In this document: one piece after another, positions 1 to 18,953 of the stretch
How positions within the stretch are numbered: the first letter of the stretch is position 1
Layout of the letters: every line of letters begins with the position of its first letter
Source of the DNA: a virus
Strand: one strand, 5' to 3'
UHGV virus genome: UHGV-1695118
Length of the DNA stretch: 18,953 nucleotides
Made by a program: the position numbers and the translations under genes
The notes under the pieces: model-generated
The model's input: only the letters and a program-made list of their open reading frames with translations
Told to the model about the DNA's origin: nothing
The model's database searches: none

Positions 1-713
1 CCACCACGGCTACGCCATTGGGTTAACGCCCACTCAAATACTAAAGTGATCTCATTCTCCGTATACGCTTTACGTGTTTTTGTTTCTGTCAGTAGTTCTA
101 CGAATGGCTTAGCATCACGACATTTGCATCCTGCCTTGTCGTTGTAGAAGGCAAGGCAACGCAATGCCGCTTCGTTTACGCCATCCTGATTGACCATTTT
201 TTGTTCATTTTCGACAATACACGAAGTGTATATATCTTTTTCTCTTTCTTTTTCTACTTCTAATTCTAATTCTAATTCTAATTCATGACCCTTTCCTGAC
301 CCGGTCATGACCCTATCATGACCTTTTTGTGTTGGATTGATTAACTTTTCTAATTTTAATTGCTCCTTCGCTGTGTTTATGGCGGCCCTGTAAGCGCTTT
401 TAGAAGTCATTGATTGGTCCAGCCTTTTCAATAACTTTAAACAAGTTATGTGGCCTTGAGAACATTCAAACAAACCAATTTCGATGAAGTATTTCATCAT
501 TTCTTCTATACGTTTTTCAGTAGATCCGACGTTTCGCGCAATTATTCTTGCGTCATGTCGTAGGTCAAAAGTTAGATTGTGCTGATCTACGTCATAAGTT
601 ATTAGTTCTAGGCAATACCAATAAAGCCCGTACCCTTCCAGGCCATAATCTAACAAAACGTTTTGAAGTTTTTCATCGCGGTTCGCATCGCTGTCATGCT
701 TAAACCACTTCAT
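1..713 (-). CDS. Replication initiator / replisome-organizer-like protein, N-terminal 237 codons (ORF continues beyond window position 1)
   Basis: Hand translation of the minus strand gives an uninterrupted frame from ATG (713-711) to the window edge. GGAGG lies 9 nt upstream. The N-terminus MKWFKHDSDANRDEKL resembles the conserved start of phage replisome-organizer proteins. Absent from the ORF track because there is no in-window stop. Confidence 0.6.
   Translation of the reverse strand, partial: MKWFKHDSDANRDEKLQNVLLDYGLEGYGLYWYCLELITYDVDQHNLTFDLRHDARIIARNVGSTEKRIEEMMKYFIEIGLFECSQGHITCLKLLKRLDQSMTSKSAYRAAINTAKEQLKLEKLINPTQKGHDRVMTGSGKGHELELELELEVEKEREKDIYTSCIVENEQKMVNQDGVNEAALRCLAFYNDKAGCKCRDAKPFVELLTETKTRKAYTENEITLVFEWALTQWRSRG
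252..324. repeat. Hexamer tract (TTCTAC/TTCTAA)x5 (252-281) followed by three direct copies of TCATGACC(C)T (283-292, 305-314, 316-324), inside the replication gene
   Basis: Read directly. The TCATGACC copies are spaced 22 and 11 bp apart. On the coding (minus) strand the tract encodes KGHELELELELEVEKEREKD. Confidence 0.8.
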
Positions 714-716
714 AGA

Positions 717-974
717 TCATCCCTCCGGCAACATCACTACATAGACATCACTGAATGCATCAAGACGACAAACAAATCCTTTATCCATTAACGCGGCGAA
801 GGCATCATGTACCGTATGAACAGGAAGTTCACACATTGCGGCTACTTCTTTGCGTGATGCATCATGTACCCGTCCTTTGTTATCTGCCTTTTCAGCCAGA
901 GCCATTAAGACAAGTTTTTGAATCGGGCTGTTAAGTTTTACGTTCCATACTTCATTCATCATGTGCATACTCAT
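717..974 (-). CDS. Small winged-helix HTH DNA-binding protein (HTH_36-like), first gene of the operon divergent from the repressor
   Basis: ORF-track frame 717..1052. ATG at 974 is preferred because AGGAG sits 7 nt upstream; the TTG start at 1052 is not excluded. The segment LNSPIQKLVLMALAEKADNKGRV...EVAAMCELPVHTVHDAFAALMDKGFV fits the winged-helix pattern of replication-initiator DNA-binding domains. The stop is 3 nt before the ATG of the downstream replication gene. Confidence 0.6.
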   Translation of the reverse strand: MSMHMMNEVWNVKLNSPIQKLVLMALAEKADNKGRVHDASRKEVAAMCELPVHTVHDAFAALMDKGFVCRLDAFSDVYVVMLPEG

Positions 975-1279
975 CGTGTTTTCTCCTATGGTTAGAGTGA
1001 ACGCGCGGGCGGGCATCCCATTAGCATTAGATAGCAGTGACTGACCGCTCAACAGATCCCGCCGTTGCGTGATATTTGTTTTTCGCTTCGCAGCGACACC
1101 GGATTTTTAAAGAGCTTAAGGTAAGTGCCTTTTTGTGCCTTCCGTTATCTTTTTCCTTGCGTCTTTGCAAGTATGGCCTTACCTTGTCTGCAAGTTTACA
1201 AAATGGAATTTTAAGATCAAGGCTTAAAATACACGTTTTGTGACTTGCATCAAACTTTTTGAGGTTATAGGGTAGCGAC
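975..1279. promoter_or_regulatory. Divergent promoter/operator region between the repressor gene and the leftward operon
   Basis: About 300 bp non-coding between divergent genes. Contains palindromes CTTGC-N6-GCAAG (1156-1171) and CTTG-N4-CAAG (1183-1194), a TGTGA-N6-TCAAA element (1239-1254), and possible back-to-back promoters (minus strand -35 TTGATG 1253-1248 and -10 TATTTT 1231-1226; plus strand -35 GTGACT 1240-1245). Promoter assignments are weak. Confidence 0.55.
1083..1117 (-). promoter_or_regulatory. Candidate nutR-like site (boxA GCTCTTTAAAAA plus boxB hairpin UCGCU-GCGA-AGCGA) on the leftward transcript
   Basis: The minus strand reads AAGCTCTTTAAAAATCCGGTGTCGCTGCGAAGCGAAAAAC. The boxA matches the rrn/lambda boxA consensus (GCTCTTTAA), followed 8 nt later by a 5-bp stem with a GNRA-type loop. 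Confidence 0.4.
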
Positions 1280-1927
1280 ATGAAAACAAAATGGTATGAC
1301 TTAGCAAAGCAGCTCATGCGGGCGCAGGGCATGAGCCAGGATTCACTAGCGGATCGCATGGGGATAACTAAAGGCGGCCTGTCACACTGGCTGAACGGTC
1401 GCCGCGAGCCAAATCTTGAAGATATTGCGCGGATTATGCGAGAGCTTGGTCGTCGGCAGTTCACTGTTACACATGATGGTATGGTCATTGATGATTCTGT
1501 TTCTAATACACTTCAGGCCGTGCCGCCGCGTGATTTAGGTAGTTACCCGGTTATTGACTGGAAGGACACAGTAAACAATATGGATGACGCAAGGCGTTCA
1601 GCATTACGACACGTTACGACTAGCGTTATTTGTTCAGATGACAGTTACTGGCTGGTTGCCAAAGGTGAATCAATGAACGCGCCGCAGGGGTTGAGCATCC
1701 CGGCGGGGACGATGATACTTGTTGACCCGCACGCGCCAGCTATTGACGGCAAACTGGTTATAGCCCAGCTTGAGGAAGGGCAGATACCGACGTTTAAACA
1801 GTTGATTATTGATGGAGGTCAAAGGCTTTTACGTTCGCTCAATCCGCTGTATCCGCCAATCCCTATGAATCCAGAATCAAAAATTATAGGCGTGGTGGTT
1901 GATGCGAAGATCGTAAACCTGCCATAA
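1280..1927 (+). CDS. cI: CI/c2-type phage repressor (N-terminal HTH, C-terminal S24 LexA-like autopeptidase domain)
   Basis: 215 aa. C-terminal half (SYPVIDW...GESMNAPQGLSIPAGTMILVDP...GKLVIAQLEE...KIIGVVVDAKIVNLP) is close to the remembered P22 c2 C-terminal domain, with Ser (GESM) and Lys (GKLV) catalytic residues. N-terminal HTH (SQDSLADRMGITKGGLSHWLNGRREP). Confidence 0.93.
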   Translation: MKTKWYDLAKQLMRAQGMSQDSLADRMGITKGGLSHWLNGRREPNLEDIARIMRELGRRQFTVTHDGMVIDDSVSNTLQAVPPRDLGSYPVIDWKDTVNNMDDARRSALRHVTTSVICSDDSYWLVAKGESMNAPQGLSIPAGTMILVDPHAPAIDGKLVIAQLEEGQIPTFKQLIIDGGQRLLRSLNPLYPPIPMNPESKIIGVVVDAKIVNLP

Positions 1928-1932
1928 ACATT

Positions 1933-1957
1933 AGCCGCCGGATGGCGGCTTTTCTTT
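1933..1957 (+). terminator. Rho-independent terminator after the repressor gene
   Basis: AGCCGCC-GGAT-GGCGGCT perfect 7-bp stem, 4-nt loop, then TTTCTTT, 6 nt after the repressor stop codon. Confidence 0.7.
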
Positions 1958-2050
1958 GCCTGGAAAACGCCAAAACGTAAACAGAAAACGTTATTTATTG
2001 TTTAAATATCAATAGCATATAAAATATTTTAAAAAAGTATACAAAATGGA

Positions 2051-2079
2051 TTGACTTGATGTTTTACGGGGCGTATATT
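2051..2079 (+). promoter_or_regulatory. PL-like sigma70 promoter (-35 TTGACT, 17-bp spacer, -10 TATATT)
   Basis: TTGACT at 2051-2056 and TATATT at 2074-2079 with an A/T-rich upstream tract. Located between the repressor terminator and the N-like gene. Confidence 0.6.
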
Positions 2080-2334
2080 GCGAGTCAAAGGAAGGTCGCA
2101 GGTAACAAAAGCAACTTCCTGGCACTTTAAAAATCAGGCTTAACACCTTGTCAACCGTGGAGTAACTCCCCGATGGGGGACCGAAAGCGGCACTGATAAC
2201 AAGGCGCATGGGGTGTTTAAAGCGTTACATCCCCCACGAAACCGCACGCAAGGCGACGAGTCAGCTTGCTTGGAGTGAGCAAGGTCACGCCGGGAACGGC
2301 GATGATTGCGGGATTAGTTGAAAGATGTTAAGCC

Positions 2335-2371
2335 GCTCATTAACAATCTGGTCAGCCGCTGGAAGTGCGGC
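2335..2371 (+). promoter_or_regulatory. Candidate nutL-like site (boxA GCTCATTAACAA plus boxB-like hairpin GCCGC-UGGAAGU-GCGGC)
   Basis: boxA matches rrn boxA GCTCTTTAACAA at 11 of 12 positions. A hairpin follows 8 nt downstream, about 55 nt upstream of the N-like start. Confidence 0.45.
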
Positions 2372-2426
2372 AATTAACGAAGATGATTTTTATTAATTTT
2401 CATCAAGGATATACGGAGATCAGATT

Positions 2427-2717
2427 ATGAGCGTTACAATTATATATGGCAAATGTGATAGCAAAATGAATGCCAGGGAACGCAGAAGGATAAAAAGAGA
2501 AAACGAAAGAAAATCATCACCTGCAATCAATAAAACAGACAATGTGGATAAAGCTATTCGATTTGCAAACGAGGAAAGATGCAAACCAAATAGCATTAAA
2601 GAACGTCGCAAAGGATCAGTAAAATGGTATACGGAAAATGAAAGCGGCAGCTACTACCACGCAACGCAACCACGCCATTTAGGGGAAAAACCCCTGGATA
2701 AAGTCCGCTACCATTAA
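2427..2717 (+). CDS. N: N-like transcription antitermination protein (P22 gene 24 type)
   Basis: 96 aa. N-terminus MSVTIIYGKCDSKMNARERRRIKRENERK carries an arginine-rich motif and resembles the remembered P22 gp24 start. GGAG lies 8 nt upstream of the ATG. Sits downstream of the repressor, PL-like promoter and nut-like site. Confidence 0.8.
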   Translation: MSVTIIYGKCDSKMNARERRRIKRENERKSSPAINKTDNVDKAIRFANEERCKPNSIKERRKGSVKWYTENESGSYYHATQPRHLGEKPLDKVRYH

Positions 2718-2747
2718 TACAAAATGTAAACATTCGGAGGTGACATT

Positions 2748-2870
2748 ATGGTTATTCTGGCGCTTCAATTCAAACTGGCGGTAGCGGAAATGCTTCATGA
2801 TGCCGAAATGTGGAGCGCCGCGAATAAAGCCTTATACATAGTGTTAACAGCGAAGGAGATTAAAGGGTGA
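2748..2870 (+). CDS. Hypothetical small protein (40 aa), translationally coupled to erf
   Basis: ATG at 2748 with GGAGG 7 nt upstream. Its stop TGA overlaps the GTG start of erf (GTGA). Below the ORF-track size cutoff. Confidence 0.4.
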   Translation: MVILALQFKLAVAEMLHDAEMWSAANKALYIVLTAKEIKG

Positions 2871-3508
2871 AAACAGAGTTACATAAAAAACTATGGACGA
2901 TTCAGCAAACGCTGAATGCGCCGAAAAATCAGCGTAATAACTTCGGTGGCTATAATTACAGGTCTGCGGAGGATATTTTAGAGGCGGTTAAACCACTGCT
3001 TCAAAATATCACACTGACTGTTAGTGATGAAATTGTCCTGATCGGCAATCGCTATTATGTGAAAGCAACGGCGACGCTAAGCGACGGTGAAGATGTAATA
3101 GCGGTAACTGCTTATGCCAGGGAGGAAGAAAGCAAGAAGGGTATGGACGCCAGCCAGCTAACAGGAGCAACATCAAGTTACGCGCGTAAATATGCTTTGA
3201 ACGGTTTATTCTGCATAGATGATGCTCGCGATCCTGATACTGATGCTTACGCGAAGCAGACAGGCCTGCAGCAGCGACAACAGAAAAACCCACCAAAACA
3301 ACAACCGCAGCAGAAGAAAGCGCCGCCAAATCCTGATGAAGTATTAGCACGTTTCTGTGATGCAGCAGCGAAAGCGCAGGACGCTAACAAGCTGCGTGAA
3401 ATATTTGGCAAATGCTGGAAATTACTACCGGAAGGATCGGAACATCGAATCAAGGCAAAAGATGTTTATGACATCCGGGTAGCAGAGCTTAACGGGGAGA
3501 TGTGTTAA
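2867..3508 (+). CDS. erf: Erf-family single-strand annealing recombinase
   Basis: 213 aa with GTG start and AAGGAG 8 nt upstream. Segments LNAPKNQ, YRSAEDILEAVKPLL, SDEIVLIGNRYYVKATAT and GATSSYARKY match remembered P22 Erf. Gln/Pro-rich C-terminal linker. Confidence 0.9.
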   Translation: MKTELHKKLWTIQQTLNAPKNQRNNFGGYNYRSAEDILEAVKPLLQNITLTVSDEIVLIGNRYYVKATATLSDGEDVIAVTAYAREEESKKGMDASQLTGATSSYARKYALNGLFCIDDARDPDTDAYAKQTGLQQRQQKNPPKQQPQQKKAPPNPDEVLARFCDAAAKAQDANKLREIFGKCWKLLPEGSEHRIKAKDVYDIRVAELNGEMC

Positions 3509-3927
3509 TGAGTTTAAATTCAATCACGCTGGGCGGGAATATCGGTAATGATATGGAGGTTCGCTACACACAAAACGGGAAAGCGATTGGTAGTTTTCCG
3601 TTAGCTGTAACGAATGGCTACGGCGATAATAAGCGGGTAATGTGGATCACTTGCCTGGTATTTGGCGAGCGTGCGGAAAAATTGGCGCCACATATCCGTA
3701 AGGGTGGAAAAATAGTGGTAAGCGGTCGCCTGGATGTTCGGCAATATGACCGGAACGACGGCACGAAGGGGACTGCGGTAGAAGTGGCGGTTAATGAATT
3801 TGAATTCATGAATGTTAACCAACAAGGCCAGCAGCAAGGACAGCAGCAGAAAGCGCCGCCGCAGCAGCAGAATAATAACGGGAATAATCCGCCTCAGATG
3901 GACTTCGACGACGATATTCCTTTTTAG
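3508..3927 (+). CDS. ssb: Single-stranded DNA-binding protein
   Basis: 139 aa from ATG 3508, which overlaps the erf stop (TAATG), with GGGGAGA upstream. OB-fold-like core, Gln-rich linker and the acidic C-terminal tip DFDDDIPF typical of bacterial and phage SSB. Confidence 0.93.
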   Translation: MSLNSITLGGNIGNDMEVRYTQNGKAIGSFPLAVTNGYGDNKRVMWITCLVFGERAEKLAPHIRKGGKIVVSGRLDVRQYDRNDGTKGTAVEVAVNEFEFMNVNQQGQQQGQQQKAPPQQQNNNGNNPPQMDFDDDIPF

Positions 3928-3943
3928 AATCAATGTGTTAGCT

Positions 3944-4222
3944 ATGAGTGATTATCTAAAACCGCCACCGCAACCACGAACAAAAGAGCAAGTATTAAAA
4001 GAAGCCCGCGATCGATTTGATCGCGGGCTTTTTTTATGCGGCACGGCAGCGGATCGAATGGCGAAAAGATTTAGTGACCTGTACGCGAAGCAAATCTGGT
4101 TTGACAACTGGCGAGCGAGTTCTTACCCGCTACAGAAAACTGATGATATGCAGTGGCCTGAATATGTTGATCCACGAATGCGCAAATATCGCGGGCGTAT
4201 GGGCAAGGTTATTAACGATTAA
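3944..4222 (+). CDS. Hypothetical protein (92 aa)
   Basis: In-frame ATG downstream of ssb within ORF-track frame 3812..4222; the upstream part of that frame overlaps ssb. No clear SD. Confidence 0.5.
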   Translation: MSDYLKPPPQPRTKEQVLKEARDRFDRGLFLCGTAADRMAKRFSDLYAKQIWFDNWRASSYPLQKTDDMQWPEYVDPRMRKYRGRMGKVIND

Positions 4223-4234
4223 TGAGGTATTACC

Positions 4235-4486
4235 ATGACAGCTACAACATTAAGCGAAAATAACGGGCGCGGTTTTCAGGGGACTGCGGAAACCTCAGAC
4301 GATGGTGATGTATTTGTCGAATTCGGTGGCGGTAACTATGAATTCGAAACGTCGGCGGGCTGGCACGATAAATGGCCTTTCCCGACGCGCAAGGAATTAA
4401 GCGATCGAAAAACATTTGGCGAAGATGCCGAACGCCTGGCGAATAATAAATGGATGGATAAATTTATTGCGGAGGCTGAAAAATGA
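4235..4486 (+). CDS. Hypothetical protein (83 aa)
   Basis: ORF-track ORF; GAGG 7 nt upstream of the ATG. Confidence 0.6.
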   Translation: MTATTLSENNGRGFQGTAETSDDGDVFVEFGGGNYEFETSAGWHDKWPFPTRKELSDRKTFGEDAERLANNKWMDKFIAEAEK

Positions 4487-4596
4487 GTTTTGCAAAAATT
4501 GCAGCATTGGCTGCGGCGGTGGCGATCGCGGCGCTATATCTTAGCTTATCGCTTTATATTACGGTGGCGATCATCAAGCTGATTACAACTATGTGA
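4483..4596 (+). CDS. Small hydrophobic peptide (37 aa, predicted single transmembrane helix)
   Basis: ATG overlaps the upstream stop (ATGA); GGAGG 7 nt upstream. Sequence MSFAKIAALAAAVAIAALYLSLSLYITVAIIKLITTM. Below the ORF-track cutoff. Confidence 0.5.
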   Translation: MSFAKIAALAAAVAIAALYLSLSLYITVAIIKLITTM

Positions 4597-4603
4597 GGCA
4601 ATC

Positions 4604-4726
4604 ATGAGAGTCAGTAAGGATATTGTGACGGTCGCGTTTTGCGTTATTTGTTTCCTGTTTGCGGTTGTGTTTTGTGGCGCACTTGCGGCAGTGATTAGCT
4701 TTATTGGTAAGGGGGTGATGTTATGA
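4604..4726 (+). CDS. Small hydrophobic peptide (40 aa, predicted transmembrane)
   Basis: ATG 4604 with GTGAGG upstream. Sequence MRVSKDIVTVAFCVICFLFAVVFCGALAAVISFIGKGVML. Stop overlaps the next start (ATGA). Confidence 0.5.
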   Translation: MRVSKDIVTVAFCVICFLFAVVFCGALAAVISFIGKGVML

Positions 4727-4995
4727 CTCTGTGGGATGCAAAAGAAGGTGATCTCGTTGTCTTGCCAGCATATCGTAGTGATCTCGGGCTGGTCGTACTG
4801 AATAAAACATGTAGCGACATTCAACGCCCGATCCTGGTTAGATACTTAGACGGCACGATGATCGAACCGCGTTTCTTCGACAAAGTTGAACTGAAGGCCC
4901 GCAATGTTCGCGTTAAGCCTTTCCGGGCTTATGTTGAAAATCACTGGCGTAAATTGTTCGCCGGACTGAATGGGATGTTCGGCGTATGGCTATAA
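4723..4995 (+). CDS. Hypothetical protein (90 aa)
   Basis: ORF-track ORF, translationally coupled to the upstream peptide gene. Confidence 0.55.
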   Translation: MTLWDAKEGDLVVLPAYRSDLGLVVLNKTCSDIQRPILVRYLDGTMIEPRFFDKVELKARNVRVKPFRAYVENHWRKLFAGLNGMFGVWL

Positions 4996-5177
4996 AATTA
5001 GTGAAGGTTAAACACCTGAAAGGCGGTGAAAGATTAATGTCATGGTGGGGACATGAATTTATTGCTACTGCCTTTCATTTCGGCCTAGGTGGTCAAGTAA
5101 CAATATTTGATGAAGATTACGACGAGGTGGGGCAATGGCATCTTGAGCAATATGTCGAGGTGTTAAATGAAAATTAA
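4986..5177 (+). CDS. Hypothetical protein (63 aa)
   Basis: ORF-track ORF overlapping the upstream stop; no clear SD. Confidence 0.4.
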   Translation: MAIKLVKVKHLKGGERLMSWWGHEFIATAFHFGLGGQVTIFDEDYDEVGQWHLEQYVEVLNEN

Positions 5178-5499
5178 ATTCCACAAAGCGTATGACGCTA
5201 ACACAAACAAGCTATCACTATTTATCGAATTCGAACGCCGGATCGTGGTAGCGCCTTGGTCGCGGCGCTTTAATGACGCCGCCGGGCGTAGACAATTCGC
5301 GGTCGATATGCTGTTACGCGGCTGCGGCCTTATGCGTCCGCTATCTGATTTAAAACGAATGATGCCGGGATCGTTCGGTCAGATTGATGAAATAGAAATA
5401 AGCCCGGAAGAACTGAAACGTGAGCGTGATTTATTCCTTTCAAGCGAAGGAAACCCGTTTAATTCAGAAACTGAAATGAAATGGCATCATCCACTATAA
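5167..5499 (+). CDS. Hypothetical protein (110 aa)
   Basis: ORF-track ORF; GAGGTG 4 nt upstream of the ATG. Confidence 0.55.
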   Translation: MKIKFHKAYDANTNKLSLFIEFERRIVVAPWSRRFNDAAGRRQFAVDMLLRGCGLMRPLSDLKRMMPGSFGQIDEIEISPEELKRERDLFLSSEGNPFNSETEMKWHHPL

Positions 5500-5510
5500 G
5501 GGTAAATATT

Positions 5511-6131
5511 ATGAACAATATCAAAACGGCTTATTCACTCGGCAGCGAAGGCATGTTAATTACTCGCTACACAGAGGACGCGAGCTTTCACGAAGTGGTA
5601 ACTAAGGATTATCACGAAGTTTTAAAAGATATGGAAGCAGGAGTGTATGACAGTGACTTAAATCTGGCGCTACAGATTGTTGATATTATGATGGATGCAT
5701 CAATCCGCGATTACGTGTCTTTAAGCATGGAAGAAAAAACATCGGTAGCGCGTTATGTGTTCTGCCTCACTTTCGTAAGACGCATGGAGGAGGAATTCGG
5801 ACGCGCACCAGTGCCGGAAGATGTTGATCCGCTCGCGTTCGGAAGTGCTGTTATTTTCCCGTTGAACAAGGATCGGCTTGGCAGTGTTTCACTGCATTCT
5901 ATGCGCGCCCTGATGAAAAAGGTCTTTGAGGTTAAGATGTTGCAGAAATTTATTGAGGAAGGACACGAAGAAGTGAACGTTAAGGCGTTTATTCCGGTGC
6001 TTTACGGAAATTTTGTTGGCGATGATATGCGCGCTAATGAATTAGGCGTACAGGCGGCTATAGCTACGCTTAACGAAGCAATGAAAAGTGCACAGCCTAT
6101 TCATGAACAGGAAAAACGTGTACTGCATTAA
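5511..6131 (+). CDS. Hypothetical protein (206 aa; alternative start 5481)
   Basis: ORF-track frame 5481..6131. ATG 5511 is preferred because AAGGG lies 8 nt upstream. No recognisable motif. Confidence 0.6.
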   Translation: MNNIKTAYSLGSEGMLITRYTEDASFHEVVTKDYHEVLKDMEAGVYDSDLNLALQIVDIMMDASIRDYVSLSMEEKTSVARYVFCLTFVRRMEEEFGRAPVPEDVDPLAFGSAVIFPLNKDRLGSVSLHSMRALMKKVFEVKMLQKFIEEGHEEVNVKAFIPVLYGNFVGDDMRANELGVQAAIATLNEAMKSAQPIHEQEKRVLH

Positions 6132-6133
6132 CA

Positions 6134-6153
6134 GCGTGATTGCGATCACATAA
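6134..6153. promoter_or_regulatory. Palindromic element GCGTGAT-TGCG-ATCACATAA (copy 1)
   Basis: Inverted repeat GTGAT-N4-ATCAC read directly. Nearly identical to the element at 9714-9733. Fits a CRP-like TGTGA-N6-TCACA pattern at 9 of 10 positions. Confidence 0.5.
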
Positions 6154-6230
6154 ATATACATTTTGTATTGTGATTGCATATCCGTTTTGTAAGCCGAAAT
6201 CAAAAGGTTTACGGTGCGGAGGAAAACAAG

Positions 6231-6449
6231 ATGGCCCGCGAATTAATGCTTTATTGTGTTGAGGGTGGCGTAGGTAGTAATGCCTATGTCGCCGGGAAAG
6301 GCTATCCAGCCGATGAAGTGCTTTCTAATATGCACTTCCGGGAAAATGAAAGCCGGGTGTCTGTGTGGAAACGGTGCATTGATGGTATTGAGGTTGTAAG
6401 TATCGAACGGTATTTAGGCACGTTTGATTACGGTGTTATTGAGGCTTAA
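6231..6449 (+). CDS. Hypothetical protein (72 aa)
   Basis: ATG 6231 within ORF-track frame 6174..6449; GGAGG 8 nt upstream. Confidence 0.55.
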   Translation: MARELMLYCVEGGVGSNAYVAGKGYPADEVLSNMHFRENESRVSVWKRCIDGIEVVSIERYLGTFDYGVIEA

Positions 6450-6451
6450 TT

Positions 6452-6544
6452 ATGGACGACACATTGTTTTATATGTGCTGTTGCTGGGGTTTTATTGCCT
6501 TATGTCTGTTTATCAGGTGGTTTATTGAATACCATATGAGGTGA
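6452..6544 (+). CDS. Possible 30-aa hydrophobic Cys-rich peptide
   Basis: ATG 6452 with GAGG 7 nt upstream. Sequence MDDTLFYMCCCWGFIALCLFIRWFIEYHMR. Very short, so weak. Confidence 0.3.
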   Translation: MDDTLFYMCCCWGFIALCLFIRWFIEYHMR

Positions 6545-6547
6545 GGC

Positions 6548-6742
6548 ATGGAACAGAAAACTGATTATAGAATACCTGATGGCCTAAAATTAGTTGGCAT
6601 TGGTTTCGGGTGTAGATTTGTATCTGACGCAAAAGGAGCGATTTATTTAATACGTCTTATTGATGGCGTTCAACATATAAGGAGATTAGGAATTTACATC
6701 AAAGCATTCAGAAGAGGTTATTTAAAAACTCATGAAATTTAA
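6548..6742 (+). CDS. Hypothetical protein (64 aa)
   Basis: ORF-track ORF; GAGGTGAGG directly upstream. Confidence 0.55.
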   Translation: MEQKTDYRIPDGLKLVGIGFGCRFVSDAKGAIYLIRLIDGVQHIRRLGIYIKAFRRGYLKTHEI

Positions 6743-6935
6743 ACATTACATGGAATGGAAAATTCCAGAAGCAGCAACAAAGGCAGCGCCAGGAAATGTT
6801 TCTGGCGTTTATTTTTATATGGATGGCAAATGGTATTTCGGCAGCAGGCCGGATCGCTACTATCAAGAAATATGCAAGCCTCACGTATGGGATATTAAAG
6901 AGCGCGTGAAAGGCGGGGTAATTGAGGACGTTTAA
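6732..6935 (+). CDS. Hypothetical protein (67 aa)
   Basis: ORF-track ORF overlapping the upstream gene end; SD distant. Confidence 0.45.
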   Translation: MKFKHYMEWKIPEAATKAAPGNVSGVYFYMDGKWYFGSRPDRYYQEICKPHVWDIKERVKGGVIEDV

Positions 6936-6936
6936 A

Positions 6937-7164
6937 ATGATGCGTGCAATTATTGACTTCATTATTGGATGGTTATTTTGTTCTTTTTTCGTATTCTCAT
7001 GTATAGCTACGGTTTTTATTGGAATTTTATGTGGTGTGTCGTTTGTTACATGGGAGCTACCAGAAATTCCATCACCTGATGATGCGCTTTATATATTAAG
7101 GGTTATTATTGCTGTTAGTGTATTTGTTGGGTTCTTTTTCGCTGATTCTACTGATGATTTATAA
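6937..7164 (+). CDS. Small membrane protein (75 aa, two predicted transmembrane helices)
   Basis: ATG 6937 within ORF-track frame 6922..7164 (which uses a TTG start). Hydrophobic stretches IIDFIIGWLFCSFFVFSCIATVFIGILCGV and ILRVIIAVSVFVGFFF. Confidence 0.55.
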   Translation: MMRAIIDFIIGWLFCSFFVFSCIATVFIGILCGVSFVTWELPEIPSPDDALYILRVIIAVSVFVGFFFADSTDDL

Positions 7165-7165
7165 A

Positions 7166-7399
7166 ATGGCTTTATTTAACCTGTCAGAGCCGCAATTTAA
7201 CGCCGTAAAGACTGCCGCCCGCGCCGCGCTTTCGGCCTGCAAAGCGGAAGTAGAAAAGAACGGATACAGCGATAAAGCTACACGGCTGATATTAGAGAAG
7301 CATTATCGCAAGGTCGCCCCACTAATCAGTATTGAGCGCTTTGTGTGGTTGGTGGGGTATTTAAACAACCGTTGGGGAACGGAACAGGATTATTTCTAA
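7166..7399 (+). CDS. Hypothetical protein (77 aa)
   Basis: ATG 7166, one nt after the upstream stop, within ORF-track frame 7109..7399. Confidence 0.5.
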   Translation: MALFNLSEPQFNAVKTAARAALSACKAEVEKNGYSDKATRLILEKHYRKVAPLISIERFVWLVGYLNNRWGTEQDYF

Positions 7400-7408
7400 G
7401 GGGGCGTA

Positions 7409-7948
7409 ATGAAAAATGATTACGGCGGCAGCCATACGCCGAAAGAAATAAAAGACTTATGGCAAACGCCAAAACCTGTTTTTAGAGGAATGGATCGTGA
7501 ATTCGAATTCGTCGCGGATGTGGCGGCAAACAAGGCAAACGCATTAATCCCGCGATATATAACCGAAGAAATGGACACGCTCCATTATCCGTGGGGAGCG
7601 GTGGCGATGCCTGGCGAGTATGTCTGGATGAATCCGCCATATTCTAATCCGGGACCATTCGTTGATAAGGCGGCGCTTGAACATCAACGAAATCACATTG
7701 GCTGTGTAATGCTATTGCCCGCTGACATTTCTGTTAGCTGGTTTATGAACGGCGTGGAGACGGCAAACGAATGCCGATTAATCACGCGCGGGCGTCTGGC
7801 GTTTATCAATGCCGCTACTGGTAAGCCAGCAAGCGGAAACAATAAGGGTAGCTTGTTTTTGATCTGGCATCCACGGTGCAGACATAAATGTATTTTCACG
7901 CAGATAACACGTAAAGAGCTATATGCAAGAGGTGCAGAAAATGAGTAA
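7409..7948 (+). CDS. dam: Phage-type DNA N6-adenine methyltransferase (Dam-like)
   Basis: 179 aa. Catalytic motif NPPY in WMNPPYSNPGPF, with a downstream LLPADISVSWF segment typical of the small phage Dam family. AAGGGGG upstream of the ATG. Confidence 0.8.
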   Translation: MKNDYGGSHTPKEIKDLWQTPKPVFRGMDREFEFVADVAANKANALIPRYITEEMDTLHYPWGAVAMPGEYVWMNPPYSNPGPFVDKAALEHQRNHIGCVMLLPADISVSWFMNGVETANECRLITRGRLAFINAATGKPASGNNKGSLFLIWHPRCRHKCIFTQITRKELYARGAENE

Positions 7949-8453
7949 AGCGGCTGAATTGCTAAGACTTGCGGCTGAAACTATTGAGGCAAGAGGGGAA
8001 CAAAACGGATACGATCGAAAAGAAGAAAAATCAGCGCCAAAAATAGCGGCTATTTTCAACGCTAAGAAGGGGACAAATTTAACCCCACTTGATGTATGGG
8101 ATCTAATGATTTGCCTCAAGGAAGCGCGTTTAGGGGCTATTCTCGCTAATGGAACTGATCCGCTCGACACTCTTATAGACCTTATTGCTTATAACGCGCT
8201 TAAGGCCGAACAGATATTAGCGGAACGGGAGGAAGAACAAAAGAAAAAACAGGGCGTTTTTGATCTCCCTATCGGTGGATTGAAGAAAACTTTTGCTGAT
8301 CTTGCTGGACCAGAGCCATCTATTGTACCTGGGACAATCCCACCTGTGATGTTTTACGGTGGTGAGATTACTAATCGGCTTGATGTGAAGTTTGACAACG
8401 AATCGCTATTACGCGCGGCGGGGTATCATAAAAATGGAAAGGGTGACAATTGA
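7941..8453 (+). CDS. Hypothetical protein (170 aa) inside the putative modification module
   Basis: ATG 7941 with AAGAGG 8 nt upstream, within ORF-track frame 7923..8453. Overlaps the dam stop by 8 nt and the next gene by 20 nt. Confidence 0.6.
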   Translation: MSKAAELLRLAAETIEARGEQNGYDRKEEKSAPKIAAIFNAKKGTNLTPLDVWDLMICLKEARLGAILANGTDPLDTLIDLIAYNALKAEQILAEREEEQKKKQGVFDLPIGGLKKTFADLAGPEPSIVPGTIPPVMFYGGEITNRLDVKFDNESLLRAAGYHKNGKGDN

Positions 8454-8937
8454 CAGGTTATTAGCCTGCGTTTATGTCGCCGTTTTTGTGATCATCAATC
8501 TTATTGTTAATCATTGCGGCCCGTGGGTAATTCCGATCACCACGGTAGCCGCCGTGTGTGTCAATATGATGATCCGTGACCTCCTGTTATATGACGGCGG
8601 CCTGAAATGGTCGGCTACAACATGCGCCGCCGCTGGCGCAATCACGGTGCTGATAAATTACGACGCCGGAATGGTGGCGATCGCGTCATTCGTTGCGGTT
8701 GTTTCCGGTGCACTTATTTCTGGCGGCGTTTACCGGGTTTTGCCTGGTGGCTTTGATTCTAAACGTTGGCCTGCAAATATAGCGTCCGCCATTGGTGATG
8801 CGTTAATTTTTCCTACGCTATCGTTTATGGCGTTTATGCCGGAAATATCAGCTATGCAATTCATCTCAAAAATGGCAGCGGTAACGGTGATCACCATCAT
8901 TATGCGCCGCTATTTCACGTTTGAGGGTAGAAAATGA
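8434..8937 (+). CDS. Multi-pass membrane protein, possibly VUT/YhhQ-family (queuosine-precursor transporter-like)
   Basis: 167 aa from ATG 8434 within ORF-track frame 8392..8937. About 4-5 hydrophobic helices. Segment KRWPANIASAIGDALIFPTLSF resembles the remembered YhhQ segment RRWWLAPTASTLFGNVSDTLAFF. The family call is tentative. Confidence 0.35.
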   Translation: MERVTIDRLLACVYVAVFVIINLIVNHCGPWVIPITTVAAVCVNMMIRDLLLYDGGLKWSATTCAAAGAITVLINYDAGMVAIASFVAVVSGALISGGVYRVLPGGFDSKRWPANIASAIGDALIFPTLSFMAFMPEISAMQFISKMAAVTVITIIMRRYFTFEGRK

Positions 8938-9692
8938 GCAGGGCTAAACATTGGTTAAATAATTGGCTTAGAAGTTGGGTGGTGTGGTCGCTGTACGACG
9001 GCAGCGGGTACGCCGTTAAAGATTGGGCGGAAGCTGGATATAAGTGCTATTGCTTCAACTATGACGGCGCAAATCACGGAGATTATGAAGGCGTTAAAAT
9101 CATTCATCCAAATATTGAATACGTTAACGTCTGGATTGATAGCCATTTCCTGGTAATGTTCTCCCCTGAATTGTCTGTTTATCCAGAGCCTGACATTATC
9201 CTGGGCTTTCCTCCATGCGACGATCTCGCTGTGTCAGGCGCTCGCTGGTTCGTTGATAAATACAGGAAAGATCCTTGTTTTCAGAATAGGGCGGCAAGAA
9301 ACGCAATGTTGGTTGAATCTCTGGCTAACATGTATAACGTGCCGTGGATGGTGGAGAATCCTGTTGGTGTGCTGTCAACGCTATGGCGTAAACCGGATTT
9401 TATCTTCAATCCTTGCGCTTACGGTGGCTACCTGCCGGAAGATGACAAGCATCCTGCTTTCCCTGATGTTTACCCACCGCGCGACGCGTACACGAAGAAA
9501 ACTTGCATATGGTGCGGCAACGGATTCAGGCAGCCGCTTTTTAGACCTGTAGATCTTAACTCTGGTGATAACCCTGGGTGGGCGAAAACCGGAGGCAGGA
9601 CGAAACGAACAAAGATGATCCGCTCACTAACACCGCGTGGCTTTGCCCGTGCTGTATTCCTGGCTAACCATGACCGCGTTTTATCGGACTGA
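8934..9692 (+). CDS. Compact C5-cytosine methyltransferase-like protein
   Basis: 252 aa. ATG overlaps the upstream stop (ATGA). C5-MTase motifs occur in canonical order and spacing: motif I LYDGSG (about aa 20), motif IV GFPPCDDLAVSG with the Pro-Cys catalytic dyad (about aa 92), motif VI MVENPVG (about aa 130). Also carries CIWCGNGF. Short for this family. Confidence 0.5.
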   Translation: MSRAKHWLNNWLRSWVVWSLYDGSGYAVKDWAEAGYKCYCFNYDGANHGDYEGVKIIHPNIEYVNVWIDSHFLVMFSPELSVYPEPDIILGFPPCDDLAVSGARWFVDKYRKDPCFQNRAARNAMLVESLANMYNVPWMVENPVGVLSTLWRKPDFIFNPCAYGGYLPEDDKHPAFPDVYPPRDAYTKKTCIWCGNGFRQPLFRPVDLNSGDNPGWAKTGGRTKRTKMIRSLTPRGFARAVFLANHDRVLSD

Positions 9693-9713
9693 AGTTTACA
9701 AAATGGCGTCATT

Positions 9714-9733
9714 GCGTGATATGGATCACATAA
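9714..9733. promoter_or_regulatory. Palindromic element GCGTGAT-ATGG-ATCACATAA (copy 2)
   Basis: Shares GCGTGAT and ATCACATAA with the element at 6134-6153. Lies in the intergenic region upstream of the nin genes. A weak candidate promoter lies just downstream (-35 TTGTTC 9748-9753, -10 TATACT 9770-9775). Confidence 0.5.
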
Positions 9734-9851
9734 TGGCGCTTTTCGCCTTGTTCTGGTGTATCCATTTTGTATACTTCAAGCAAACAAAATGCTCTTTAAA
9801 AATCCGGCAGCGCTGAAATGCGTAGAAATCACCTGAAAAGGAGAGAGCATT

Positions 9852-10028
9852 ATGTCTTTTGATGATTACCAATGGCATGACGACTATGAACGAGAAAGCG
9901 TTATGCGTGCAATGTGCAATGTATGCAGCACGAAGAAAGGAGGCTGTAACGAGTGCAACGAATGCTTAGAACATTGGCTAAGGGCCGGACACGCCGAAAG
10001 GCTGAACGAAACAGAGAATCAAAAATAA
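9852..10028 (+). CDS. ninF: NinF-like small Cys-rich protein (58 aa)
   Basis: ATG 9852 with AAGGAGAG upstream. Sequence MSFDDYQWHDDYERESVMRAMCNVCSTKKGGCNECNECLEHWLRAGHAERLNETENQK. Positioned immediately upstream of ninG. Below the ORF-track cutoff; the NinF assignment is by position and size. Confidence 0.45.
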   Translation: MSFDDYQWHDDYERESVMRAMCNVCSTKKGGCNECNECLEHWLRAGHAERLNETENQK

Positions 10029-10042
10029 TCGGGGTGGTTTTT

Positions 10043-10648
10043 ATGCAAAACCCTAAAAAACCCATAAGACGCCGTTGCAAATGCTGCGGCGTTTTTTTTG
10101 AGCCTAAATATCACAATCAAACGTGGTGCAGCGATGAATGTCTGGAAGAACTGAAGTTTGACCAGCTATGCCGCGACCGTGAGAAGGCTATGAAGGCTAT
10201 GGAGCGGAAGAAACGCCGTGATAGCCAGAGGGAAGAACGCAACCGGAAGCGTAAACAGTTAAATCCGCGTAGTTATTGGATCAAACAAGTTCAAAATGTA
10301 TTTAACGCCTATATTCGCGAACGTGACGCGCGCTTGCCGTGTATATCTTGCGGGACTTACTACGGTGAGCAATGCGGGTGGGATGCAGGTCATTACAGGA
10401 CGGTAGCCGCCGCCGGACACCTTCGCTTCAACGAGGATAATTGCCATAAGCAATGTAGGCACTGCAACCAGACACTAGACGGCAACATCGGAGGGTATCG
10501 CCCGGCGCTGATTCGAAAAATTGGCCTCGCCAGGGTGGTAGCTCTGGAGAACAACAACGATACGCATAAATGGACGATTGCAGAATGTAAGGAGCTAATA
10601 AACATCTATCAGGCGAAATTGGACGCCTTAAGGAGAAAGGCAGCATGA
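10043..10648 (+). CDS. ninG: NinG / Rap-family recombination protein
   Basis: 201 aa from the internal ATG of ORF-track frame 9953..10648. Cys-rich N-terminus (RRCKCCGVFFEP...WCSDEC) and core (PRSYWIKQ...NAYIRERDARLPCISCG...WDAGHYRT...LRFNEDNCHKQC...) match remembered lambda NinG. Confidence 0.85.
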   Translation: MQNPKKPIRRRCKCCGVFFEPKYHNQTWCSDECLEELKFDQLCRDREKAMKAMERKKRRDSQREERNRKRKQLNPRSYWIKQVQNVFNAYIRERDARLPCISCGTYYGEQCGWDAGHYRTVAAAGHLRFNEDNCHKQCRHCNQTLDGNIGGYRPALIRKIGLARVVALENNNDTHKWTIAECKELINIYQAKLDALRRKAA

Positions 10649-11052
10649 ATGAATATTCTTTTAGCCTGCCTTACCCGCCATCGAATAATCGCTATTACCG
10701 ACATTCGCGCGGTTTTCACTATATCAGCAAAGTGGGGAAGGAATACAGGGAACAAGTAAGAGACATCATCGAGCTATTAAATTTAAATATTAACCTACCT
10801 TGCCGACTGGCAATTGCCATTTACGCCGCGCCGCCGGATAACCGGATCAGAGATCTGGATAATATCCCTAAATGCCTTTTTGACAGCCTTACTTATGCCG
10901 GATTCTGGAGGGATGACGGGCAAATTGACTCAATAAAAATTGTCCGCTGCCGGAAGGTAAAAGGCGGACGCTTGTTTATTAAGATCCGCGAACGCGGCGA
11001 CCTACTACCGGATATTGACGAATACGCGACTAATATGTGGGGTGAGCAATGA
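10645..11052 (+). CDS. rusA: RusA-family Holliday-junction resolvase
   Basis: 135 aa. N-terminus YSFSLPYPPSNNRYYRH, plus DNRIRDLDN and AGFWRDD segments, match the RusA family. ATG overlaps the ninG stop. Confidence 0.88.
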   Translation: MNEYSFSLPYPPSNNRYYRHSRGFHYISKVGKEYREQVRDIIELLNLNINLPCRLAIAIYAAPPDNRIRDLDNIPKCLFDSLTYAGFWRDDGQIDSIKIVRCRKVKGGRLFIKIRERGDLLPDIDEYATNMWGEQ

Positions 11053-11231
11053 AAAACGAAGTTAAAGATCTGCAAATAGATATTCAGCGCGACGAGCGTG
11101 ATTTAGAGACGGTCCGACAAATCCAGGCTTTCCACATGCGCGAATTACTTGCGCTGAAAGAGTTCGAAAGAAAGCTGGTGCAATCCATTTCTGATCGTAA
11201 ACGGCTGGCGGCGCGTTATGAGGGCAAATAA
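11049..11231 (+). CDS. Small charged coiled-coil protein (60 aa)
   Basis: ORF-track ORF translationally coupled on both sides (ATGA with rusA, TAATG with Q). Confidence 0.5.
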   Translation: MKNEVKDLQIDIQRDERDLETVRQIQAFHMRELLALKEFERKLVQSISDRKRLAARYEGK

Positions 11232-11959
11232 TGAATTTAGAATCCATTCTAAAATTCCACTTTCCTAAATCACCGCGATTATCTGACGAAAGCCGGGGCA
11301 CGTCCCCGGACGCTCTTAATACGACGGATGCGCTAACCGCTGCGGGTATGGCGCAATCGCGCGTAGAGCTTGGATATAGCGCTTTTTTAGGGAAGATGGA
11401 ACTATCACAAGCCGAAAAACATAGGGCCGTAGTTTTGCTTACAGAGCGTTTAAGGGCTATGGCGAAAGATTACGAATACGTGATGGAGTTAAACGAGGAT
11501 CAGCGCAATGGACTTATTATTCTTGTTGCCGTTTTCGCGTTTCGGGATTATTGCCAGAGTGCGGCGACCGAAAAAGTTTGCCCTAAGTGCGGCGGCCACG
11601 GGCATTTACCAAATCCATATTGCAAATACACATCGACAATTTGTTCGCGGTGCAACGGCAAAGGCTACGTTAAAAACCATTGCCAACGTTGCAAGGGGCG
11701 CGGAGAAGTACCGGATAAAGCAGCCAGTGAAGCGGCGGAAATGCCAGTATTCAAAACGTGCCAGCATTGCGGCGGGCGCGGGTACTCGCGTTTCCCGGTA
11801 GATCTCGTCCGGCAGGCCGTTAACCAGCTTGTTTTCCCGGTAAGCAGATCAACATGGTGGAAGAAATACCGGGTTTTCTATGAAGACGCCATAGCGGAGC
11901 TATTCAAAGAAGAGGCCCGCGCGGAAAGCGAAATTAAACGAGTGACACGGGGTGAATAA
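11231..11959 (+). CDS. Q: Late-gene antitermination protein Q (lambda Q type)
   Basis: 242 aa. N-terminus MNLESILKFHFPKSPRLSDESRGTSPDALNTTDALTAAGMAQSR parallels the remembered lambda Q start. Four CxxCxGxG zinc-finger motifs. Confidence 0.88.
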   Translation: MNLESILKFHFPKSPRLSDESRGTSPDALNTTDALTAAGMAQSRVELGYSAFLGKMELSQAEKHRAVVLLTERLRAMAKDYEYVMELNEDQRNGLIILVAVFAFRDYCQSAATEKVCPKCGGHGHLPNPYCKYTSTICSRCNGKGYVKNHCQRCKGRGEVPDKAASEAAEMPVFKTCQHCGGRGYSRFPVDLVRQAVNQLVFPVSRSTWWKKYRVFYEDAIAELFKEEARAESEIKRVTRGE

Positions 11960-12063
11960 TGGACAAGTTAGAAATAAACGATCAGTTTGCCGTTATCTTA
12001 TTCGAAGATAAAACAGGCGGCGCATGTTGTAAAAAAAAGTCACTGGTGCTGAAGCGCGCTTAA
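11959..12063 (+). CDS. Possible 34-aa ORF coupled to Q (TAATG)
   Basis: ATG overlaps the Q stop. Sequence MDKLEINDQFAVILFEDKTGGACCKKKSLVLKRA. No independent support. Confidence 0.2.
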   Translation: MDKLEINDQFAVILFEDKTGGACCKKKSLVLKRA

Positions 12064-12147
12064 TATTGGGTATGGCAAGCGCGTTAAATGATGGCGAATT
12101 GCCCGCCATCCCTGTTAAGCCAGTGCATATCTATAAAAGGGGCGACA

Positions 12148-12495
12148 ATGAAAATGATTAATATCGGTTGGTTATATTGCGAAAACTGCGACGACGACGG
12201 CATGGTTGTTAAGACTGAAAAAGGCTGCGGCCTCTTTCTGTATCAAGGCGATAAGTTTGTTTGTCCGCGATGCGGTGGTAGTGGTGAGATAGAAATTATT
12301 GAAGATAACGCCGTAGCGCAAGAACCAGAGCGCATTGTCCTTGATGAAAAAATAAAAATTCATCCTGATTTATTACAGCAAATTATCGATCACGTATCGG
12401 CAGCCGCAATCTACGGCGATAACAATTATCAGCGTGAAATGAACGTCAAACGTGCGATTGAGCAGTATTTCGAAGGTGACGACAATGAAGCCTAA
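12148..12495 (+). CDS. Zinc-ribbon protein (115 aa, two CxxC pairs)
   Basis: ATG 12148 with AAGGGG upstream, within ORF-track frame 12088..12495. Motifs YCENCDDDG and CPRCGGSG. Confidence 0.6.
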   Translation: MKMINIGWLYCENCDDDGMVVKTEKGCGLFLYQGDKFVCPRCGGSGEIEIIEDNAVAQEPERIVLDEKIKIHPDLLQQIIDHVSAAAIYGDNNYQREMNVKRAIEQYFEGDDNEA

Positions 12496-12754
12496 ATTAA
12501 AAGAGCATGAATTTAGGGATCTCATAAACGGAATAACCGATAAAGCTAGGATGTACTCAAATGCGCAACAGTTAAGGGCGGTTATAGTTACGGAATTAAT
12601 GAAATACATTGAGCCATGCGGACCAGGCGACGAAATGACTATGGATAAGGCCATCAAGCGCCGTTCGGCTGATTGGTCGGTTAGTAACACTGGATTAACC
12701 GGATACATTGAAGGCTATAACGACTGTTTACAGGATCATGGCAATGAAAAGTAA
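12485..12754 (+). CDS. Hypothetical protein (89 aa)
   Basis: ATG 12485 with AAGGTG upstream, within ORF-track frame 12452..12754. Confidence 0.55.
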   Translation: MKPKLKEHEFRDLINGITDKARMYSNAQQLRAVIVTELMKYIEPCGPGDEMTMDKAIKRRSADWSVSNTGLTGYIEGYNDCLQDHGNEK

Positions 12755-12959
12755 CCGCAAGCGCCTTGTAAGGGCATACGATAAAGCATTAAAGGCTTTT
12801 GATGATCTGCGACACAATAAGCGCCAGCGCCGCAAATGGGCGCGTATGCTTGTTTATGAGTGGCATTATTCTGATGCTTTCATGGAAAGTGCGCCGCTAT
12901 TAACACAGGAACAAGCCGACGAAGTAGCTAACGATAACGTTTATTATATGATGTGGTGA
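12744..12959 (+). CDS. Hypothetical basic protein (71 aa)
   Basis: ATG 12744 with AGGA 8 nt upstream, within ORF-track frame 12708..12959. Confidence 0.5.
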   Translation: MKSNRKRLVRAYDKALKAFDDLRHNKRQRRKWARMLVYEWHYSDAFMESAPLLTQEQADEVANDNVYYMMW

Positions 12960-12963
12960 TAAT

Positions 12964-13329
12964 ATGCAAATAATCATTGATTACCTTTGCCACGCTGCAA
13001 ATACGCTTTTCGGTTTTTATCAGCAACCACTCCTGAAAGAATGGGACGAAATGCTTAATGACATCCTCGACAAAGGGTTAATAATGGAATTCGGGGAGCT
13101 AACAATCAAATTTAATTACGAAGGCAAAGAATATGACATATGGGTAGGCAACAGATGGTATGCATACGGGCATATTTATTCAATTGGCGGTAAATACATT
13201 AAACGAAGTCAGGAATTTAGACCGCGCTTCCGCACAATGCGACGACTGCATGACCTGCATATGAAGATATTTGGAGATCAGGAGGCACGGGAATTATTCA
13301 AAATTTACGGGGGTAAATCATGGAGCTAA
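12964..13329 (+). CDS. Hypothetical protein (121 aa)
   Basis: ORF-track ORF; GGTGA upstream. Confidence 0.6.
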   Translation: MQIIIDYLCHAANTLFGFYQQPLLKEWDEMLNDILDKGLIMEFGELTIKFNYEGKEYDIWVGNRWYAYGHIYSIGGKYIKRSQEFRPRFRTMRRLHDLHMKIFGDQEARELFKIYGGKSWS

Positions 13330-13550
13330 AAATCTGGCAGGCTATCGACGTAGTTGATAATGAATTAACAATGTTTGCCACTGACGGAAAGCGCGTGGTT
13401 ATCGCTACATGGACGCATAACCATGATGATATTGTTTTTCGTCGCAAGGCTGCGGAGTGGCTTTTCTCTGACAACGGCTACACGATGAATATCATGCAGC
13501 TTTCCAGAATGAAGGATGAAAAGCTGGTTGATAGTTACACAACTGCATAG
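13320..13550 (+). CDS. Hypothetical protein (76 aa)
   Basis: ORF-track ORF; GGGGG 6 nt upstream. Confidence 0.55.
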   Translation: MELKIWQAIDVVDNELTMFATDGKRVVIATWTHNHDDIVFRRKAAEWLFSDNGYTMNIMQLSRMKDEKLVDSYTTA

Positions 13551-13560
13551 TGGGGCAAAT

Positions 13561-13794
13561 ATGTGTATCTATGAACACAAGCGGGATAAAACCCGCTTTT
13601 TTGTTCGTGCTGGCGTGGCTTACCAGTATCACGACTGCGGATATATCGAGGCGCTTGCTTACGATCTGGATTTCGAACAAGAAAAAGAATGGTTTGATTT
13701 CAAGATTTACCGGAAGCGCAAGCCAACGCGTGACGAACGACACGCTATCCGGGACTTTTTAATCAGCATAGACCGCTGGGAGGCAGACGAATGA
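13561..13794 (+). CDS. Hypothetical protein (77 aa)
   Basis: ATG 13561 with GTGGGG upstream, within ORF-track frame 13516..13794. Confidence 0.5.
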   Translation: MCIYEHKRDKTRFFVRAGVAYQYHDCGYIEALAYDLDFEQEKEWFDFKIYRKRKPTRDERHAIRDFLISIDRWEADE

Positions 13795-14018
13795 AAGTTA
13801 AATTCTTGCACGATCACGGATACCCGTCATTGAAACAGGTTGTTGGTAAGGTCGTTAATGTCGTTCATAGCGATGATATTGCTTGCATGATTAATGGTGC
13901 TGATCTCATTGCTGCTGGTGCTGATGACCATTACATCAATCCGGCGTGGTCGTATACGTTCAGCCTGGGCGACTTCGTGGGCGATAAGGGGCGCGGGCTG
14001 CAAGTAGTCGAGGGTTAA
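13791..14018 (+). CDS. Hypothetical protein (75 aa), possible distant member of the tandem paralog family
   Basis: ORF-track ORF with ATGA coupling. Weak similarity to the downstream paralogs (ADDHYINPAWSY versus the shared YI-DD-G-W motif). Confidence 0.5.
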   Translation: MKVKFLHDHGYPSLKQVVGKVVNVVHSDDIACMINGADLIAAGADDHYINPAWSYTFSLGDFVGDKGRGLQVVEG

Positions 14019-14022
14019 TATT

Positions 14023-14271
14023 ATGGACGTTTACGAGGATGTTTACCTGGCACCTTCATCTTATAGCTTTTATTTTCTGATAAATGGAAAGGCTTATAGA
14101 TGCGATTCTGACGGGGTGAGAGAAGAAAAGCTGTTTTGCACTAAAGGATACCTGGATGATTTGGTTTTTGCCGGGATATTTCGTAAACGCCCGGCTAACC
14201 TGGAAGAAGAAATGTTGATTGAGGTAATTAAAAATGAAAATAAGGGTAAGTTATTTCCGGGCGAAAGATAA
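14023..14271 (+). CDS. Hypothetical protein (82 aa)
   Basis: ORF-track ORF; GAGGG upstream. Confidence 0.55.
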   Translation: MDVYEDVYLAPSSYSFYFLINGKAYRCDSDGVREEKLFCTKGYLDDLVFAGIFRKRPANLEEEMLIEVIKNENKGKLFPGER

Positions 14272-14485
14272 GGCAACAGGAAAGCAGATTGCGATCCTGG
14301 TTAACGAGGCGCAGTACATGTTTGTCCTTCAGCCGTGGTGTGTTGTAGATCTTAACGACAACTGTCGCCGCCACGCTGCGCGAAGTGCTGTTGGTATGAA
14401 AGGCTGGCAACCGCGCGACATGGAAAAATATTGTGAATGGAAATTGGTGGCAAAATACACGGTCGATTATAAAGGGGTTTTCTGA
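14234..14485 (+). CDS. Hypothetical protein (83 aa)
   Basis: ORF-track ORF overlapping the previous gene by 38 nt; GAGG 9 nt upstream. Confidence 0.5.
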   Translation: MKIRVSYFRAKDKATGKQIAILVNEAQYMFVLQPWCVVDLNDNCRRHAARSAVGMKGWQPRDMEKYCEWKLVAKYTVDYKGVF

Positions 14486-14709
14486 TGTTTGTAAAATGTA
14501 TAAAGTCTCGTTTCCCTAATCTTTTTGTGGTTGATGAGATTTACGACATAGAAACGCTAATAAGCAGAACTAACGATATTCAGTACATTTATGATGAAGA
14601 TGGCGATCCGTGGTTTTTTTATAACGATCTCAATGGTAGCGGATTCGTTGATGGCGTTGGCGGTAATGGTGTGCCAGTTGCGCTATTTATAAATGCAAAT
14701 AAGGAATGA
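14485..14709 (+). CDS. Tandem paralog family member A (74 aa)
   Basis: Sequence MFVKCIKSRFPNLFVVDEIYDIETLISRTNDIQYIYDEDGDPWFFY aligns with the three following ORFs. ATG overlaps the upstream stop. Confidence 0.6.
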   Translation: MFVKCIKSRFPNLFVVDEIYDIETLISRTNDIQYIYDEDGDPWFFYNDLNGSGFVDGVGGNGVPVALFINANKE

Positions 14710-14714
14710 ATATC

Positions 14715-14921
14715 ATGTATGTTAGATGCACTGAATCAAAATCATCATGCTTTGAGGTTGGCGGAATATATACCGTAGCTCACCTGACTGGTGATGAACT
14801 TAACACCCAATACATTAAAGACGACCACGGAGACGCGTGGCGCTATTGGGATTGTTACGCGCGTGGACACGTTGCCAGCCAGTTCAGTACGGAACCGATC
14901 GCGCGTTTTGTTAAGTGGTGA
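14715..14921 (+). CDS. Tandem paralog family member B (68 aa)
   Basis: Sequence MYVRCTESKSSCFEVGGIYTVAHLTGDELNTQYIKDDHGDAWRYW. ATG 14715 with AAGGA 9 nt upstream, within ORF-track frame 14706..14921. Confidence 0.6.
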   Translation: MYVRCTESKSSCFEVGGIYTVAHLTGDELNTQYIKDDHGDAWRYWDCYARGHVASQFSTEPIARFVKW

Positions 14922-14930
14922 GGTAGTGTT

Positions 14931-15170
14931 ATGAGACAGAATCAGAGATACCAGTGCACATACTCACGATGCAGCGCGTTTTTTAAGAATGGCAAGATCT
15001 ACGAAGTCGGAGCGGCATTGGTTGACGCAAAGGATCAGGAATATATTCACGCCATTACTGACGACCAGGGCCAGTTATGGCGATTTTATAAGATGGGATG
15101 TGGAACTGCGCTTGTTTATGCGCGGGCTTGTGGTGGTGCTTTTGCTGCGTTTTCGTATGTAGGTGCATAA
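14931..15170 (+). CDS. Tandem paralog family member C (79 aa)
   Basis: Segment YQCTYSRCSAFFKNGKIYEVGAALVDAKDQEYIHAITDDQGQLWRFY. GAGGT upstream. Confidence 0.6.
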   Translation: MRQNQRYQCTYSRCSAFFKNGKIYEVGAALVDAKDQEYIHAITDDQGQLWRFYKMGCGTALVYARACGGAFAAFSYVGA

Positions 15171-15171
15171 A

Positions 15172-15390
15172 ATGATTTTAACGTGTAACGAATCGAGATT
15201 AGGTTGTTTTGAGGAAGGAGCACAGTACACGGCTGAAAAACCGATGGGATTGTCTCCTAAATTTCCGTTTATCGTCGTGACTGACACTTACGGTCACTTA
15301 TGGTATGCAGGGCCGCTAGGCGGTATTGGTCGTTATGTTGTCCGTAGTTTGGATGGGGCGATGAAGGTTACTTTTACGGAAGAAACGTAA
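15172..15390 (+). CDS. Tandem paralog family member D (72 aa)
   Basis: Sequence MILTCNESRLGCFEEGAQYTAEKPMGLSPKFPFIVVTDTYGHLWYAG. ATG 15172 within ORF-track frame 15163..15390 (which uses a GTG start). Confidence 0.55.
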   Translation: MILTCNESRLGCFEEGAQYTAEKPMGLSPKFPFIVVTDTYGHLWYAGPLGGIGRYVVRSLDGAMKVTFTEET

Positions 15391-15416
15391 ATGTGATCTG
15401 TATTACAAGGTTTACG

Positions 15417-15450
15417 AAATGGCATTGTTTCGGCAGTGCCATTTTGTTAT
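15417..15450 (+). terminator. Rho-independent terminator-like hairpin after the paralog array
   Basis: AAATGGCATTG-TTTCGG-CAGTGCCATTT: 11-bp stem with one G-U pair and a 6-nt loop, followed by TGTTAT. Confidence 0.5.
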
Positions 15451-15488
15451 AAAGAAGCTGAAGAGAGAACGATGCGGAGGGTAGAAAA

Positions 15489-15767
15489 ATGAAACGCTGG
15501 ATTAACAAAGAAGTCGAATCTCGCTTAAACGCATTTTGGGAGATGGTGGAGAAAGAAGACCCAGCACACGCTGCAAGCCCTTACCTGAACAACATCGAAT
15601 ATCACTACATTGCAGCAAACAACGCGGAGTTCGAAGAAGAAGGTGGAGCCGACAAGTTCGCACAAAGCAACGCATTCAACAACGCAAACGAAATGATGAT
15701 GGCAGTCATCGAACAGGCAGAGGAAGACTACGAATGCAAATCACTTGAATTCGCACGTATGGCATAA
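15489..15767 (+). CDS. Acidic small protein (92 aa)
   Basis: ORF-track ORF with GGAGGG upstream. Strongly Asp/Glu-rich (EFEEEGGADKF, EQAEEDYE). Confidence 0.6.
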   Translation: MKRWINKEVESRLNAFWEMVEKEDPAHAASPYLNNIEYHYIAANNAEFEEEGGADKFAQSNAFNNANEMMMAVIEQAEEDYECKSLEFARMA

Positions 15768-15777
15768 GGGGGAAACC

Positions 15778-15918
15778 ATGAACGCTAACGCTAAATATCC
15801 GGCCTGGGTTTTCGAACTGTACGCAAGATACTTTGAATTACTGGCACAAGGTGAAGAAGCATTAAGCATTGACGAGTACGCGGAGTGCTTAGGGTTTAAA
15901 GGAGACGAAGAAGCATAA
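15778..15918 (+). CDS. Hypothetical small protein (46 aa)
   Basis: ATG 15778 with AAGGGGG 5 nt upstream. Sequence MNANAKYPAWVFELYARYFELLAQGEEALSIDEYAECLGFKGDEEA. Below the ORF-track cutoff. Confidence 0.45.
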   Translation: MNANAKYPAWVFELYARYFELLAQGEEALSIDEYAECLGFKGDEEA

Positions 15919-15923
15919 AACAC

Positions 15924-15939
15924 GGGGCCGGATGGCCCC
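15924..15939. other. Perfect hairpin GGGGCC-GGAT-GGCCCC in an intergenic spacer
   Basis: 6-bp GC stem with a GGAT loop. No U-tract on the plus strand; a moderately T-rich tract follows on the minus strand. Confidence 0.4.
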
Positions 15940-15961
15940 ATCAAATCAGAAGGGTGTAATC

Positions 15962-16261
15962 ATGAAAAGCGCTAAATTTATTGCTTGCTGTTTTGTTGAA
16001 GTTCCTAACGATGATGTTTTCTGTAATTATGAATTTAAAGACAGCTTAGGCAGATCTCACATTGTTGTTGGCAAACGCGGCGACTGGTTATATATAACCG
16101 ATGACGATATGATTTTTACCAGAAATCAACTTTTTCACATCCACTCAGTAAATAATTATGCGCCAGTTGCCGCTATATCCGTAATGGATATGCACGCTAA
16201 GAAATGGATTGAAAAGGACGATATTAACGAAGCGCGTAGCTTACCTGGTGCGGAGTTTTAA
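15962..16261 (+). CDS. Hypothetical protein (99 aa)
   Basis: ATG 15962 with AAGGGTG upstream, within ORF-track frame 15932..16261. Contains GDWLYITDDD, loosely like the paralog motif. Confidence 0.55.
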   Translation: MKSAKFIACCFVEVPNDDVFCNYEFKDSLGRSHIVVGKRGDWLYITDDDMIFTRNQLFHIHSVNNYAPVAAISVMDMHAKKWIEKDDINEARSLPGAEF

Positions 16262-16264
16262 TTT

Positions 16265-16519
16265 ATGGAAATAATCAAAATATGGCGCGGCAACAGTAAG
16301 GCTGACGGTGAGTTTTGCCGCGTCGTTCAATTCGTAAATTATGGTAGGTTTTACGAGCTACCTTATGACAAAAGGAAAGATGATTTCTATTTAAGCGAGT
16401 CAATCCCGGTGCACAGAAAAATAAAGGCGCTTAGGGGGTTGTTGCGAAGTGGTTTTTATTCTTGCCCTAACCCATTAAACAATCCTGAACTGGTAGCTAT
16501 TTTTTACGAAGGAGAATAG
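16265..16519 (+). CDS. Hypothetical protein (84 aa)
   Basis: ORF-track ORF; GGAG 9 nt upstream. Confidence 0.5.
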   Translation: MEIIKIWRGNSKADGEFCRVVQFVNYGRFYELPYDKRKDDFYLSESIPVHRKIKALRGLLRSGFYSCPNPLNNPELVAIFYEGE

Positions 16520-16522
16520 ACA

Positions 16523-16846
16523 ATGTCTAAATTTATCAGCGTTAAAGTTTTCCGTGGCACTTTACCGAACGAAGAAAGATTAGGACAATTTGCCGGGCAA
16601 CCTAGTGCATGTTTCCGTGTAGCCACTGAAGACGATGCGCATGTTAAATGCTTCCACGTATCGGAACCGCCTTTTAATGCAGACCATCTTGAAGACCCGG
16701 ATAGAATTAAAAGCCTAGTATCTGCCTATCTGATGTTCCAGGGTATCGCTGATATGGAAGTGGAATTGCTTGGCGCTGAACTGGTGGCAGAATACAAAAT
16801 TACTGAAGCAGAAAGCGGAGAATCAAAAATTGAGCGCATCAAATAA
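16523..16846 (+). CDS. Hypothetical acidic protein (107 aa)
   Basis: ORF-track ORF with AAGGAG 8 nt upstream. Confidence 0.65.
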   Translation: MSKFISVKVFRGTLPNEERLGQFAGQPSACFRVATEDDAHVKCFHVSEPPFNADHLEDPDRIKSLVSAYLMFQGIADMEVELLGAELVAEYKITEAESGESKIERIK

Positions 16847-17081
16847 ACCTTACAAAATCCGTTGTAAAGGTGAATACCCTGGCTTTACGACTGGTTGCGA
16901 ATACTTGGGCCACATTGGATGCGGCCCTTTCGGTGAGTTAGGGATGAATACGCTGGACGACGACGGCGACAGCCGGACGCTTGATCTTGATTCTGATGAT
17001 TTCGAATACATCCCGCCAGTAACTTACCGTGCCGTTGATGATTTCCTGGCTGAACATGAAGACGAGGGCGATGATGATTGA
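16830..17081 (+). CDS. Cys-containing protein with a highly acidic C-terminus (83 aa from TTG 16830; ORF-track frame starts at 16770)
   Basis: Start uncertain: both candidates are TTG codons; GGAG lies 9 nt upstream of 16830. C-terminus DDDGDSRTLDLDSDDFEYIPP...AEHEDEGDDD. Confidence 0.4.
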   Translation: MSASNKPYKIRCKGEYPGFTTGCEYLGHIGCGPFGELGMNTLDDDGDSRTLDLDSDDFEYIPPVTYRAVDDFLAEHEDEGDDD

Positions 17082-17268
17082 ATGCCTTATAGCTGTGATT
17101 GTTTTGCTTTATATCGCTGGCGCTATCCTGATGTCTTGTTTTATTAAGTTTAGCGGAGCTGAACCTGGCGGCCTTGAGATTCCTTTTTGGCCTGTGACTG
17201 TGTTTATCGCTTTCTTCGACGCTACGGCAGGGCAGATCAATCGAGCTATTAAGGAGCGCAAGAAATGA
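17074..17268 (+). CDS. Small membrane protein (64 aa)
   Basis: ATG 17074 with GAGGG upstream, within ORF-track frame 17029..17268. Hydrophobic stretch IECLIAVIVLLYIAGAILMSCFI. Confidence 0.5.
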   Translation: MIECLIAVIVLLYIAGAILMSCFIKFSGAEPGGLEIPFWPVTVFIAFFDATAGQINRAIKERKK

Positions 17269-17444
17269 TTGAAGATGGGGTGTACGCAACAGTAGTAGAC
17301 GGGCTGTTTTACCGCGTAGAAGGTGATGATATTCGCATCCGCGTTGGCGGTGGTGAGTGGGTAGCGCCAATCATTAAGACGGCGCGAGAAACAATTAAAA
17401 TATTTCTTGATGCTGGTGAACTGGTGAGGGTTAGCGACCTATGA
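17265..17444 (+). CDS. Hypothetical small protein (59 aa)
   Basis: ATG overlaps the upstream stop (ATGA); AAGGAG 8 nt upstream. Sequence MIEDGVYATVVDGLFYRVEGDDIRIRVGGGEWVAPIIKTAREITKIFLDAGELVRVSDL. Below the ORF-track cutoff. Confidence 0.5.
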   Translation: MIEDGVYATVVDGLFYRVEGDDIRIRVGGGEWVAPIIKTARETIKIFLDAGELVRVSDL

Positions 17445-17617
17445 ACGAGATCGAAGATGGTATCTATTTGCATAAGGTATTTAACATCGTCTATTTACTT
17501 AAAGGTAATAAGGTGATGATAAGACCTGATGACGATCCACATTGGGAATCAAGCGACATGGATCGGCGGCATATGCAAATGTTGCTTGATAACGGCCTGA
17601 TATATAGAAAGCCGTAA
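17441..17617 (+). CDS. Hypothetical small protein (58 aa), possible paralog of the preceding gene
   Basis: ATGA coupling. Sequence MNEIEDGIYLHKVFNIVYLLKGNKVMIRPDDDPHWESSDMDRRHMQMLLDNGLIYRKP shares an IEDG(V/I)Y start with the upstream ORF. Confidence 0.45.
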   Translation: MNEIEDGIYLHKVFNIVYLLKGNKVMIRPDDDPHWESSDMDRRHMQMLLDNGLIYRKP

Positions 17618-17624
17618 GCCGTAT

Positions 17625-17653
17625 TTGTAGGGCGTAAACAAACAGATTAAAAT
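17625..17653 (+). promoter_or_regulatory. Candidate promoter (-35 TTGTAG, 17-bp spacer, -10 TAAAAT) upstream of the lysis genes; possible late PR'-like promoter
   Basis: Read directly; lies 25-50 nt upstream of a strong terminator. Identified by eye only. Confidence 0.35.
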
Positions 17654-17680
17654 ATTTCCTAACAATGCGAAATTGTAATT

Positions 17681-17711
17681 ACCCGGCCCCGCGCCGGGTT
17701 TTTGCTTTGTT
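17681..17711 (+). terminator. Rho-independent terminator immediately upstream of the holin gene (tR'-like position)
   Basis: ACCCGGC-CCCGC-GCCGGGT 7-bp GC-rich stem followed by TTTTGCTTTGTT. Confidence 0.7.
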
Positions 17712-17723
17712 GGAGGAAAATCT

Positions 17724-17924
17724 ATGTTCGACAAAATACGGGGGGCGTGCGCGTATGTGGCTGGGGCCGTAACTGCTTTTTTCGGCGCGATAACCATCAA
17801 TGACATTGCCGTCTTTGTGGGTATCTTATCAACCGTAGGCACATTTGCCGTTAACTATTACTTCAAATCACAGGAGAACAAGCGAGCGCAAGAGGAACAC
17901 GACGCGCGAATGGGGAATAAGTAA
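17724..17924 (+). CDS. Holin, class II pinholin-like (two predicted transmembrane helices)
   Basis: 66 aa with GGAGG 7 nt upstream. Two hydrophobic helices and a charged C-terminal tail. Immediately precedes the SAR endolysin, as in phage 21. Confidence 0.75.
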   Translation: MFDKIRGACAYVAGAVTAFFGAITINDIAVFVGILSTVGTFAVNYYFKSQENKRAQEEHDARMGNK

Positions 17925-18416
17925 ATGATTAGCCAATCGCTGAAAAACAAGATTATTGCTGCGGCGGCTGGTGGGGCGATCGCTATTGCGGCTGTGATGG
18001 TTAAACCATTAGAAGGCGTGGAGTACGATCCGTATCGTGATGCTATCGGTGTATGGACTGTATGTTATGGTCACACCGGAAAAGACATTATGCTGGGTAA
18101 AACTTACACGCAATCAGAATGCGATGCTTTGTTAAACAAAGATCTCCACAAAACCGCAAAAGCGATTGGCCCATATATTAAAGTCGAAATATCAGATTTT
18201 ACCCGCGCGGCGCTTTATTCATTCGCCTATAACGTAGGCGCTACCAACTTCAAAACATCAACATTATTGAAGCTACTCAATGACGGCAAGAAATCGGAGG
18301 CGTGCGCACAGCTTAAACGCTGGATATATGCTGGTGGTAAGCAGTGGCAAGGGTTAATTAACCGCCGTGATGTTGAATATGCCGTTTGCGAATGGGGTGA
18401 AACATGGACAAGGTGA
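17925..18416 (+). CDS. R: SAR endolysin (GH24 lysozyme with N-terminal signal-anchor-release domain)
   Basis: 163 aa. Gly/Ala-rich N-terminal segment [17 protein letters not shown], then [34 protein letters not shown]...[20 protein letters not shown]...[12 protein letters not shown], close to remembered phage 21 R. Confidence 0.92.
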
Positions 18417-18874
18417 AGACGTTAATCATCGCCGTTGTTGTTTGCATTATTGCCGGGCTTACCGCCGTAACGTGTTATTACCAGGGTGAGGCGGCAAGGT
18501 TACAGGAAGAAGTCACGGTGACGAAAGGCGCACTAAAAACAGCAAGTAACACTATCCAGCAGATGAAGGAGCGAAACGCCGAACTGTCAAAACTTGATAA
18601 GAGGTATCACGATGAGATTAAAGCTATCAGATCTGACATTGCCGATCTTCGCGCTGGCATTGATAGCGGTGCTATCAGGTTGCACGTCAACGCCGAGCCA
18701 GTGTACGTGCACGACGCCACCGGAACCGCCAGCAGCATTAATGGAGCCACCTGTAGACTTACTGCCAGTGCTCAATCAAATTATCTATCCCTCAGAGAAC
18801 AACTAAAAGAGAAAGACGCGAAGATCACCGGATTACAGGACTACATCAAAACGCAGTGCATACGCAAAGAATAA
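18404..18874 (+). CDS. Rz: Rz-like i-spanin
   Basis: 156 aa. N-terminal transmembrane helix ([16 protein letters not shown]) and coiled-coil periplasmic domain. Overlaps the endolysin 3' end. Confidence 0.8.
18612..18806 (+). CDS. Rz1: Rz1-like o-spanin lipoprotein, nested in the +1 frame inside Rz
   Basis: 64 aa from ATG 18612 with AGAGG 7 nt upstream, within ORF-track frame 18594..18806. Signal peptide with lipobox LSGC, then a Pro-rich mature region. Confidence 0.75.
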   Translation: MRLKLSDLTLPIFALALIAVLSGCTSTPSQCTCTTPPEPPAALMEPPVDLLPVLNQIIYPSENN

Positions 18875-18953
18875 CAGCGCGCGGACGTGTCGCCGTTTCC
18901 GCCAGCCAGCCATAACCGGGCCAATCCTTCCCGCGAGCGACGGCGGAATAGTC

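Follow-up and report, generated by a model that had tools for sequence, protein, structure and literature searches.

The left end of the DNA analysed here (the window, a stretch of 18,953 bp) raises the question of whether a phage replication initiator gene carries its own origin of replication within its coding sequence. Positions 1–713 on the minus strand hold the N-terminal 237 codons of this gene, here called Rep, which begins with an ATG at 713, runs off the left window end and encodes a protein of ~350 aa in relatives. Over positions 1–1300 the window shares 93% identity with Escherichia phage MagusPhagus and 88% with mEp515, and the shared part of Rep is 99% and 95% identical, respectively, to the proteins of these two phages (350–351 aa). 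These identities assign the window to a mEp021-like (mEpimmI) temperate E. coli phage. The group to which MagusPhagus and mEp515 belong has been described as mEp021-like, Nus-dependent non-lambdoid 'mEpimmI' coliphages that are abundant in the human gut, and the paper on their genomes mentions neither an origin nor iterons for either of the two Rep alleles discussed below (PMC11893012).

The gene had been called a replication initiator from its sequence by the first-pass annotation, and this call is supported by its domain, its PHROG matches, its place in the early operon and the neighbours of its homologues. Pfam placed a Lin1244_N/DUF4373 domain at aa 3–87 of Rep (E = 3.8e-11; 44 bits, above the gathering threshold of 25), within an N-terminal domain (aa 1–100; 414–713, minus strand) that is predicted to form a winged helix-turn-helix. 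The PHROGs search matched Rep to phrog_20981, a family of unknown function (E = 5e-126), and gave weaker matches to families labelled 'replication initiation protein' and 'replisome organizer'; among these, the weak match to the 'replisome organizer' phrog_5968 (E = 2e-5) covers aa 56–167 and has no Pfam counterpart. NCBIfam returned no match for Rep or for the 85-aa protein encoded directly upstream of it. The gene for this small winged-helix protein (720–974, minus strand; phrog_4617, E = 2.9e-22) sits where cro sits in lambda, and its product is a paralogue of lambda-O-like N-domains. The early operon that contains Rep is divergent from a cI/LexA-type repressor gene (1280–1927, plus strand; Pfam HTH_3 and Peptidase_S24), whose counterparts in the mEp phages are annotated as cI repressor. 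In the mEpimmI phages, the genes adjacent to Rep include no evident helicase or loader gene.

Within Rep, an iteron-like array of four 11-bp units occupies positions 283–326. The units share a GGTCATGA core, which in one slot has degenerated to GGTCAGGA. On the coding strand the array is preceded by AAAAA, its units read GGTCATGATAG, GGTCATGACCG, GGTCAGGAAAG and GGTCATGAATT, the third being the degenerate slot, and AGAATTAGAATTAGAATTAGAAGTAGAAAAAGAAAGAGAAAAAGATATATACACTTCGTGTATTG follows. Exact matches to TCATGACC were found on the plus strand at 283, 305 and 316 and on the minus strand at 303, the last because GGTCATGACC is a palindrome. These four matches, all within 283–323, are the only ones in 18,953 bp, compared with 0.40 expected, and none of 200 dinucleotide shuffles reached four. 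The first-pass annotation had described three copies spaced 22 and 11 bp apart. The repeats themselves hold up, but their count and spacing do not, since a degenerate copy at 294, TCCTGACC, had been overlooked; with this copy the repeats form a four-unit tandem array with a strict 11-bp period. Tandem Repeats Finder (TRF) likewise reported a period of 11 with 4.2 copies at 282–327, and a separate repeat search of the window gave spacings of 11 and 11. Among 39 mEpimmI-like sequences the GGTCATGA cores are invariant, and every change lies in a spacer or in the degenerate slot. The repeat cluster is unique in 50 kb of the MagusPhagus genome. The region encodes ...KGHDRVMTGSGKGHELELELELEVEKEREKD..., and the repeats correspond to aa 130–144 of the protein, after Lin1244_N (aa 3–87) and before a conserved C-domain that starts at about aa 177.

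The array adjoins a tandem hexamer tract. TRF identified 5.5 copies of TTCTAA at 252–284 (96% matches) and 3.5 copies of TCTTTT at 235–255, in line with the TTCTAA hexamers and further T-rich stretch originally noted beside the repeats. The GC content is 23% at 221–280. Repeat structure, composition and nearest-neighbour stability together delimit a candidate DNA-unwinding element at 229–288, which has 23–30% GC, is purine-rich on the coding strand and encodes the peptide ELELELELEVEKEREKD. By nearest-neighbour free energy, only one 60-mer in the whole window is less stable than this segment (z = 3.4), and it is intergenic, at 1992–2051. TRF, the repeat search and the shuffle test thus confirm that the repeats and the tract are real, and more regular than first described, and translation of the minus-strand ORF bears out their location in the initiator coding sequence, where they specify an EL-repeat linker. 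The hexamer copy number differs among close relatives, and the equivalent tract in homologues consists of 5-nt AGAnn units. Because the tract is GA-rich rather than AT-rich in relatives such as locus L091, easy melting may not be its key property.

Just past the AT-rich tract, a 15-bp palindrome (ATACAC-GAA-GTGTAT) was read from the sequence at 217–231. Seventeen base pairs that include it also occur in mEp021-type alleles, in another reading frame, and the palindrome is absent from mEp554 and from loci L008 and L044. It is therefore not supported as an obligatory part of an origin, and it is possibly an accessory element or a mosaic junction. There are no DnaA boxes near the region: TTWTNCACA occurs in the window only at 2543 and 16131, a count not above chance. 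The locus thus lacks the boxes that mark DnaA-dependent (oriC-like) origins.

Using the N-domain as query, we scanned IMG/VR and recovered 80 loci, comprising 36 mEpimmI-like loci, two at 81% identity and 42 of a marine type (65–72%). Behind the N-domain, the 42 marine-type phages have a wide variety of unrelated C-termini: Phg_2220_C, unknown domains and, in one case, a T5orf172 insertion. Immediately behind this domain, almost all 80 loci share one DNA arrangement: rTCATGAy, the same again after 11 bp, a degenerate TCAGnAAA slot, (T/C)CATGCA and then AAGATAAGATTAGATTAGATAAGAAT. Nor do homologues generally dispense with the repeats, an outcome that would have counted against the first-pass annotation: at least three phased CATG cores are present in 35 of the 39 non-redundant loci. 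Spacings of 10–12, 21–23 or 32–34 bp account for 92% of successive CATG pairs in the linker versus 4.5% in the rest of the loci. Distant homologues (~50% identity), located between cro and an SF2 helicase gene, carry TCATGAC-N4-TCATGAC-N4-TCAGGAC followed by AGAAGAGAAGAG, and the gene order in homologues is cro, Lin1244_N gene, SF2 or DnaB-like helicase gene. The core differs between subfamilies (TCATGA, CCATGG, TCCGGA), whereas the 11-bp phase is retained. In L044 the core is CCATGG with a spacing of 22/11/11; in L091, where a DnaB-like helicase gene is adjacent, it is TCCGGA with a spacing of 11/11/22; in both, the hexamer occurs nowhere else in the locus than at these four sites. A reciprocal scan of 2.9 million viral contigs in IMG/VR, based on DNA only (TCATGAY-N4-TCATGAY-N4-TCAG), yielded 95 matches, 92 of which lie 45–90 nt downstream of Lin1244_N on the same strand and represent 46 distinct DNA clusters; two of the remaining three are cut by the locus end and one lacks the domain. 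The two scans indicate that the repeats and the N-domain are tightly and reciprocally linked across many phages.

The same linkage is seen on a smaller scale in the mEp group. Alignment of the Rep proteins of eight phages of this group revealed a common C-terminal domain, starting from ...VNEAALRCLAFYNDKAGCKCRD, that is joined to two unrelated N-modules. One of them, present in the window, MagusPhagus and mEp515, consists of Lin1244_N and the GGTCATGA array. The other, found in mEp021, mEp554, mEp010, mEp044 and mEp013, has an HTH_36/DnaD_N-like, lambda-O-like domain and is annotated 'DNA replication protein O'; alleles of this type contain four 22–23-bp direct repeats with an internal dyad, GGTGACTCTGTGTCACTACCCCC, at the equivalent position of the gene. 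Since each N-module has its own repeats on the common C-domain, the alignment indicates that the DNA-binding domain and the repeats are exchanged together as one module, as expected of an initiator/origin specificity module.

We propose the Lin1244_N domain as the binder of the repeats, because it is their only constant companion. An AF2 model of the N-domain, built with 42 homologues (pLDDT 77), contains a long helix, a helix-turn-helix and a beta-hairpin wing. A profile search against the PDB gave a weak match to the Crp/Fnr winged helix-turn-helix of 3dv8 (E = 0.034), and the top Foldseek matches of the model, also weak (E = 0.04–0.2), were all winged helix-turn-helix regulators. The model is thus compatible with DNA binding, which it does not prove. 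As a separate observation, an 11-bp period is tight for dimeric winged-helix proteins. The 85-aa winged-helix protein was also considered as the iteron binder and is probably to be rejected: tblastn found its gene only in mEpimmI-like loci and not in the 42 marine-type loci, which keep the repeats, and its product ranges from 60% to 100% identity among phages whose repeats are identical, so that it is not the specificity partner. An exact 12-mer pair, GGTACATGATGC (802–813 and 859–870), was likewise discarded as a set of extra initiator sites, as its conservation does not extend to phages that carry other alleles of the small gene.

On the sequence evidence, we consider it likely that positions 217/229–326 form a vegetative (theta-type) replication origin that lies within its own initiator gene, where the linker is encoded. 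Four direct repeats in helical phase (11-bp period) are candidate initiator-binding sites, an easily melted AT-rich tract adjoins them (GC 23%; second lowest stability in 18.9 kb), both lie between the DNA-binding N-domain and the C-domain of the initiator, and the repeats are selected at the DNA level, as described below, and linked to the DNA-binding domain of the initiator across relatives. The original proposal, which likened the locus to lambda O and SPP1 gene 38 and saw initiator-binding repeats beside a melting tract within the coding sequence, is in this respect supported by all computational tests.

From the anatomy, selection, linkage and module exchange observed in these genomes, we infer binding, melting, helicase recruitment and origin activity in the following order. 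An early leftward transcript would supply Rep, whose winged-helix N-domain (Lin1244_N) would bind the four GGTCATGA units. The 11-bp period would place the units on one face of the helix, and an ordered Rep oligomer comparable to the lambda O-some could therefore assemble. The resulting strain would open the adjacent low-stability purine/pyrimidine tract, (TTCTAA)n(TCTTTT)n, and the conserved C-domain would bring a helicase or its loader to the opened DNA. Transcription across Rep perhaps helps, as it does at ori-lambda.

A more ambitious reading, to which we give only a small chance, is that Lin1244_N, three to five palindromic hexamers with an 11-bp period and tandem 5–6-nt purine-rich units make up a portable origin cassette with an opening mechanism of its own. 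Initiator monomers would then sit on every helical turn and form a one-sided filament, the strand-specific AGAnn/GAAnnA units would be more than a passive AT-rich unwinding element and provide periodic single-strand contacts for the initiator, analogous to the DnaA-trios beside DnaA boxes, and TCAGnA, the conserved 'degenerate' slot, would have a function different from that of the other sites.

It is improbable, in our estimate, that the repeats are genuine binding sites of Rep or of a regulator that act as an operator, in autoregulation, as a roadblock or in copy control, with replication starting elsewhere, for example at 1992–2051. Phased palindromic hexamers are typical of operators too, the fold of the N-domain resembles Crp/MarR-type regulators, and the least stable DNA of the window is indeed found at 1992–2051. 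Initiator-bound sites with a purely autoregulatory role would agree with the same data. However, the repeats always precede a conserved low-complexity purine/AT tract that is itself under DNA-level selection, their position is exactly that of the classical iterons in the lambda-O-like sister allele, and they travel with the N-domain while the C-domain and the neighbouring genes change; an operator would need none of these features. Origins, moreover, commonly double as autoregulatory sites, and the two roles are compatible.

Another reading is that the region is a mosaic junction, a short patch of homology for exchange between N- and C-modules whose conservation stems from recent recombination. 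The C-domains do differ widely directly after the tract, and the 217–231 palindrome is common to two alleles in different frames and absent from others. A recent transfer, however, would have kept the whole patch, and in the marine-type alignment conservation is 91–100% at core positions and 40–70% in the spacers. A core that switches while the 11-bp phase is kept is explained by protein recognition and not by recombination or drift, and we regard the junction reading as very unlikely.

The region also encodes a charged, repetitive linker, and its hexamer copy number varies among close relatives as it would through slippage. It might have no function as DNA, the repeats arising as a side effect of slippage during replication or of a conserved low-complexity protein linker (HDxVMTxS...ELEL / DKIRLDKN). 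We aligned the codons of 35 non-redundant marine-type homologues (65–72% identical) and determined pairwise codon identity at conserved degenerate residues. Across the 88 columns of the N-domain the mean codon identity was 0.46; across the 9 columns of the repeat/tract region it reached 0.88 (Mann–Whitney, p = 4.9e-6). The comparison of repeat conservation with synonymous divergence, suggested at the outset as a check, is thus strongly positive. In the repeat/tract region the codons are fixed for His (CAT, 33/33), Gln (CAA, 31/31), Asp (GAT, 28/28), Lys (AAG, 25/25), Arg (AGA, 33/33) and Leu (TTA, 26/26), whereas the same residues outside it have mixed codons; at a V/I column the third base is C in 100% of cases and the first base is variable. 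One and the same DNA motif is read in three frames and yields unrelated residues: in the window HD, VMT, S and GHE, and in marine phages VMQ at its fourth copy. The fourth unit together with the tract encodes GHE-LELELE in the window versus VMQ-DKIRLDKN in marine-type phages. The tract has a period of 5 nt in 31 of 38 homologues (autocorrelation 0.57 versus 0.26 in controls) and of 6 nt in the E. coli clade. Since neither 11 nor 5 is divisible by 3, codon structure is not the source of these periods. These codon data indicate that purifying selection acts on the DNA itself, not on the protein. With synonymous sites near-frozen in the region and free in the N-domain, and with invariant cores between variable spacers, the linker explanation is largely refuted and retains hardly any credibility. 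An RNA or transcription element, either an mRNA structure or an antisense terminator-like hairpin at 303–323 with its T-run, is extremely unlikely: a consensus scan does list such a hairpin at 303–323 on the plus strand, but the number of terminator-like sites is not above shuffle expectation, the fold of 215–345 on the minus strand has no significant stability (z = −1.4, with an equally good fold in 19 of 200 shuffles), and the hairpin is no family feature because spacing and spacers differ in homologues.

A literature search on DUF4373, Lin1244 and PF14297 yielded no paper that deals with the domain's function or with an associated origin. The probable origin described here is of an ordinary kind, but the first to be predicted for the widespread, uncharacterised Lin1244_N/DUF4373 initiator family. 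This domain is common in enteric and marine phages, where it is usually labelled 'hypothetical', and it gains a testable function as an origin-binding initiator. The sequence rule predicts the origin directly from the DNA of Lin1244_N phages, and the mEpimmI coliphages receive a candidate location for their so far undescribed origin. With two interchangeable initiator/origin modules on a common C-domain, the mEpimmI group offers a natural system for studying initiator–iteron specificity, in which the core variants TCATGA, CCATGG and TCCGGA are ready-made specificity swaps. Phage-derived replicons and better annotation are among the practical uses.

A close comparison is with the sister allele of mEp021, mEp010, mEp044, mEp554 and mEp013, which shares with the window the phage group, the gene position, the C-domain and the presence of four direct repeats, and most of whose members have the same 17-bp palindrome after the tract. 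It differs in its N-domain (HTH_36/DnaD_N-like instead of Lin1244_N) and in its iterons, which are 22–23 bp long with an internal GTGAC...GTCAC dyad, in contrast to the 11-bp units of the window.

The lambda origin, ori-lambda, occupies the middle of gene O: the direct repeats bound by the initiator come first in the direction of transcription, and an AT-rich tract comes next (PMC7466680). As in the window, the origin lies between the N-terminal DNA-binding and the C-terminal domains and encodes a flexible linker, and phages exchange the N-domain and the repeats together, as a single specificity module. The AT-rich region of lambda is also purine/pyrimidine-asymmetric and is followed by a palindrome. 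The iterons of lambda, however, are 19 bp long and about two turns apart, whereas the window has 11-bp units with a 6-bp palindromic core and a one-turn period; its melting tract consists of tandem 5–6-nt purine-rich units, and no P-like loader gene follows Rep. Pfam assigns only Lin1244_N to Rep, the O-like HTH_36 being found in the sister allele, which leaves Rep outside the lambda O family. Rep plausibly works like lambda O without belonging to the O family.

In SPP1, oriL lies in gene 38, with repeated 'AB boxes' beside an AT-rich unwinding element, and the gene product G38P is a helicase-recruiting organizer (PMC5737612). The proposed origin shares with oriL its location inside the initiator gene. 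Rep differs in having no Pfam Phage_rep_org_N match, the host phylum and the repeat sequences are different, and SPP1 has a second binding region, oriR, whereas only one cluster was seen in 50 kb of MagusPhagus. Phased repeats, a winged-helix initiator and an unwinding element are also found in theta-plasmid origins (pSC101, R6K, pPS10, P1) and in the Rep-gene origins of lactococcal phages (TP901-1, Tuc2009). Plasmid iterons measure 17–22 bp and are located outside the rep gene. DnaA boxes are usual at those origins, whereas the region studied here has none nearby. Measured against these systems, the proposed origin is of a textbook kind, and its value lies in a well-supported family-wide prediction and in a proposed function for a common domain.

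We compared the TTCTAA units of the low-stability tract in Rep, the replication-initiator gene, at window positions 252-284 with the homologous loci L001, L002 and L008-L043. The number of units, each encoding Glu-Leu, differed among these close relatives, ranging from 1 to 4 EL pairs, and the version in the window was the longest of those compared. This copy-number variation is consistent with slippage in a tract that has no critical exact length. In a further homologous locus, L081 (IMGVR_UViG_3300008122_000024), a T5orf172/MUG113 (GIY-YIG-like) domain was inserted at gene codons 124-206. The insertion point lies between the N-terminal Lin1244_N domain and the repeats, and both the repeats and the tract were kept downstream of it. 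Directly past the AT-rich tract, at 217-231, there is a 15-bp palindrome, ATACAC-GAA-GTGTAT. The same 17 bp were found in the mEp021-type allele, the sister-phage form of Rep with a lambda-O-like N-terminal domain, where they are read in another frame (DIYTSCIV vs NNTLRVLE). The palindrome was missing from the sister phage mEp554 and from the homologous loci L008 and L044. This palindrome may serve the origin as an accessory element, or it may mark a recombination junction.

We further explored a motif that recurs near the cI-like repressor gene. With at most one mismatch allowed, TACAAAATGG was present in 11 copies across the whole window against 2.3 expected, and none of 200 shuffles reached 11 or more. 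Copies counted in this way were located at 1197-1206, 1285-1294 and 2040-2049, and at 9697/9762, 15413/15439 and 6158/6182. The start of the repressor gene is flanked by copies, and several copies elsewhere in the window form inverted pairs. One copy lies inside the AT-rich intergenic stretch directly past the repressor gene (1992-2051), which is the least stable 60-mer in the whole window (z=3.9). In this phage group, TACAAAATGG is a candidate operator or regulatory motif. An imperfect inverted repeat with 27-nt arms (1189-1215 / 1223-1249; 70% complementary, 7-nt gap) occupies the intergenic region, with the repressor gene on one side and the leftward Rep operon on the other, and probably belongs to the immunity operator/promoter region.

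The small winged-helix gene (720-974, minus strand, 85 aa) contains an exact 12-mer, GCATCATGTACC, twice, at 802-813 and 859-870 (57 bp apart), and this sequence is similar to the core of the iterons, the repeats of the candidate origin. The pair was not conserved in phages carrying other alleles of the gene, and it is therefore probably incidental. Several alleles are known, with 60-100% identity, and the product is paralogous (about 32% identity) to the N-terminal domain that sister phages have in their lambda-O-like Rep allele. Candidate roles for the gene are replication accessory or Cro analogue, and its position is that of cro in lambda.

Follow-up and report, generated by a model that had tools for sequence, protein, structure and literature searches.

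The viral DNA analysed here (18,953 nucleotides, called the window) raises the question of whether its early genes really follow an order foreign to lambda and P22, as a preliminary description had proposed. Pfam and PHROGs served as an independent check on the identity and strand of each gene. Only two supported genes, one of the winged-helix type and small, the other a replication initiator running off the left end, lie on the minus strand, and they are the pair announced in that description; as also described, the N-like gp17, erf, ssb, the dam/methyltransferase genes, ninF, ninG, rusA, Q and the lysis genes all occupy the plus strand. The GC skew reverses its sign near 1000-1300 and rises monotonically afterwards. 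The longer minus-strand ORFs elsewhere (1027-1488 and 16885-17370) were rejected as genes: they overlap family-supported plus-strand genes and are unannotated in relatives.

The initiator (1-713, minus strand) is represented by its N-terminal 237 aa, which match Pfam Lin1244_N (3.8e-11) and PHROGs of replication initiation or replisome organizer proteins and share 97% identity with the Lin1244-domain protein encoded by the CP030768 prophage of E. coli. The C-terminus lies beyond the window; in the homologous replication proteins of mEp021 and the CP030768 prophage, this part matches P22 gp18. Repeats inside the initiator gene (235-327, no strand assigned) were detected by Tandem Repeats Finder, with AT-rich hexamers at 235-284 adjoining four 11-nt iteron-like repeats (TTCATGACCCT, 282-327); by their position, which recalls lambda ori in O, they appear ori-like and may serve as an origin. 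The winged-helix gene (717-977, minus strand) matches phrog_4617, a replication initiation protein (3e-22), over the N-terminal 89 positions, a domain of O-like initiators; it gave no match in the Pfam search and shows 32% identity to mEp021 gp14, annotated as 'MarR-like HTH'. The "small HTH gene" of the preliminary description is the first gene of the leftward operon, in the cro position, but it is no recognisable Cro and looks like the N-terminal domain of a replication initiator.

On the plus strand, the CI-type repressor (1280-1927; Pfam HTH_3 and Peptidase_S24) is 95% identical to mEp021 Rep021, 40% to P22 C2 and 34% to lambda CI, and repressor function has been demonstrated for Rep021 (PMC11893012). 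The N-like antiterminator gp17 (2427-2717; phrog_271, 1.3e-13) shares 93% identity with mEp021 Gp17, and its translation carries an arginine-rich motif (R17, R19, R20, R21 and R24) whose arginines are reported to be conserved (PMC11893012). It is followed by erf (2867-3508; Pfam ERF 1.5e-41, 53% identity to P22 erf), ssb (3508-3927; Pfam SSB 1.4e-23), the anti-RecBCD gene abc2 (3944-4222; phrog_656) and small accessory genes (4235-7399) with mEp021 homologs in the same order, including that of Ipe (7166-7399, named from the mEp021 annotation). The modification module (7409-9692, with a match to phrog_4899 as well) is composed of Dam (7409-7948; Pfam Dam 9e-52), a DUF6378 gene (7923-8453; Pfam), a membrane protein gene (8434-8937) and a second DNA methyltransferase (8934-9692; phrog_757, 1e-86). 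Next come the ninF-position gene (9852-10028), which matches an unnamed PHROG and is called ninF only after the mEp021 annotation, ninG (10043-10648; Pfam NinG 1e-66, 51-53% identity to lambda/P22 ninG), rusA (10645-11052; Pfam RusA 8e-15) and a Q-type late antiterminator (11231-11959; Pfam Antiterm PF03589 1.2e-30, 33% identity to lambda Q and P22 gp23). The stretch that separates Q from the lysis genes (11959-17617) holds about 22 small plus-strand genes with PHROG matches of unknown function, some in paralog arrays; in relatives, the region after Q is likewise coding and its small genes are all on the plus strand. The holin (17724-17924; Pfam Phage_holin_2_3), lysozyme (17925-18416; Pfam Phage_lysozyme) and Rz (18404-18874; Pfam Phage_lysis) genes close the series, with an Rz1-like lipoprotein ORF (lipobox LSGC in its translation) embedded in Rz at about 18612-18806 (plus strand).

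A direct homology test revealed that the window repressor and erf match lambda cI and P22 c2/erf, which are minus-strand genes in those genomes, and that ninG, Q, lysozyme and Rz match plus-strand genes of lambda/P22. Because all these homologs share one strand in the window, their relative orientation differs from that of lambda and P22, in agreement with the preliminary reading.

Occurrence of the gene order among relatives

In megablast searches, the window matched mEp010, mEp021, MagusPhagus and four others with 87-89% identity over 70-86% of its length. Of 5426 complete E. coli genomes, 35 carry related prophages (best identity 93.6%), and all 43 IMG/VR relatives carry 13 marker genes in identical order and strands. 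The flanks, which had been proposed as a check, could be followed in the annotated contexts of these relatives: int comes first, next a leftward replication operon ending in ninB, then the repressor with a rightward operon that extends past Q and the lysis genes into the terminase, head and tail genes.

An assembly artefact, in which two unrelated pieces joined near the repressor gene would give a false strand arrangement, is excluded for all practical purposes: nothing was found to support it except that the window is mosaic against any single relative, as is normal for temperate phages, whereas its repressor/winged-helix and methyltransferase/ninF junctions, with their strands, are colinear in 7 plaque-purified phages, 35 complete E. 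coli chromosomes and 43 of 43 IMG/VR contigs.

It is scarcely more credible that a separate neighbour (a satellite or a second prophage) contributes the leftward replication genes, beside a canonical rightward phage devoid of its own replication module. Such a view could draw on the stretch 171-979, which has no DNA match in mEp021 or mEp010, the N-terminal part of the replication gene and the winged-helix gene being swapped as a cassette among relatives. However, the purified virion genomes of mEp021 and mEp010 unite int and both the leftward replication and the rightward operons on one 54-kb molecule; int of the prophage marks the boundary with the host (abgT) and is situated on the outer side of the replication genes; the nut site of the leftward operon shares a 17-nt boxA block with nutR2; and the rightward side has no other replication genes in the annotated contexts of relatives.

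The unusual gene order is therefore real, yet it is what temperate E. coli phages of the mEp021-like ("mEpimmI") type normally have, and it is not new. These phages (mEp021, mEp010, mEp013, mEp044, mEp515 and mEp554) are Nus-dependent and classed by their authors as non-lambdoid, and a conserved architecture has been described for 48 genomes (Negrete-Mendez et al. 2025, PMC11893012). The window very probably comes from a temperate E. coli siphophage of the mEpimmI group (archetype mEp021), of which it covers the immunity, early and lysis regions, with the conserved order of the group.

Formal relation to the P22 and lambda maps

Homolog mapping agrees with the rearranged module order that had been proposed. 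The P22 series erf(-), c2(-), gp18(+), gp12(+), ninB(+) becomes ninB(-), gp12-like(-), gp18-like(-), c2-like(+), erf(+) in mEp021 and the E. coli prophage, whereas ninG, gp23 and Rz (and the gp19 lysozyme in mEp021) keep their order and strand. The order of the window group is thus formally that of P22/lambda with one inversion of the whole early region, from erf through N, the repressor and the replication genes to ninB, while nin(F,G)-Q-lysis and the structural genes remain unchanged. 'One inversion' should be taken as a formal description: identities to P22/lambda are only 31-57%, so that modules reshuffled step by step could have produced an identical map.

The modules might also have been assembled independently from different sources, without any lambda-like ancestor, the single inversion being a coincidence of maps. 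Besides these low identities, the integrase does not fit an inversion, as it too is flipped relative to P22 yet lies outside the inverted block; the authors describe the structural genes as unrelated to those of lambda (PMC11893012), and mosaicism is common in these phages. Against such an origin, which we consider unlikely, five markers are reversed with every strand flipped while three to four stay as they were, the nin region breaks precisely between ninB on one side and ninF/ninG on the other as judged from the P22 nin gene list, and a duplicated control unit is located at the junction.

Control regions and putative transcription units

A boxA 17-mer occurs three times in the window (0 expected), each copy pointing along transcription, and a 16-mer is present in all three control regions; both keep their positions across 46 genomes. 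The 16-mer is non-palindromic, an unusual feature in an operator of the CI type. The nut sites were reportedly defined by Valencia-Toxqui et al. 2023. The three published sites and gp17 are located in the window by sequence, the nut assignments resting on position and motif. Fold energies of the nut regions do not differ from those of shuffles; the hairpins are short, so this says little either way and is not a negative result.

Facing left, the candidate early promoter (1193-1220, minus strand) would consist of TTGATC (1220-1215) and TAAACT (1198-1193) separated by 16 nt. These hexamers are weak and fall under the threshold of the consensus scan, so that the promoter is only inferred. The element overlaps the conserved 16-mer (1192-1207; AAGTTTACAAAATGGA on the plus strand), and in 46 genomes its -35 and its spacer/-10 block are conserved while the first 8 spacer bases vary. 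The nutL-like site (1083-1115, minus strand) combines the boxA block GCTCTTTAAAAATCCGG (1115 to 1099) with a predicted boxB hairpin, TCGCT-GCGA-AGCGA (1096 to 1083); its position is kept in 46 genomes and agrees with the location given for nutL in print, 'upstream of the repressor gene' (PMC11893012).

Facing right, the repressor gene is followed by an intrinsic terminator (1933-1956, also given as 1933-1950, plus strand) annotated at the corresponding place as TERM_1 in mEp021, where this t1 is listed among the experimentally demonstrated terminators (PMC11893012). The 'PL-like' promoter region of the preliminary description lies 3' of it (2035-2079, plus strand): the 16-mer AAGTATACAAAATGGA (2035-2050) abuts a sigma-70-like TTGACT-17-TATATT (2051-2079) with 10/12 consensus matches, invariant in relatives. 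A 213-nt segment found in only some relatives carries an extra boxA-like block (GCACTTTAAAAATCAGG, 2122-2138, plus strand), next to which no canonical boxB was found. The nutR1-like site read from the sequence (2335-2371, plus strand; GCTCATTAACAATCTGG and the boxB hairpin GCCGC-TGGAAGT-GCGGC) ends 56 nt before gp17; it is the sole nut upstream of gp17 in short-variant relatives and agrees with the published location 'upstream of gp17' (PMC11893012).

The methyltransferase/ninF junction carries on the plus strand the 16-mer AAGTTTACAAAATGGC (9692-9707) and, within 9692-9743, a long hairpin terminator (9706-9739 plus TTTT; TERM_4 or t4 of mEp021) with a conserved stem and a variable loop in the 46 genomes. 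Directly 3' stands a promoter-like element (9748-9776, plus strand; TTGTTC 9748-9753, 16 nt, TATACT 9770-9775) overlapping an inverted copy of the 16-mer (9761-9776), and then the nutR2-like site (9790-9822, plus strand; boxA TGCTCTTTAAAAATCCGG and boxB CGCT-GAAA-TGCG), at the published location 'downstream of the methyltransferase gene' (PMC11893012). The 37-nt junction block is homologous to the leftward promoter-like block at 31 of 37 positions, with the same conservation pattern in 46 genomes. At the inversion boundary that precedes ninF we thus infer a terminator, a promoter-like duplicate of the leftward control region, possibly functional, and nutR2.

The late region appears to contain a Q-type promoter just before the holin gene and 5.7 kb from Q. 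A single block (17648-17704, plus strand) holds a -10 TAAAAT (17648-17653), 7 nt, a -10-like AACAAT (17661-17666) and a stem (17681-17699) with a T-run, as a candidate late promoter, qut and terminator. It is kept before the holin gene behind at least 4 different upstream genes, with a variable terminator loop, and it occurs nowhere else in the window; in mEp021, the terminator homologous to it, t5, has reportedly been demonstrated (PMC11893012).

These elements suggest a scheme in which the CI-type repressor gene would sit between two outward-facing lytic promoters. Leftward transcription would pass nutL into the winged-helix gene and the initiator with its apparent own origin and, beyond the window, the helicase gene and ninB. 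Rightward transcription, starting behind the repressor terminator, would pass nutR1 into gp17, erf-ssb-abc2, the accessory genes and the two methyltransferases, then the terminator and nutR2 into ninF-ninG-rusA-Q and the 22 or so small genes. The Q-type promoter/terminator, placed just before holin-lysozyme-Rz, should then serve these and the morphogenesis genes. At the three nut sites, gp17 and host Nus factors would render RNA polymerase terminator-resistant, as others have shown for mEp021: Gp17 acts there on nutL, nutR1 and nutR2, with Nus dependence (PMC11893012). The promoter-like/nut copy at the right-hand junction would restore early, antiterminated transcription into Q.

It is quite possible, if somewhat short of an even chance, that no promoter exists at this junction and that Q is reached only by gp17-dependent read-through from 2051-2079, nutR2 reloading or reinforcing antitermination. 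The hexamers TTGTTC/TATACT are weak, and neither the junction nor the leftward element was reported by the consensus scan, which gave 25 sites overall versus 35.9 in shuffles; transcription would start only about 8 nt before boxA, and the mEpimmI publication describes nut sites and terminators there and mentions no promoter (PMC11893012). On the other side stand the homology of the 37-nt block to the leftward promoter-like block, its shared conservation pattern and its place directly 3' of a conserved terminator.

Comparison with P22, lambda and mEpimmI phages

With lambda, the window and its relatives share a CI-type repressor gene that reads in the direction of the following N-type gene and away from the replication genes, a candidate origin within the initiator gene, ninB/ninG/Q/Rz homologs and a candidate late promoter with a -10-like pause element. 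In contrast to lambda, nin-Q-lysis follow the N/recombination operon and not the replication operon in the window group, and recombination is of Erf type, not Exo/Bet. According to the authors, mEpimmI phages and lambda gave no viable hybrids, and lambda DNA probes do not hybridise (PMC11893012).

P22 (lambdoid, Lederbergvirus) is likened to the window by homologous erf (53%), C2-type repressor (40%), ninG (51%), gp23/Q (33%), lysozyme and Rz genes, and to its relatives by a DnaB-type helicase (57%), ninB (51%) and the gp18 C-terminus. Both have N-type and Q-type antitermination and a short late leader in which a -10-like element and a terminator immediately precede the lysis genes; the late block has the layout of lambda/P22 PR' (TAAATT, 6 nt, AACGAT, then the terminator in P22). 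P22 differs in that its erf...c2...18-12-ninB block is inverted relative to ninG-23-lysis, whereas the window has three nut sites and a candidate late promoter not adjacent to Q. No cro or c1 was recognisable in the window when compared with P22, and the homology test detected no similarity between its N-like protein and P22 gp24.

The mEpimmI phages share with the window an identical gene order and strands, nut sites at the published and terminators at the annotated positions, and the Ipe homolog. The window is nevertheless identical to no deposited genome examined; it is a mosaic whose segments match different members at 81-99% identity. It is distinguished by a Lin1244-type initiator N-terminus with a diverged winged-helix gene (32% to mEp021 gp14), by the 213-nt insert before gp17 with its additional boxA-like block, and by a Q-to-holin accessory region of 5.7 kb, versus about 2 kb in mEp021.

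Gene content and membership in the mEpimmI group

The window displays a single strand switch, at ~1000-1280, in both its ORF list and its composition profile, and the GC skew, negative to the left of this switch, rises steadily rightward. The minus strand codes for a fragment of the replication initiator (1-713; Lin1244_N and replication-initiation PHROGs) and for a small winged-helix protein (717-977; phrog_4617, 3e-22). On the plus strand, the gene of a CI-type repressor (1280-1927; HTH_3 and Peptidase_S24; 94.9% identity to Rep021, the repressor of phage mEp021) is followed by gp17, coding for an N-like antiterminator (2427-2717; phrog_271; 92.7% identity to mEp021 Gp17). Family searches identified ERF, SSB, abc2, Dam, DUF6378, a membrane protein and a second methyltransferase between gp17 and the gene in ninF position, then this gene, NinG, RusA and the late antiterminator Q (PF03589, 1.2e-30; 33% identity to lambda Q) downstream of the second methyltransferase and, distal to ~22 small plus-strand genes, the lysis genes on the same strand: holin, lysozyme and Rz, the last with a Rz1-like ORF nested in it. 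Elsewhere on the minus strand, the few long ORFs overlap family-supported plus-strand genes and are unannotated in the relatives.

The identities of the genes named in the preliminary description were borne out by the family searches, with two reservations. The gene called ninF occupies the expected position, but it matches only an unnamed PHROG and its name is the one annotated in mEp021. As for the small HTH gene, it is indeed divergent and on the minus strand but not a recognisable Cro: since its product resembles O-like replication initiators in their N-terminal domain, and since members sharing immunity are only 32% identical in this protein, it was rejected as a Cro analog.

By nucleotide search, the window is 87-89% identical, over 70-86% of its length, to seven deposited phages (mEp010, MagusPhagus, mEp044, mEp554, mEp515, mEp013 and mEp021), and, of 5426 complete E. 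coli genomes, 35 carry matching prophages (93.6% identity at best). The window is mosaic, its segments being 81-99% identical to various group members, and none of the genomes compared with it is identical. Wherever an IMG/VR contig of the set gathered via gp17 (n = 43) reaches them, 13 marker genes are colinear and on the same strands (43/43). The layout is also annotated in mEp021, mEp010 and an E. coli prophage integrated in abgT. In the relatives, the integrase lies at the host junction. Their leftward operon opens with the winged-helix gene, followed by the genes of the initiator, a zinc-ribbon protein and a DnaB-type helicase and by ninB; its last gene is small, overlaps the end of int and carries an HTH annotation in mEp021 alone. 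Their rightward operon contains the repressor, gp17, erf, the methyltransferases, nin, Q and lysis genes, then terminase, portal, head and tail genes. The integrase and att site of the group type and the siphovirus structural genes fall outside the window and are found in its closest relatives.

These phages constitute the mEpimmI group, described as Nus-dependent and "non-lambdoid", with 48 genomes of conserved architecture for which a new family was proposed (PMC11893012). Immunity is conferred by Rep021, and the group neither hybridises with lambda DNA probes nor gives viable hybrids with lambda (PMC11893012). The nucleotide similarity and the synteny with mEp021 and its relatives, together with a Rep021-like repressor (HTH and S24 domains) from which the immunity itself is predicted, indicate that the window is very probably the early and lysis region of an mEp021-like phage. 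No gp17 relative was detected in a scan of one-genome-per-species contigs, nor in phage records outside the seven group members; in these collections, therefore, the architecture was not found outside E. coli. The unusual gene order is thus the published and conserved architecture of a known lineage, neither an artefact nor a new type of element, and would not surprise a specialist. An assembly artefact or chimera is ruled out by the identical order and strands in isolated phages, prophages and the IMG/VR contigs, and a separate neighbouring element carrying the leftward genes by the same conserved layout in the relatives. The present results should help to annotate the ~0.6% of complete E. 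coli genomes with such prophages.

Several local features were also observed. At 235-327, within the initiator gene, AT-rich hexamer repeats (TCTTTT x3.5 and TTCTAA x5.5), adjoined by four 11-nt repeats TTCATGACCCT, code for an ELELELE linker, and this stretch looks like an origin located inside the initiator gene, by analogy with lambda O. The segment 171-979, which spans the winged-helix gene as well as the repeat-bearing N-terminal domain of the initiator, is 99% identical to the prophage of E. coli CP030768 and finds no counterpart in the DNA of mEp021 or mEp010; the C-terminal part of the initiator is shared. From this comparison, the segment looks like an origin-recognition cassette swapped within one immunity group. 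In the same CP030768 prophage, the gene in portal position (37141-38511) bears the RefSeq name "anti-CBASS protein Acb1 family protein" and its positional homolog in mEp021 is annotated as portal protein, a mismatch probably due to annotation transfer. A homolog of mEp021 Ipe (96% identity) lies at 7166-7399; Ipe, the "inducer of pleiotropic effects", has been tied to the hemolytic phenotype of lysogens (PMC11893012). Inside the abc2 coding sequence, a strong GC-rich hairpin of 12 pairs followed by a T-run (4002-4030) coincides with the terminator T4 predicted in the mEp010 record.

Gene order compared with lambda and P22

The lambda and P22 genomes were searched by tblastn with the window proteins. 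The targets are lambda cI and P22 c2 for the repressor and P22 erf for its window homolog, all three on the minus strand, whereas ninG, Q, lysozyme and Rz match plus-strand genes of lambda or P22. Since homologs lying on opposite strands in these phages share one strand in the window, the order and strands first read from gene labels are confirmed on the basis of homology, and the rearrangement of modules then proposed relative to lambda and P22 is supported. The lambda-like module order that belongs to the functional definition of a lambdoid phage is absent from the window, in which homologs and candidate sites of N/Q antitermination and a CI-type immunity homolog are present; Nus dependence is taken from the literature on the relatives.

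P22 and lambda early proteins were then placed on mEp021 and on the E. coli prophage. The P22 series erf(-), c2(-), gp18(+), gp12(+), ninB(+) becomes ninB(-), gp12-like(-), gp18-like(-), c2-like(+), erf(+), and ninG, gp23, Rz and, in mEp021, gp19 keep their order and strand. The marker order being reversed with every strand flipped, the two maps can be related by a single inversion, formally described as covering all of the early region, with the distal end of the N operon and ninB as its limits. It separates ninB from ninF/ninG within the nin region, and the right-hand breakpoint falls in the window at 9692-9852, at the boundary between methyltransferase and ninF, where it coincides with a terminator, a duplicated promoter-like block and a nut site.

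As a history, one inversion is rather probable on this evidence. The same maps could have been produced by stepwise shuffling of modules, in agreement with identities to lambda and P22 of just 31-57% and with an integrase orientation inconsistent with inversion; the reversed order with all strands flipped is the mark expected of a single inversion. Because of these low identities and of the integrase orientation, "one inversion" is used here as a formal description only. The value for phage biology is modest but concrete: the maps differ by a single inversion, the junction of which is defined in the window.

Under the single inversion, Q would have lost the promoter and nut site of the cro side, and a copy of the leftward promoter/nut unit placed before ninF would keep Q early and antiterminated. 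This rescue of Q control is a reasonable reading, which fits the published observation that, among the nut sites, nutL and nutR2 resemble each other most closely (PMC11893012). The duplicated control unit at the junction (terminator, promoter-like block and nut site) suggests how the N/Q cascade survived inversion of the early region.

Candidate nut sites and early control regions

Gp17 is an N-like antiterminator acting on nutL, nutR1 and nutR2, with conserved arginines at positions 17, 19, 20 and 24 (PMC11893012). The window gp17 translation has R17, R19, R20, R21 and R24. As in lambda N-type systems, this N-terminal arginine-rich motif is accompanied by three boxA/hairpin sites in transcript orientation, and no similarity of gp17 to lambda N or P22 gp24 was detected by tblastn. 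The 17-nt block GCWCTTTAAAAATCMGG, comprising boxA and a spacer, occurs exactly three times in the window (0 expected), at 1115-1099 (-), 2122-2138 (+) and 9791-9807 (+), each copy being oriented along local transcription. Downstream of the first and third copies lie short hairpins whose loops are GNRA-like or A-rich, giving a nutL-like site at 1115-1083 (-; TCGCT-GCGA-AGCGA) and a nutR2-like site at 9790-9822 (+; CGCT-GAAA-TGCG). The nutR1-like site was assigned to 2335-2371 (+; GCTCATTAACAATCTGG and GCCGC-TGGAAGT-GCGGC), the sole boxA/boxB unit preceding gp17 in the relatives devoid of a 213-nt segment; 2122-2138 is consequently considered as an extra boxA-like block. This segment (within 2080-2335), which lies downstream of the rightward promoter and upstream of nutR1, is shared by the window with most relatives, is missing in mEp021-type ones, and bears the extra block with no adjacent boxB. 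At the sequence level, the three candidate sites match the published positions: nutL upstream of the repressor gene, nutR1 upstream of gp17 and nutR2 downstream of the methyltransferase (PMC11893012). Folding energies of the three regions gave z-scores of ~0, the hairpins being too short for such a test, and Rfam returned no match in the window.

A 16-mer, AAGTWTACAAAATGGM, is present in all three early control regions: one copy precedes nutL (1192-1207), one (2035-2050) abuts the -35 of a strong rightward promoter at 2051-2079 (+; TTGACT-17-TATATT, 10/12 consensus matches), and an inverted pair (9692-9707 and 9761-9776) precedes nutR2. Both AAGTWTACAAAATGGM and GCWCTTTAAAAATCMGG occupy conserved positions across mEp021, mEp010, the E. 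coli prophage and the IMG/VR loci; neither occurs in lambda or P22. AAGTWTACAAAATGGM is non-palindromic, and no dyad symmetry or similarity to P22 operators is consistent across its sites; that it is a repressor operator is a guess. A diverged inverted pair of the 16-mer (15408-15450) also gives rise to a hairpin of terminator type, AAATGGCA...TGCCATTT, ahead of the ORF at 15489.

Cross-genome comparison revealed one conservation pattern in the leftward and pre-nutR2 regions: a -35-like hexamer is kept, the next 6-8 bases vary, and the remaining spacer and a -10-like hexamer are kept (TTGATC-16-TAAACT leftward, TTGTTC-16-TATACT before nutR2). The two stretches are homologous, with 31/37 identical positions in the promoter block and 17/17 in boxA. 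Between the methyltransferase stop and the pre-nutR2 block lies a long hairpin terminator, TERM_4 of the mEp021 annotation, with a conserved stem and a variable loop. A consensus promoter scan of the window gave no enrichment over shuffles and left both weak promoters below threshold; the promoter evidence is therefore that of cross-genome conservation, the scan being used for the single 10/12 site. We infer three early units, each with a putative promoter and nut site, among whose parts the nut sites have experimental support (PMC11893012). A third promoter at the junction, driving the nin-Q block, is quite possible from this conservation and, mEp021 being in culture, the junction is open to direct experiment.

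Late control and comparison with lambda

The lambda-type placement of a late promoter, directly behind Q, was rejected: in the relatives, this stretch is a conserved coding region with the variation typical of coding DNA, and neither a conserved promoter/terminator block nor a late promoter/qut site of the lambda type was found immediately downstream of Q. The small gene overlapping the Q stop (11959-12147) has ~67 codons in most relatives and 34 in the window due to a frameshift in a longer A-run (~12031-12038), whose length is intermediate in another relative; it is either a pseudogene or the result of a homopolymer sequencing error. Further downstream, paralogous small genes form tandem arrays at 14485-15390 (copies at 14485, 14706 and 14931 match phrog_31142; the neighbouring ORF at 15163 has no PHROG match) and at 17265-17617 (17265 and 17441, phrog_15318).

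A non-coding block just upstream of holin, occurring once in the window, is kept behind at least four different upstream genes. This block (17648-17704, +) displays a -10 hexamer TAAAAT, 7 nt, a -10-like AACAAT and a terminator, variable in its loop and homologous to mEp021 t5, one of the terminators demonstrated in that phage with t1 and t2 (PMC11893012). The order of promoter, -10-like pause element and terminator upstream of the late genes is that of lambda/P22 late control, Q binding and pausing being predicted. By analogy, the Q-dependent late promoter is likely to be located in this conserved block, 5.7 kb from Q, and the ~22 small genes between Q and holin would then be early genes.

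The reading with three early units and a distant late promoter is not described in PMC11893012, and some of it may be treated in a 2023 antitermination paper. An explicit map by single inversion, with the junction placed in the window, would add to the accessible literature, as would the promoter-like duplicate, the shared 16-mer and the distance between Q and the site at which it probably acts.

The late promoters of lambda and P22 show the layout of the block before holin (TAAATT, 6 nt, AACGAT), followed in P22 by a terminator within ~60 nt. mEpimmI phages may thus possess three N-controlled early units as against two in lambda, the nin-Q block having its own promoter, and a Q-dependent late promoter 5.7 kb from Q. 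Paralogous to the leftward promoter/nut unit, the nin-Q promoter would lie exactly where one ancestral inversion of the early region has its breakpoint, and the three early promoters would share the conserved 16-mer, possibly a repressor operator.

Follow-up and report, generated by a model that had tools for sequence, protein, structure and literature searches.

Operators of temperate phage repressors

The product of the rep gene of the window (i.e., the whole 18,953-nucleotide stretch of viral DNA analysed here) shares its two-domain design with the CI repressor of phage lambda, which represents its best solved match (3BDN, E = 1e-20). In lambda, as for the putative sites of the window, sites in which only one half is consensus overlap -10 or -35 hexamers, neighbouring sites lie ~24 bp apart, and the promoter of the repressor gene itself has a site at about -42. 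The lambda half-site is, however, different (TATCACCGC), and lambda possesses only two operator regions (OR1-3 and OL1-3). Also unlike the situation in lambda, no recognisable Cro adjoins the window repressor.

A further comparison is provided by the Stx2 phage VT2-Sakai, for which three 'putative operators' have been annotated (AAATACAATATGTACTT, AAATACACATTGTGCAT and CAGTACAGAGCGTAATA), and by ST64T / phage L c2. The N-terminal domains of these repressors are homologous to that of Rep (45-54% identical over the first ~70 residues), and their sites resemble those of the window in the (A/T)ATACA half-site, the 3-bp centre and the 15-17 bp dyad. The middle operator of the VT2-Sakai/ST64T triplet ends in TGTG, as does the site at 1230-1244 in the window. 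The VT2-Sakai and ST64T layout is nevertheless classical, with one tripartite set in the cro-cI interval and a further set on the far side of cI, whereas that of the window is dispersed, and the degenerate TGG right half that is frequent in the window is absent from their sites (0/42).

Many scattered, often asymmetric sites in short intergenic spaces are likewise found for the C1 repressor of P1 and for the 'stoperators' of mycobacteriophage L5/L1 gp71. As in those phages, some sites of the window type lie inside operons, directly past a stop codon (2716-2730) or, in relatives, just before a ribosome-binding site (a further site, upstream of the helicase gene). P1 C1 and L5 gp71 are unrelated proteins that bind as monomers, and the L5 sites have one orientation relative to transcription, whereas the window contains both orientations, perfect palindromes and a CI-type repressor. 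Symmetric lambdoid operators are contrasted with multiple asymmetric ones in a passage of one published report (PMC1934351). The Rep homologue Rep021 has been identified by experiment as the immunity repressor of the mEp021 group; it is without the lambda-type Ala-Gly cleavage site and its lysogens are not UV-inducible, while the study gives no description of its operators (PMC11893012).

A family of short intergenic repeats

A search of the window located AAGTTTACAAAATGG exactly at 1192-1206 and 9692-9706 and a variant, AGGTTTACGAAATGG, at 15408-15422, as a sequence-only reading had reported. The variant which that reading placed at 2038-2050 is indeed present, though its extent requires revision, as it represents the core of a full 15-mer with one mismatch (AAGTATACAAAATGG, 2035-2049). 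To the four copies then claimed can be added a fifth, AAGTATACAAAATGG on the minus strand at 9762-9776, which is 55 bp from the 9692 copy and inverted relative to it, and a partial inverted partner of the 15408 copy (core ACAAAATGG, 15439-15447, minus strand). The total comes to at least five strong, near-identical copies and ~8-9 weaker relatives.

With up to three mismatches allowed, the 15-mer has five matches in the window against 1.0 expected, a number reached in one of 200 shuffles, while the 9-mer ACAAAATGG and TWTACRWWWYGG each occur six times (0.31 and 0.27 expected, respectively; 0/200 shuffles in both cases). An exact 15-mer repeat, direct or inverted, arises somewhere in 41 of 100 shuffles. 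The earlier argument that such a repeat is not expected by chance is therefore weak, even though the motif family is real: the significance of the motif is that of a family of copies and of their locations, not of a single exact repeat.

All strong copies are intergenic, in agreement with the original description, the first base of the 9692 copy being also the last one of the ORF 8934-9692 stop codon. Of the whole mEp021 genome, 12.4% is non-coding; the 15-mer, with up to three mismatches, has 11 matches there, 10 of them non-coding (P = 8e-9), and the core pattern has 23, of which 20 are non-coding (P = 8e-16). An equal frequency inside coding regions, which had been named as speaking against a regulatory role, is thus not what is observed.

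Structure and placement of the sites

The putative full site is a 15-bp pseudo-dyad of the CI type, TWTACR-N3-YGKNNN, in which N3 is A/T-rich. The repeated 15-mer consists of three flanking bp (AAG), a well-conserved half-site (TWTACA), an A/T centre and the first three bp of a degenerate second half, which is TGG in most window sites. Within the motif, CCATTTTG lies outside the predicted promoter hexamers. Both orientations are present, and perfect palindromes exist (6155-6169 in the window, 52945 in mEp021). Most sites are paired, 24-25 bp or 30-35 bp apart, and they form at least six clusters over 19 kb here and ~11 clusters in the mEp021 genome. Five predicted promoters have a site over their -10 or -35, i.e., PL, PR1, an internal promoter at ~6190, one just upstream of nutR2 and one at 15425-15453; with the exception of PR1, all of these match the promoter consensus weakly. 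The features surrounding rep are as follows (ranks are those obtained with the foreign-trained matrix described below):

1192-1206 (+), copy 1: putative operator 1195-1209, TTTACA-AAA-TGGAAT, covering the -10 of the predicted leftward promoter PL
1215-1220 (-), predicted PL -35: TTGATC (TTGACC in relatives), 16 bp from the -10, conserved in the alignment
1230-1244 (+), putative second operator of the PL/rep promoter region: TACACG-TTT-TGTGAC (AATACA-TTT-TGTGAC in relatives), 9.1 bits
1280-1927 (+), rep: CI-like repressor (HTH_3 and Peptidase_S24), the proposed binding protein
1283-1297 (+), weak operator-like site in rep codons 2-6: AAAACA-AAA-TGGTAT, 4.9 bits
1967-1981 (-), candidate upstream auxiliary site directly past the rep terminator: TTTACG-TTT-TGGCGT, 0.1 bits on the heterologous symmetric matrix
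2035-2052 (+), copy 2: putative operator 2038-2052, TATACA-AAA-TGGATT, 15.7 bits, rank 4
2051-2079 (+), predicted promoter PR1: TTGACT, 17-bp spacer, TATATT, 10/12 consensus matches
2063-2077, weak operator-like dyad over the PR1 -10: TTTACG-GGG-CGTATA, 25 bp from the 2038 site

The rep gene sits between PL and PR1 and has the same direction as PR1. The predicted PL -10 (TAAACT) is the reverse complement of 1193-1198, and the final 2 bp of operator 2038-2052 overlap the PR1 -35. The promoter beside the latter copy had been described as PL-like; it points rightward, towards the N-like gene, and corresponds to the promoter named PR1 in mEp021. The 1230-1244 site, 35 bp from the first operator, is of the TGTG(T/A)C type, like the middle operator of heterologous prophages, and abuts the predicted rep promoter -35 (TTGCAT, 1245-1250), its centre lying near -43. 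The 1283-1297 site is directly 3' of the predicted leaderless rep start, and its conservation is uninformative because the site is coding. The remaining features extend from the N-like gene to position 15453:

2716-2730, putative near-palindromic operator directly past the N-like gene (2427-2717): AATACA-AAA-TGTAAA, 16.8 bits, rank 2
6155-6193, putative operator pair, 24 bp apart: 6155-6169, TATACA-TTT-TGTATT, 20.4 bits, rank 1; 6179-6193 (-), CTTACA-AAA-CGGATA, 9.8 bits
9692-9709 (+), copy 3: putative operator 9695-9709, TTTACA-AAA-TGGCGT, distal site of the nutR2-proximal promoter region
9725-9739 (+), weak middle site: ATCACA-TAA-TGGCGC, -2.8 bits
9759-9776 (-), copy 5 (9762-9776): putative operator 9759-9773, TATACA-AAA-TGGATA, 16.2 bits, rank 3
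9791-9802 (+), boxA-like GCTCTTTAAAAA of nutR2, ~9 nt past the predicted PR2 start
15408-15425 (+), copy 4: putative operator 15411-15425, TTTACG-AAA-TGGCAT, in 10/12 genomes
15436-15453 (-), inverted partner: ATAACA-AAA-TGGCAC (15436-15450), 25 bp from the 15411-15425 site

The 6179-6193 site covers the -10 (TAAGCC, 6190-6195) of the predicted internal promoter. Further downstream, the 9759-9773 site, which is the best dyad among the copies (5/6 pairs), covers the predicted PR2 -10 (TATACT, 9770-9775; -35 TTGTTC, 9748-9753) in a region homologous to the PL region. The middle site at 9725-9739, which is doubtful on account of its negative score, shares sequence with a hairpin that precedes TTTT and with a CRP-like palindrome, of which it overlaps the right half. 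The 12-mer GCTCTTTAAAAA recurs on the minus strand at 1104-1115 (nutL), the positions of the nut sites having been described previously (PMC11893012). The 15411-15425 site ends at the first base of a predicted -35 (TTGTTT, 15425-15430), and its partner overlaps the extended -10 (TGtTATAAA, 15445-15453) of this predicted promoter for ORF 15489-15767.

Conservation in the mEp021 group and a sister phage

The window is an E. coli prophage of the mEp021 type (mEpimmI), and the motif occupies the same places in all 12 related mEp021-type genomes compared, except for the 15408 copy. The 1192 copy is kept in 12/12 genomes, with position 10 varying between A, G and T; the block CCAAAACGTAAAC at the 1967-1981 site and the 2716-2730 site are invariant in all 12, and the left half of the 2063-2077 dyad is variable among relatives. 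Operator columns are only slightly more conserved than the rest of the regulatory regions within this group (0.95 vs 0.91), and less so in the PL region (0.88 vs 0.94), so that footprinting inside the group is not discriminating. In mEp021, the lipoprotein exclusion gene also has sites at its promoter end; since this gene would be expected to be on in lysogens, these sites fit simple repression awkwardly.

The genome of the sister phage L013 is laid out like the window, and its repressor is 55% identical overall to Rep, with residues 1-62 nearly identical and the GITKGGLSHWLNGRREPN segment identical. In L013 the motif is retained at both PL and PR1, past the N-like gene (a palindrome at the place of 2716-2730), in the intergenic region of the internal promoter and at R2, while its first leftward gene is unrelated to that of the window. 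The small HTH protein earlier proposed as a possible binder matches the N-terminal winged-helix domain of an O-like replication initiator; as an unrelated gene replaces it in this motif-keeping phage, it is a poor candidate.

Co-occurrence with the repressor helix-turn-helix

Heterologous prophages whose repressors are 39-51% identical overall and of the same helix-turn-helix type have (A/T)ATACR-N3-YGTAT dyads between cro and cI, arranged as triplets with spacings of ~33 and ~26 bp, and a second occurrence of such dyads past the 3' end of the repressor gene. Taken together, the unrelated phages and prophages in which triplets of this kind adjoin a repressor gene with this helix-turn-helix comprise ST64T, VT2-Sakai and representatives from Citrobacter, Serratia, Enterobacter, Tatumella and Erwinia, so that six host genera are covered. 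Using a matrix trained on foreign sites only, the top four of 18,939 window positions are 6155, 2716, 9759 and 2038, all of which are intergenic in a window of which 10% is intergenic. At three loci outside the training set, from Tatumella (L024), Erwinia phage Midgardsormr38 and Salmonella phage ST64T, the interval between cro and cI contains three sites per locus, scoring 13-19 bits, while in VT2-Sakai, also outside the training set, the three best matches (16.7, 9.5 and 6.5 bits) are the three operator features annotated by the depositors. A negative control, with a similar C-terminal domain and a P22 C2-type helix-turn-helix, had no site above 4.8 bits and P22-type repeats instead.

The YGG right half occurs only with repressors whose helix-turn-helix contains GGL (10/21 sites vs 0/42; Fisher P = 3e-6), a count underlain by about two independent clades. 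Several copies of the 15-mer, exact or nearly so (those at 9695, 15411, 1967 and 15436), possess one good half-site only and score 0-3.5 bits on the symmetric foreign matrix, which counts against their being Rep operators and suggests weak dimer binding there, unless Rep truly prefers TGG.

Probable identity of the binding protein

The motif is probably the operator of the CI-like repressor Rep (1280-1927). The earlier suggestion of a regulator binding site is thus supported, as this family of putative operators accompanies the repressor helix-turn-helix in unrelated phages and overlaps predicted early promoters. Binding by another protein instead appears unlikely, whether by a lytic (Cro-like) repressor on its own, by some other DNA-binding protein of the phage or by a host protein (e.g., Fis, ArcA or CRP). 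The asymmetry of the motif is not what a symmetric dimer would prefer, CRP-like palindromes adjoin four sites, and there is what we take to be a loose likeness to the degenerate Fis and ArcA consensus sequences. However, the Rep helix-turn-helix is the only candidate seen to track the motif, the site type switching when the helix-turn-helix switches, whereas the first leftward gene (an O-like initiator domain in the window) is wholly different in two motif-sharing phages. The motif does not match TGTGA-N6-TCACA of CRP, and a host factor would leave the sites beside repressor genes in six host genera unexplained. The motif might instead be core promoter and UP-element sequence copied by duplication of promoter cassettes, with no dedicated regulator, which we regard as decidedly unlikely. 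In one direction it reads as a -10 (TAAACT/TATACT), in the other as a -35-like TTTACA with an A-tract at ~-43; it overlaps predicted hexamers, PL and PR2 clearly lie in paralogous cassettes, and the PR1 A-tract is presumably located as a proximal UP subsite would be. Such use of the conserved half-sites as promoter hexamers could account for part of their conservation. Yet some copies are without a promoter role, as 9695-9709 precedes the predicted start by ~80 bp, 1967-1981 precedes PR1 by ~110 bp and 2716-2730 immediately follows a stop codon; in the paralogous cassettes, the bases separating the elements have diverged while the motif is unchanged, and the same dyads beside repressor genes of unrelated phages would remain unexplained.

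Folding of 9685-9785 (-37.5 kcal/mol, z = -5.6) and 15400-15462 (-20.8 kcal/mol, z = -3.8), together with predicted terminators annotated in these regions of the deposited mEp010 and mEp021 records, would suit inverted copies that act as RNA hairpin arms, i.e., terminators or processing sites at operon ends. This is very improbable: the 15408 hairpin, previously taken for a terminator stem, has no U-tract after it and is better described as two putative inverted operators around a predicted -35; the T-run at 9692-9776 follows the inner hairpin only (~9704-9745), not the motif arms; the 1192, 2035, 2716 and 6155 copies have no such partner; promoter-proximal copies would not be transcribed from the predicted promoters, whose starts, if correctly placed, lie downstream of them; and an Rfam search returned no match. 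Least probable of all is a role purely as linkers that promote module exchange between related phages. The 15408 cassette is conserved amid variable flanking genes, of at least two types on its upstream side and three on its downstream side in different genomes, and the 9692 copy is kept even where its upstream gene, a methyltransferase or an HNH endonuclease, differs (L009). Promoter/operator regions are, however, expected at module junctions anyway, and a linker role would leave three features unaccounted for, namely the dyad structure, the pairing at 24-25 bp and the tie to the repressor helix-turn-helix type. The conserved boundary suggested earlier may be a side effect, the operator reading being favoured.

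Proposed mode of Rep action

From the observed motif family, its conservation, its non-coding restriction and its co-occurrence with one helix-turn-helix type in unrelated phages, we infer Rep binding at the predicted promoters, with possible cooperativity and autoregulation. Rep dimers would bind via the N-terminal helix-turn-helix at positions that block RNA polymerase. The -10 and spacer of PL, the putative leftward promoter of the replication operon, would be covered at 1195-1209; the -35 of PR1, the predicted driver of the N-like gene, at 2038-2052, with its -10 perhaps also covered at 2063-2077; the -10 of the predicted promoter just upstream of nutR2 at 9759-9773; and two predicted internal promoters at 6155-6193 and 15411-15450. 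Partners 24-25 bp or 30-35 bp apart could be bound cooperatively in pairs via the C-terminal domain, as by lambda CI. The 1230-1244 site, at about -43 of the rep promoter, may permit autoregulation; lambda CI activates its own promoter from about that position. While the kind of element is ordinary, its layout over at least five separate predicted promoters is unusually dispersed, and one predicted promoter with the motif lies just upstream of the unexplained third nut site of this phage group.

Distribution and conservation of the motif

The mEpimmI coliphages mEp021, mEp010, mEp044, mEp554, mEp515, mEp013 and MagusPhagus exhibit 87-89% identity to the window, and prophages matching it are present in 35 of 5,426 complete E. 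coli genomes. These phages have been proposed to constitute a new family, and are reported to be as common as lambdoid phages in human gut isolates (PMC11893012). Immunity across the whole group is conferred by the CI-like repressor Rep021, for which a plasmid, pRep021, exists, the N-like antiterminator of the group is Gp17, and three nut sites have been described: nutL and nutR1, which lie upstream of the repressor gene and of gp17, respectively, and nutR2, which lies downstream of the gene for the cytosine methyltransferase (PMC11893012). Rep021 'may' recognise different operator sequences according to the same report, in which the operators are not named (PMC11893012); the strings of the motif (a repeated 15-mer) that were looked for are absent from the relevant papers among the texts searched, and published work on the telomere-phage and 933W repressors has no bearing on this type of site. 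The Rep021 homologue of the window, here designated Rep, and the N- and Q-like genes are located as follows.

1280-1927: rep, with HTH_3 and Peptidase_S24 domains; best solved relative lambda CI
2427-2717: N-like gene
11231-11959: Q-like gene

The sequence-only reading had counted four copies of the motif at module boundaries. Their sequences and places were confirmed, but the number was not, as five copies are found at two or fewer mismatches, the fifth being a minus-strand copy at 9762-9776, in inverted orientation to that at 9692-9706. The copy at 15408 has an inverted partial partner at 15439-15447. An exact repeat of a 15-mer had been considered unexpected by chance, yet one was present in 41 of 100 shuffles; it is the motif family that is significant, with five matches against 1.0 expected, a number reached in one of 200 shuffles. 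The core ACAAAATGG and the string TWTACRWWWYGG each occur six times in the window, against 0.31 and 0.27 expected, respectively.

Besides the window, the 12 genomes compared were nine prophages, mEp010 and mEp021, the last in full. The motif is retained in 12/12 genomes at the predicted leftward promoter PL, at the predicted promoter PR1 upstream of the N-like gene and at both positions of the R2 region, and in 10/12 at the 15408 position. Further conserved sites were found at 2716-2730, after the N-like gene (invariant in 12/12), within the 6132-6230 intergenic region and, outside the window, upstream of the helicase gene. A search of the complete mEp021 genome did not return the equal frequency in coding regions that would have spoken against a regulatory site: in this genome, of which 12.4% is non-coding, 10 of 11 loose matches (P = 8e-9) and 20 of 23 core matches (P = 8e-16) are non-coding. 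Footprinting within the mEp group was non-discriminating because the regulatory regions are ~91% conserved throughout.

The motif as a candidate operator of Rep

The decisive evidence as to the predicted nature of the motif comes from sequences outside the mEp group. A protein search with Rep identified L013, a sister phage whose gene order matches that of the window. Its repressor is 55% identical overall and near-identical over residues 1-62, with a fully identical segment GITKGGLSHWLNGRREPN. The first leftward gene of L013 bears no relation to its counterpart in the window, and the equivalent promoters retain the motif. Repressors of 39-51% identity sharing the helix-turn-helix type were found in Citrobacter, Enterobacter, Serratia and metagenomic prophages with ordinary lambdoid-style cro/cI modules. 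Beside these foreign repressor genes lie triplets of 15-bp dyads, (A/T)ATACR-N3-YGTAT(A/T), spaced by ~33 and ~26 bp, and the opposite flank of the gene carries a second set of dyads.

A symmetric weight matrix was trained on the sites of these heterologous prophages only. Its best four matches in the window, at 6155 (20.4 bits), 2716 (16.8), 9759 (16.2) and 2038 (15.7), are all intergenic, while only 10% of the window is intergenic; the next, at 1195, 6179 and 1230, score 9-10.5 bits. The result extends to loci that were kept out of the training set: three sites of 13-19 bits are present in the cro-cI interval of each of Tatumella L024, Erwinia phage Midgardsormr38 and Salmonella phage ST64T, and in the Stx2 phage VT2-Sakai, likewise outside that set, the three best matches are the three features annotated by the depositors as 'putative operator'. 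In a control locus, whose repressor has a similar C-terminal domain and a P22 C2-type helix-turn-helix, no site exceeds 4.8 bits, and the repeats present are P22-like. Across otherwise unrelated phages, the site type thus tracks the DNA-binding domain of the repressor and changes with it.

On the basis of the foreign dyads, the 15-mer can therefore be read as AAG, a strong half-site T(T/A)TACA, an AAA centre and a TGG that opens a weaker second half, the 15-bp pseudo-dyad TWTACR-N3-YGKNNN starting 3 bp inside the motif. The YGG right half occurs at 10 of 21 sites of phages whose repressor carries a Gly-Gly-Leu (GGL) helix-turn-helix (the window, L013, L016 and L022) and at none of 42 sites of the seven loci with GAV, GAI or GGI (Fisher P = 3e-6, with approximately two independent lineages only). 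This covariation is a hint that favours direct recognition by Rep.

Taken together, the comparisons support the motif as a previously undescribed operator of the mEpimmI repressor, classical CI-type in kind, to which binding is predicted; the earlier suggestion of a binding site for a phage regulator thereby gains support in the form of a predicted Rep operator. Candidate operator sequences include TATACAAAATGGATA and the perfect palindrome TATACATTTTGTATA, and in mEp021 perfect palindromes are built of the same half-site. In the window, four to five of the six outer base pairs are symmetric at 218, 1195, 1283, 2038, 2716, 6155 and 9759, and only one to three at 1230, 1967, 6179, 9695, 9725, 15411 and 15436. 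The second half-site is poor in some exact motif copies (0-3.5 bits at 9695, 15411, 1967 and 15436), and half-sites double as promoter hexamers.

Candidate operators and predicted promoters

The candidate sites lie on both sides of rep and overlap the predicted PL -10, PR1 -35 and PR2 -10 (PR2 being located just upstream of nutR2) and two internal promoters.

Candidate operators and predicted promoters in the window
1193-1220, minus strand: PL (predicted); -35 TTGATC, reverse complement of 1215-1220; 16-bp spacer; -10 TAAACT, reverse complement of 1193-1198
1195-1209: operator over the PL -10
1230-1244: operator 35 bp from the preceding site; abuts the -35 of the rep promoter
1245-1273: rep promoter (predicted); -35 TTGCAT, 1245-1250; -10 TAGGGT, 1268-1273
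1967-1981, minus strand: TTTACG-TTT-TGGCGT; invariant; 71 bp upstream of the 2038-2052 site
2038-2052: operator; 2-bp overlap with the PR1 -35
2051-2079: PR1 (predicted); TTGACT, 17 bp, TATATT; second-best consensus match of the window
2063-2077: weak dyad TTTACG-GGG-CGTATA over the PR1 -10, 25 bp from the 2038 site
6155-6169 and 6179-6193: operators 24 bp apart, at an internal promoter near 6190 (predicted)
9695-9709: distal copy of the R2 region (9692-9830)
9725-9739: middle site of the R2 region, doubtful
9748-9775: PR2 (predicted); -35 TTGTTC, 9748-9753; -10 TATACT, 9770-9775
9759-9773: operator over the PR2 -10
9791-9802: boxA-like GCTCTTTAAAAA, beginning ~9 nt after the predicted PR2 start
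15411-15425 and 15436-15450: operators 25 bp apart, bracketing the -35 of the promoter below
15425-15453: promoter (predicted); TTGTTT, 17-bp spacer, TGtTATAAA

Centre-to-centre distances between neighbouring sites are 24 bp (6162/6186), 25 bp (15418/15443 and 2045/2070), 35 bp (1202/1237) and 30 and 34 bp (9702/9732/9766), which fit pairwise cooperativity at ~2-3 helical turns. PR1 is the only strong consensus promoter in the predicted set. From the promoter elements, transcription is predicted to begin near 1186 (minus strand), 1280, 2086, 6202, 9782 and 15460. The rep mRNA appears to be leaderless, its predicted start coinciding with or adjoining the ATG at 1280, like that of the lambda cI transcript from PRM. 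A reading of 1232-1250 as a gapped motif copy was rejected, the segment corresponding more closely to the 'TGTG(T/A)C' middle operator of relatives, overlapped by a CRP-like palindrome.

The R2 region is a paralogue of the PL region on the opposite strand (1079-1228 minus versus 9740-9827 plus). Each of the two cassettes comprises a -35, an operator lying on the -10, a CRP-like site and a boxA-like 12-mer that is identical in both. This paralogy suggests that nutR2 has its own promoter, which may be the reason for the presence of three nut sites in the group.

Palindromes matching the CRP consensus TGTGA-N6-TCACA at 9/10 positions occur in the window only at 1239-1254, 6135-6150, 9715-9730 and 15392-15407 (shuffle mean 0.87), as separate elements adjoining the motif. 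Their centres lie 25.5-26.5 bp upstream of the predicted -35 of the operator-bearing PL, 6190 promoter, PR2 and 15448 promoter, respectively, i.e., at ~-61, which corresponds to class I activation. Relatives keep the half-sites and vary in the centres; the copy at 15392 is weaker in some genomes or has gained a base there, and that at 1239 coincides in part with an operator half-site. A non-coding leader of ~350 nt (2080-2426), largely conserved among relatives, separates PR1 from the N-like gene, and one prophage (L011) diverges from it beyond ~2100; the leader contains a boxA-like GCACTTTAAAAA at 2122-2133 and G+C-rich hairpins, and has no Rfam match.

Alternative explanations

Recognition by a protein other than Rep is unlikely, the Rep helix-turn-helix being the one candidate that accompanies the motif across the compared phages. 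The small leftward 'HTH' gene, which the sequence-only reading had put forward as a possible binder, matches the winged-helix of an O-like replication initiator, and was rejected as a Cro-like protein since an unrelated gene replaces it where the motif is kept. Comparison by eye with the consensus sequences of the host factors TyrR, ArcA and Fis gave no convincing match, and the motif itself does not match the CRP palindrome. Mere repetition of promoter or UP elements cannot explain all copies, as it leaves unaccounted for both those far from any promoter element and the same dyads in foreign phages. A role as a linker between modules could be a side effect at 15408, and explains none of the structure of the motif. 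A short mobile element with the inverted copies as terminal repeats was also rejected, the content between the repeats being wholly different at 9692-9776 and 15408-15453.

RNA hairpins or terminators would be consistent with the stable predicted RNA folds; this reading was nevertheless rejected, as it covers two loci only, most copies having no partner, and U-tracts are lacking. The 15408 copy had been taken to overlap a terminator stem, a reading that is not supported, since the hairpin at 15408-15453 is followed by UGUUAUAAAG, which is not a U-tract. Neither this hairpin nor the outer arms at 9692-9776 were listed in a terminator scan, and an Rfam search of the whole window at gathering thresholds returned nothing. 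Only the inner hairpin at ~9704-9745 (GGCGTCATTGCGTGAT...ATCACATAATGGCGC) is followed by TTTT; it lies between two inverted motif copies and encloses a CRP-like palindrome, and a predicted terminator is annotated at its position in the mEp021 record. This inner hairpin could end the upstream operon just before PR2. As regards nut sites, the motif contains neither a CGCTCTTTA-like boxA nor a boxB stem-loop and sits upstream of the predicted starts, boxA-like 12-mers being found 15-80 bp downstream of motif copies at 1104-1115 (reverse complement), 2122-2133 and 9791-9802.

Comparison with known repressors and proposed mechanism

The candidate Rep operator is closest to the operators annotated in VT2-Sakai and to the ST64T and phage L sites. 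The layout differs: the foreign prophages possess the two usual clusters, whereas the window has at least six, L013 ~8 and mEp021 ~11, some of the mEp021 clusters being situated at the promoter ends of the leftward accessory cassettes among the tail genes. With the sites of P1 C1 and mycobacteriophage L5 gp71, those of the window share dispersal only. These two repressors are monomeric and unrelated, and L5 sites have a fixed orientation. Unlike in L5, single predicted promoters of the window carry both orientations (9695 plus and 9759 minus; 15411 plus and 15436 minus), and unlike the asymmetric stoperators, the candidate operator exists in palindromic versions.

From the site positions and the established knowledge of lambda CI and P22 C2, we infer that in a lysogen Rep dimers would occupy the candidate sites and shut RNA polymerase out of all three nut-bearing early operons and the internal promoters, and that neighbouring sites would permit cooperative binding via the C-terminal domain. 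The 1230-1244 site would lie at ~-43 of the rep promoter, the position from which lambda CI activates its own synthesis. In mEp021, sites are also present at the promoter end of a lipoprotein exclusion gene, whose activity would be expected in lysogens, which is awkward for simple repression.

A broader proposal, which we advance tentatively and consider somewhat less probable than its opposite, is that Rep acts as a genome-wide silencer directly controlling ~11 promoter regions, with additional CRP input, unlike the two-locus switch of lambda. There would then be three separate early operons, each with a promoter, an operator and a nut site; the third nut site would be explained by nutR2 having a promoter to itself, the PL paralogue, under the control of Rep; and two internal promoters, as well as those of the leftward accessory-gene cassettes within the tail genes, would be under Rep control. 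What makes the layout noteworthy is that it predicts a third early promoter under repressor control, just upstream of nutR2. If the CRP-like sites at four promoters are real, the cAMP state of the cell would feed straight into lytic gene expression. Knowledge of the operator sequence would render directly testable the immunity switch itself, the predicted third early promoter, and the reason why lysogens, which are non-UV-inducible, stay stably immune. Furthermore, (A/T)(A/T)TACR-N3-YG(T/G) may serve as a search rule for repressor-controlled promoters in the mEpimmI group and in the ST64T/VT2-Sakai repressor family.

Additional elements

No Cro-like gene is evident beside the repressor gene. 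The leftward operon opens with the small 'HTH / MarR-like' gene (717-1052, minus strand), whose product matches O-like initiators over their N-terminal ~90 residues (phrog_4617, E = 7e-22), and the initiator therefore appears to be split over two genes. The segment 218-323, inside a replication gene, has the look of a replication origin, with four TTCTAA repeats at 262-285 and three TCATGACC-type iterons with 11-bp spacing at 283-323. Adjoining the iterons is an operator-like palindrome, TACACG-AAG-TGTATA (218-232, 11.5 bits), kept in the seven compared relatives having the same allele of the replication gene.

A candidate for the late promoter (TTGTAG, 17 bp, TAAAAT) is located at 17625-17653; downstream of it, immediately ahead of the holin gene (17724), is a strong terminator at 17681-17699 with a T-run. 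With a late promoter at 17625, the small genes that follow Q (12088-17617, ~5.6 kb) would be upstream of this promoter and not part of the late operon.

Operator-like sites of mEp021 are located at positions 6064, 7722, 37648-37675, 42049, 43921-43956 and 52945-52975 of its record. Apart from two inside the replication operon, they are situated where leftward accessory cassettes within the tail genes have their promoter ends, among them an antirepressor-like cassette and that of the lipoprotein exclusion gene; some of the sites, TATACATTTTGTATA for example, are perfect palindromes.

Follow-up and report, generated by a model that had tools for sequence, protein, structure and literature searches.

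Probable nut sites of an mEp021-group coliphage in the virus genome UHGV-1695118

The closest described system is that of mEp021, a non-lambdoid coliphage. Its antiterminator, the N-like Gp17, needs an arginine-rich motif, has arginines conserved at positions 17, 19, 20, and 24, and acts on three sites: nutL (5′ of the repressor gene), nutR1 (5′ of gp17), and nutR2, which was placed 3′ of a methyltransferase gene (PMC11893012). The same source summarises the experiments of Valencia-Toxqui et al. 2023 (Arch Virol 168:92) on the mEp021 group. From work with GFP reporters, with mutated arginines, and in nus mutant hosts, Gp17 is reported to bind boxB and, with Nus factors, to suppress terminators (PMC11893012).

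The window analysed here is the whole stretch of 18,953 nucleotides of the virus genome UHGV-1695118. An earlier note, made from the letters alone, had pointed out two nut-like motifs on divergent transcripts. I found that these two motifs and a third site are most probably (about 0.9) the nut sites of a temperate coliphage of the mEp021 (mEpimmI) group, as judged by sequence. The motifs, their conservation and covariation, their place relative to promoter-like elements, and the N-like protein were all observed in the analysis of the window. By analogy, the dependence on Gp17, on its arginine-rich motif, and on Nus factors would carry over from the mEp021 literature.

The window falls in the mEp021/mEpimmI phage group. 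Its closest relatives are the phage MagusPhagus and several E. coli prophages (98-99% identity), and mEp021, mEp010, and mEp515 share 91-93% DNA identity with it. The three-site layout of the mEpimmI system was found at the expected gene positions (1116..1083, 2334-2371, and 9790-9823), the repressor gene lying at 1280-1927 and a 252-aa ORF at 8934-9692 being the counterpart of the mEp021 methyltransferase gene. The 60-nt contexts of nutL, nutR1, and nutR2 are base-for-base the same in the window and in mEp021 (MH706966). The window's sites may be equated with the published nutL and nutR1 on the basis of gene-level positions and of the reported spacing of more than 7.9 kbp between nutR1 and nutR2.

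Architecture and conservation of the three sites

Each site has an rrn-type boxA, a spacer of 7-8 nt, and a short hairpin with a loop of the form U-GNRA-A/U, the exception being nutR1 with U-GGAAG-U. On the minus strand, nutL (1116..1083) consists of the boxA AGCUCUUUAAAAA (1116..1104), the spacer UCCGGUG (1103..1097), and the boxB UCGC-U-GCGA-A-GCGA (1096..1083), a GNRA tetraloop with a U-A closing pair. On the plus strand, nutR1 (2334-2371) consists of the boxA CGCUCAUUAACAA (2334-2346), the spacer UCUGGUCA (2347-2354), and the boxB GCCGC-U-GGAAG-U-GCGGC (2355-2371). Its loop GGAAG is a 5-nt variant flanked by U.U, while the loops of nutL and nutR2 have 4 nt. Also on the plus strand, nutR2 (about 9790-9823) lies between the 252-aa ORF and the NinG/RusA/Q-like genes, and consists of the boxA UGCUCUUUAAAAA (9790-9802), the spacer UCCGGCA, and the boxB GCGC-U-GAAA-U-GCGU (9810-9823).

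The boxA strings GCTCATTAACAA (2335-2346, plus strand) and GCTCTTTAAAAA (1115..1104, minus strand) each have one mismatch in 12 positions to the rrn boxA-spacer string GCUCUUUAACAA, as quoted in PMC2724277. The earlier note was right about the plus-strand boxA with 11 of 12 matches followed by a hairpin, and the boxA and GNRA-loop hairpin that it had placed at 1083-1117 on the minus strand is nutL. A boxA matching the NusB/NusE-binding consensus is present at all three sites (AGCUCUUUA at nutL, CGCUCAUUA at nutR1, and UGCUCUUUA at nutR2), the consensus strings being UGCUCUUUA for rrn and CGCUCUUA for lambda (PMC2724277). There are exactly two copies of the 17-mer GCTCTTTAAAAATCCGG in the window, at 1115..1099 (minus strand) and 9791-9807 (plus strand), and 3 nt further on both are followed by CGCTG-NNA-NGCG. 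It had also been proposed that the boxB candidates of nutL and nutR1 contain a common CGCUG...GAAG core. This shared core is partly a coincidence. The CGCUG with a GNRA loop is conserved, but the GAAG half is not; it is absent from nutR2 (CGCUGAAAUGCG) and from variants of nutL including CGCUGCAAUGCG and CGCUGUGAAGCG.

RNA folding, which had been suggested as a check of the two boxB candidates, gave each hairpin as the predicted minimum-energy fold when little flanking sequence was included (-10.1 kcal/mol and z -2.3 for nutR1, -5.9 kcal/mol and z -0.7 for nutL). The z-scores of the nutL and nutR2 hairpins are unremarkable, near zero. Since these hairpins are too short, folding energy alone cannot be significant.

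Both nutL and nutR1 are conserved in about 90 related loci. In these loci, a hairpin with a GNRA-like loop (GCGA, GUGA, GCAA, or GAAA) follows the boxA after 7-8 nt; the loop stays GNRA while the stems covary. The outer stem pair was found in five forms (UA, GU, AU, CG, and GC), and at another pair GC is replaced by AU. Covariation scored 0.30, compared with 0.07 for shuffled alignments, none of which reached the observed value in 500 trials. nutL was kept in 45 of the 47 sequences examined, with the loop variants GCGA, GUGA, and GCAA, all of them GNRA; in the remaining two loci, the DNA upstream of gp17 is too short to reach nutL. The outermost stem pair of nutR2 is G.U, A-U, or C-G among the relatives. 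nutR1 was found by similarity search in 46 of the 47 sequences, and the divergent 47th has its own boxA and boxB at the same place. In divergent relatives, nutR1 has kept the boxA together with a U-GAAA-U/A loop, which is carried by different stems (UCGC/GCGA, GCUAC/GUAGC, and GCAC/GUGC). Each relative with 65-73% identity in Gp17 has three full sites, neither more nor fewer, in the same places; the nutR1 stems of these relatives differ and the loops are the same.

A covariance model was trained only on sites of the nutL/nutR2 type, with nutR1 left out. In the window, it scored nutL at 64.7 bits, nutR2 at 61.2 bits, and nutR1 at 12.7 bits. nutR1 is the fourth-best match, aligned at full length including the hairpin with a rough E of 0.03; its weak score against this model comes with two spacer insertions and one loop insertion. 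The next match has 6.8 bits, and only the nut sites and a boxA-only remnant exceed 7 bits. In an Rfam scan of positions 1-4000 with E up to 10, the nut sites and the structured leader described below were unmatched, and there were only sub-threshold chance matches.

The N-like gene and the putative early transcripts

The plus-strand gene at 2427-2717 encodes a small basic protein of 96 aa, the Gp17 homologue. The earlier note had the plus-strand hairpin 55 nt upstream of this gene, and so it is: nutR1 ends at 2371 and the ATG is at 2427. The protein has a match to PHROG 271, "anti-termination protein N-like", with E 1.3e-13; its identity is 100% to a MagusPhagus protein annotated as N-like and 92.7% to Gp17 of mEp021. 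At its N-terminus is the arginine-rich motif N15-A-R-E-R-R-R-I-K-R24, in which N15, A16, R17, R20, K23, and R24 stay unchanged even in homologues of only 62% identity (N-A-R-x-x-R-x-x-K-R). The Pfam N_peptide model gives 15.9 bits, under the cut-off of 27.9. A PDB sequence search with the protein returned no N peptide among its matches, all of which were noise. A tblastn search against 50,697 phage records gave matches only in the mEp group and MagusPhagus, so there is no plain-BLAST bridge to the N proteins of lambda and P22.

Candidate early promoters were found for both directions. The rightward candidate TTGACT-17-TATATT (2051-2079, plus strand; 10/12 in the scan) has a putative start around 2086 and is kept in all aligned relatives, the most divergent included. 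The leftward candidate TTGATC-16-TAAACT (1193-1220, minus strand) has a putative start around 1187, from which the nutL boxA is about 70 nt away. It is under the threshold of a simple consensus scan; its hexamers TTGAYC and TAAACT are conserved among 29 distinct sequences and the spacer is variable. I infer both transcript start points from these candidates. A terminator scan gave plus-strand terminator-like hairpins at 6785-6809 and at 10073-10091. The latter is followed by eight T's and lies 3′ of nutR2 and 5′ of the Q-like gene (11231-11959; Pfam Antiterm, E 1e-30), and is likely a target of antitermination. The leftward operon, of which the window contains 1 kb, showed no clear intrinsic terminator in that part.

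The following sequence of events is proposed. When repression is lifted, RNA polymerase would start at the divergent early promoters and transcribe nutL and nutR1. The rrn-type boxA RNA would recruit NusB/NusE (S10), and the Gp17-like protein would bind the boxB hairpin with its GNRA-type loop through its arginine-rich motif at the N-terminus. These contacts, with NusA and NusG, would make the polymerase resistant to termination. The resistant polymerase may then pass terminators leftward into the replication genes and rightward into the recombination, nin, and Q-like genes, and nutR2 may reload or reinforce the complex ahead of the 10073-10091 terminator and the Q-like gene. N-dependent antitermination in both directions, as proposed in the earlier note, is supported by the positions of nutL and nutR1, the identity to mEp021, the PHROG 271 match, and the mEp021 literature.

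The upstream boxA, the structured leader, and other readings

May the boxA work alone, as in rRNA operons? In that case, NusB, NusE, and NusA would bring about antitermination without a phage protein, and the hairpins would be incidental. The boxA strings are nearer to the rrn than to the lambda consensus, with 9 of 9 positions of UGCUCUUUA at nutR2 and a perfect rrn boxA 13-mer, UGCUCUUUAACAA, at the nutR1 position in ten relatives, and it fits such a reading that the rrn boxA works without N and without boxB (PMC2724277). However, the hairpins are conserved, with covarying stems, a constant GNRA loop, and a fixed spacing of 7-8 nt; a gene for an N-like protein with an invariant arginine-rich motif adjoins nutR1; and readthrough needs Gp17 and its arginines in the mEp021 literature (PMC11893012). 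Antitermination by the boxA alone is very improbable. A further reading, in which the boxA strings are chance matches in AT-rich leaders and the hairpins serve as a translational operator of gp17, an RNase site, or a pause signal, is very improbable too. Hairpins this small are common, with z near zero for nutL and nutR2, and 12-mer matches with at most two mismatches number 8 against 3.5 expected, a modest enrichment. Still, the module of boxA, spacer, and hairpin occurs three times on transcribed strands and is kept at all three places in every relative examined, and two of the three sites are not beside gp17. The N protein of lambda, once bound at nutL, represses its own translation as well; a dual role of the hairpins is therefore possible.

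For the rightward transcript, a further boxA has to be weighed. A boxA with a spacer stub, GGCACUUUAAAAAUCAGG, lies at about 2121-2138 on the plus strand without a boxB. Both this remnant and nutR2 had gone unnoticed in the earlier note. If its boxA GCACUUUAAAAAUCAGG (2122-2133) were the functional rightward nut site, the 2335 site would be secondary. GCACUUUAAAAAUCAGG is more like the boxA of nutL and nutR2 than is the boxA at 2335-2346, is followed by the AAAAAUC-GG type of spacer common to nutL and nutR2, and scores 15.2 bits with the nut model, slightly over the 2334 site. The covariance model, however, aligned only the boxA and spacer of the 2121-2138 string, with the boxB positions deleted, and the 47 nt starting at 2119 have a poorer fold than shuffled sequences (z +1.3), with no stable hairpin after the orphan boxA. 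Moreover, this segment is missing from 10 of the 47 sequences, those with a short leader, and the 2335-type site is kept there. The distance to nutR2 in mEp021 is 7,947 bp from nutR1 and 8,161 bp from the upstream boxA-only string; Valencia-Toxqui and colleagues reportedly placed nutR2 "more than 7.9 kbp" from nutR1. Because the 2122 boxA is without a boxB and is missing in the short-leader relatives, it was rejected as the real nutR1, a role that it is highly unlikely to have. By this analysis, 2121-2138 is probably not a functional nut site, and 2334-2371 is taken as nutR1.

The orphan boxA was left behind by a structured insertion of about 200 nt that is lacking in about a quarter of the relatives. 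This domain of the gp17 leader (2137-2334, plus strand), with the closing helix GGCUUAACA/UGUUAAGCC, lies between the orphan boxA and nutR1 and overlaps an annotated 37-aa ORF, "gp16". The fold of 2086-2440 has a z of -3.9, and one helix of the domain shows three compensatory pairs in one lineage. Most substitutions in the "gp16" ORF hit the first or second position of a codon, and NCBI PGAP calls no gene at 2137-2334. With this codon-position pattern and with non-conservative changes that preserve RNA pairing, "gp16" is disfavoured as a protein gene. A multi-copy mobile element was also considered for the insert and was rejected, since there is one copy per prophage, always in the context of the gp17 leader. 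On a possible but rather doubtful reading, 2137-2334 is a discrete functional structured RNA and not gp16. In that case, the segment would have entered the gp17 leader via recombination at boxA, and it could tune the synthesis of Gp17 or the loading of the antitermination complex, for example by RNA processing, by pausing, or by a switch between alternative pairings. As a separate part of this reading, the boxB of nutL and nutR2 would have a true GNRA tetraloop flanked by U-A or U.U, without the base that is looped out in the pentaloops of lambda and P22.

Comparison with known antitermination systems

Between the window and the nutL/nutR1/nutR2 and Gp17 system of mEp021 there is no substantive difference: the phage group, the sites, and the gene positions are the same. 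The present finding is correct and not new; since the three-site Gp17 system of this group has been published with experiments, no new biology is added. It does show that a genuine N/nut antitermination module of a non-lambdoid phage can be recognised from the letters alone. Workers on the system may find use in the stem covariation with strictly GNRA loops in about 90 loci, in the likeness of the nutL and nutR1 sequences to P22 nutL and nutR, and in the structured insertion by which a nut site was split in the majority of the group, though not throughout it.

P22, with its nutL, nutR, and gp24, shares the order of boxA, spacer, and a boxB stem with CGC.../...GCG arms. Aligned by eye, P22 nutL reads GCGCUGACAAAGCGC-GAACAAAUA and the window's nutL UCGCUGCGAAGCGA-AAAACAAAUA; the boxA-spacer of P22 nutR is CGCUCUUUACCAAUCUGA and that of the window's nutR1 CGCUCAUUAACAAUCUGG, with the boxBs CCGC-C-GACAA-C-GCGG and CCGC-U-GGAAG-U-GCGG, respectively. 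The P22 nut sites had been named in the earlier note as a comparison, and the arms and flanks are alike by eye, but in the P22 immunity region the nut covariance model ranks nutR and the boxA of nutL second and third with 6.6 and 6.2 bits, which is not significant. The N-termini of the window's Gp17 and P22 gp24 align (MSVTIIYGK..NARERR against MTV-ITYGK..NAKTRR, with a D-x-V-x-KAI motif). The similarity between the proteins is weak, with a BLASTP E of 0.017; comparison of the Gp17 family with P22 gp24 by hhalign gave E 0.0034 with a probability of 9.5%, which is only suggestive. P22 boxB has a GACAA pentaloop with a looped-out C (PMC12550061), whereas the loops of the window's nutL and nutR2 are 4-nt GNRA flanked by U-A or U.U. 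In addition, P22 nutR lies 3′ of cro, while the window's nutL and nutR1 lie in 5′ leaders, and P22 has two sites against three in the window.

Lambda, like the window, has a boxA for NusB/NusE and a boxB whose GNRA-like fold is the binding site of an arginine-rich peptide, and like the mEp system it has a nut site in the N-gene leader and depends on Nus factors (PMC2724277, PMC11893012). Apart from the extra U that it has in common with the rrn consensus, the mEp boxA-spacer GCUCUUUAAAAAU is similar to lambda nutL CGCUCUUAAAAAU. Unlike in lambda, the boxA of the window follows the rrn consensus, a loop of 4 nt stands in place of the GAAAA/GAAGA pentaloop, and a third site lies about 7.5 kb further downstream; the phage itself is non-lambdoid (PMC11893012).

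The leader of the E. coli rrn operons (boxB-boxA-boxC) has a boxA nearly identical to that of the window, UGCUCUUUA(ACAA) (PMC2724277). In the rrn leader, the hairpin comes before the boxA and can be dispensed with, and antitermination does not need an N-like protein. The hairpin-boxA-boxC order of an N-independent antiterminator working without a phage protein is not the arrangement of the window, where, in contrast, a conserved GNRA hairpin follows the boxA at nut-like spacing and an N-like gene adjoins it.

Three nut sites and an N-like protein

By megablast, the region 900-2800 is 91-93% identical to that of six E. coli phages from Mexico (mEp021, mEp010, mEp013, mEp044, mEp515 and mEp554) and 98% identical to that of phage MagusPhagus. 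In addition, 35 complete E. coli genomes have this region as a prophage (88-99% identity). The mEpimmI group, to which the window belongs, is Nus-dependent yet non-lambdoid (PMC11893012). The early antiterminator of the group, Gp17, is N-lambda-like and has an arginine-rich motif (Valencia-Toxqui et al. 2023, summarised in PMC11893012), in which R17, R19, R20, and R24 are conserved. The targets of Gp17 are three nut sites: nutL and nutR1, which lie upstream of the repressor gene and of gp17, respectively, and nutR2, downstream of a methyltransferase gene. All three are kept in all 48 genomes studied, nutR1 being the most variable (PMC11893012).

In the window, the boxA strings and hairpins that the earlier note had described lie where it placed them on both strands. 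The nutL site (1116..1083, minus strand) consists of a boxA AGCUCUUUAAAAA (1116..1104), a spacer UCCGGUG, and a boxB UCGC-U-GCGA-A-GCGA (1096..1083). The nutR1 site (2334-2371, plus strand) has a boxA CGCUCAUUAACAA (2334-2346), a spacer UCUGGUCA, and a boxB GCCGC-U-GGAAG-U-GCGGC (2355-2371), and its 3′ end is 55 nt from the ATG of the N-like gene. The 12-mers of both sites have one mismatch each to the rrn boxA-spacer string GCUCUUUAACAA (PMC2724277). When only short flanks are included in the folding, each hairpin is predicted as the minimum-energy structure; compared with shuffles, only that of nutR1 is conspicuous (z -2.3). A small hairpin, AAGG-loop-CCUU (1131..1118, minus strand), directly precedes the nutL boxA; its loop is variable, and its stem is longer in some relatives (e.g., AAGGC-CGAC-GCCUU).

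It was found that a third site, nutR2 (9790-9829, plus strand; UGCUCUUUAAAAA-UCCGGCA-GCGC-U-GAAA-U-GCGU), is the same module as nutL, with a nearly identical boxA and spacer and a U-GAAA-U loop. Its position agrees with that of the published nutR2. There are two exact copies of the 12-mer GCTCTTTAAAAA, at 1115..1104 (minus strand) and 9791-9802 (plus strand), and a one-mismatch copy lies at 2122-2133. In mEp021, the counterparts of nutR1 and of the 2122 string both lie upstream of nutR2, at distances of 7,947 bp and 8,161 bp, respectively. The abstract of the 2023 mEp021 study reportedly says "more than 7.9 kbp", which the 7,947-bp spacing of the nutR1-type site fits.

Over its entire length, the 96-aa product of the N-like gene (2427-2717, plus strand) matches PHROG 271 'anti-termination protein N-like' (E 1.3e-13). 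Its identity with the MagusPhagus protein, which is annotated as N-like, is 100%. Sub-threshold matches to Pfam N_peptide were found for seven of nine family members (best E 0.004). Residues N15, A16, R17, R20, K23, and R24 are invariant in homologues down to 62% identity. In summary, this phage group was already known to have this nut system. The observation of the paired sites is confirmed, and N-dependent antitermination in both directions is supported by the site positions, the literature on the group, and the N-like protein.

Conservation of the sites and the insertion in the gp17 leader

The sites were compared in 43 IMG/VR loci around gp17 homologues, 85 loci found via a degenerate nut pattern, and four loci from relatives with a Gp17 of 65-73% identity. 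The nutL site is almost invariant; rare loop variants GUGA and GCAA occur beside GCGA, all being GNRA, and the base 3′ of the loop is A or U. The outermost stem pair of nutR2 is G.U, A-U, or C-G. One pattern match outside the mEp group (IMGVR_UViG_3300047178_000019, 11882-11913) has CGCUCUUUAAAAACUUGG followed by a different hairpin, and may represent a nut-like site in some other phage or have arisen by chance.

Eighteen sequences, distinct variants of nutL, nutR2, and divergent nutR1, were aligned. In two of the five counted pairs, both sides vary. The covariation score was 0.30 versus 0.07 in shuffles, none of 500 shuffles reached 0.30, and slid registers gave at most 0.12. Only 8 of the 18 sequences have a standard pair at the 'closing' U-A; therefore, the loop is best written as U-GNRA-A/U.

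A covariance model of these sequences, with the window's own nutR1 left out, was run over the whole window with filters off. It aligned nutL (64.7 bits) and nutR2 (61.2 bits) at full length, as well as nutR1 (2334-2376; 12.7 bits, rough E 0.03) with the hairpin paired, while the next match was noise (6.8 bits). At 2121-2145 (15.2 bits), the boxA and spacer alone were aligned and the boxB was deleted; the 2122 string was thus rejected as a full nut site. In each of the four divergent relatives, the model found exactly three full sites in the same three places. Their nutR1 boxA is GCUCUUUAACAA, and their nutR1 hairpins are UCGC-UGAAAU-GCGA, GCUAC-UGAAAU-GUAGC, and GCAC-UGAAAA-GUGC; a further relative has GCAC-UGAAAU-GUGC. 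Differing stems with one loop in one place are the pattern expected of a boxB. Compared with these UGAAAU-type loops, that of nutR1 in the window, U-GGAAG-U, has one additional nucleotide.

Ten relatives have a short leader in which, about 45 nt past the promoter, a perfect rrn boxA UGCUCUUUAACAA is directly followed by the nutR1 hairpin. The window and most other relatives have about 213 extra nucleotides, from GCACUUUAAAAAUCAGG to just before GCUCAUUAACAAUCUGG. Thus, the nut site was split by an insertion, and an orphan boxA was left upstream. The segment (2121-2334, plus strand), which the ten relatives lack, comprises the orphan boxA (GCACUUUAAAAAUCAGG) and a self-closing structured RNA domain of about 200 nt, whose terminal helix pairs 2137-2145 with 2326-2334 in the predicted fold. 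The whole leader fold has a z of -3.9, the segment is more conserved than its surroundings, and one inner helix has three compensatory pairs in one lineage. The annotated 37-aa ORF 'gp16' (2207-2320, plus strand) lies within the domain, and its substitution pattern is not like coding constraint. There is one copy of the segment per prophage, always in the same context, and no Rfam match to it was found.

Transcription units around the sites

The LexA/CI-type repressor gene (1280-1927; HTH_3 and Peptidase_S24) is followed by a terminator (1933-1950), a promoter-like TTGACT-17-TATATT (2051-2079, plus strand), a 340-nt leader, and the N-like gene. This rightward promoter candidate is kept in all relatives. 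Past the N-like gene lie a Kil-like ORF and the ERF and SSB genes, terminator-like hairpins (6785-6809 and 10073-10091, plus strand), and a Q-like gene (11231-11959, plus strand). Directly 3′ of the N-like gene, the Kil-like 40-aa ORF (2748-2870, plus strand) has a weak match to lambda Kil (Pfam Kil, E 2.4e-4, under the cut-off; phrog_2055, E 0.002), and this arrangement echoes the PL operon order of lambda and P22. The nutR2 site lies a short way upstream of the strong terminator-like hairpin at 10073-10091 and of the NinG, RusA, and Q-like genes.

On the minus strand, the conserved hexamers TTGAYC and TAAACT, with a variable 16-nt spacer, lie upstream of nutL in 29 distinct aligned sequences. 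They predict a leftward start near 1187, which would put nutL at about +72 to +104 and favors its earlier placement in the leader of the leftward operon. The first ORF of this operon (85 aa, 974..717), which precedes a replication gene, is not Cro-like but resembles O-like replication initiators in their N-terminal domain (phrog_4617, E 3e-22); therefore, nutL heads a replication operon. No convincing terminator was found in the 1 kb of this operon within the window.

Four exact copies of GTWTACAAAATGG were found at 1194-1206, 2037-2049, and 9694-9706 (plus strand) and 9762-9774 (minus strand), and none of 200 shuffles reached the observed number of matches. One copy overlaps the leftward promoter candidate at its -10, and another abuts the -35 of the rightward promoter. 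Just upstream of nutR2, the two inverted copies are the base of a long hairpin (z -3.5), which lies beside a promoter-like TTGTTC-16-TATACT. The copies may be repressor operators, and a third regulated promoter may feed nutR2.

An iteron-like array of 4.2 copies of TTCATGACCCT with an 11-nt period lies in 235-327, adjoined by the AT-rich hexamer repeats TTCTAA (5.5 copies) and TCTTTT (3.5 copies), all within the minus-strand replication gene. The 235-327 repeats are probably the replication origin, by analogy with lambda, whose origin is located within gene O.

Comparison with P22 and known boxB loops

The P22 nut sites were taken from BK000583. The P22 nutL, CGCUCUUUAAC-UUCGAUGAU-GCGCUGACAAAGCGC-GAACAAAUA, and the window's nutL have the CGCUG...AGCG arms and the AACAAAUA tail in common. 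The P22 nutR, CGCUCUUUACCAAUCUGA-ACCGC-C-GACAA-C-GCGGU, shares the CAAUCUG spacer and the CCGC/GCGG arms with nutR1, and both have a pyrimidine-pyrimidine apposition beside a 5-nt loop. The N-termini of P22 gp24 and Gp17 align with 10 of 20 residues identical (E 0.017), and a D-x-V-x-KAI motif also aligns. In the comparison with P22 to which the earlier note had pointed, the arms, the spacer, and the protein N-terminus are alike, but the formal tests are weak: the nut model gave 6.6 and 6.2 bits on the P22 sites, and the hhalign probability for the two proteins was 9.5%. The relation is therefore one of resemblance rather than demonstrated membership, although the shared sequence features suggest common ancestry. 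The boxB loops known so far have five or six nucleotides and mimic GNRA tetraloops (PMC12550061). Those of nutL and nutR2 in the window seem to be simple GNRA tetraloops, with U-A or U.U as the flanking bases.

Follow-up and report, generated by a model that had tools for sequence, protein, structure and literature searches.

Three very short open reading frames (ORFs) in the UHGV virus genome UHGV-1695118, here called pepA, pepB and pepC, are very likely real, translated protein-coding genes, judging from how their sequences have been conserved across related loci. On balance we favour an overall explanation in which they are genuine early-operon genes whose products would be single-pass inner-membrane microproteins with accessory functions in host takeover. 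Throughout, the window is the whole 18,953-nucleotide stretch of DNA that was analysed. An earlier note on this DNA had pointed to an adjacent pair of 37 and 40 aa at 4483-4726 and to a third candidate of 30 aa at 6452-6544; the pair is present on the + strand at these coordinates, and so is the third ORF, with its SD and a conserved frame. The three ORFs and the genes that flank the pair are as follows.

4235-4486, + strand: upstream 83-aa gene, PHROG 28542; its stop overlaps the pepA start
4483-4596, + strand: pepA, ORF of 37 aa, MSFAKIAALAAAVAIAALYLSLSLYITVAIIKLITTM; GGAGG SD, ATGA overlap with the upstream gene
4604-4726, + strand: pepB, ORF of 40 aa, MRVSKDIVTVAFCVICFLFAVVFCGALAAVISFIGKGVML; GAGG SD, ATGA overlap with the downstream gene
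4723-4995, + strand: downstream 90-aa gene, PHROG 28396, orthologue of mEp021_23; its start overlaps the pepB stop
6452-6544, + strand: pepC, ORF of 30 aa, MDDTLFYMCCCWGFIALCLFIRWFIEYHMR; GAGG SD

All three ORFs occupy otherwise empty intergenic gaps, and each has an SD-like site at a short spacing from its ATG (pepA, GGAGG at 7 nt; pepB, GAGG at 5 nt; pepC, GAGG at 7 nt). An ATGA overlap joins the start of pepA to the stop of the 83-aa gene 5' of it, a second joins the stop of pepB to the start of the 90-aa gene 3' of it, and the gap between pepA and pepB is 7 nt. pepC begins 2 nt 3' of the stop of a 72-aa gene and ends 3 nt 5' of the next ATG. The GGAGG and GAGG sites and the two ATGA overlaps bear out what had been said of good SDs and stop/start overlaps with neighbours, and on the basis of these signals pepA would be coupled translationally to the preceding gene and pepB to the following one.

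The comparison covered 47 related loci, of which 7 come from phages, 5 from E. coli prophages and 35 from IMG/VR contigs; all are close relatives (at least about 76% nucleotide identity) and are phylogenetically non-independent. Across these loci the + frames of pepA, pepB and pepC are the sole frames that stay open. Of the 46 loci that contain the pepA region (L001-L045, L047 and L048), 45 have its frame open, the exception being L018, in which a 1-nt deletion in an A-run produces a frameshift. pepB is intact in every locus examined, and 20 of the 21 distinct nucleotide versions of pepC are intact, the remaining one (L025) carrying W23stop. Preservation of the frames in relatives was the check that the earlier note had set, and all three ORFs passed it in this set. 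Indels within the ORFs belong to a 6-nt class in pepA, apart from the 1-nt deletion of L018, and are of 3 nt only in pepB, while indels of 1-2 nt are otherwise restricted to the pepA/pepB spacer. An antisense ORF of 92 aa at 4546-4824 was also considered as a gene and was discarded, since some of the relatives have interruptions in its frames.

Selection was measured as pooled Nei-Gojobori pN/pS with bootstrap 95% CIs, which gave 0.31 (0.21-0.43) for pepA, 0.42 (0.29-0.58) for pepB and 0.15 (0.07-0.30) for pepC, a signal of which part could have its source in a constraint on hydrophobic composition alone. Accepted flanking genes gave values of 0.27 (the upstream 83-aa gene), 0.24 and 0.14, and shifted-frame readings of the same alignments gave 0.8-2.4. 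The values of pepA and pepB lie somewhat above those of the neighbouring genes. In all three ORFs the substitutions are codon-periodic and biased to third positions.

Diverged alleles preserve both length and hydrophobic character. These include a MagusPhagus-type pepA/pepB pair of 35 and 38 aa, a pepA allele of 39 aa with a different C-terminal half (found in L016, L019 and L027), and a diverged but in-frame pepC allele of 29 aa (L021). Gene boundaries are where recombination joints in phage mosaics typically lie. The STEC308 prophage has a KilA-N gene of 714 nt inserted exactly at the pepA/pepB boundary, using the position of the pepB start and leaving both peptides intact, and the pepC stop is the exact end of many BLAST matches, marking a mosaic junction. 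pepA and pepB always co-occur with some shuffling of alleles between the two, and the co-variation of their alleles may be plain linkage. At the pepC position several relatives carry alternative small TM ORFs, among them one for a 33-aa peptide. Taken together with the knock-outs in L018 and L025, these alternative ORFs indicate that we are dealing with dispensable accessory genes.

The region shares 84-88% DNA identity with the Escherichia phages MagusPhagus, mEp010, mEp554, mEp044, mEp021, mEp515 and mEp013, and at pepA/pepB its identity with a prophage of E. coli strain FAH is 99.9%. A search of 5,426 complete E. coli genomes found the region in 35, of which 7 were opened; it is always in single copy and always chromosomal. 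From these sequence comparisons we take the source of the window to be a temperate coliphage or prophage of the mEp021 group (mEpimmI). This group is described as one of Nus-dependent, non-lambdoid temperate coliphages (PMC11893012), and the lambdoid phage of the earlier note is accordingly replaced by a member of the mEp021/mEpimmI group.

Orthologues of the three genes were found in all 7 sequenced phages of the group, with the same position, orientation and sequence. Their locus names include, in the order pepA, pepB, pepC, mEp010_29/_30/_37, mEp044_27/_28/_34 and MagusPhagus CDS0113/0112/0106. These direct orthologues, with 59-98% aa identity, are the same genes as ours, and in the mEp phages they stand as automatic PHANOTATE calls labelled "hypothetical" with no function. 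In the original mEp021 record pepA/pepB lack a CDS, and in every RefSeq E. coli genome inspected the 236 nt of the pair are without a PGAP annotation. A word-indexed search of 5.8 billion proteins returned 46 clusters for pepB (37-40 aa) and 11 for pepA (36-37 aa; query padded with GSG). The named members of the pepA clusters are from E. coli only, those overall are from E. coli or uncultured Caudoviricetes and are labelled "hypothetical", and one further member is labelled 'putative membrane protein'. The exact sequence of pepC is present on 429 contigs.

Beyond this circle little was found. An exhaustive search of 1.84 billion representatives with a pepB profile returned three small relatives of the same family besides a repetitive protein taken as spurious; no distant relatives came up. 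No family match was obtained for pepA, pepB or pepC in Pfam, PHROG, NCBIfam or PADLOC; in PHROG pepB gave two matches at noise level (E 0.08-0.09), and against PDB sequences its profile gave noise only (E 3). PADLOC likewise returned no match at E<=0.1 for the three peptides and seven neighbouring genes, and Rfam none in the pepA/pepB region. A tblastn search of phages with pepA gave no match, which we attribute to the BLAST low-complexity filter. BLASTP gave no alignment between pepA and pepB, and there is therefore no evidence that they are paralogues. A literature search on the peptide sequences found no paper. All homologues found are confined to E. coli phages and prophages of the mEp021 group, and the three peptides are uncharacterised additions to a very large class, the single-pass microproteins of phages and prophages.

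The genes on either side of the pair are similarly restricted. Homologues of the upstream 83-aa gene occur only in the same seven phages, and for the downstream 90-aa gene a scan of genome contigs (one genome per species) found no relative. The label 'toxin-antitoxin system toxin subunit' that NCBI attaches to the latter is unsupported, there being no Pfam, NCBIfam, PADLOC or PDB match; its AF2 model is of low confidence (pLDDT 60.8), and the best Foldseek match to the PDB (E 0.2) is to generic small beta-barrel folds. As far as its sequence indicates, the block around pepA/pepB is group-specific ORFan cargo.

With regard to expression, the following features 5' of the three ORFs are relevant.

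1280-1927: cI-like repressor
2051-2079, + strand: promoter-like site, sigma-70, TTGACT-17-TATATT (10/12 matches)
2334-2371, + strand: candidate nutR1, read from the sequence, with a boxA-like element CGCTCATTAA at 2334-2343 and a boxB-like hairpin GCCGC-TGGAAGT-GCGGC at 2355-2371
2427-2717, + strand: Gp17 orthologue, N-like antiterminator, syntenic with mEp021_17
2748-2870, + strand: Kil-like candidate, a 40-aa ORF directly 5' of erf; weak match only

The Gp17 orthologue has R17, R19, R20, R21 and R24, as described in PMC11893012, and the position of the candidate nutR1, 5' of gp17, agrees with the description in the same paper. From 2870 onward the gene order is, still in the same orientation, Erf, SSB, Abc2 (PHROG 656) and an ORFan run with the three peptides, which is followed by the Ipe homologue region and then by Dam and C5 methyltransferases. 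For the group, nutR1 has been placed 5' of gp17 and nutR2 3' of gp32 (PMC11893012), and by this placement the peptide operon corresponds to the rightward early operon of the group, not to the early-left operon to which the pair had been assigned. In content (kil-like, erf, ssb, abc2 and accessory ORFans) the operon resembles the PL operon of P22 or lambda.

Apart from a weaker site at 2318, the scan found no + strand promoter-like sites between the site at 2051-2079 and the peptides, and on the + strand a notable terminator-like site first appears at 6785, 3' of all three. The 2051-2079 site is likely the early promoter of the operon, and synteny with mEp021, the literature and the promoter/terminator scan together indicate that pepA, pepB and pepC are probably expressed from the early operon. 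They would be transcribed as part of a long early operon starting from the promoter-like site near 2051 and read through by the N-like antiterminator Gp17. Since the scan revealed no promoter-like site belonging to them, the peptides would be made only after infection or induction and not in the lysogen, and transcription only from the Gp17-antiterminated early operon would mean that their synthesis is early. A holin or lysis-cassette setting (late, beside the endolysin) was not found, the ORFs lying among the erf, ssb, abc2 and methyltransferase genes of the early operon. The mass spectrometry published for the group covered virions only (PMC11893012).

As to the products themselves, the best 19-residue Kyte-Doolittle windows score 2.31 for pepA, 2.95 for pepB and 1.88 for pepC. 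The window has 172 small ORFs (25-60 aa) in its six frames; in hydrophobicity pepB and pepA rank as the top two of these, and pepC ranks 11th. pepA has a 26-residue apolar stretch between K5 and K32, the N-terminal half of which is Ala-rich, and an Ala-rich small-xxx-small face is kept in all its alleles. For pepB, AF2 was given an alignment of 20 sequences and yields a single uninterrupted helix over residues 3-38 with a mean pLDDT of 85.8. The pepB N-terminus is MRVSKD, and in the main allele group C13, C16, C24, G25, A26 and A29 are invariant; the MagusPhagus-type pepB allele is without C16 and C24. pepC is Cys/Trp-rich; its N-terminus (MDD) is acidic and its C-terminal tail basic. Hydropathy and AF2 thus predict that each product consists essentially of a single long hydrophobic helix flanked by one or two charges, in agreement with the single-helix hydrophobic peptides that had been claimed (hydropathy for all three, the AF2 helix for pepB). 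A single hydrophobic helix with flanking charges should enter the inner membrane as a single-pass microprotein, and it is with good confidence that we predict pepA, pepB and pepC to be membrane-inserted single helices.

Within the explanation that we favour, each product would insert in the inner membrane as a single-pass microprotein and act there through helix-helix contacts, which could involve the small-xxx-small face of pepA and G25xxxA29 of pepB; pepA and pepB may work together as a pair. As their target one would expect a membrane component of the host or of the phage, and their role would be a dispensable, accessory one in host takeover. Such a helix-contact or modulator mode of action is put forward tentatively, as one that may well prove wrong. 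The constant co-occurrence of pepA and pepB fits a pair, and it fits simple linkage as well.

Known parallels are found among bacterial microproteins. The E. coli regulators MgrB, AcrZ, MgtS and CydX are, like pepA, pepB and pepC, single-pass microproteins of 30-50 aa, and regulators of this type bind a larger membrane protein (PMC12648545). They differ in being chromosomal, stress-regulated, stand-alone genes, and no homology to them was found. The conserved intergenic smORF microproteins of Enterobacteriaceae in Entero67K (PMC11188072) share with our peptides the absence of RefSeq annotation and of Pfam domains, a hydrophobic or TM-like character and purifying selection; for pepA, pepB and pepC, by comparison, the genomic setting is defined as a phage early operon. 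A further and frankly speculative idea, to which we give little credence, is that pepA and pepB are subunits of an undescribed two-peptide membrane effector of the first minutes of lytic growth. As a hetero-oligomeric bundle of helices they would, for instance, change the membrane potential for a short time or obstruct an inner-membrane protein of the host, shutting out competitors or disarming a membrane-based defence, and pepC and the alternative 33-aa peptide would be interchangeable cargo.

It is unlikely, in our estimation, that the peptides are host-killing or division-blocking toxins, functionally akin to Kil or to the pore-forming type I toxins Hok, TisB and Ldr, and that they depolarise the inner membrane or halt division at an early point of the lytic cycle. 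In favour of such a reading it was counted that many accessory genes expressed early by phages prove toxic on over-expression. Size and architecture also fit, since membrane toxins have fewer than 60 aa, one TM helix and short ends and are often prophage-borne (PMC12648545), and over-expression of the mEp021 Ipe, encoded in the same operon, causes haemolysis and cell death (PMC11893012). Nevertheless, the peptides show no resemblance to Kil or to any toxin family. The earlier note had likened them to Kil-type peptides, a comparison that does not hold, as none of the three matches PF06301 or PHROG 2055 at E<=0.1. Kil is a soluble FtsZ inhibitor and not a membrane peptide. What pepA, pepB and pepC have in common with lambda Kil (PF06301) and P22 Kil is a small product encoded in an N-antiterminated early operon with recombination genes; they differ in that Kil is soluble and that they are without a Kil profile match. 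The sole Kil-like signal in the window comes instead from the ORF at 2748-2870 and is weak (Pfam Lambda_Kil E 2.4e-4, 20.9 bits against a cut-off of 27.6; PHROG 2055 'Kil protein' E 0.0019). A 'Kil-like protein' has been mentioned for the group, with the gene not specified in the paper or its supplements (PMC11893012).

The type I toxin-antitoxin (TA) toxins (Hok/Gef, TisB, LdrD, IbsC, ShoB, DinQ and ZorO) are closer in form, having fewer than 60 aa, one TM helix and very short ends, and our peptides are likewise small, hydrophobic and one-TM by hydropathy and, for pepB, by AF2. On the other hand, these toxins come with an antisense RNA, a promoter of their own and an SD-sequestering leader, none of which was found for pepA, pepB or pepC. 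No - strand promoter-like site was found at 4200-5000 in a consensus scan, which an atypical promoter could escape, and only a 5-bp hairpin is present on the - strand. Rfam gave no antitoxin or sRNA match at E<=1, and no Pfam or NCBIfam match places the peptides in the Hok, Ldr, TisB, Ibs or ShoB families or their like. A separately controlled toxin mRNA with a 5' structural block was not found either; the ORFs are embedded and coupled in the operon, with overlapping flanks and exposed SDs.

We regard as improbable the proposal that these are exclusion or counter-defence proteins, small inner-membrane products that block DNA entry by superinfecting phages, like T4 Imm and HK97 gp15, or that counter a membrane-based host defence. 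Small phage proteins that act in exclusion at the inner membrane do exist, and the variety of small TM ORFs that take the place of pepC in relatives is a pattern typical of arms-race cargo. T4 Imm and HK97 gp15 are, as our peptides are predicted to be, small phage-encoded inner-membrane proteins, T4 Imm being likewise made early, but they have about 80 aa or more and two or more TM segments, and no similarity to them was found. Expression in the lysogen is not expected, as the scan gave these genes no own promoter-like site; PADLOC gave no match to a defence model; and the exclusion functions described for the group are Lpp-type lipoproteins encoded elsewhere (PMC11893012).

A different kind of alternative holds that translation alone matters, keeping ribosomes on the mRNA for coupling or for the avoidance of Rho polarity, with the peptide sequence being irrelevant. 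The tight packing and the stop/start overlaps would suit such a role, yet we consider it very improbable in light of the pN/pS values of 0.15-0.42, with confidence limits far below 1, the invariant residues in the main allele group of pepB, the near invariance of pepC and the retention of length and hydrophobic character in the diverged alleles.

Finally, the GenBank record of mEp021 places a predicted terminator, TERM_2 (MH706966 14882-14898, in codons 7-12 of pepA), inside pepA with no CDS, and GC-rich hairpins do form from Ala codons at 4501-4514; still, that 4483-4726 should be a non-coding regulatory spacer with this terminator or some other RNA element, the ORFs being incidental, is scarcely credible given a hairpin without a T-tract in the window and of varying shape between relatives, unremarkable fold energies (z -0.3 to -2.0), the lack of an Rfam match or of a + strand terminator-like site in the scan there, and a third-position bias, in-frame indels and open frames that would be unexpected of an RNA element. 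TERM_2 as a conserved terminator was rejected for the window and the relatives examined, there being no T-tract and no consistent structure, and its hairpin is explained by the Ala codons (GCN GCN). A terminator called t2 has been shown experimentally (PMC11893012), and even if t2 were TERM_2 the coding signal would remain.

No part of phage and bacterial genomes is less well annotated than the small single-helix proteins, and the strength of the comparative evidence justifies annotating three more such genes in a phage group that is reported to be common in the human gut. Two database labels are corrected at the same time, namely the TERM_2 terminator inside pepA and the 'toxin-antitoxin toxin' on the downstream 90-aa gene. 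The finding is otherwise an ordinary one, and its value lies in three well-supported additions to the annotation and in tractable experimental targets: at 111-123 nt each, pepA, pepB and pepC are cheap targets for studying the early membrane microproteins of phages.

The two stretches of the early operon that carry the small hydrophobic peptide genes are near-identical to different relatives. Positions 4235-4995, which hold pepA and pepB (37 and 40 aa), share 99.9% identity with the prophage of E. coli FAH (L008), and positions 6231-6742, which hold pepC (30 aa), are 100% identical to the related loci L013 and L019 and only 91.6% to L008. Comparison of these two blocks at the sequence level indicates that the window is a mosaic. 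The E. coli STEC308 prophage (L047) has a further gene in its pepA/pepB block:

358-471, pepA
480-1193, KilA-N domain gene
1205-1324, pepB

The KilA-N domain gene sits precisely at the pepA/pepB boundary. It begins at the usual pepB start position, and pepB lies 3' of it with a new SD, both peptide genes being intact despite the insertion. This is a clean case of a mosaic insertion that falls on the boundary between two genes.

Another hydrophobic ORF, of 33 aa (MWLIDLILACWLIVLVGFVGYFAWEEGKHNGRY), is present in the related loci L014 and L021 at about 4400-4500, the equivalent of the window just before 6452. It takes the place of pepC in L014 and adjoins a diverged copy of pepC in L021. At the pepC spot, small TM ORFs seem to be exchangeable cargo. 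The gene that follows pepC begins close to its stop:

6542-6550, pepC stop TGA, then GGC, then the ATG of a 64-aa gene (6548-6742)

Both genes share one frame, with a spacer of only the TGA and one codon, and a natural 96-aa fusion of the two (TGA to TGG; protein P0090) occurs in 4 contigs of public assemblies. Programmed read-through of the pepC stop seems unlikely, because some relatives have TAA in place of TGA.

One terminator is predicted within pepA itself:

MH706966 (mEp021 record) 14882-14898, equal to 3535-3551 of locus L001, predicted terminator TERM_2; window equivalent 4501-4514

TERM_2 falls within pepA codons 7-12, its hairpin derives from Ala codons, and in the window no T-tract is present at 4501-4514. 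TERM_2 may be the same site as the terminator t2, which was shown experimentally. Within the abc2 gene, the Rfam model of the Thr operon leader scored 31.9 bits at positions 3942-4037, below its gathering score of 55. This match coincides with a 12-bp hairpin (4002-4030, minus strand in the scan) and with the ARNold terminator annotated in relatives (e.g. the terminator named T4 in mEp010). This is probably a chance match to the hairpin.

With regard to toxin-like labels, we found one further small ORF:

2748-2870, 40-aa ORF overlapping the erf start

It resembles Kil weakly (a hit to Pfam PF06301 at E 2.4e-4, below the cut-off, and one to PHROG 2055 at E 0.0019), has PHROG 34942 as its own family, and is probably the 'Kil-like protein' mentioned for this phage group (PMC11893012). 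Orthologues of the 90-aa gene directly downstream of pepB (4723-4995) carry the NCBI name 'toxin-antitoxin system toxin subunit', and the label of mEp021_23 is 'putative toxin-antitoxin system subunit'; Pfam, NCBIfam, PADLOC, PDB and fold evidence gave no support for the toxin-antitoxin name.

Two other features of the operon were noted:

2334-2371, candidate nutR1, boxA-like CGCTCATTAA then hairpin GCCGC-TGGAAGT-GCGGC, upstream of the orthologue of the N-like antiterminator Gp17
6922-7164, 80-aa ORF, PHROG 14059 (function unknown), several hydrophobic segments in its sequence

The 80-aa ORF directly precedes the region of the Ipe homologue (7109-7399, PHROG 303). Small predicted membrane proteins are thus numerous in the early operon.

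Follow-up and report, generated by a model that had tools for sequence, protein, structure and literature searches.

That cAMP influences lysogeny in lambdoid phages is a finding of the early 1970s. To our knowledge, no direct CRP target is known in a lambdoid regulatory region, and we know of no CRP-type site at lambda pL or pR; a literature search for CRP-regulated prophage promoters returned nothing directly relevant. The CRP consensus is a 22-bp, two-fold symmetric sequence, AAATGTGA-N6-TCACATTT. Within it, CRP contacts G5, G7 and A8, whereas positions 4 and 6 are uncontacted; C at position 4 leaves the affinity unlowered, and the N6 is barely conserved (PMC2504297). At lacP1 and other class I (Busby-Ebright) promoters, a symmetric core with these contact bases intact and a free N6 accompanies a weak core promoter, and the canonical positions of the site centre, all on one helical face, are near -61.5 (as at lacP1), -71.5, -82.5 and further steps of this series. 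The early antitermination units of lambda follow a second simple logic, in which a promoter is succeeded by boxA and boxB.

We analysed a window of 18,953 nucleotides, the whole stretch taken from the UHGV virus genome UHGV-1695118. It represents the early region of a temperate coliphage of the mEp021-like (mEpimmI) type, with E. coli as host. Two 20-bp palindromes with no strand assigned, GCGTGATTGCGATCACATAA (6134-6153) and GCGTGATATGGATCACATAA (9714-9733), contain the cores CGTGA-TTGCGA-TCACA (6135-6150, centre 6142.5) and CGTGA-TATGGA-TCACA (9715-9730, centre 9722.5), and the first of them begins 3 nt past the stop codon of the upstream gene (6129-6131). A third CRP-type site, TGTGACTTGCATCAAA (1239-1254, unstranded; TGTGA-CTTGCA-TCAAA, centre 1246.5), has a single good half-site, and a fourth (15392-15407, unstranded; TGTGA-TCTGTA-TTACA, centre 15399.5), which begins 2 nt past the stop codon at 15388-15390, has one full half-site. 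Calling sites by at most one mismatch to TGTGA-N6-TCACA, the window scan found these four (1239, 6135, 9715 and 15392) against 0.47 expected, a count that none of 200 shuffles reached; all four are intergenic, and a rough sum of the ORF gaps places about 10% of the window outside ORFs. The whole mEp021 genome holds seven such sites, where 1.66 would be expected and none of 300 simulations reached that number; five of the seven lie in annotated intergenic regions.

The first-pass annotation had reported the two 20-bp elements, and they indeed exceed chance (two matches to the 20-mer pattern in the window scan, 0.24 expected), with an identity of 17 rather than 16 of 20 positions. It had placed them in the two largest intergenic gaps of the rightward operon, but the 99-bp gap at 6132-6230 is smaller than those at 11960-12087 and 15768-15931. 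The related TGTGA-N6-TCAAA that it described is present at 1239; instead of overlapping divergent -35 regions, it is separated by 18 bp from the leftward -35, on the upstream side of that minus-strand hexamer. The site at 15392 is new in the present analysis, and the four-copy cassette, the position of the 9714 copy at the apex of a conserved 34-nt hairpin (annotated as predicted terminator t4) and the feeding of nutR2 by the 9714 cassette, all described below, had likewise been missed.

The cores of both palindromes, of the form xGTGA-N6-TCACA, are close to the CRP consensus. They are two-fold symmetric, carry all contact bases (G5, G7 and A8) in both halves, and depart from the consensus solely by C at the uncontacted position 4. 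The gap between half-sites is 6 bp in all variants and its sequence is loosely constrained, varying at five of six positions at 9714 and at three of six at both 6134 and 15392, with the pentamers retained. On the strength of this sequence match, together with the enrichment, fixed spacing and conservation pattern, we propose with moderate confidence that the palindromes are near-consensus candidate sites for host CRP, of the class I type.

Each of the four sites belongs to a promoter-like cassette with a constant order of parts, namely the core, 17-18 bp, a TTGNNN -35-like hexamer, a spacer of 16-17 bp containing CC(A/G)TTTTG, and a TAWAMT -10-like hexamer; the core-to--35 gaps are 17, 17, 17 and 18 bp. 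On the plus strand, the element of the 6134 cassette (6168-6195) has the -35 TTGTGA (6168-6173), a 16-bp spacer that includes CCGTTTTG and the -10 TAAGCC (6190-6195), which is degenerate in the window, whereas 7 of 22 relatives have TAAACT in its place; the gene 3' of the element starts at 6231. The plus-strand element that we call PR2 (9748-9775) has TTGTTC (9748-9753), a 16-bp spacer with CCATTTTG and TATACT (9770-9775); among relatives its -10 does not vary, and TTGT is conserved amid variable adjacent columns. By alignment as an inverted repeat, PR2 is homologous to the putative leftward early promoter pL (1193-1220, minus strand), in which TTGATC (1220->1215), a 16-bp spacer with CCATTTTG and TAAACT (1198->1193) lie upstream of nutL. 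The fourth element, in the 15392 cassette (15425-15453, plus strand), has TTGTTT (15425-15430), a spacer that also includes CCATTTTG and a TG-extended -10, TATAAA (15448-15453), and the downstream gene starts at 15489. Column identity across the aligned cassettes is just 66%; the cores (TGAT, T-ACA), the -35 TTG and CC-TTTTGTA are among the columns that do not vary. This alignment shows the cassettes to be paralogs, and their four sites therefore do not count as four independent events.

These promoters were identified by homology and weak consensus, and none reached the 9-of-12 threshold of the promoter scan. Their -35 hexamers are weak (three to four of six consensus matches), which would fit activator dependence. 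In mEp021, two leftward moron promoters are preceded by further CRP-type sites, at distances of 19 bp and 27 bp (17 + 10) from the -35. A second motif of no assigned role, TACAAAATGG, decorates the same promoters.

The comparison with lacP1 (the lac sequence used was 100% identical to E. coli) showed the same 17 bp between core and -35 as in the phage cassettes (17-18 bp), along with the symmetric core, contact bases, free N6 and weak core promoter typical of class I. The phage arrangement differs in its shorter spacer (16 bp rather than 18) and in being phage-borne and repeated as a cassette. With 47.5-48.5 bp from the site centre to the first -10 base, the predicted promoters would place the centre at about -59.5 or -60.5. 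This offset from the canonical -61.5, like the failure of the promoters to reach 9 of 12, counts against CRP.

From the sequence we infer that the promoters are active, that CRP binds and in which direction it acts, and the mechanism may be outlined as follows. Bound some 60 bp ahead of the transcript start, cAMP-CRP would recruit RNA polymerase by way of the alpha C-terminal domain, in the manner of class I activation at lacP1, and thereby raise transcription from the four promoters. The pL transcript would cross nutL and continue over the HTH and replication genes, and a hitherto unrecognised internal promoter, 15 bp upstream of nutR2, would serve ninG and Q. The cassettes at 6134 and 15392 would be activated without nut sites, and at 9714 the tip of the conserved 34-nt hairpin is encoded in the same DNA; this predicted terminator, t4, would close the upstream unit.

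Two nut sites can be located next to these cassettes. nutR2 (9791-9823, plus strand) consists of boxA GCTCTTTAAAAA (9791-9802) and the boxB hairpin GCGC-UGAAAU-GCGU (9810-9823), 15 bp downstream of the PR2 -10 and 58 bp downstream of the second palindrome; nutL (1083-1115, minus strand) consists of boxA GCTCTTTAAAAA (1115->1104) and the boxB hairpin UCGCU-GCGA-AGCGA (1096->1083). nutR2 has been described downstream of the cytosine methyltransferase gene, with which its position in the window agrees, and nutL has been placed upstream of the repressor gene (PMC11893012). The palindromes themselves were rejected as boxB or nut elements: nut sites combine a boxA-like GCTCTTTAA with a short hairpin and an A-rich loop, whereas the palindromes have no such boxA and would form loops of UGCG and AUGG, and the real nut sites lie elsewhere.

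Both pL-nutL and 9748-9775-nutR2 repeat the lambda order of promoter, boxA and boxB, with Gp17 as the N-like protein that reads the nut sites in mEp021. In contrast to lambda, there are three nut sites, all of them provided with a promoter-like element of their own, and two of these promoters carry an upstream CRP-type site. This layout suggests that nutR2, the extra nut site relative to lambda, belongs to a separate transcription unit. Early phage transcription may be tied to host carbon status. More tentatively, we suggest as one possibility that the mEpimmI family carries a portable cassette of CRP site and weak promoter at pL, at a hidden nutR2 promoter directed toward Q and at several accessory blocks, with the replication operon and the late-gene route gated by cAMP-CRP. 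If true, this would directly link carbon status to the lysis-lysogeny programme at the molecular level, and would explain the need for a third nut site, since nutR2 would have its own promoter; an internal nutR2 promoter, if real, would load the N-like antiterminator en route to Q. A recently defined and prevalent group of gut coliphages has candidate CRP sites at lac-like positions (pL and the promoter feeding nutR2 and Q), and even if CRP does not bind, the element would still be a conserved regulatory site in an under-studied phage family.

Conservation at equivalent positions, which had been proposed as a check on the elements, held in all relatives examined: the bases contacted by CRP and the spacing are conserved in more than 20 relatives, and the N6 and the uncontacted first base vary. 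At 9714, all 21 variants from IMG/VR and GenBank have zero or one mismatch, eight being perfect TGTGA-N6-TCACA, and position 4 (C/T) is the only pentamer position that varies. Two E. coli prophages retain this core at one mismatch, and in a divergent prophage both inner palindrome positions are changed non-compensatorily with the pentamers unchanged. At 6134, relatives have zero to two core mismatches, position 4 takes all four bases, and no core-to--10 indel occurs in 22 variants. Both pentamers of the 1239 site are invariant in 16 variants, four of which differ in the N6; one of the 16 has a 1-bp core-to--10 insertion, whereas the three rightward cassettes have no indels. At 15392, the majority form in relatives is TCACA, i.e. 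a perfect core, and the left half GTGATCT is invariant, but about half of the variants no longer have the right one. This variation is consistent with the CRP contact map, since position 4 and the N6 are free and the contact pentamers are kept.

Some observations run against CRP. Contact positions have changed at 6134 (GTAAT in three variants, TTACA in four) and in the window's own 15392 site (TTACA), and to these are added the loss of the 15392 right half, the single good half-site at pL and the paralogy of the cassettes. The relatives obtained all came from E. coli, a repressor-based search of species-representative genomes having returned nothing. An exact-pattern scan of IMG/VR with GTGAT-N4-ATCACATAA gave mostly unrelated chance matches, among which the mEpimmI contigs alone had the promoter motif downstream.

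The first-pass annotation had offered an operator for a dimeric regulator as the alternative to CRP. In silico, its CRP option is favoured by the near-consensus match, spacing and conservation, and an immunity operator is disfavoured by the lack of a site at pR. On the operator reading, the palindromes would be operators for a phage dimeric regulator (a CI-like repressor, the first HTH protein of the pL operon, or another), resembling CRP sites by coincidence, and we consider this unlikely. The phage does encode a repressor of the lambda-CI type, in which HTH_3 and Peptidase_S24 domains are present; immediately to the left of pL, an HTH protein is annotated in the mEp021 record; and the 1239 site, with its invariant pentamers, lies between pL and the repressor gene. 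Part of that site, TGACTTGCA, is repeated in inverted orientation across the pR -10 and start region, and the presence of TACAAAATGG at the same promoters implies that phage-specific factors probably act there. Yet the strong promoter pR (2051-2079; TTGACT-17-TATATT), which does not vary among relatives and would have to be under the control of any immunity repressor, has no palindrome. CI-type immunity operators overlap the pL and pR cores, usually as adjacent multiples, whereas here a single copy lies near pL, upstream of its -35. Single, unclustered sites about 25 bp upstream of a -35 would be poorly placed for repression, the variation tracks the CRP contact map, and drift is seen in the 6134 and 15392 copies among phages of a single immunity group (PMC11893012).

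A shared function at the RNA level, with a post-stop hairpin acting as terminator, 3'-end stabiliser or processing site and the CRP likeness incidental, appears distinctly unlikely. It draws on the 9714 copy, which forms the tip of a 34-nt hairpin (9706-9739, plus strand; -17.1 kcal/mol, z -4.5) followed by TTTTCGCC, with TTTT at 9740-9743. Across 23 variants the hairpin retains a folding energy of -13 to -22 kcal/mol, and it is annotated as the terminator TERM_4 in the mEp021 GenBank record (MH706966), which by position and number is taken to be the predicted t4 of Fig. 7 in PMC11893012 (2025). Moreover, three copies begin 2-22 nt after a stop codon, and wobble pairing survives most of the substitutions in the arms (C to T, A to G). 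The suitability of these substitutions for G-U pairs in an RNA hairpin, and a conservation at 9714 that spans the whole 34 nt and exceeds what CRP needs, also speak against CRP.

A hairpin as the common function was nevertheless rejected, as only one of the four copies folds stably, and that one without covariation. The 6134 copy (-3.9 kcal/mol, z -1.0; 0 kcal/mol in three relatives) lacks the extended stem and the U-tract that an intrinsic terminator combines with a stable hairpin, and folding of the 15392 and 1239 copies is indistinguishable from shuffles. TERM_4/t4 is itself a prediction that the terminator scan did not call; its T-run is short and not conserved (two to six T in the 8 nt after 9739 among relatives), and there are no compensatory pairs. 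Rfam gave nothing at gathering thresholds and, across 5900-10100 at E up to 1, one chance snoRNA match only. An RNA function would also leave unexplained why half of the 15392 variants lack the 3' arm while the left arm GTGATCT is invariant, why the distance to the -35 and -10 is fixed, and why sites occur in divergent non-transcribed spacers. The feature annotated as t4 may be read anew as a composite of candidate terminator and activator site.

It is improbable that the element has no function of its own and was carried along as recombination at module boundaries duplicated and dispersed the promoter cassette, persisting by descent and by the high overall similarity of these phages. In favour of this reading, the cassettes are paralogous, relatives have diverged only 10-18% in these regions, a mosaic breakpoint coincides exactly with the left end of the 15392 site and the 6134 and 15392 copies show decay. 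Against it, the core-to--35 linker is almost wholly different between cassettes while pentamers and spacing persist like the -35 TTG and the -10 region, the N6 changes where the pentamers do not, and independent sites occur at the unrelated moron promoters with helical-phase-compatible spacing. Regulation through Dam was also rejected: GATC lies inside three copies, but is lost in several 9714 variants that retain TGTGA/TCACA.

The phages mEp021, mEp515, mEp010 and MagusPhagus showed ~88% identity to the window across 5 kb, and all are mEpimmI phages, a group of Nus-dependent, non-lambdoid temperate coliphages (PMC11893012). Using related annotated records and Pfam, we identified genes encoding a CI-like repressor with HTH_3 and Peptidase_S24 domains (1280-1927, plus strand), the N-like Gp17 (2427-2717), a hypothetical protein (5481-6131), a cytosine methyltransferase (8934-9692), NinG (9953-10648) and Q (11231-11959), followed by lysis genes from 17724. 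The annotated repressor start differs, giving 215 aa in mEp515 and in the window ORF (start 1280) and 198 aa in mEp021; since the 215-aa form starts 9 nt past TATAGG, its transcript could be leaderless or carry a very short leader. The coding region of the leftward replication protein includes three units that contain TCATGACC and recur every 11 bp (283-323); they look iteron-like, resembling the lambda O/ori arrangement.

Both 20-bp palindromes were recovered where the first-pass annotation had placed them (6134-6153 and 9714-9733), and a recount corrected their reported identity of 16/20 to 17/20. The 20-mer pattern has two matches in the window (0.24 expected), and TGTGA-N6-TCACA with at most one mismatch has four (0.47 expected), a number reached in none of 200 shuffles. 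These cores start at 1239, 6135, 9715 and 15392, the last (TGTGATCTGTATTACA, 15392-15407) being additional to those noticed at first pass, and all four are intergenic in a window of which, by a rough sum of inter-ORF gaps, ~10% lies outside ORFs. The complete mEp021 genome holds seven such sites at ≤ 1 mismatch, compared with 1.66 ± 1.24 in 300 first-order Markov simulations (0/300 reached 7), and five of the seven fall in annotated intergenic regions. The palindromes are real and non-random. Two of the five intergenic mEp021 sites are new, each a one-mismatch CRP-type site in a divergent intergenic region of the late region, upstream of leftward moron promoter-like elements driving accessory genes. 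One (MH706966.1 42075-42090; L049 15376-15391) lies 27 bp (17 + one helical turn) upstream of TTCACA-17-TATATA, and the other (MH706966.1 44001-44016; L049 17302-17317) lies 19 bp upstream of TTGATA-17-TATATT, which precedes an operon including a putative antirepressor.

The four regions of the window are alignable with at most small gaps and share a layout in which the core is followed, after 17 bp (18 at pL, the leftward early promoter-like element), by TTGNNN and, across a spacer of 16-17 bp that includes CC(A/G)TTTTG, by TAWAMT. The putative -35 and -10 hexamers are TTGTGA (6168-6173) and TAAGCC (6190-6195) in the 6134 cassette, TTGTTC (9748-9753) and TATACT (9770-9775) in the 9714 cassette, TTGTTT (15425-15430) and TATAAA (15448-15453) in the 15392 cassette and, on the minus strand, TTGATC (1220->1215) and TAAACT (1198->1193) in the pL cassette. 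These paralogous cassettes average only 66% column identity; among the columns that never vary are the core's TGAT and T-ACA, the -35 TTG and CC-TTTTGTA. Measured to the first -10 base, the distance from the site centre is 47.5-48.5 bp, which predicts a centre near -59.5 or -60.5. The corresponding transcript starts would fall near 9782, ~6202 and ~15460 on the plus strand and near 1186 on the minus strand. The 17-bp distance from core to -35 is also the value at lacP1 (TGTGAGTTAGCTCACT, 17 bp, TTTACA, 18 bp, TATGTT), whose elements were assigned as in textbooks on a lac sequence that we checked to be 100% identical to E. coli. Separately, the stretch at 9770-9780 (TATACTTCAA) is similar to the -10 region preferred by sigma-S, in which TATACT is followed by a TAA-like sequence, and stationary-phase RNA polymerase might use the cassette promoters.

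We further compared the sites among relatives, using IMG/VR loci retrieved via the upstream protein (26) or via the protein encoded downstream of 15392 (18), supplemented with three GenBank phages and two E. coli prophages. A lack of conservation at equivalent positions, which the first-pass annotation would have counted, together with an absence of binding, against its reading, was not observed: sites are kept at all four positions, the right half of 15392 often being lost. At 9714, all 21 of the IMG/VR and GenBank variants carry 0-1 mismatch (perfect TGTGA-N6-TCACA in 8), the pentamers vary at their first position alone (C/T) and N6 varies at 5/6 positions, with the -10 TATACT invariant and the -35 TTGT kept amid variable neighbours. 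Variants at 6134 have 0-2 mismatches and show all four bases at position 4, the first pentamer base; the -10 is TAAACT in 7/22 variants and TAAGCC, without the final T, in the window, and this cassette may be decaying in this phage. The most divergent prophage has CGTGA-CATCGC-TCACA at the equivalent of 6134, with intact pentamers and both inner palindrome positions altered without compensation. The 15392 site keeps its left half, GTGATCT, in every variant, and the majority form is the perfect core, the right half being gone in about half of the variants. A mosaic breakpoint falls exactly at the left edge of this site (15388-15392), and four relatives have another gene directly before the cassette, with homology restarting exactly at GTGATCT; judged from these alignments, the cassette edge is a mosaic recombination junction. 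Both pentamers of the pL site are invariant, and indels between core and -10 were absent from variants of the three rightward cassettes and limited to a 1-bp insertion in 1/16 pL variants.

CRP directly contacts G5, G7 and A8 but neither position 4 nor position 6; having C at position 4 is harmless, and N6 is barely conserved (PMC2504297). The variation among relatives matches this contact map. The best-supported reading, to which we give about an even chance, is that the palindromes are CRP-type sites that occupy a class-I-like position in a promoter cassette repeated within the phage; from the observed sequence, spacing and conservation we infer that CRP binds and the promoters are active, as well as the direction of control. 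Of the two possibilities raised at first pass, CRP sites or operators for a dimeric regulator, spacing and contact-map conservation favour the former as a prediction, and the lack of a palindrome at pR speaks against the latter. The 9600-10000 region is present in just 35 of 5426 complete E. coli genomes, and we recognised no standard laboratory model among the strain names listed for its carriers, so existing transcript-start or ChIP data are not expected to cover it.

Foremost among the rival explanations, but still improbable, is binding of the palindromes by a phage-encoded regulator: the repressor is lambda-CI-like, but pR (TTGACT 2051-2056, 17 bp, TATATT 2074-2079), a near-consensus, separate promoter that is invariant among relatives, has no palindrome, and the copies are single and upstream of -35 hexamers. 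Inside the 1239 site, TGACTTGCA (1241-1249) recurs inverted as TGACTCGCA at 2079-2087, overlapping the pR -10 and start region, and this element may be closer to, and a candidate part of, the true immunity operator. Slightly less probable again is an RNA hairpin function behind the palindromes. The 9706-9739 segment does fold strongly, at -17.1 kcal/mol (z -4.5), into a 34-nt hairpin whose counterparts in 23 variants range from -13 to -22 kcal/mol; its position matches that of TERM_4 in MH706966 and, by position and number, it corresponds to the predicted terminator t4 of PMC11893012. However, folding is weak at the 6134 copy (-3.9 kcal/mol, z -1.0) and indistinguishable from shuffles at 15392 and 1239, the T-run after the 9706-9739 hairpin varies (2 to 6 T in 8), no compensatory pairs were found among its variants, and Rfam returned no match. 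Since only the 9714 copy folds strongly, stable hairpin formation is not what the copies have in common, and we conclude that the 9714 copy bears two overlapping signals. That the palindrome is passenger sequence without function ranks last and is very unlikely.

Two of the CRP-type cassettes also adjoin antitermination sites. In PMC11893012 the repressor gene is preceded by nutL and gp17 by nutR1, and nutR2 follows the cytosine methyltransferase gene. That paper leaves CRP unmentioned and names no phage promoter, its sole 'promoter' being Ptac. On the minus strand, nutL (boxA 1115->1104, boxB 1096->1083) is downstream of the pL cassette; nutR2 (boxA 9791-9802, boxB 9810-9823) is 15 bp downstream of the 9714 cassette, and a boxA-like GCACTTTAAAAA at 2122-2133 is downstream of pR. 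Each of the three nut sites therefore has its own promoter-like element upstream (1083-1220 on the minus strand, 2051-2133 and 9748-9823). The one that precedes nutR2 shares homology with pL (a 37-nt inverted repeat, 73%), and this homology, together with the invariant -10, points to a putative promoter, 'PR2' (9748-9775). Having its own pL-like element, nutR2 is suggested to lie in a separate transcription unit rather than to be an additional site on the transcript from pR.

A second motif, TACAAAATGG, is enriched in the window, with 11 matches at ≤ 1 mismatch against 2.3 expected (0/200 shuffles). It occurs at 1197-1206, 1285-1294, 2040-2049, 9697-9706 and 15413-15422 and, on the minus strand, at 6158-6167, 6182-6191, 9762-9771 and 15439-15448. 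The motif decorates pR and the cassettes. At pR it immediately precedes the -35; in the pL-type cassettes it is inverted and lies within the spacer and -10, often as inverted pairs 22-70 bp apart. Candidate roles include binding by the phage repressor and a Fis-like or UP-element function, among others. It is also found at the late-region moron promoters of mEp021.

What the first reader, a model, noticed from the sequence alone, without database searches (positions are those of the whole stretch)
7409..9692. Four-gene putative DNA-modification module with a transporter-like membrane protein
A Dam-type methyltransferase (NPPY motif), an unknown 170-aa protein, a multi-pass membrane protein with a YhhQ-like segment, and a compact C5-methyltransferase-like protein are chained by overlapping start/stop codons. 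A precursor-transporter-like protein coupled to two modification-type enzymes is unusual for a lambdoid phage. It could be a dual methylation anti-restriction cassette, or part of a pathway that installs a non-canonical base from an imported precursor. The second idea is speculation.
Basis: partly seen in the sequence, partly recalled or inferred. Interest (0 to 1): 0.8.

Follow-up and report, generated by a model that had tools for sequence, protein, structure and literature searches.

The report
Phage methylase block with orphan transporter
This temperate E. coli phage carries two ordinary DNA methylase genes chained to a transporter related to those that import 7-deazaguanine bases, but it lacks the enzyme that would insert such a base into DNA, so this is probably not a new DNA-modification pathway.

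Summary
Four + strand genes at 7409-9692 are chained by 8-, 20- and 4-nt overlaps. The window belongs to the mEp021/mEpimmI group of temperate coliphages, and the gene order recurs in 43 of 46 related viral contigs.

The genes are:
- a phage Dam (PF05869, NPPY);
- a DUF6378 helical protein with a hypervariable tail;
- a divergent YhhQ/Vut_1-family transporter;
- a compact C5-cytosine methyltransferase with a DNMT3-like fold and the PPC and ENP motifs.

In 14 of 14 sampled lineages outside the window's own subclade, this transporter sits next to a DpdA DNA transglycosylase gene. The mEp021 group has no detectable DpdA and no FolE, QueD, QueE or QueC.

The methylase and the transporter are separable. 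Three contigs replace the methylase with a homing endonuclease but keep the transporter. The methylase stands alone in 42 other phages. Dam, DUF6378 and the compact Dcm occur together without the transporter in a Dhillonvirus.

The transporter is the most constrained gene of the block (dN/dS 0.02-0.04). It falls in a robust subclade that lacks an adjacent DpdA.

Verdict: a mosaic methylation block plus an orphan transporter. The imported-base DNA pathway is not supported, but it is not excluded.

The parts
7409..7948 (+). Phage Dam-type DNA N6-adenine methyltransferase (179 aa)
   Evidence: Pfam PF05869, 175.5 bits against a cutoff of 28.1. NCBIfam TIGR01712 equivalog, 140.5 bits against 97. 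phrog_111. PADLOC orphan MTase. NPPY at residues 75-78. dN/dS 0.07 against mEp021 and MagusPhagus.
7941..8453 (+). DUF6378 protein (170 aa): a conserved helical domain of about 100 aa followed by a hypervariable, probably disordered tail
   Evidence: PF19905, 31.9 bits against a cutoff of 27.1. The alignment shows residues 1-100 conserved and 100-165 highly variable. The AF2 model is poor (pLDDT 51): four helices, tail below 50. dN/dS 0.22-0.27. The reading frame is broken in 9 of 46 related loci. The domain occurs as a free-standing small protein in 243 phage records.
8434..8937 (+). Divergent short member of the YhhQ/QPTR (Pfam Vut_1, COG1738) transporter family (167 aa, multi-pass membrane protein), without its usual DpdA partner
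   Evidence: On its own it scores only 12.6 bits on PF02592 (E 0.18), but the match covers profile positions 6-149 of 152. A profile search finds 260 relatives, and 116 of 120 of them hit PF02592 individually; one carries a QueF fusion. hhalign of the family against E. coli K-12 YhhQ gives probability 94%, E 1.4e-7 over 142 columns. The mEp021 record annotates 6 TM helices. dN/dS 0.02-0.04. 96-100% amino-acid identity across 46 of 47 IMG/VR loci; the 47th is a truncated deletion copy at 91%.
8934..9692 (+). Compact C5-cytosine DNA methyltransferase-like protein (252 aa), presumed orphan Dcm-type enzyme
   Evidence: phrog_757 'DNA methyltransferase', E 1e-86. More than 7,500 homologues, a few with PF00145. 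AF2 model pLDDT 89.5, pTM 0.88. Foldseek PDB top 50 are all DNMT3A/3B/3C catalytic domains, E about 1e-7, probability 1.0. The profile search of PDB sequences also puts DNMT3B first, aligning motif I to motif IV (E 0.18). G23, S24, P94, C95, E141, N142 and P143 are invariant in 50 homologues.

Best explanation
This is a conserved but mosaic accessory block in the antitermination-dependent early operon of mEp021-type temperate coliphages. Two genes are orphan DNA methyltransferases: a Dam-type m6A enzyme and a compact Dcm-type m5C enzyme. They most likely methylate replicating phage DNA and blunt host restriction. With the small DUF6378 protein they form a trio that also occurs, without any transporter, in virulent Dhillonvirus phages. 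A fourth gene lies between DUF6378 and the methylase: a YhhQ/QPTR-family inner-membrane transporter. In other phages this subfamily is the companion of DpdA, the enzyme that swaps guanine in DNA for 7-deazaguanines. Here DpdA and the preQ0 synthesis genes are absent. The transporter is therefore an orphan. It is clearly functional, being the most constrained gene in the block, and it acts independently of the neighbouring methylase. The most likely role is import of a preQ0/preQ1-like base for an acceptor enzyme that the phage does not encode: host Tgt acting on tRNA, or a host Dpd system where one is present.

Shown here: the gene identities, the conservation, the separability of the genes, and the absence of detectable DpdA and Que genes. 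Inferred: methylation activity and target sites, the transported substrate, and the downstream user of that substrate.
For: - **Gene identities:**
- **Expression context:** in the mEp021 record the block lies between annotated terminators t3 and t4 of the early operon, and the paper places nutR2 just downstream of the methylase. No sigma-70-like promoter was found on the + strand inside the block.
- **The transporter's normal partner is DpdA.** A DpdA-family gene is adjacent, often overlapping, in PEAT2, Opt-719, LHE71, RCIP0319, Phc, Tbat1_6, ECO111 5-P and AB3P2. It lies in the same 7-deazaguanine cluster in CAjan. It is also adjacent in five metagenomic lineages. That is 14 of 14 lineages outside the window's subclade.
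- **DpdA and Que genes are absent here.** DpdA HMMs built from 4 and from 9 sequences give nothing better than E = 3.7 against six-frame ORFs of the window, mEp021, the M1/5 prophage and 50 kb of MagusPhagus. CAjan FolE, QueD, QueC and QueE find nothing with E below 0.05. Of the larger unassigned proteins, three resolve to a replication initiator, a DnaB-like helicase and an integrase; the rest remain of unknown function, and none matches a transglycosylase family.
- **The genes are separable.** L115 and L125, read directly, have the methylase replaced by a 175-aa ORF whose HNH/AP2 homing-endonuclease assignment rests on my reading of its sequence; L138 likewise lacks the methylase. All three keep the transporter. 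One locus has a Dam::transporter deletion but keeps the methylase. In 42 loci from other phages, where the methylase is at most 61% identical, it has no transporter, DpdA, Dam or DUF6378 within 6 kb. The Dhillonvirus Oekolampad has the compact Dcm, Dam and DUF6378 within 3.5 kb and no transporter.
- **Selection:** dN/dS is 0.02-0.04 for the transporter, 0.07 for Dam, 0.12-0.20 for the methylase and 0.22-0.27 for DUF6378.
Against: - Tight translational coupling of all four genes and near-universal co-retention in the group would also be expected of a functional unit.
- The transporter is expressed with DNA-metabolism genes, not with anything tRNA-related. E. coli also makes preQ0/preQ1 itself and has its own YhhQ, so the benefit of extra import for tRNA is unclear.
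- The absence of DpdA rests on sequence HMMs only. A very divergent or non-homologous transglycosylase would be missed.
- The window's transporter subclade differs from the rest of the family at about ten otherwise conserved positions, so its substrate may not be a 7-deazaguanine at all.
- No methylation activity or target site has been tested for either enzyme.
Confidence: 0.55

Rival explanations
1. The transporter has taken on a new role. The DpdA-less subclade (the window group, P0009, P0133, P0138) carries a different substrate, or has another membrane role such as exclusion of competing phages, and no longer has anything to do with 7-deazaguanines.
For: The four lineages without an adjacent DpdA form an exclusive clade with 100/100 NJ bootstrap support in three taxon subsamples. 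The clade shares substitutions at positions conserved in at least 80% of the rest of the family: A21, A37, F38, H52, F89, G132, G149, G150 and W153. Its neighbours differ between lineages, and no Q-related gene is present. Specificity within the family is known to vary: E. coli YhhQ takes preQ0/preQ1, and the Chlamydia homologue takes queuine (PMC11130926).
Against: The core signature of the family is kept: N22, G29, R48, D49, S85, N115, D122, F126, F131 and K146 are kept by all members, and Q142 by all but P0133. No member of the Pfam family is known to transport anything but Q precursors. Only 4-10.5 kb on each side was seen for the P0133 and P0138 lineages, so a distant DpdA is not excluded for them.
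Confidence: 0.22
2. The block is a real hypermodification pathway. The imported base is inserted into phage DNA by an enzyme unrelated to DpdA: the DUF6378 protein, the C5-MTase-like protein, or another unassigned phage or host protein.
For: In the related VUT-DpdA pairs the transporter gene is followed by an overlapping gene of about 250 aa, which is DpdA. Here the same slot holds the 252-aa MTase-like gene with an ATGA overlap. The transporter is under very strong constraint and is co-transcribed with DNA-modifying genes. The compact MTase family lacks a recognisable motif VIII QxRxR and carries an unusual invariant D/N-H-G-x-Y motif.
Against: The MTase-like gene can be replaced by a homing endonuclease while the transporter is kept. 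The same MTase family is found alone in 42 other phage loci and in Dhillonvirus without any transporter. The DUF6378 reading frame is broken in 9 of 46 loci, and its domain is common in phages without the transporter. The MTase model matches C5-methyltransferases and keeps the catalytic Cys and Glu. No base-exchange activity is known for that fold (general knowledge).
Confidence: 0.1
3. The transporter gene is a decaying remnant of a former VUT-DpdA module that has lost DpdA, and it has no current function.
For: Every sampled lineage outside the window's subclade has DpdA adjacent. The nin-type region is mosaic, with gene replacement visible in it.
Against: dN/dS is 0.02-0.04 at dS 0.12-0.36, and 0.135 against the 52%-identical homologue. 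The ORF is intact and 96-100% identical in 46 of 47 IMG/VR loci, while its neighbours vary or are frameshifted.
Confidence: 0.05

Closest known systems
Phage YhhQ/VUT + DpdA modules of 7-deazaguanine DNA modification (CAjan/Seuratvirus, PEAT2, T1-like Rogunavirinae and Tunavirus; Hutinet 2019 PMC6884629, Kot 2020 PMC7544227)
   Same: The 8434-8937 product belongs to the same short (about 160 aa) phage branch of the Vut_1/QPTR family. It is 32-36% identical to the PEAT2, Opt-719 and LHE71 proteins. It sits in an early operon, translationally coupled to its neighbours.
   Different: No DpdA and no FolE, QueD, QueE or QueC is present in this phage group. The protein falls in a separate, well-supported subclade with changed conserved residues. 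Hutinet 2019 already noted that some phages carry YhhQ homologues with no correlation to any modification group.
E. coli YhhQ (QPTR), the preQ0/preQ1 importer
   Same: Homologous over nearly the whole domain: hhalign probability 94%, E 1.4e-7, window residues 7-152 against YhhQ 13-192.
   Different: Very low identity (about 20%). The phage protein is 167 aa against 221 aa. By itself it fails the Pfam gathering score (12.6 against 27.2 bits). Transport has not been tested.
Dam / DUF6378 / compact Dcm-like trio of Dhillonvirus (e.g. phage Oekolampad, Bas18), and the orphan methyltransferases of Drexlerviridae
   Same: The same three protein families lie within 3.5 kb: methylase HMM E 2e-113, DUF6378 5e-28, Dam 2e-24. 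They are assumed to counter restriction (BASEL paper, PMC8594841).
   Different: The order and spacing differ, and no transporter is present. The BASEL study found no simple link between these methyltransferase genes and restriction resistance.
DNMT3A/3B catalytic domain (C5-cytosine methyltransferases with a small target-recognition region)
   Same: Best structural match to the 8934-9692 model (E about 1e-7, TM 0.4-0.5). Motifs I, IV (PC) and VI (EN) align.
   Different: Sequence identity is only 13-20%. There is no Pfam PF00145 hit. No clear QxRxR motif VIII is present (KKT instead). The protein is much smaller than bacterial Dcm.

Membership tests
Phage Dam N6-adenine methyltransferase (PF05869 / TIGR01712) | Profile match above the curated cutoffs | tested here: met
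   PF05869 175.5 bits against 28.1. TIGR01712 140.5 bits against 97.05.
Phage Dam N6-adenine methyltransferase (PF05869 / TIGR01712) | Catalytic (D/N)PP(Y/F) motif | tested here: met
   NPPY at residues 75-78.
Phage Dam N6-adenine methyltransferase (PF05869 / TIGR01712) | m6A formation at a defined site (GATC for characterised members) | not testable with these tools
   Needs SMRT or nanopore sequencing, or DpnI/DpnII digestion of phage DNA.
YhhQ / QPTR transporter family (Pfam Vut_1 PF02592, COG1738) | Profile match above Pfam's gathering score | tested here: not met
   12.6 bits against 27.2, E 0.18, although the match is collinear over profile positions 6-149 of 152.
YhhQ / QPTR transporter family (Pfam Vut_1 PF02592, COG1738) | Homology to family members shown by transitive or profile-profile search | tested here: met
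   116 of 120 relatives found at E <= 1.6e-6 hit PF02592 individually. hhalign against E. coli YhhQ gives probability 94%, E 1.4e-7.
YhhQ / QPTR transporter family (Pfam Vut_1 PF02592, COG1738) | Multi-pass (six TM) inner-membrane topology | tested here: inconclusive
   The mEp021 record notes 6 TM helices by TMHMM and Phobius. My crude hydropathy scan shows hydrophobic stretches across residues 3-157 but does not resolve the number.
YhhQ / QPTR transporter family (Pfam Vut_1 PF02592, COG1738) | Transport of preQ0, preQ1 or queuine | not testable with these tools
   Needs complementation of a queD yhhQ mutant with precursor feeding.
Phage 7-deazaguanine DNA modification system | DpdA (TGT-like DNA transglycosylase) encoded by the phage | tested here: not met
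   DpdA HMMs give no hit better than E = 3.7 in the window, mEp021, the M1/5 prophage or 50 kb of MagusPhagus. The same HMMs score 1e-46 to 1e-138 on true DpdA genes in other loci. Among the larger unassigned proteins, PHROGs gives other functions or none, and no transglycosylase family.
Phage 7-deazaguanine DNA modification system | [quoted passage not shown] | tested here: not met
   phmmer with the four CAjan proteins gives nothing below E = 0.05.
Phage 7-deazaguanine DNA modification system | 7-deazaguanine nucleosides in virion DNA | not testable with these tools
   Needs LC-MS/MS of digested phage DNA.
C5-cytosine DNA methyltransferase (PF00145 superfamily) | Pfam or PDB sequence-profile match | tested here: not met
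   No PF00145 hit even at E <= 10. The PDB profile search is weak (E 0.18), though all 12 hits are DNMT3B. A few homologues carry a precomputed PF00145 hit.
C5-cytosine DNA methyltransferase (PF00145 superfamily) | Class I SAM-MTase fold most similar to C5-MTases | tested here: met
   The pLDDT 89.5 model gives a Foldseek top 50 made up entirely of DNMT3A/3B/3C, E 1.4e-7 to 6e-5, probability 1.0.
C5-cytosine DNA methyltransferase (PF00145 superfamily) | Motif I (FxGxG), motif IV (PC catalytic Cys), motif VI (ENV Glu) | tested here: met
   YDGSG 21-25, PPC 93-95 and ENP 141-143. G23, S24, P94, C95, E141, N142 and P143 are invariant in 50 homologues.
C5-cytosine DNA methyltransferase (PF00145 superfamily) | Motif VIII (QxRxR) | tested here: inconclusive
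   No QxRxR is seen. The conserved strand at the expected place reads Y-x-K-K-T-C (186-191), with K188 and T190 invariant. No residue-level structural superposition was done.
C5-cytosine DNA methyltransferase (PF00145 superfamily) | m5C formation at a defined site | not testable with these tools
   Needs bisulfite or EM-seq of DNA from a dcm-minus host expressing the gene.

The most novel reading that the evidence does not exclude
The DpdA-less subclade of phage YhhQ-like transporters, which is strongly conserved in gut-prevalent mEp021-type prophages and always embedded among DNA-modification genes, serves a DNA or nucleotide modification route that does not use a TGT-family transglycosylase. 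This could be a new enzyme for inserting an imported base, or a new imported substrate.
Probability: 0.1. Interest if true: 0.8.

Novelty: new member of a known kind. Interest (0 to 1): 0.35.

Why it matters
The finding gives a family assignment to a gene annotated only as "putative membrane protein" or "hypothetical" in a group of temperate coliphages reported to be common in the human gut. In this sample of 14 lineages (nine isolate phages and five metagenomic contigs) the short phage YhhQ-like transporters always sit next to, or in the same cluster as, DpdA. That adjacency could serve as an annotation aid: several of the adjacent DpdA genes are currently labelled "hypothetical". The sample also defines a small, well-supported exception clade in which the transporter is kept under strong constraint without DpdA. 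If that clade feeds a host enzyme, it is a modest case of a phage tuning queuosine-precursor supply. If it feeds an unknown phage enzyme, it would point to a second way of putting imported bases into DNA. For the original claim, the practical message is a caution: overlapping start and stop codons in a phage early operon do not by themselves make a pathway.

Tried and rejected
- **The search for related loci with the distant transporter alignments A2 and A3** failed because no stretch was conserved enough. I used single-protein scans and isolate genomes instead.
- **Structure of the DUF6378 protein.** The model has pLDDT 51, so I ran no fold search on it. The profile search of PDB sequences gave only chance-level hits.
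- **Relation of DUF6378 to the unknown genes next to the CAjan transporter (gp39, gp40).** hhalign probability was below 1%. Rejected.
- **Do the genes downstream of the transporter in the T1-like phages belong to the window's methylase family?** BLASTP found no similarity. They are DpdA.
- **Direct hhalign of the small alignments A1 and A3 against E. coli YhhQ** was weak (E 0.1 and 0.007). Only the 120-sequence profile gave a convincing match.
- **PADLOC** has nothing for three of the four proteins.
- **A split DpdA in the P0133 lineage** (two ORFs of 136-140 and 144 aa after the transporter). They do not match the DpdA HMMs. They are paralogues of unknown phrog_2510.
- **Superinfection-exclusion or holin-type membrane protein.** Rejected as a family assignment because of the Vut_1 homology.
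Full report
**What is there.** The window is the early-right region of a temperate coliphage of the mEp021 / mEpimmI type. The 7300-9800 segment matches mEp021, mEp010, mEp013, mEp044, mEp515, mEp554 and MagusPhagus at 86-89% identity, and 35 E. coli chromosomes at up to 96%. The literature describes this group as Nus-dependent and non-lambdoid (PMC11893012), although the genes downstream are NinG, RusA and a Q-type antiterminator.

They overlap by 8, 20 and 4 nt. In the mEp021 record the block lies between two annotated terminators, with the 'ipe' gene just upstream. The paper places a second nut site just after the methylase gene. I found no sigma-70-like promoter on the + strand inside the block.

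**Gene 1 (7409-7948)** is a phage Dam. It scores 175 bits on PF05869 and 140 bits on TIGR01712, and has NPPY at residues 75-78.

**Gene 2 (7941-8453)** carries a DUF6378 domain in its first ~100 residues. Its C-terminal ~70 residues are hypervariable between otherwise close phages. The AF2 model is poor (pLDDT 51): four helices and a disordered tail. Its dN/dS is the highest of the block at 0.22-0.27. The frame is broken in 9 of 46 related loci. The domain is a common free-standing small protein in 243 phage records, mostly Dhillonvirus, and is often mislabelled 'phosphofructokinase'. Its function remains unknown.

**Gene 3 (8434-8937)** is the key to the finding.
- Alone it misses Pfam Vut_1 (E 0.18), but the alignment runs over almost the whole model.
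- A profile of its close relatives, searched against 1.84 billion representative proteins, found 260 relatives.
- Of the 120 I aligned, 116 hit PF02592 individually, and one carries an N-terminal QueF-like domain.
- The 120-sequence profile aligns to E. coli K-12 YhhQ, the characterised preQ0/preQ1 importer, with 94% probability and E 1.4e-7 over 142 columns.

**What the transporter normally does in phages.** tblastn against 50,697 phage records found it in only 21. The seven complete genomes are mEp021-type. The eighth record, JQ072023.1, is a 1,450-bp mEp021 fragment from the first search. In each of the other phages that I examined, a DpdA-family gene lies next to the transporter or in the same cluster.
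- PEAT2 (annotated queuine tRNA-ribosyltransferase), Opt-719, LHE71, RCIP0319, Phc, Tbat1_6 and ECO111 5-P have it immediately downstream.
- AB3P2 has it immediately upstream.
- CAjan has it in the same 7-deazaguanine cluster.
- Five metagenomic representatives (P0136, P0137, P0140, P0141, P0143) show the same adjacency.

CAjan DpdA is experimentally required for dPreQ0 in DNA, and the CAjan yhhQ is dispensable there (PMC7544227).

**What is missing here.** HMMs built from 4 and then 9 DpdA sequences score 1e-46 to 1e-138 on the genes above. Against all six-frame ORFs of the window, mEp021, the M1/5 prophage and 50 kb of the 54-kb MagusPhagus genome they give nothing better than E = 3.7. CAjan FolE, QueD, QueC and QueE find nothing either. 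The larger unassigned proteins of the phage resolve to a replication initiator, a DnaB-like helicase, an integrase and proteins of unknown function. The phage therefore encodes a probable 7-deazaguanine-base importer, but neither the synthesis enzymes nor the known insertion enzyme.

**Gene 4 (8934-9692)** has no Pfam hit, but it belongs to a very large phage family (more than 7,500 homologues; phrog_757). The AF2 model is confident (pLDDT 89.5). Its top 50 Foldseek matches in the PDB are all DNMT3A/3B/3C catalytic domains, at E about 1e-7. Motif I (DGSG), the catalytic PC (Cys95) and ENP (Glu141) are invariant in 50 homologues. A canonical motif VIII is not recognisable. It is best read as a compact orphan Dcm-type methyltransferase. 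Its target site is unknown.

**Is it one pathway?** The order Dam-DUF6378-transporter-methylase is kept in 37 of the 38 IMG/VR loci with a methylase at least 79% identical (the 38th is the Dam::transporter deletion), and in 43 of 46 loci found with the transporter. It is also kept in a phage only ~50-66% identical. Even so, the parts are separable.
- In three loci the methylase is absent while the transporter is retained. In the two I read (L115, L125) it is replaced, at the same ATGA junction, by a 175-aa ORF whose sequence reads as an HNH/AP2 homing endonuclease (my reading; no domain search).
- One locus has a deletion that fuses Dam to the transporter's C-terminus but keeps the methylase.
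- In 42 loci from other phage groups the methylase stands alone, with no transporter, DpdA, Dam or DUF6378 within 6 kb.
- The Dhillonvirus Oekolampad has the compact Dcm, Dam and DUF6378 within 3.5 kb and no transporter.

The simplest reading is a methylation neighbourhood, common in E. coli siphoviruses, into which a transporter gene has been inserted.

**Is the transporter alive?** Yes.
- Its dN/dS is 0.023-0.041 against mEp021 and MagusPhagus at dS 0.12-0.36, and 0.135 against the 52%-identical homologue. This is the lowest of the four genes in both close comparisons.
- It is 96-100% identical in protein across 46 of the 47 viral contigs, while its neighbours vary.
- In an NJ tree of 124 family members, the four lineages without an adjacent DpdA (the window group, P0009, P0133, P0138) form an exclusive clade. 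Bootstrap support is 100/100 in three taxon subsamples.
- The clade shares substitutions at about ten positions conserved elsewhere, and the core signature is kept apart from one change (Q142 to M in P0133).

This supports a DpdA-independent role, but it does not say what that role is.

**Mechanism I commit to (confidence about 0.55).** Dam and the compact Dcm methylate phage DNA during lytic replication and give partial protection from restriction. That role is commonly assumed for these families, although the BASEL study found no simple correlation. The transporter independently imports a preQ0/preQ1-like base for an acceptor enzyme that the phage does not encode. The rivals are a changed substrate or other membrane role (0.22), a cryptic non-DpdA hypermodification route (0.10), and a dead remnant (0.05, contradicted by the selection data).

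**Novelty.** All four families are known. Phage YhhQ homologues, including ones that do not track any modification group, were already noted by Hutinet et al. 2019. Three points go beyond that:
- the family assignment for the mEp021-group 'putative membrane protein';
- the strength of the transporter-DpdA adjacency rule in the short phage branch;
- the delimitation of a conserved DpdA-less subclade.

This is a new member of a known kind and is of modest interest.

Noticed in passing
window 7166-7399 (+): Homologue (about 90% nt identity) of the mEp021 'ipe' gene (inducer of pleiotropic effects). It lies directly upstream of Dam, in the same inter-terminator segment.
   Followed up: partly
window 8240-8453 (C-terminal third of the DUF6378 protein): This tail is hypervariable between phages that are otherwise 90-100% identical in the neighbouring genes. 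There are at least three alternative sequence versions and frequent frameshifts. It looks like a diversifying or recombining segment.
   Followed up: partly
L115 5501-6028, L125 5501-6028 (IMG/VR contigs), also L138: A 175-aa ORF, which by my reading of its sequence is an HNH/AP2-type homing endonuclease, takes the place of the C5-methyltransferase. It uses the same ATGA overlap with the transporter gene.
   Followed up: yes
L043 / L146 (IMGVR_UViG_3300045988_049781) and protein P0010: A deletion fuses the N-terminus of Dam to the C-terminal half of the transporter and removes DUF6378. P0010, a 115-aa Dam/transporter chimera of the same kind, is recorded on 7 contigs.
   Followed up: partly
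proteins P0151, P0158, P0159, P0162 and about 20 others (about 300 aa); P0220: Many bacterial relatives of the transporter carry a C-terminal ~140-aa beta-rich extension after a signal-like hydrophobic segment, ending in an aromatic-basic motif. Among the 120 relatives scanned, two match DUF5020. This may be an outer-membrane-channel-like fusion. P0220 has an N-terminal QueF-like domain.
   Followed up: no
L010 5549-6292, L011 5492-6319, L016 4474-5301, L017 4464-5285, L018 4507-5247: The genes next to the transporter in several T1-like and other coliphages are annotated 'hypothetical protein'. They are DpdA-family: 38-43% identical to PEAT2 DpdA, HMM E 1e-81 to 1e-145. These phages may therefore carry unreported 7-deazaguanine DNA modification.
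   Followed up: partly
L004 8516-9363 (P0133 lineage): In the closest relative outside the mEp021 group (P0133), the transporter gene is followed by two tandem paralogues (136-140 and 144 aa, phrog_2510, unknown function) and then an N6/N4 methyltransferase.
   Followed up: partly
window 14485-15390 (+): Four consecutive ORFs of 71-79 aa between Q and the lysis genes are mutually similar (27-37% identity, E 1e-5 to 1e-8). They form a small tandem paralogue family of unknown function within a long run of tiny genes.
   Followed up: partly
L011 2187-2920 (-), phage LHE71: This T1-like phage has both a transporter-DpdA pair and a compact Dcm-family gene. The Dcm gene is split into two overlapping ORFs, possibly by a frameshift or a sequencing error.
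   Followed up: no

Follow-up and report, generated by a model that had tools for sequence, protein, structure and literature searches.

A conserved VUT/YhhQ-superfamily membrane protein of mEp021-like temperate coliphages encoded without a DpdA partner

The DNA analysed here (the window, 18,953 nucleotides of the virus genome UHGV-1695118) is the early-right/nin region of an mEp021-like temperate coliphage or prophage. Its genes run from an ERF recombinase and an SSB, through several small ORFs, to Dam, a DUF6378 gene and the open reading frame on which our study focused, for brevity the permease gene. A 252-aa methyltransferase-like gene, NinG, RusA, a Q-type antiterminator, holin and lysozyme follow. 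The features that enter the argument are these:

7409..7948, + strand: Dam, an N6-adenine DNA methyltransferase (Pfam Dam, E 9.3e-52), two genes upstream of the permease gene and in the same operon.
7923..8453, + strand: DUF6378 gene, the upstream neighbour (Pfam DUF6378, 31.7 bits), given for context only.
8434..8937, + strand: coding sequence of a VUT/YhhQ-superfamily membrane protein, 167 aa with six predicted helices, of the short phage subfamily (phrog_4899).
8761..8826, + strand: KRWPANIASAIGDALIFPTLSF, the helix-5 motif (codons 110-131), the most conserved motif of the family.
8934..9692, + strand: 252-aa DNA (cytosine) methyltransferase-like gene (phrog_757 'DNA methyltransferase', E 1.1e-86).

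The permease frame has 167 codons on the + strand, from an ATG at 8434 to a TGA at 8935-8937, and is tightly packed between its neighbours: its start overlaps the 3' end of the DUF6378 gene by 20 nt, and its stop codon shares ATGA with the start of the 252-aa gene. A scan for promoters and terminators revealed no + strand promoter-like site near the permease gene and no excess of signals, which fits expression within a longer rightward operon. The corresponding CDS in E. coli M1/5 (DNA identity 99.8%) carries the label 'hypothetical protein' (WP_178318142.1), and the counterpart in mEp021 is gp32, a 'putative membrane protein, 6 transmembrane domains'; existing labels for the gene are just 'hypothetical' or 'putative membrane protein'. 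It is carried by seven sequenced mEp-type phages and by 35 of the 5,426 complete E. coli genomes, where it is chromosomal in every case.

The genes on either side are of uneven stability. The DUF6378 gene invariably lies between Dam and the permease gene in mEp021-like loci and in one further locus (L015), and its product is 50-96% identical between related, otherwise near-identical phages. This product also matches PHROGs labelled 'phosphofructokinase' (phrog_474, phrog_1167), a label that looks doubtful. Neither it nor the 252-aa protein has PDB relatives by sequence, and the latter has no match in Pfam or NCBIfam either. Inspection by eye showed in the 252-aa protein motifs resembling those of C5-methyltransferases, namely SLYDGSGY, FPPCDD (PPC), ENPVG (ENP) and RSLTPRGFARA, and a target-recognition region that is very short; its PGAP label differs between genomes, being either 'DNA cytosine methyltransferase' or 'hypothetical'. 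About 7 of 46 related contigs, and locus L022 as well, lack the gene or carry a truncated copy, while their permease gene is intact.

The permease gene is better conserved than these neighbours. Its product is 96-100% identical across the 46 IMG/VR viral contigs and at least 30 of the 31 distinct alleles are intact, while in the same contigs neighbouring genes vary or are lost. Comparisons with relatives of 80-97% protein identity (Nei-Gojobori) gave dN/dS of 0.04-0.15, with dS of 0.36-1.2. Strong purifying selection thus acts on the gene. Together, these data speak against a chance ORF or a remnant and mark a core gene that is conserved amid mosaic surroundings. It might be argued that the frame is nevertheless a decaying remnant, or a mis-annotated hydrophobic frame without function, given that its direct Pfam score is below threshold and that, as detailed below, the usual partner gene is missing. 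Such a frame should be hard to reconcile with the low dN/dS, with intact alleles that are better conserved than the surrounding genes, with a confident structure prediction and with the detection of 260 homologs; the selection and conservation data alone have effectively refuted this explanation.

The first-pass annotation had tentatively proposed, from a single alignment, that the product is a YhhQ/VUT-like membrane protein. This proposal holds for the superfamily and fails for the direct models. The VUT family (TC 2.A.88) corresponds to Pfam Vut_1/DUF165/COG1738. When the VUT/DUF165 search suggested as a check was run directly, the match to Vut_1 (PF02592) was not significant (E 0.18, 12.6 bits vs a gathering score of 27.2), although the sub-threshold alignment still runs end to end, pairing residues 13-157 of the protein with positions 6-149 of the 152 in the profile. 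Neither of the NCBIfam equivalog models for YhhQ (TIGR00697, NF008406) matched the protein, whereas E. coli YhhQ, our positive control, scores 229.6 and 391.8 bits on them. The protein is not an equivalog of E. coli YhhQ.

Superfamily membership comes instead from transitive homology, from profile-profile homology to YhhQ, from phrog_4899 and from an ECF S-component fold. The match to phrog_4899 is strong (E 5.6e-47, 161 bits) and covers residues 2-163 of the protein and positions 2-172 of the 175 in the profile. Searches with tblastn recovered homologs with 28-36% identity in nine other phage lineages (E 2e-10 to 1e-23), several of them annotated as 'VUT family protein', and the homologs of PEAT2 and AB3P2 (tblastn E 4e-12 and 8e-10) exceed the Vut_1 cut-off of 27.2 with 38.1 and 39.1 bits. 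A profile built from the window clade alone, run against 1.84 billion representatives, retrieved 260 proteins at E<=1e-3, and Vut_1 is matched by 98 of the 101 full-length homologs obtained with it. CAjan gp41 (159 aa), which has been published as a phage 'YhhQ', reaches 56.9 bits with the family profile. The same superfamily includes E. coli YhhQ (b3471; NF008406/TIGR00697; PF02592), to which hhalign aligned the family profile over 143 columns (probability 94.4%, E 8.5e-8), although pairwise BLASTP between the two proteins gave only E 0.2. Searching PDB sequences with the family profile returned chance Tim22 matches only, and a scan of the genome-contig collection gave no match. All things considered, the protein is very probably a VUT-type permease.

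Within the superfamily, the protein belongs to the short (~155-175 aa) phage 'YhhQ' subfamily, which has already been described. Like the phage proteins annotated as 'YhhQ / putative preQ0 transporter' (CAjan gp41, PEAT2 gp18, Opt-719 gp66), it falls in phrog_4899, in the 155-175 aa length class and among proteins of six helices, and its identity to the homologs of isolated phages is that of the tblastn hits above. It also shares their motifs: the N of helix 1, the RD after helix 2, and N..(A/S)..D(S/A)..FP..(A/S)F in helix 5. E. coli YhhQ is longer (221 vs 167 aa), the loops being shortened in the phage protein, and two Asp of YhhQ align with N44 and S96.

An AlphaFold2 model (pLDDT 94.2, pTM 0.87) and a hydropathy scan both place six helices, at about 8-27, 30-50, 57-75, 77-100, 112-132 and 137-158, which replaces an earlier count of four to five. 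The C-terminal tail is basic (RRYFTFEGRK), compatible with the positive-inside rule. The modelled fold is of the six-helix type found in the S components of ECF transporters, and E. coli YhhQ has a six-helix inner-membrane architecture as well (PMC5372724). Foldseek searches of the model against PDB and BFVD returned weak matches only (E >= 0.015), pointing toward S components and a 'vitamin uptake transporter'. The likeness to S components such as RibU, FolT, BioY, ThiT and BtuM is one of predicted fold: sequence identity to them is only 8-15%, EcfT/EcfA genes are absent near the permease gene, and these S components carry vitamins, not 7-deazapurines.

The most informative region is helix 5, for which the family consensus reads RxNxSNxxxAxVDSxxFPxxAFG. 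The resemblance of this segment to YhhQ, noticed in the first-pass annotation, was reproduced by both BLASTP and hhalign, which align KRWPANIASAIGDALIFPTLSF (residues 110-131) to the YhhQ segment RRWWLAPTASTLFGNVSDTLAFFFIAF; the motif itself pairs with TASTLFGNVSDTLAFFFIAF of YhhQ. All 101 of 101 homologs have D122, and conservation is at least 94% at N115, F126 and F131. The protein retains the most conserved polar intramembrane residues of the family, namely N22, R48, D49, N115, D122, Q142 and K146.

What these proteins might do in phages is suggested by the genes next to them. In nine of nine other phage lineages (PEAT2, Acinetobacter AB3P2, the Opt-719 group, LHE71, RCIP0319, Tbat1_6, Phc, Lg3 and ECO111 5-P), the homolog directly adjoins a phrog_887 DpdA gene, with local HMM scores of E<=1e-91 for the latter. 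The CAjan homolog is located within a folE-queD-queC-queE-dpdA cluster. Furthermore, a metagenomic protein of 278 aa (P0100) fuses a QueF-like domain (PF14489, 30.5 bits) to a short VUT domain (50.4 bits), and this fusion acts as a 'Rosetta stone' that ties the short VUT subfamily to preQ0 chemistry. Adjacency to DpdA, the CAjan cluster and the fusion make the link of the subfamily to 7-deazaguanine metabolism solid.

The two-gene cassette of permease and DpdA, in which the genes often overlap, recurs in unrelated phage groups: Peatvirus (PEAT2, L003 5004-6229), Obolenskvirus, Drexlerviridae and a bat-faeces siphovirus (L005, L009-L014). No preQ0 genes are annotated within the fetched flanks of these loci. 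In a phage census table of 2019, PEAT2 appears with DpdA but without the adjacent permease.

The window phage departs from this pattern, since the short phage YhhQ genes named above adjoin DpdA or sit in a preQ0 cluster, and it has neither. The DpdA HMM, whose reach is such that it detects the distant CAjan DpdA at E 3e-10, found nothing in the window, in the complete mEp021 genome, in the 46 IMG/VR loci, or in the loci of four clade relatives (P0009, P0013, P0018 and P0004). No preQ0-pathway genes are annotated in mEp021, Pfam scans of its larger unnamed proteins gave no TGT- or Que-like enzyme, and DpdA DNA of the Drexlerviridae type is absent by blastn from the 5,426 complete E. coli genomes. 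The initial suggestion that the gene points to precursor uptake linked to nucleic-acid modification is thus unsupported for this phage, which has no DpdA and no preQ0-pathway gene. The 252-aa gene holds the usual position of DpdA and was considered as a hidden version of it, yet was rejected as it has no similarity to DpdA.

The relatives show how the locus varies within the clade. The order Dam, DUF6378, permease, methyltransferase-like gene and NinG is kept around P0009 (52% identity), whereas the methyltransferase-like gene is missing from the locus of P0004 (87% identity); P0013 is a more distant clade member (44% identity). P0018 lies on a 128-kb phage-like contig (L020), in a setting quite unlike a lambdoid nin region, with DNA ligase, RNA ligase, a SIR2 protein and a cREC_REC protein as neighbours and no DpdA within 5 kb. 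Three metagenomic homologs lie on contigs whose short length makes them uninformative about context. In a neighbour-joining tree the window clade is monophyletic (100% bootstrap), separate from its short phage YhhQ relatives and with substitutions of its own, and its sister is the DpdA-linked clade of Drexlerviridae (88% bootstrap). The simplest history appears to be one loss of the DpdA partner, the permease being retained under purifying selection, in which case the clade would descend from a DpdA-linked ancestor.

Does the permease still serve hypermodification of phage DNA? It would do so if preQ0-type bases were inserted by an unrecognised transglycosylase, either a DpdA from another part of the lysogen or a phage enzyme such as the adjacent 252-aa protein. 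The tight linkage of the subfamily to DpdA in other phages, the DNA-modification genes around the permease (Dam and the methyltransferase-like gene), an N4/N6 methyltransferase elsewhere in mEp021 and the overlap of the permease stop with the start of the 252-aa gene all fit such a role. Yet the HMM that reaches CAjan DpdA matched nothing in mEp021 or the 46 related contigs, and the complete E. coli genomes are devoid of the Drexlerviridae-type gene. The 252-aa protein is unlike DpdA, has the PPC and ENP motifs expected of a C5-methyltransferase, and is missing or truncated in about seven of those contigs and in L022, where the permease persists. We thus regard a continuing role in hypermodification as very unlikely, and the same low probability attaches to any link between the permease and modification of this phage's own DNA.

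A different possibility is that the permease acquired a new function after the loss of DpdA, its S-component scaffold being adapted to another purine, a vitamin or a cofactor, or to some task unrelated to transport, for instance superinfection exclusion or the timing of lysis. Relative to the family consensus, the clade differs at several positions (D44N, H/Q52L/F, W55G, D96S, N112W, S114A, S123A, G132M, G149A and W153I); the polar replacements among them (D44N, S123A and a hydrophobic residue for H/Q52) and those in glycine motifs would fit a change of this kind. So would the monophyly of a clade that never has DpdA alongside, strong purifying selection on a gene deprived of its usual partner, and the heterogeneity of COG1738, members of which may carry other purines (PMC5372724). 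However, the clade has kept every one of the family's most invariant polar residues, and several residues that seem lost are also lost in DpdA-linked relatives: D96, N112, S114 and W153 are lost in the sister clade of Drexlerviridae. Few changes, about three, are left as specific to the clade, namely H/Q52 to hydrophobic, S123A and the glycine positions. Moreover, we found no feature of a holin or an exclusion protein, and the neighbouring genes suggest no alternative substrate. We consider a new function unlikely, although less so than a role in hypermodification. The substitutions make a changed substrate, mechanism or role plausible; they allow such a change and do not show it. D44N and D96S were also examined as marks of loss of function and set aside as not diagnostic, as the DpdA-linked Drexlerviridae lack D96 too and position 44 is I in CAjan gp41.

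The evidence as a whole is best explained, and in our view with fair probability, by a solitary VUT permease that imports a base of the 7-deazaguanine type in a lineage that lost DpdA and kept the permease. Taken separately, a 7-deazaguanine substrate is a tentative assignment, with chances a little short of even. YhhQ is required for the salvage of preQ0 and preQ1 in E. coli (PMC5372724), and the phage protein may likewise draw preQ0, preQ1 or a closely similar purine from the medium. The putative six-helix inner-membrane permease would act alone as a substrate-capture protein, since E. coli K-12 has none of the ECF energising modules and YhhQ genes do not cluster with such modules (PMC5372724). 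Its position in the rightward early block, between Dam and the ninG/rusA/Q antiterminator genes, suggests production during lytic growth. Since the lineage encodes no DpdA, an imported base could not enter phage DNA through a phage enzyme, and it would rather feed the Tgt/queuosine-tRNA pathway of the host, unless the permease has shifted to another small substrate. A host queuosine route has been raised by Hutinet et al. for phages with preQ0 genes and without DpdA (PMC6884629).

Two further points weigh against this reading. As E. coli already possesses a YhhQ and a de novo queuosine pathway, it is hard to see what additional import would gain, and deletion of the CAjan homolog by Kot et al. 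left DNA modification unaffected (PMC7544227). One could go further and suppose that the stand-alone permease, left after DpdA loss and used lytically, reprograms host queuosine-tRNA with preQ0, preQ1 or queuine from the gut, or imports a base for an unrecognised DNA modification, possibly with the methyltransferase-like neighbour. We judge this more specific scenario improbable.

Phage-encoded YhhQ homologs have already been published (PMC6884629, PMC7544227, PMC6266253, PMC8310023), and our results thus extend known biology and overturn none of it. What appears to be new is the family assignment for the mEp021/mEpimmI group, together with the contrast between a widespread cassette of permease and DpdA and a clade with the permease only. 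The main text of the 2025 mEp021/mEpimmI genome paper contains neither 'queuosine' nor 'VUT' (PMC11893012). A core gene of these gut-prevalent coliphages hence gains a family assignment, and the permease-only clade offers a natural case for asking whether a phage YhhQ acts on host tRNA queuosine or on phage DNA.

Two other protein architectures emerged from the analysis. The leftward early operon of mEp021 encodes gp12 (L007 7737-9221, - strand; L001 1-898), a protein of 494 aa with five treble-clef zinc-finger repeats (DUF4379), CapR-homology domains and a C-terminal T5orf172/MUG113 (GIY-YIG-like) domain. Among the homologs of the permease, about 25 are longer (~290-340 aa; P0031, P0038, P0039, P0042, P0047 and others) and combine a short VUT domain, a signal-like hydrophobic segment and a C-terminal domain of ~130-170 aa, which often ends in an aromatic residue and then basic ones (WFRR, YFRK) and in P0080 matches DUF5020. 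These long homologs could be genuine fusions or the result of merged gene calls; either would link a permease to a possible outer-membrane barrel.

Follow-up and report, generated by a model that had tools for sequence, protein, structure and literature searches.

In phage lambda, the early right operon, which depends on N, includes the nin region, a set of small ORFs that are dispensable. Stx phages carry variable cargo between Q and the lysis genes, with stx located beyond tR' and alongside tRNA genes. In these phages, stx lies downstream of pR' and is under direct pR'/Q control (PMC6266700). In coliphages of the mEp-immI type, an N-like antiterminator works at nut sites and the flexible genes are grouped in variable regions (Negrete-Mendez et al. 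2025, PMC11893012); that study does not analyse the Q-to-holin interval, where the late promoter lies or the paralog family described below. Variable small-gene hotspots bracketed by conserved genes were surveyed in cultured enterobacteriophage isolates (Silas et al. 2023, bioRxiv 10.1101/2023.04.06.535777), and a dispensable protein of phage Bas11, Gp54, was shown to be sensed directly by the defence protein CapRel (Zhang et al. 2024, PMC11578894).

Here, we analysed the virus genome UHGV-1695118, a stretch of 18,953 nt (the window), which is a metagenomic relative of the mEp-immI coliphages mEp010 and mEp021. An earlier reading based on the sequence alone had drawn attention to a block of small genes between Q and the lysis genes. 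Taken together, our results favour, with a probability of about 60%, a recombining accessory small-gene region that forms the tail of the early operon ahead of the late module and probably encodes binding proteins.

Results

The block had been placed correctly at 11959-17617, starting at the end of Q and stopping before the holin gene. It holds 23 ORFs, all on the plus strand, which comprise 22 intact small genes and one frameshifted gene (g1), and 22 of the 23 were also called by an independent gene caller on an identical metagenome scaffold. The tight packing with overlapping stop and start codons was confirmed: coding density is 95% and 13 junctions overlap (ATGA four times, TAATG or TGATG twice, and seven overlaps of 10-38 nt). 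The claimed size range of 34-121 aa holds at its upper end, but the 34-aa ORF (11959-12063) is only the front half of a broken 67-aa gene, so that intact genes span 46-121 aa. In this gene, g1, an A8 run (12031-12038) that is two bases too long causes the break, and its match to phrog_35000 is confined to residues 1-29. For g7, an alternative start at 13516 would yield 92 aa, of which residues 16-92 align to phrog_30442.

Could the ORFs be spurious, lying in non-coding or decaying DNA? Apart from the frameshift in g1, the observations contradict this explanation. Pooled dN/dS against relatives is far below 1 wherever an estimate was obtained (22 island genes, 0.02-0.46; compared with 0.13 for Q, 0.23 for the holin and 0.07 for the lysozyme gene), coding density is high, and the ORFs are kept across 57 related loci, seven plaque-forming phages among them. 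No ratio can be given for g18 due to saturated dS (dN 0.41, 45-52% identity); this gene exists as two highly divergent alleles, with relatives at either 100% or approximately 45-52% identity. Long minus-strand ORFs are interrupted by stop codons in relatives, and 20 of the 23 proteins match phage-only PHROGs. The explanation is thus already refuted, and the block is confirmed to consist of real protein-coding small genes of the phage.

Table 1 Features of the Q-to-lysis region, with positions in the window.
Feature	Position	Strand	Evidence or remark
Q antiterminator gene, 242 aa, lambda-Q family	11231-11959	+	PF03589, E 1.2e-30
g1, frameshifted copy of 67-aa gene	11959-12161	+	alignment with intact homologues, frame analysis
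g2, 115 aa, acidic, N-terminal zinc ribbon	12148-12495	+	
g3, 89 aa, phrog_29262	12485-12754	+	dN/dS 0.28
g4, 71 aa, basic, phrog_8758	12744-12959	+	
g5, 121 aa, near-core (56/57 loci)	12964-13329	+	
g6, 76 aa, core (57/57 loci)	13320-13550	+	
g7, 77 aa, core	13561-13794	+	RBS GGGG precedes 13561
Terminator-like hairpin and T-run within g7	13579-13605	+	
g8, 75 aa, phrog_5009	13791-14018	+	
g9, 82 aa, core	14023-14271	+	70% identity to mEp021
g10, 83 aa, basic, core	14234-14485	+	
g11, paralog 1 of four, 74 aa, pI 4.2	14485-14709	+	
g12, paralog 2, 71 aa (68 aa if start 14715)	14706-14921	+	
g13, paralog 3, 79 aa	14931-15170	+	
g14, paralog 4, 72 aa	15172-15390	+	BLASTP to g12 E 6e-5, iterated profile
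g15, 92 aa, acidic (pI 4.4), flexible (21/57 loci)	15489-15767	+	
g16, 46 aa, acidic (pI 4.1)	15778-15918	+	
g17, 99 aa	15962-16261	+	without PHROG match
g18, 84 aa	16265-16519	+	
g19, 107 aa, acidic	16523-16846	+	
g20, 83 aa, TTG start, very acidic C-terminus (pI 4.1)	16830-17081	+	
g21, 65-aa membrane protein, phrog_10061	17071-17268	+	maximum 19-residue hydropathy 2.76
g22, 59 aa, g23 paralog	17265-17444	+	phrog_15318
g23, 58 aa, g22 paralog, near-core	17441-17617	+	phrog_15318
Putative late promoter / Q-utilisation / terminator module, 88 nt, non-coding	17625-17708	+	sequence, conservation
HP1-type holin	17724-17924	+	Pfam
Lysozyme	17925-18416	+	Pfam
Rz	18404-18874	+	Pfam

Comparison of 57 related loci bore out the suggestion that the interval is an accessory hotspot. 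While Q on one side and the module plus holin on the other are present as one copy each in all 57 complete loci, the distance between Q and the module ranges from 1.9 to 7.1 kb (median 5.4 kb) and the content from 8 to 30 genes, which fall into approximately 52 families (6 core, i.e. found in 55-57 of the 57 loci, 21 intermediate and 25 rare). Conserved brackets thus enclose a variable content among syntenic relatives. The flexible g2, for instance, is found in 25 of the 57 loci. The window itself is a mosaic: tile-by-tile best matches assign its segments to different E. coli prophages at 99-100% identity, with at least five donor switches. Coverage of the island by mEp010 is 77% at 85% identity, and the closest single prophage from E. 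coli reaches 91% coverage at 93% identity. Gene content has been reshuffled among related gut E. coli prophages via homologous recombination between co-resident prophages. For a temperate coliphage of the mEp-immI type, the interval represents the main flexible region, in which a small set of conserved genes serves as the backbone.

This backbone leaves room for the opposite view that the block is mostly housekeeping, i.e. that the phage needs it as a source of small regulators, helper proteins in replication or minor components of the virion, and not for accessory functions. Six families are core, and the homologue of g9, which was reported to be conserved in 48 of 48 published genomes, is associated with virions: mEp021_41, the syntenic counterpart located between the homologues of g8 and g10, is annotated as 'virion structural protein' from mass spectrometry of CsCl-purified mEp021 virions. 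Part of the block may thus be housekeeping. For the block as a whole we consider this view unlikely, although it keeps some weight, since 46 of the approximately 52 families fall outside the core, relatives can carry alleles of one gene that differ by up to 55%, and similarity to known replication, regulatory or structural families was not found. Moreover, the infective mEp021 forms plaques with only 8 genes in the interval, compared to 23 in the window, of which it lacks 14.

Immediately upstream of the holin gene, we found a short non-coding module that is present in single copy and at 92-100% identity in all 57 loci, always at this position and, in the window, located 19 nt before the holin start codon. 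It is the most conserved non-coding sequence of the region (dS of the flanking genes is 0.23-0.67) and is 93-100% identical in seven phages and 32 E. coli genomes, in every one of which it is unannotated. Its parts are a -35 element (TTGTAG, 17625-17630), a -10 element (TAAAAT, 17648-17653), a -10-like element (AACAAT, 17661-17666) and a hairpin (17681-17699) with a GC stem of 7 bp followed by a T-run (-18.1 kcal/mol, z -3.35); the predicted terminated RNA has approximately 44 nt. The -35 element is weak (3 of 6 positions match), and about one third of the loci carry a different upstream sequence without recognisable -35. The -10 element, the pause element and the stems are invariant over the 57 loci, variation being found in the loop only, and both flanks, left and right, have been exchanged between loci. 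The spacing TAAAAT-7 nt-AACAAT resembles TAAATT-6 nt-AACGAT of lambda pR', and the encoded Q protein shares 33% identity with lambda Q over its full length (E 5e-45), with four CxxCxGxG motifs compared to two in lambda Q. From sequence analogy and conservation, we infer that the module would act as a Q-dependent late promoter with a sigma-dependent pause element and a terminator.

As this conserved pR'-like module follows the island, the latter most likely lies between the Q gene and the putative target of Q, at the tail of the early operon, and would not be late cargo. The competing explanation assumes a late promoter that lies at the end of Q or directly behind it, such that the island is transcribed together with the lysis genes only after Q has acted, as is the case for stx. 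The location between Q and holin is indeed that of late cargo in Stx phages (PMC6266700), and the terminator-like hairpin within g7 could in principle be tR': it is nearly invariant among relatives, and in one locus a compensatory synonymous pair preserves stem pairing. However, the promoter-like site upstream of this hairpin is conserved no further than codon constraint demands. The start codon of g1 overlaps the stop codon of Q (TAATG), and just after Q, the plus strand from 11900 to 13000 has no non-coding gap and no promoter-like or terminator-like site. The sole lambda-pR'-like arrangement in the window is found at 17648-17705, within the conserved module, and no tRNA genes were found. 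We thus regard late cargo as improbable. Following the early-operon reading, RNA polymerase that has been modified by the N-like protein Gp17 would read the island as the last part of the rightward early operon; the island proteins would be made at the same time as Q, ahead of lysis and virion proteins, and the island would be silent in the lysogen.

Silence in the lysogen would not apply if the genes were lysogenic-conversion morons, transcribed independently from the prophage to the benefit of the host. A weak secondary PHROG match of g5 (phrog_14894, 'membrane protein') falls into the category 'moron/auxiliary', and the small membrane protein g21 could serve superinfection exclusion. The architecture makes this explanation highly improbable: the genes all run in one direction, with stop and start codons that overlap, individual promoter-terminator units are lacking, promoter-like sites are less frequent than expected from shuffled sequence (11 versus 16.2), and the G+C content of the island (0.40-0.47) is similar to that of the remainder of the phage. 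P2-like prophages of Salmonella carry homologues of g5 (40-50% identity) in their early operon, an early-gene context.

What do the island proteins do? In agreement with the sequence-only reading, no enzymatic or other curated domain was detected in any of the 23 proteins, a zinc ribbon is present in g2 (CxxC...CxxCxGxG) and six proteins are acidic (pI 4.1-4.5), whereas the expected several small membrane proteins are reduced to one clear case, g21. Searches against Pfam, NCBIfam and PADLOC, the latter modelling defence-system and not anti-defence proteins, returned no match for any island gene, and apart from the weak g5 match all PHROG matches are of 'unknown function'. Annotated anti-defence families are absent among the PHROG, Pfam, NCBIfam and PADLOC matches.

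The presumed tandem paralog array was found at g11-g14 (14485-15390), with pairwise BLASTP E-values of 1e-7 to 6e-5; phrog_31142 is common to three of the four members and an iterated profile joins all four. A second paralog pair is formed by g22 and g23. Two relatives have members of the g11-g14 family upstream of Q as well, i.e. in an early-gene context. For g12, AF2 predicted a six-stranded beta-barrel from an alignment of six sequences (pLDDT 85, 76, 51, 47 and 44 for the five models). The predicted model matches the crystal structure of Bas11 Gp54 (PDB 9AXB), sharing with it a small barrel of six beta-strands and a long loop between beta1 and beta2, and Foldseek showed that this fold recurs in numerous enterobacterial phage proteins that are uncharacterised (TM-scores up to 0.85). 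At the sequence level, homology of the paralogs to Gp54 was not detectable (hhalign probability 0.2%), and a PDB sequence search gave no match. For the four tandem paralogs, the predicted fold is thus the rare six-stranded beta-barrel known from a CapRel trigger, and since Gp54 is sensed by CapRel, the family may sit at the phage-immunity interface. No island protein matched a known anti-defence or defence family, and the structural match is the sole lead for the proposed resemblance to anti-defence islands. Being small, soluble, often acidic and without catalytic domains, the products would most likely bind proteins of the host or of rival phages, a more weakly inferred role that may serve host takeover, counter-defence or inter-phage competition. 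In that regard, the island may plausibly supply proteins for host manipulation or anti-defence.

Discussion

The suggested likeness to the Stx-phage hotspot turned out to be structurally wrong. Both regions hold variable cargo between Q and the lysis genes, but the cargo of Stx phages follows pR', while the island precedes the pR'-like module and contains neither tRNAs nor a toxin-like domain. The lambda nin region is similar in that it consists of many small co-directional and translationally coupled ORFs, which are transcribed by an N-type antiterminated polymerase, as the island would be. NinG and RusA are encoded in the same operon as the island. Nin homologues are absent among the island proteins, and the nin region lies upstream of Q, whereas the window holds a second, larger block downstream of Q.

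With the accessory regions of Silas et al. the island shares the variable small-gene content between conserved genes; no island gene has a validated counter-defence match. Bas11 belongs to the Drexlerviridae, a different phage family, and the window differs further in harbouring four tandem copies of the predicted fold. The closest relatives are the Q-to-holin regions of mEp010, MagusPhagus, mEp044, mEp554, mEp013 and mEp021 (PMC11893012), which agree in phage group, synteny and flanking genes. Every gene of the interval is labelled 'hypothetical' in their published records, and the window differs by its own combination of mosaic alleles. Late control appears to follow the lambda type, with a Q of the lambda-Q family, a -10 element followed by a -10-like pause element, and an intrinsic terminator shortly downstream. 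In lambda, however, pR' is located within approximately 45 nt of Q, whereas Q and its presumed promoter are 5.66 kb apart in the window, with the accessory island in between.

Results

The 23 small plus-strand genes that separate Q from the holin gene (g1 to g23, positions 11959-17617; the island) form an accessory region that is reshuffled by recombination on a small conserved backbone. An accessory character had been proposed from the sequence alone and is backed by a comparison of the interval among 56 related loci: a rough pangenome comprises about 52 families at 8-30 genes per locus, six of them present in at least 95% of the loci, 21 at intermediate frequency and 25 rare. In related loci, 1.9 kb (mEp021, eight genes) to 7.1 kb separate Q's end from the conserved non-coding element in front of the holin gene (median 5.4 kb). 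The backbone consists of g5, g6, g7, g9, g10 and the family of g22 and g23, a second paralog pair in the island. Identity to any single relative changes abruptly gene by gene: g9 is 98% identical to its counterpart in strain N25 and 66-72% elsewhere, while g18 is either 100% or about 45-52% identical, depending on the relative. A tiling analysis revealed at least five donor switches along the window, with segments 99-100% identical to donors in the order MS 21-1-like through Q, KKa019/UMNK88-like, N25-like for 3 kb, GN05505/MS 21-1-like, and MS 21-1-like through the lysis genes. Some relatives (L009-L012, L004) carry an ASCH-domain or 'RNA-binding' gene directly after the g3 position. No other island gene bears a curated domain name, and the window lacks this one.

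Seven phage records match island DNA (mEp010, MagusPhagus, mEp044, mEp554, mEp013, mEp021 and mEp515), all belonging to the mEp-immI group, at 85-86% identity with patchy coverage. Of 5,426 complete E. coli genomes, 35 contain prophages that match as well, the best with 93% identity across 91% of the island; scanning GTDB representative genomes with Q turned up no relative. A 2025 description defines the mEp-immI group as Nus-dependent, non-lambdoid temperate siphophages, which use the N-like antiterminator Gp17 together with a Q-like protein; in human faecal samples, they were reported to match lambdoid phages in frequency (PMC11893012). About half of the genes of these phages are flexible and unannotated. 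By exact protein match, the window itself lies on a metagenome scaffold of 46 kb in ENA.

The island genes are real, since their pooled dN/dS is low and the large antisense ORFs are stopped in relatives. Compared with 12 relatives, 22 of the 23 genes show a coding signal with ratios of 0.02-0.46, within the range of Q, holin and lysozyme (g18 gave no ratio as its synonymous sites are saturated), and stop codons in relatives interrupt both minus-strand candidates of 161 and 111 aa. PGAP annotation of close relatives and a metagenome gene caller yield the same gene set. The dense packing of about 23 co-directional genes described in the sequence-only reading was borne out (23 ORFs counted, coding density 95%, 13 overlapping junctions), as were the flanks (Q before, holin and lysis genes after), a zinc-ribbon protein (g2), strongly acidic proteins (six) and a tandem paralog array (four genes, g11-g14). 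The ORF sizes it gave mostly held, except that g1, with 34 aa, is the first part of a broken 67-aa gene: an A8 run contains two bases that every intact homologue lacks and splits the gene into two frames, which may reflect either a real pseudogene or faulty assembly of the metagenome. Several small membrane proteins had also been claimed, of which we found one clear case, g21. Opposite g6 and g7, an antisense ORF of 83 aa is uninterrupted in most relatives; as its conservation is below that of g7, encoded by the same DNA, it is probably not a gene. Upstream of Q, between SSB and Dam, a second run of about a dozen co-directional ORFs looks like the island as a type of small-gene region.

Scans of all 23 proteins against Pfam, NCBIfam and PADLOC gave no significant match, in agreement with the earlier statement that no enzymatic motif is recognisable; sub-threshold matches to DnaJ CXXCXGXG (16.9 bits), PAP_RNA-bind (E 0.003) and GapS1 (E 0.005) were dismissed as noise. 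Matches in PHROG are small phage families listed under 'unknown function'. PDB sequence searches with g2, g5, g17, g19 and the paralog profile returned nothing significant, g2 showing a weak likeness to zinc-ribbon proteins (E 0.02). In large databases, the g9 and g12 families are matched only in E. coli and in metagenome or read-assembly sequences. P2-like prophages of Salmonella carry g5 homologues with 40-50% identity in their early operon, which fits a mobile early gene. A putative anti-defence role of island proteins is plausible.

The predicted fold of the paralogs g11-g14 resembles Gp54 of phage Bas11, a dispensable 66-aa protein that directly activates the defence protein CapRel(SJ46); its fold was called very rare, and the authors suggest that it may inhibit another defence (PMC11578894). 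Gp54-like folds recur in many uncharacterised proteins of enterobacterial phages. No sequence similarity between the paralog family and Gp54 was found, and the likeness is therefore a fold-level lead, not family membership. Relatives carry 0 to about six copies, some located upstream of Q, between RusA and Q (locus L003, 1864-2100, a copy left unannotated by PGAP; locus L006, 1223-1519). An exhaustive profile search gathered about 16 small-protein clusters. Each paralog contains a D-x-x-G-x-x-W motif resembling the sialidase Asp-box, at which the profile weakly matched PDB sialidases; long proteins with 4-12 matched stretches each were probably found through this short motif and not through homology.

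By sequence, Q is a true relative of lambda Q (33% identical along its whole length, E 5e-45). A 33-residue insertion adds two CxxCxGxG motifs, four in all, and the protein yields a near-threshold Pfam match to the DnaJ zinc finger. In lambda, pR' starts about 45 nt past Q and reads TAAATT, 6 nt, AACGAT. Directly after Q in the window, where the start of g1 overlaps the Q stop codon, we found no plus-strand promoter-like or terminator-like site. A pR'-like arrangement sits in the 106-nt gap before the holin gene, within an 88-nt non-coding element (the module), which is the sole exact match in the window to the pattern of -10, spacer and AACAAT. The module occurs once per locus, always directly upstream of holin and with 92-100% identity (57 of 57 loci), while neighbouring genes show synonymous divergence of 0.23-0.67; it was seen in seven phages and 32 E. 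coli genomes, unannotated in all. Across loci its loop varies, but its -10, its AACAAT block, the two arms of its stem and its T-run do not. Its flanks are swapped among loci, with different last genes on the left and a different holin allele on the right. The -35 is weak, and about one third of the loci have other upstream sequence without a recognisable -35. By analogy with lambda, we read the module as a putative pR'/qut/tR', at which transcripts would end after about 44 nt if Q does not act. In the stretch transcribed first, two positions vary and always do so jointly (AAATTGTAATT vs AAACTGTAACT), which suggests that the alleles are linked or that a recognition element is repeated. No pR'-like arrangement was seen after Rz in mEp021, and Rfam and tRNA scans of the window gave no match.

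Features in and around the island (window coordinates)
Feature	Position	Remarks
Second small-gene run	4235-7399	
Q	11231-11959	PF03589, E 1e-30
A8 run in g1	12031-12038	
Promoter-like site (rejected)	13468-13495	
Antisense 83-aa ORF	13492-13743	minus strand
Terminator-like hairpin and T-run	13579-13605	inside g7
D-x-x-G-x-x-W motifs, g11-g14	14593-14613, 14820-14840, 15060-15080, 15283-15303	
-10 TAAAAT	17648-17653	module
Predicted ~44-nt RNA	17660-17703	
AACAAT	17661-17666	module; 7-nt spacer after -10
Positions changing jointly	within 17670-17683	
7-bp GC hairpin, then T-run	17681-17699	module; -18.1 kcal/mol, z -3.35
HP1-type holin	17724-17924	then lysozyme, Rz

Discussion

Regions like the island are a known kind, phage accessory regions, and this one is present in published genomes, where it is neither annotated nor discussed. 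The Q-holin interval is the densest cluster of flexible unannotated mEp-immI genes among those examined. Two features are notable: kilobases of island lie between a lambda-family Q gene and its presumed promoter, and the tandem paralogs are predicted to fold like Gp54. The predicted fold ties a prophage family that has expanded in tandem to CapRel's only known small-protein trigger and thus offers a testable entry point.

From about position 2400, every gene of the window lies on the plus strand, among them Erf, SSB, Dam, NinG and RusA. If the module is indeed the late promoter, the Q gene and the site where Q acts flank the island, which would therefore be the distal part of a long rightward early operon. 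Transcription would then be carried out by Gp17-modified polymerase, and island products would be made early, together with Q and not after it, a prediction that can guide the screening of island proteins. Across about 57 loci, the terminator-like hairpin inside g7 is more conserved than the surrounding codons, and in one relative a compensatory pair (CGG>CGC / ACC>ACG) keeps its stem paired and the protein unchanged; such a hairpin would be in line with a requirement for antitermination. A promoter-like site upstream of this hairpin was discarded, its conservation being no more than codon constraint.

Lambda Q is described as cis-preferring. In the boldest reading, which we consider unlikely, the island is an arsenal against host defences, expressed as delayed-early genes and located between an antiterminator gene and the distant site that it controls, the expandable Gp54-fold family (0-6 copies per phage) supplies decoys or inhibitors of host immune sensors such as CapRel-type toxin-antitoxin proteins, and Q acts efficiently 2-7 kb from its own gene, against the cis-preference of its lambda relative.

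The likeness to the Q-holin hotspot of Stx phages, with which the island had been compared, is not supported, as the island lies upstream of the putative pR'-like module and not behind a promoter of this type: stx cargo is under direct pR'/Q control, whereas the island genes belong to a presumed early operon. With the module as a constitutive promoter, lysogens would produce the RNA of about 44 nt with the hairpin at its end. This predicted RNA would correspond to lambda 6S RNA or to StxS, described as a small RNA of Stx phages (PMC7547250), but would be much shorter.
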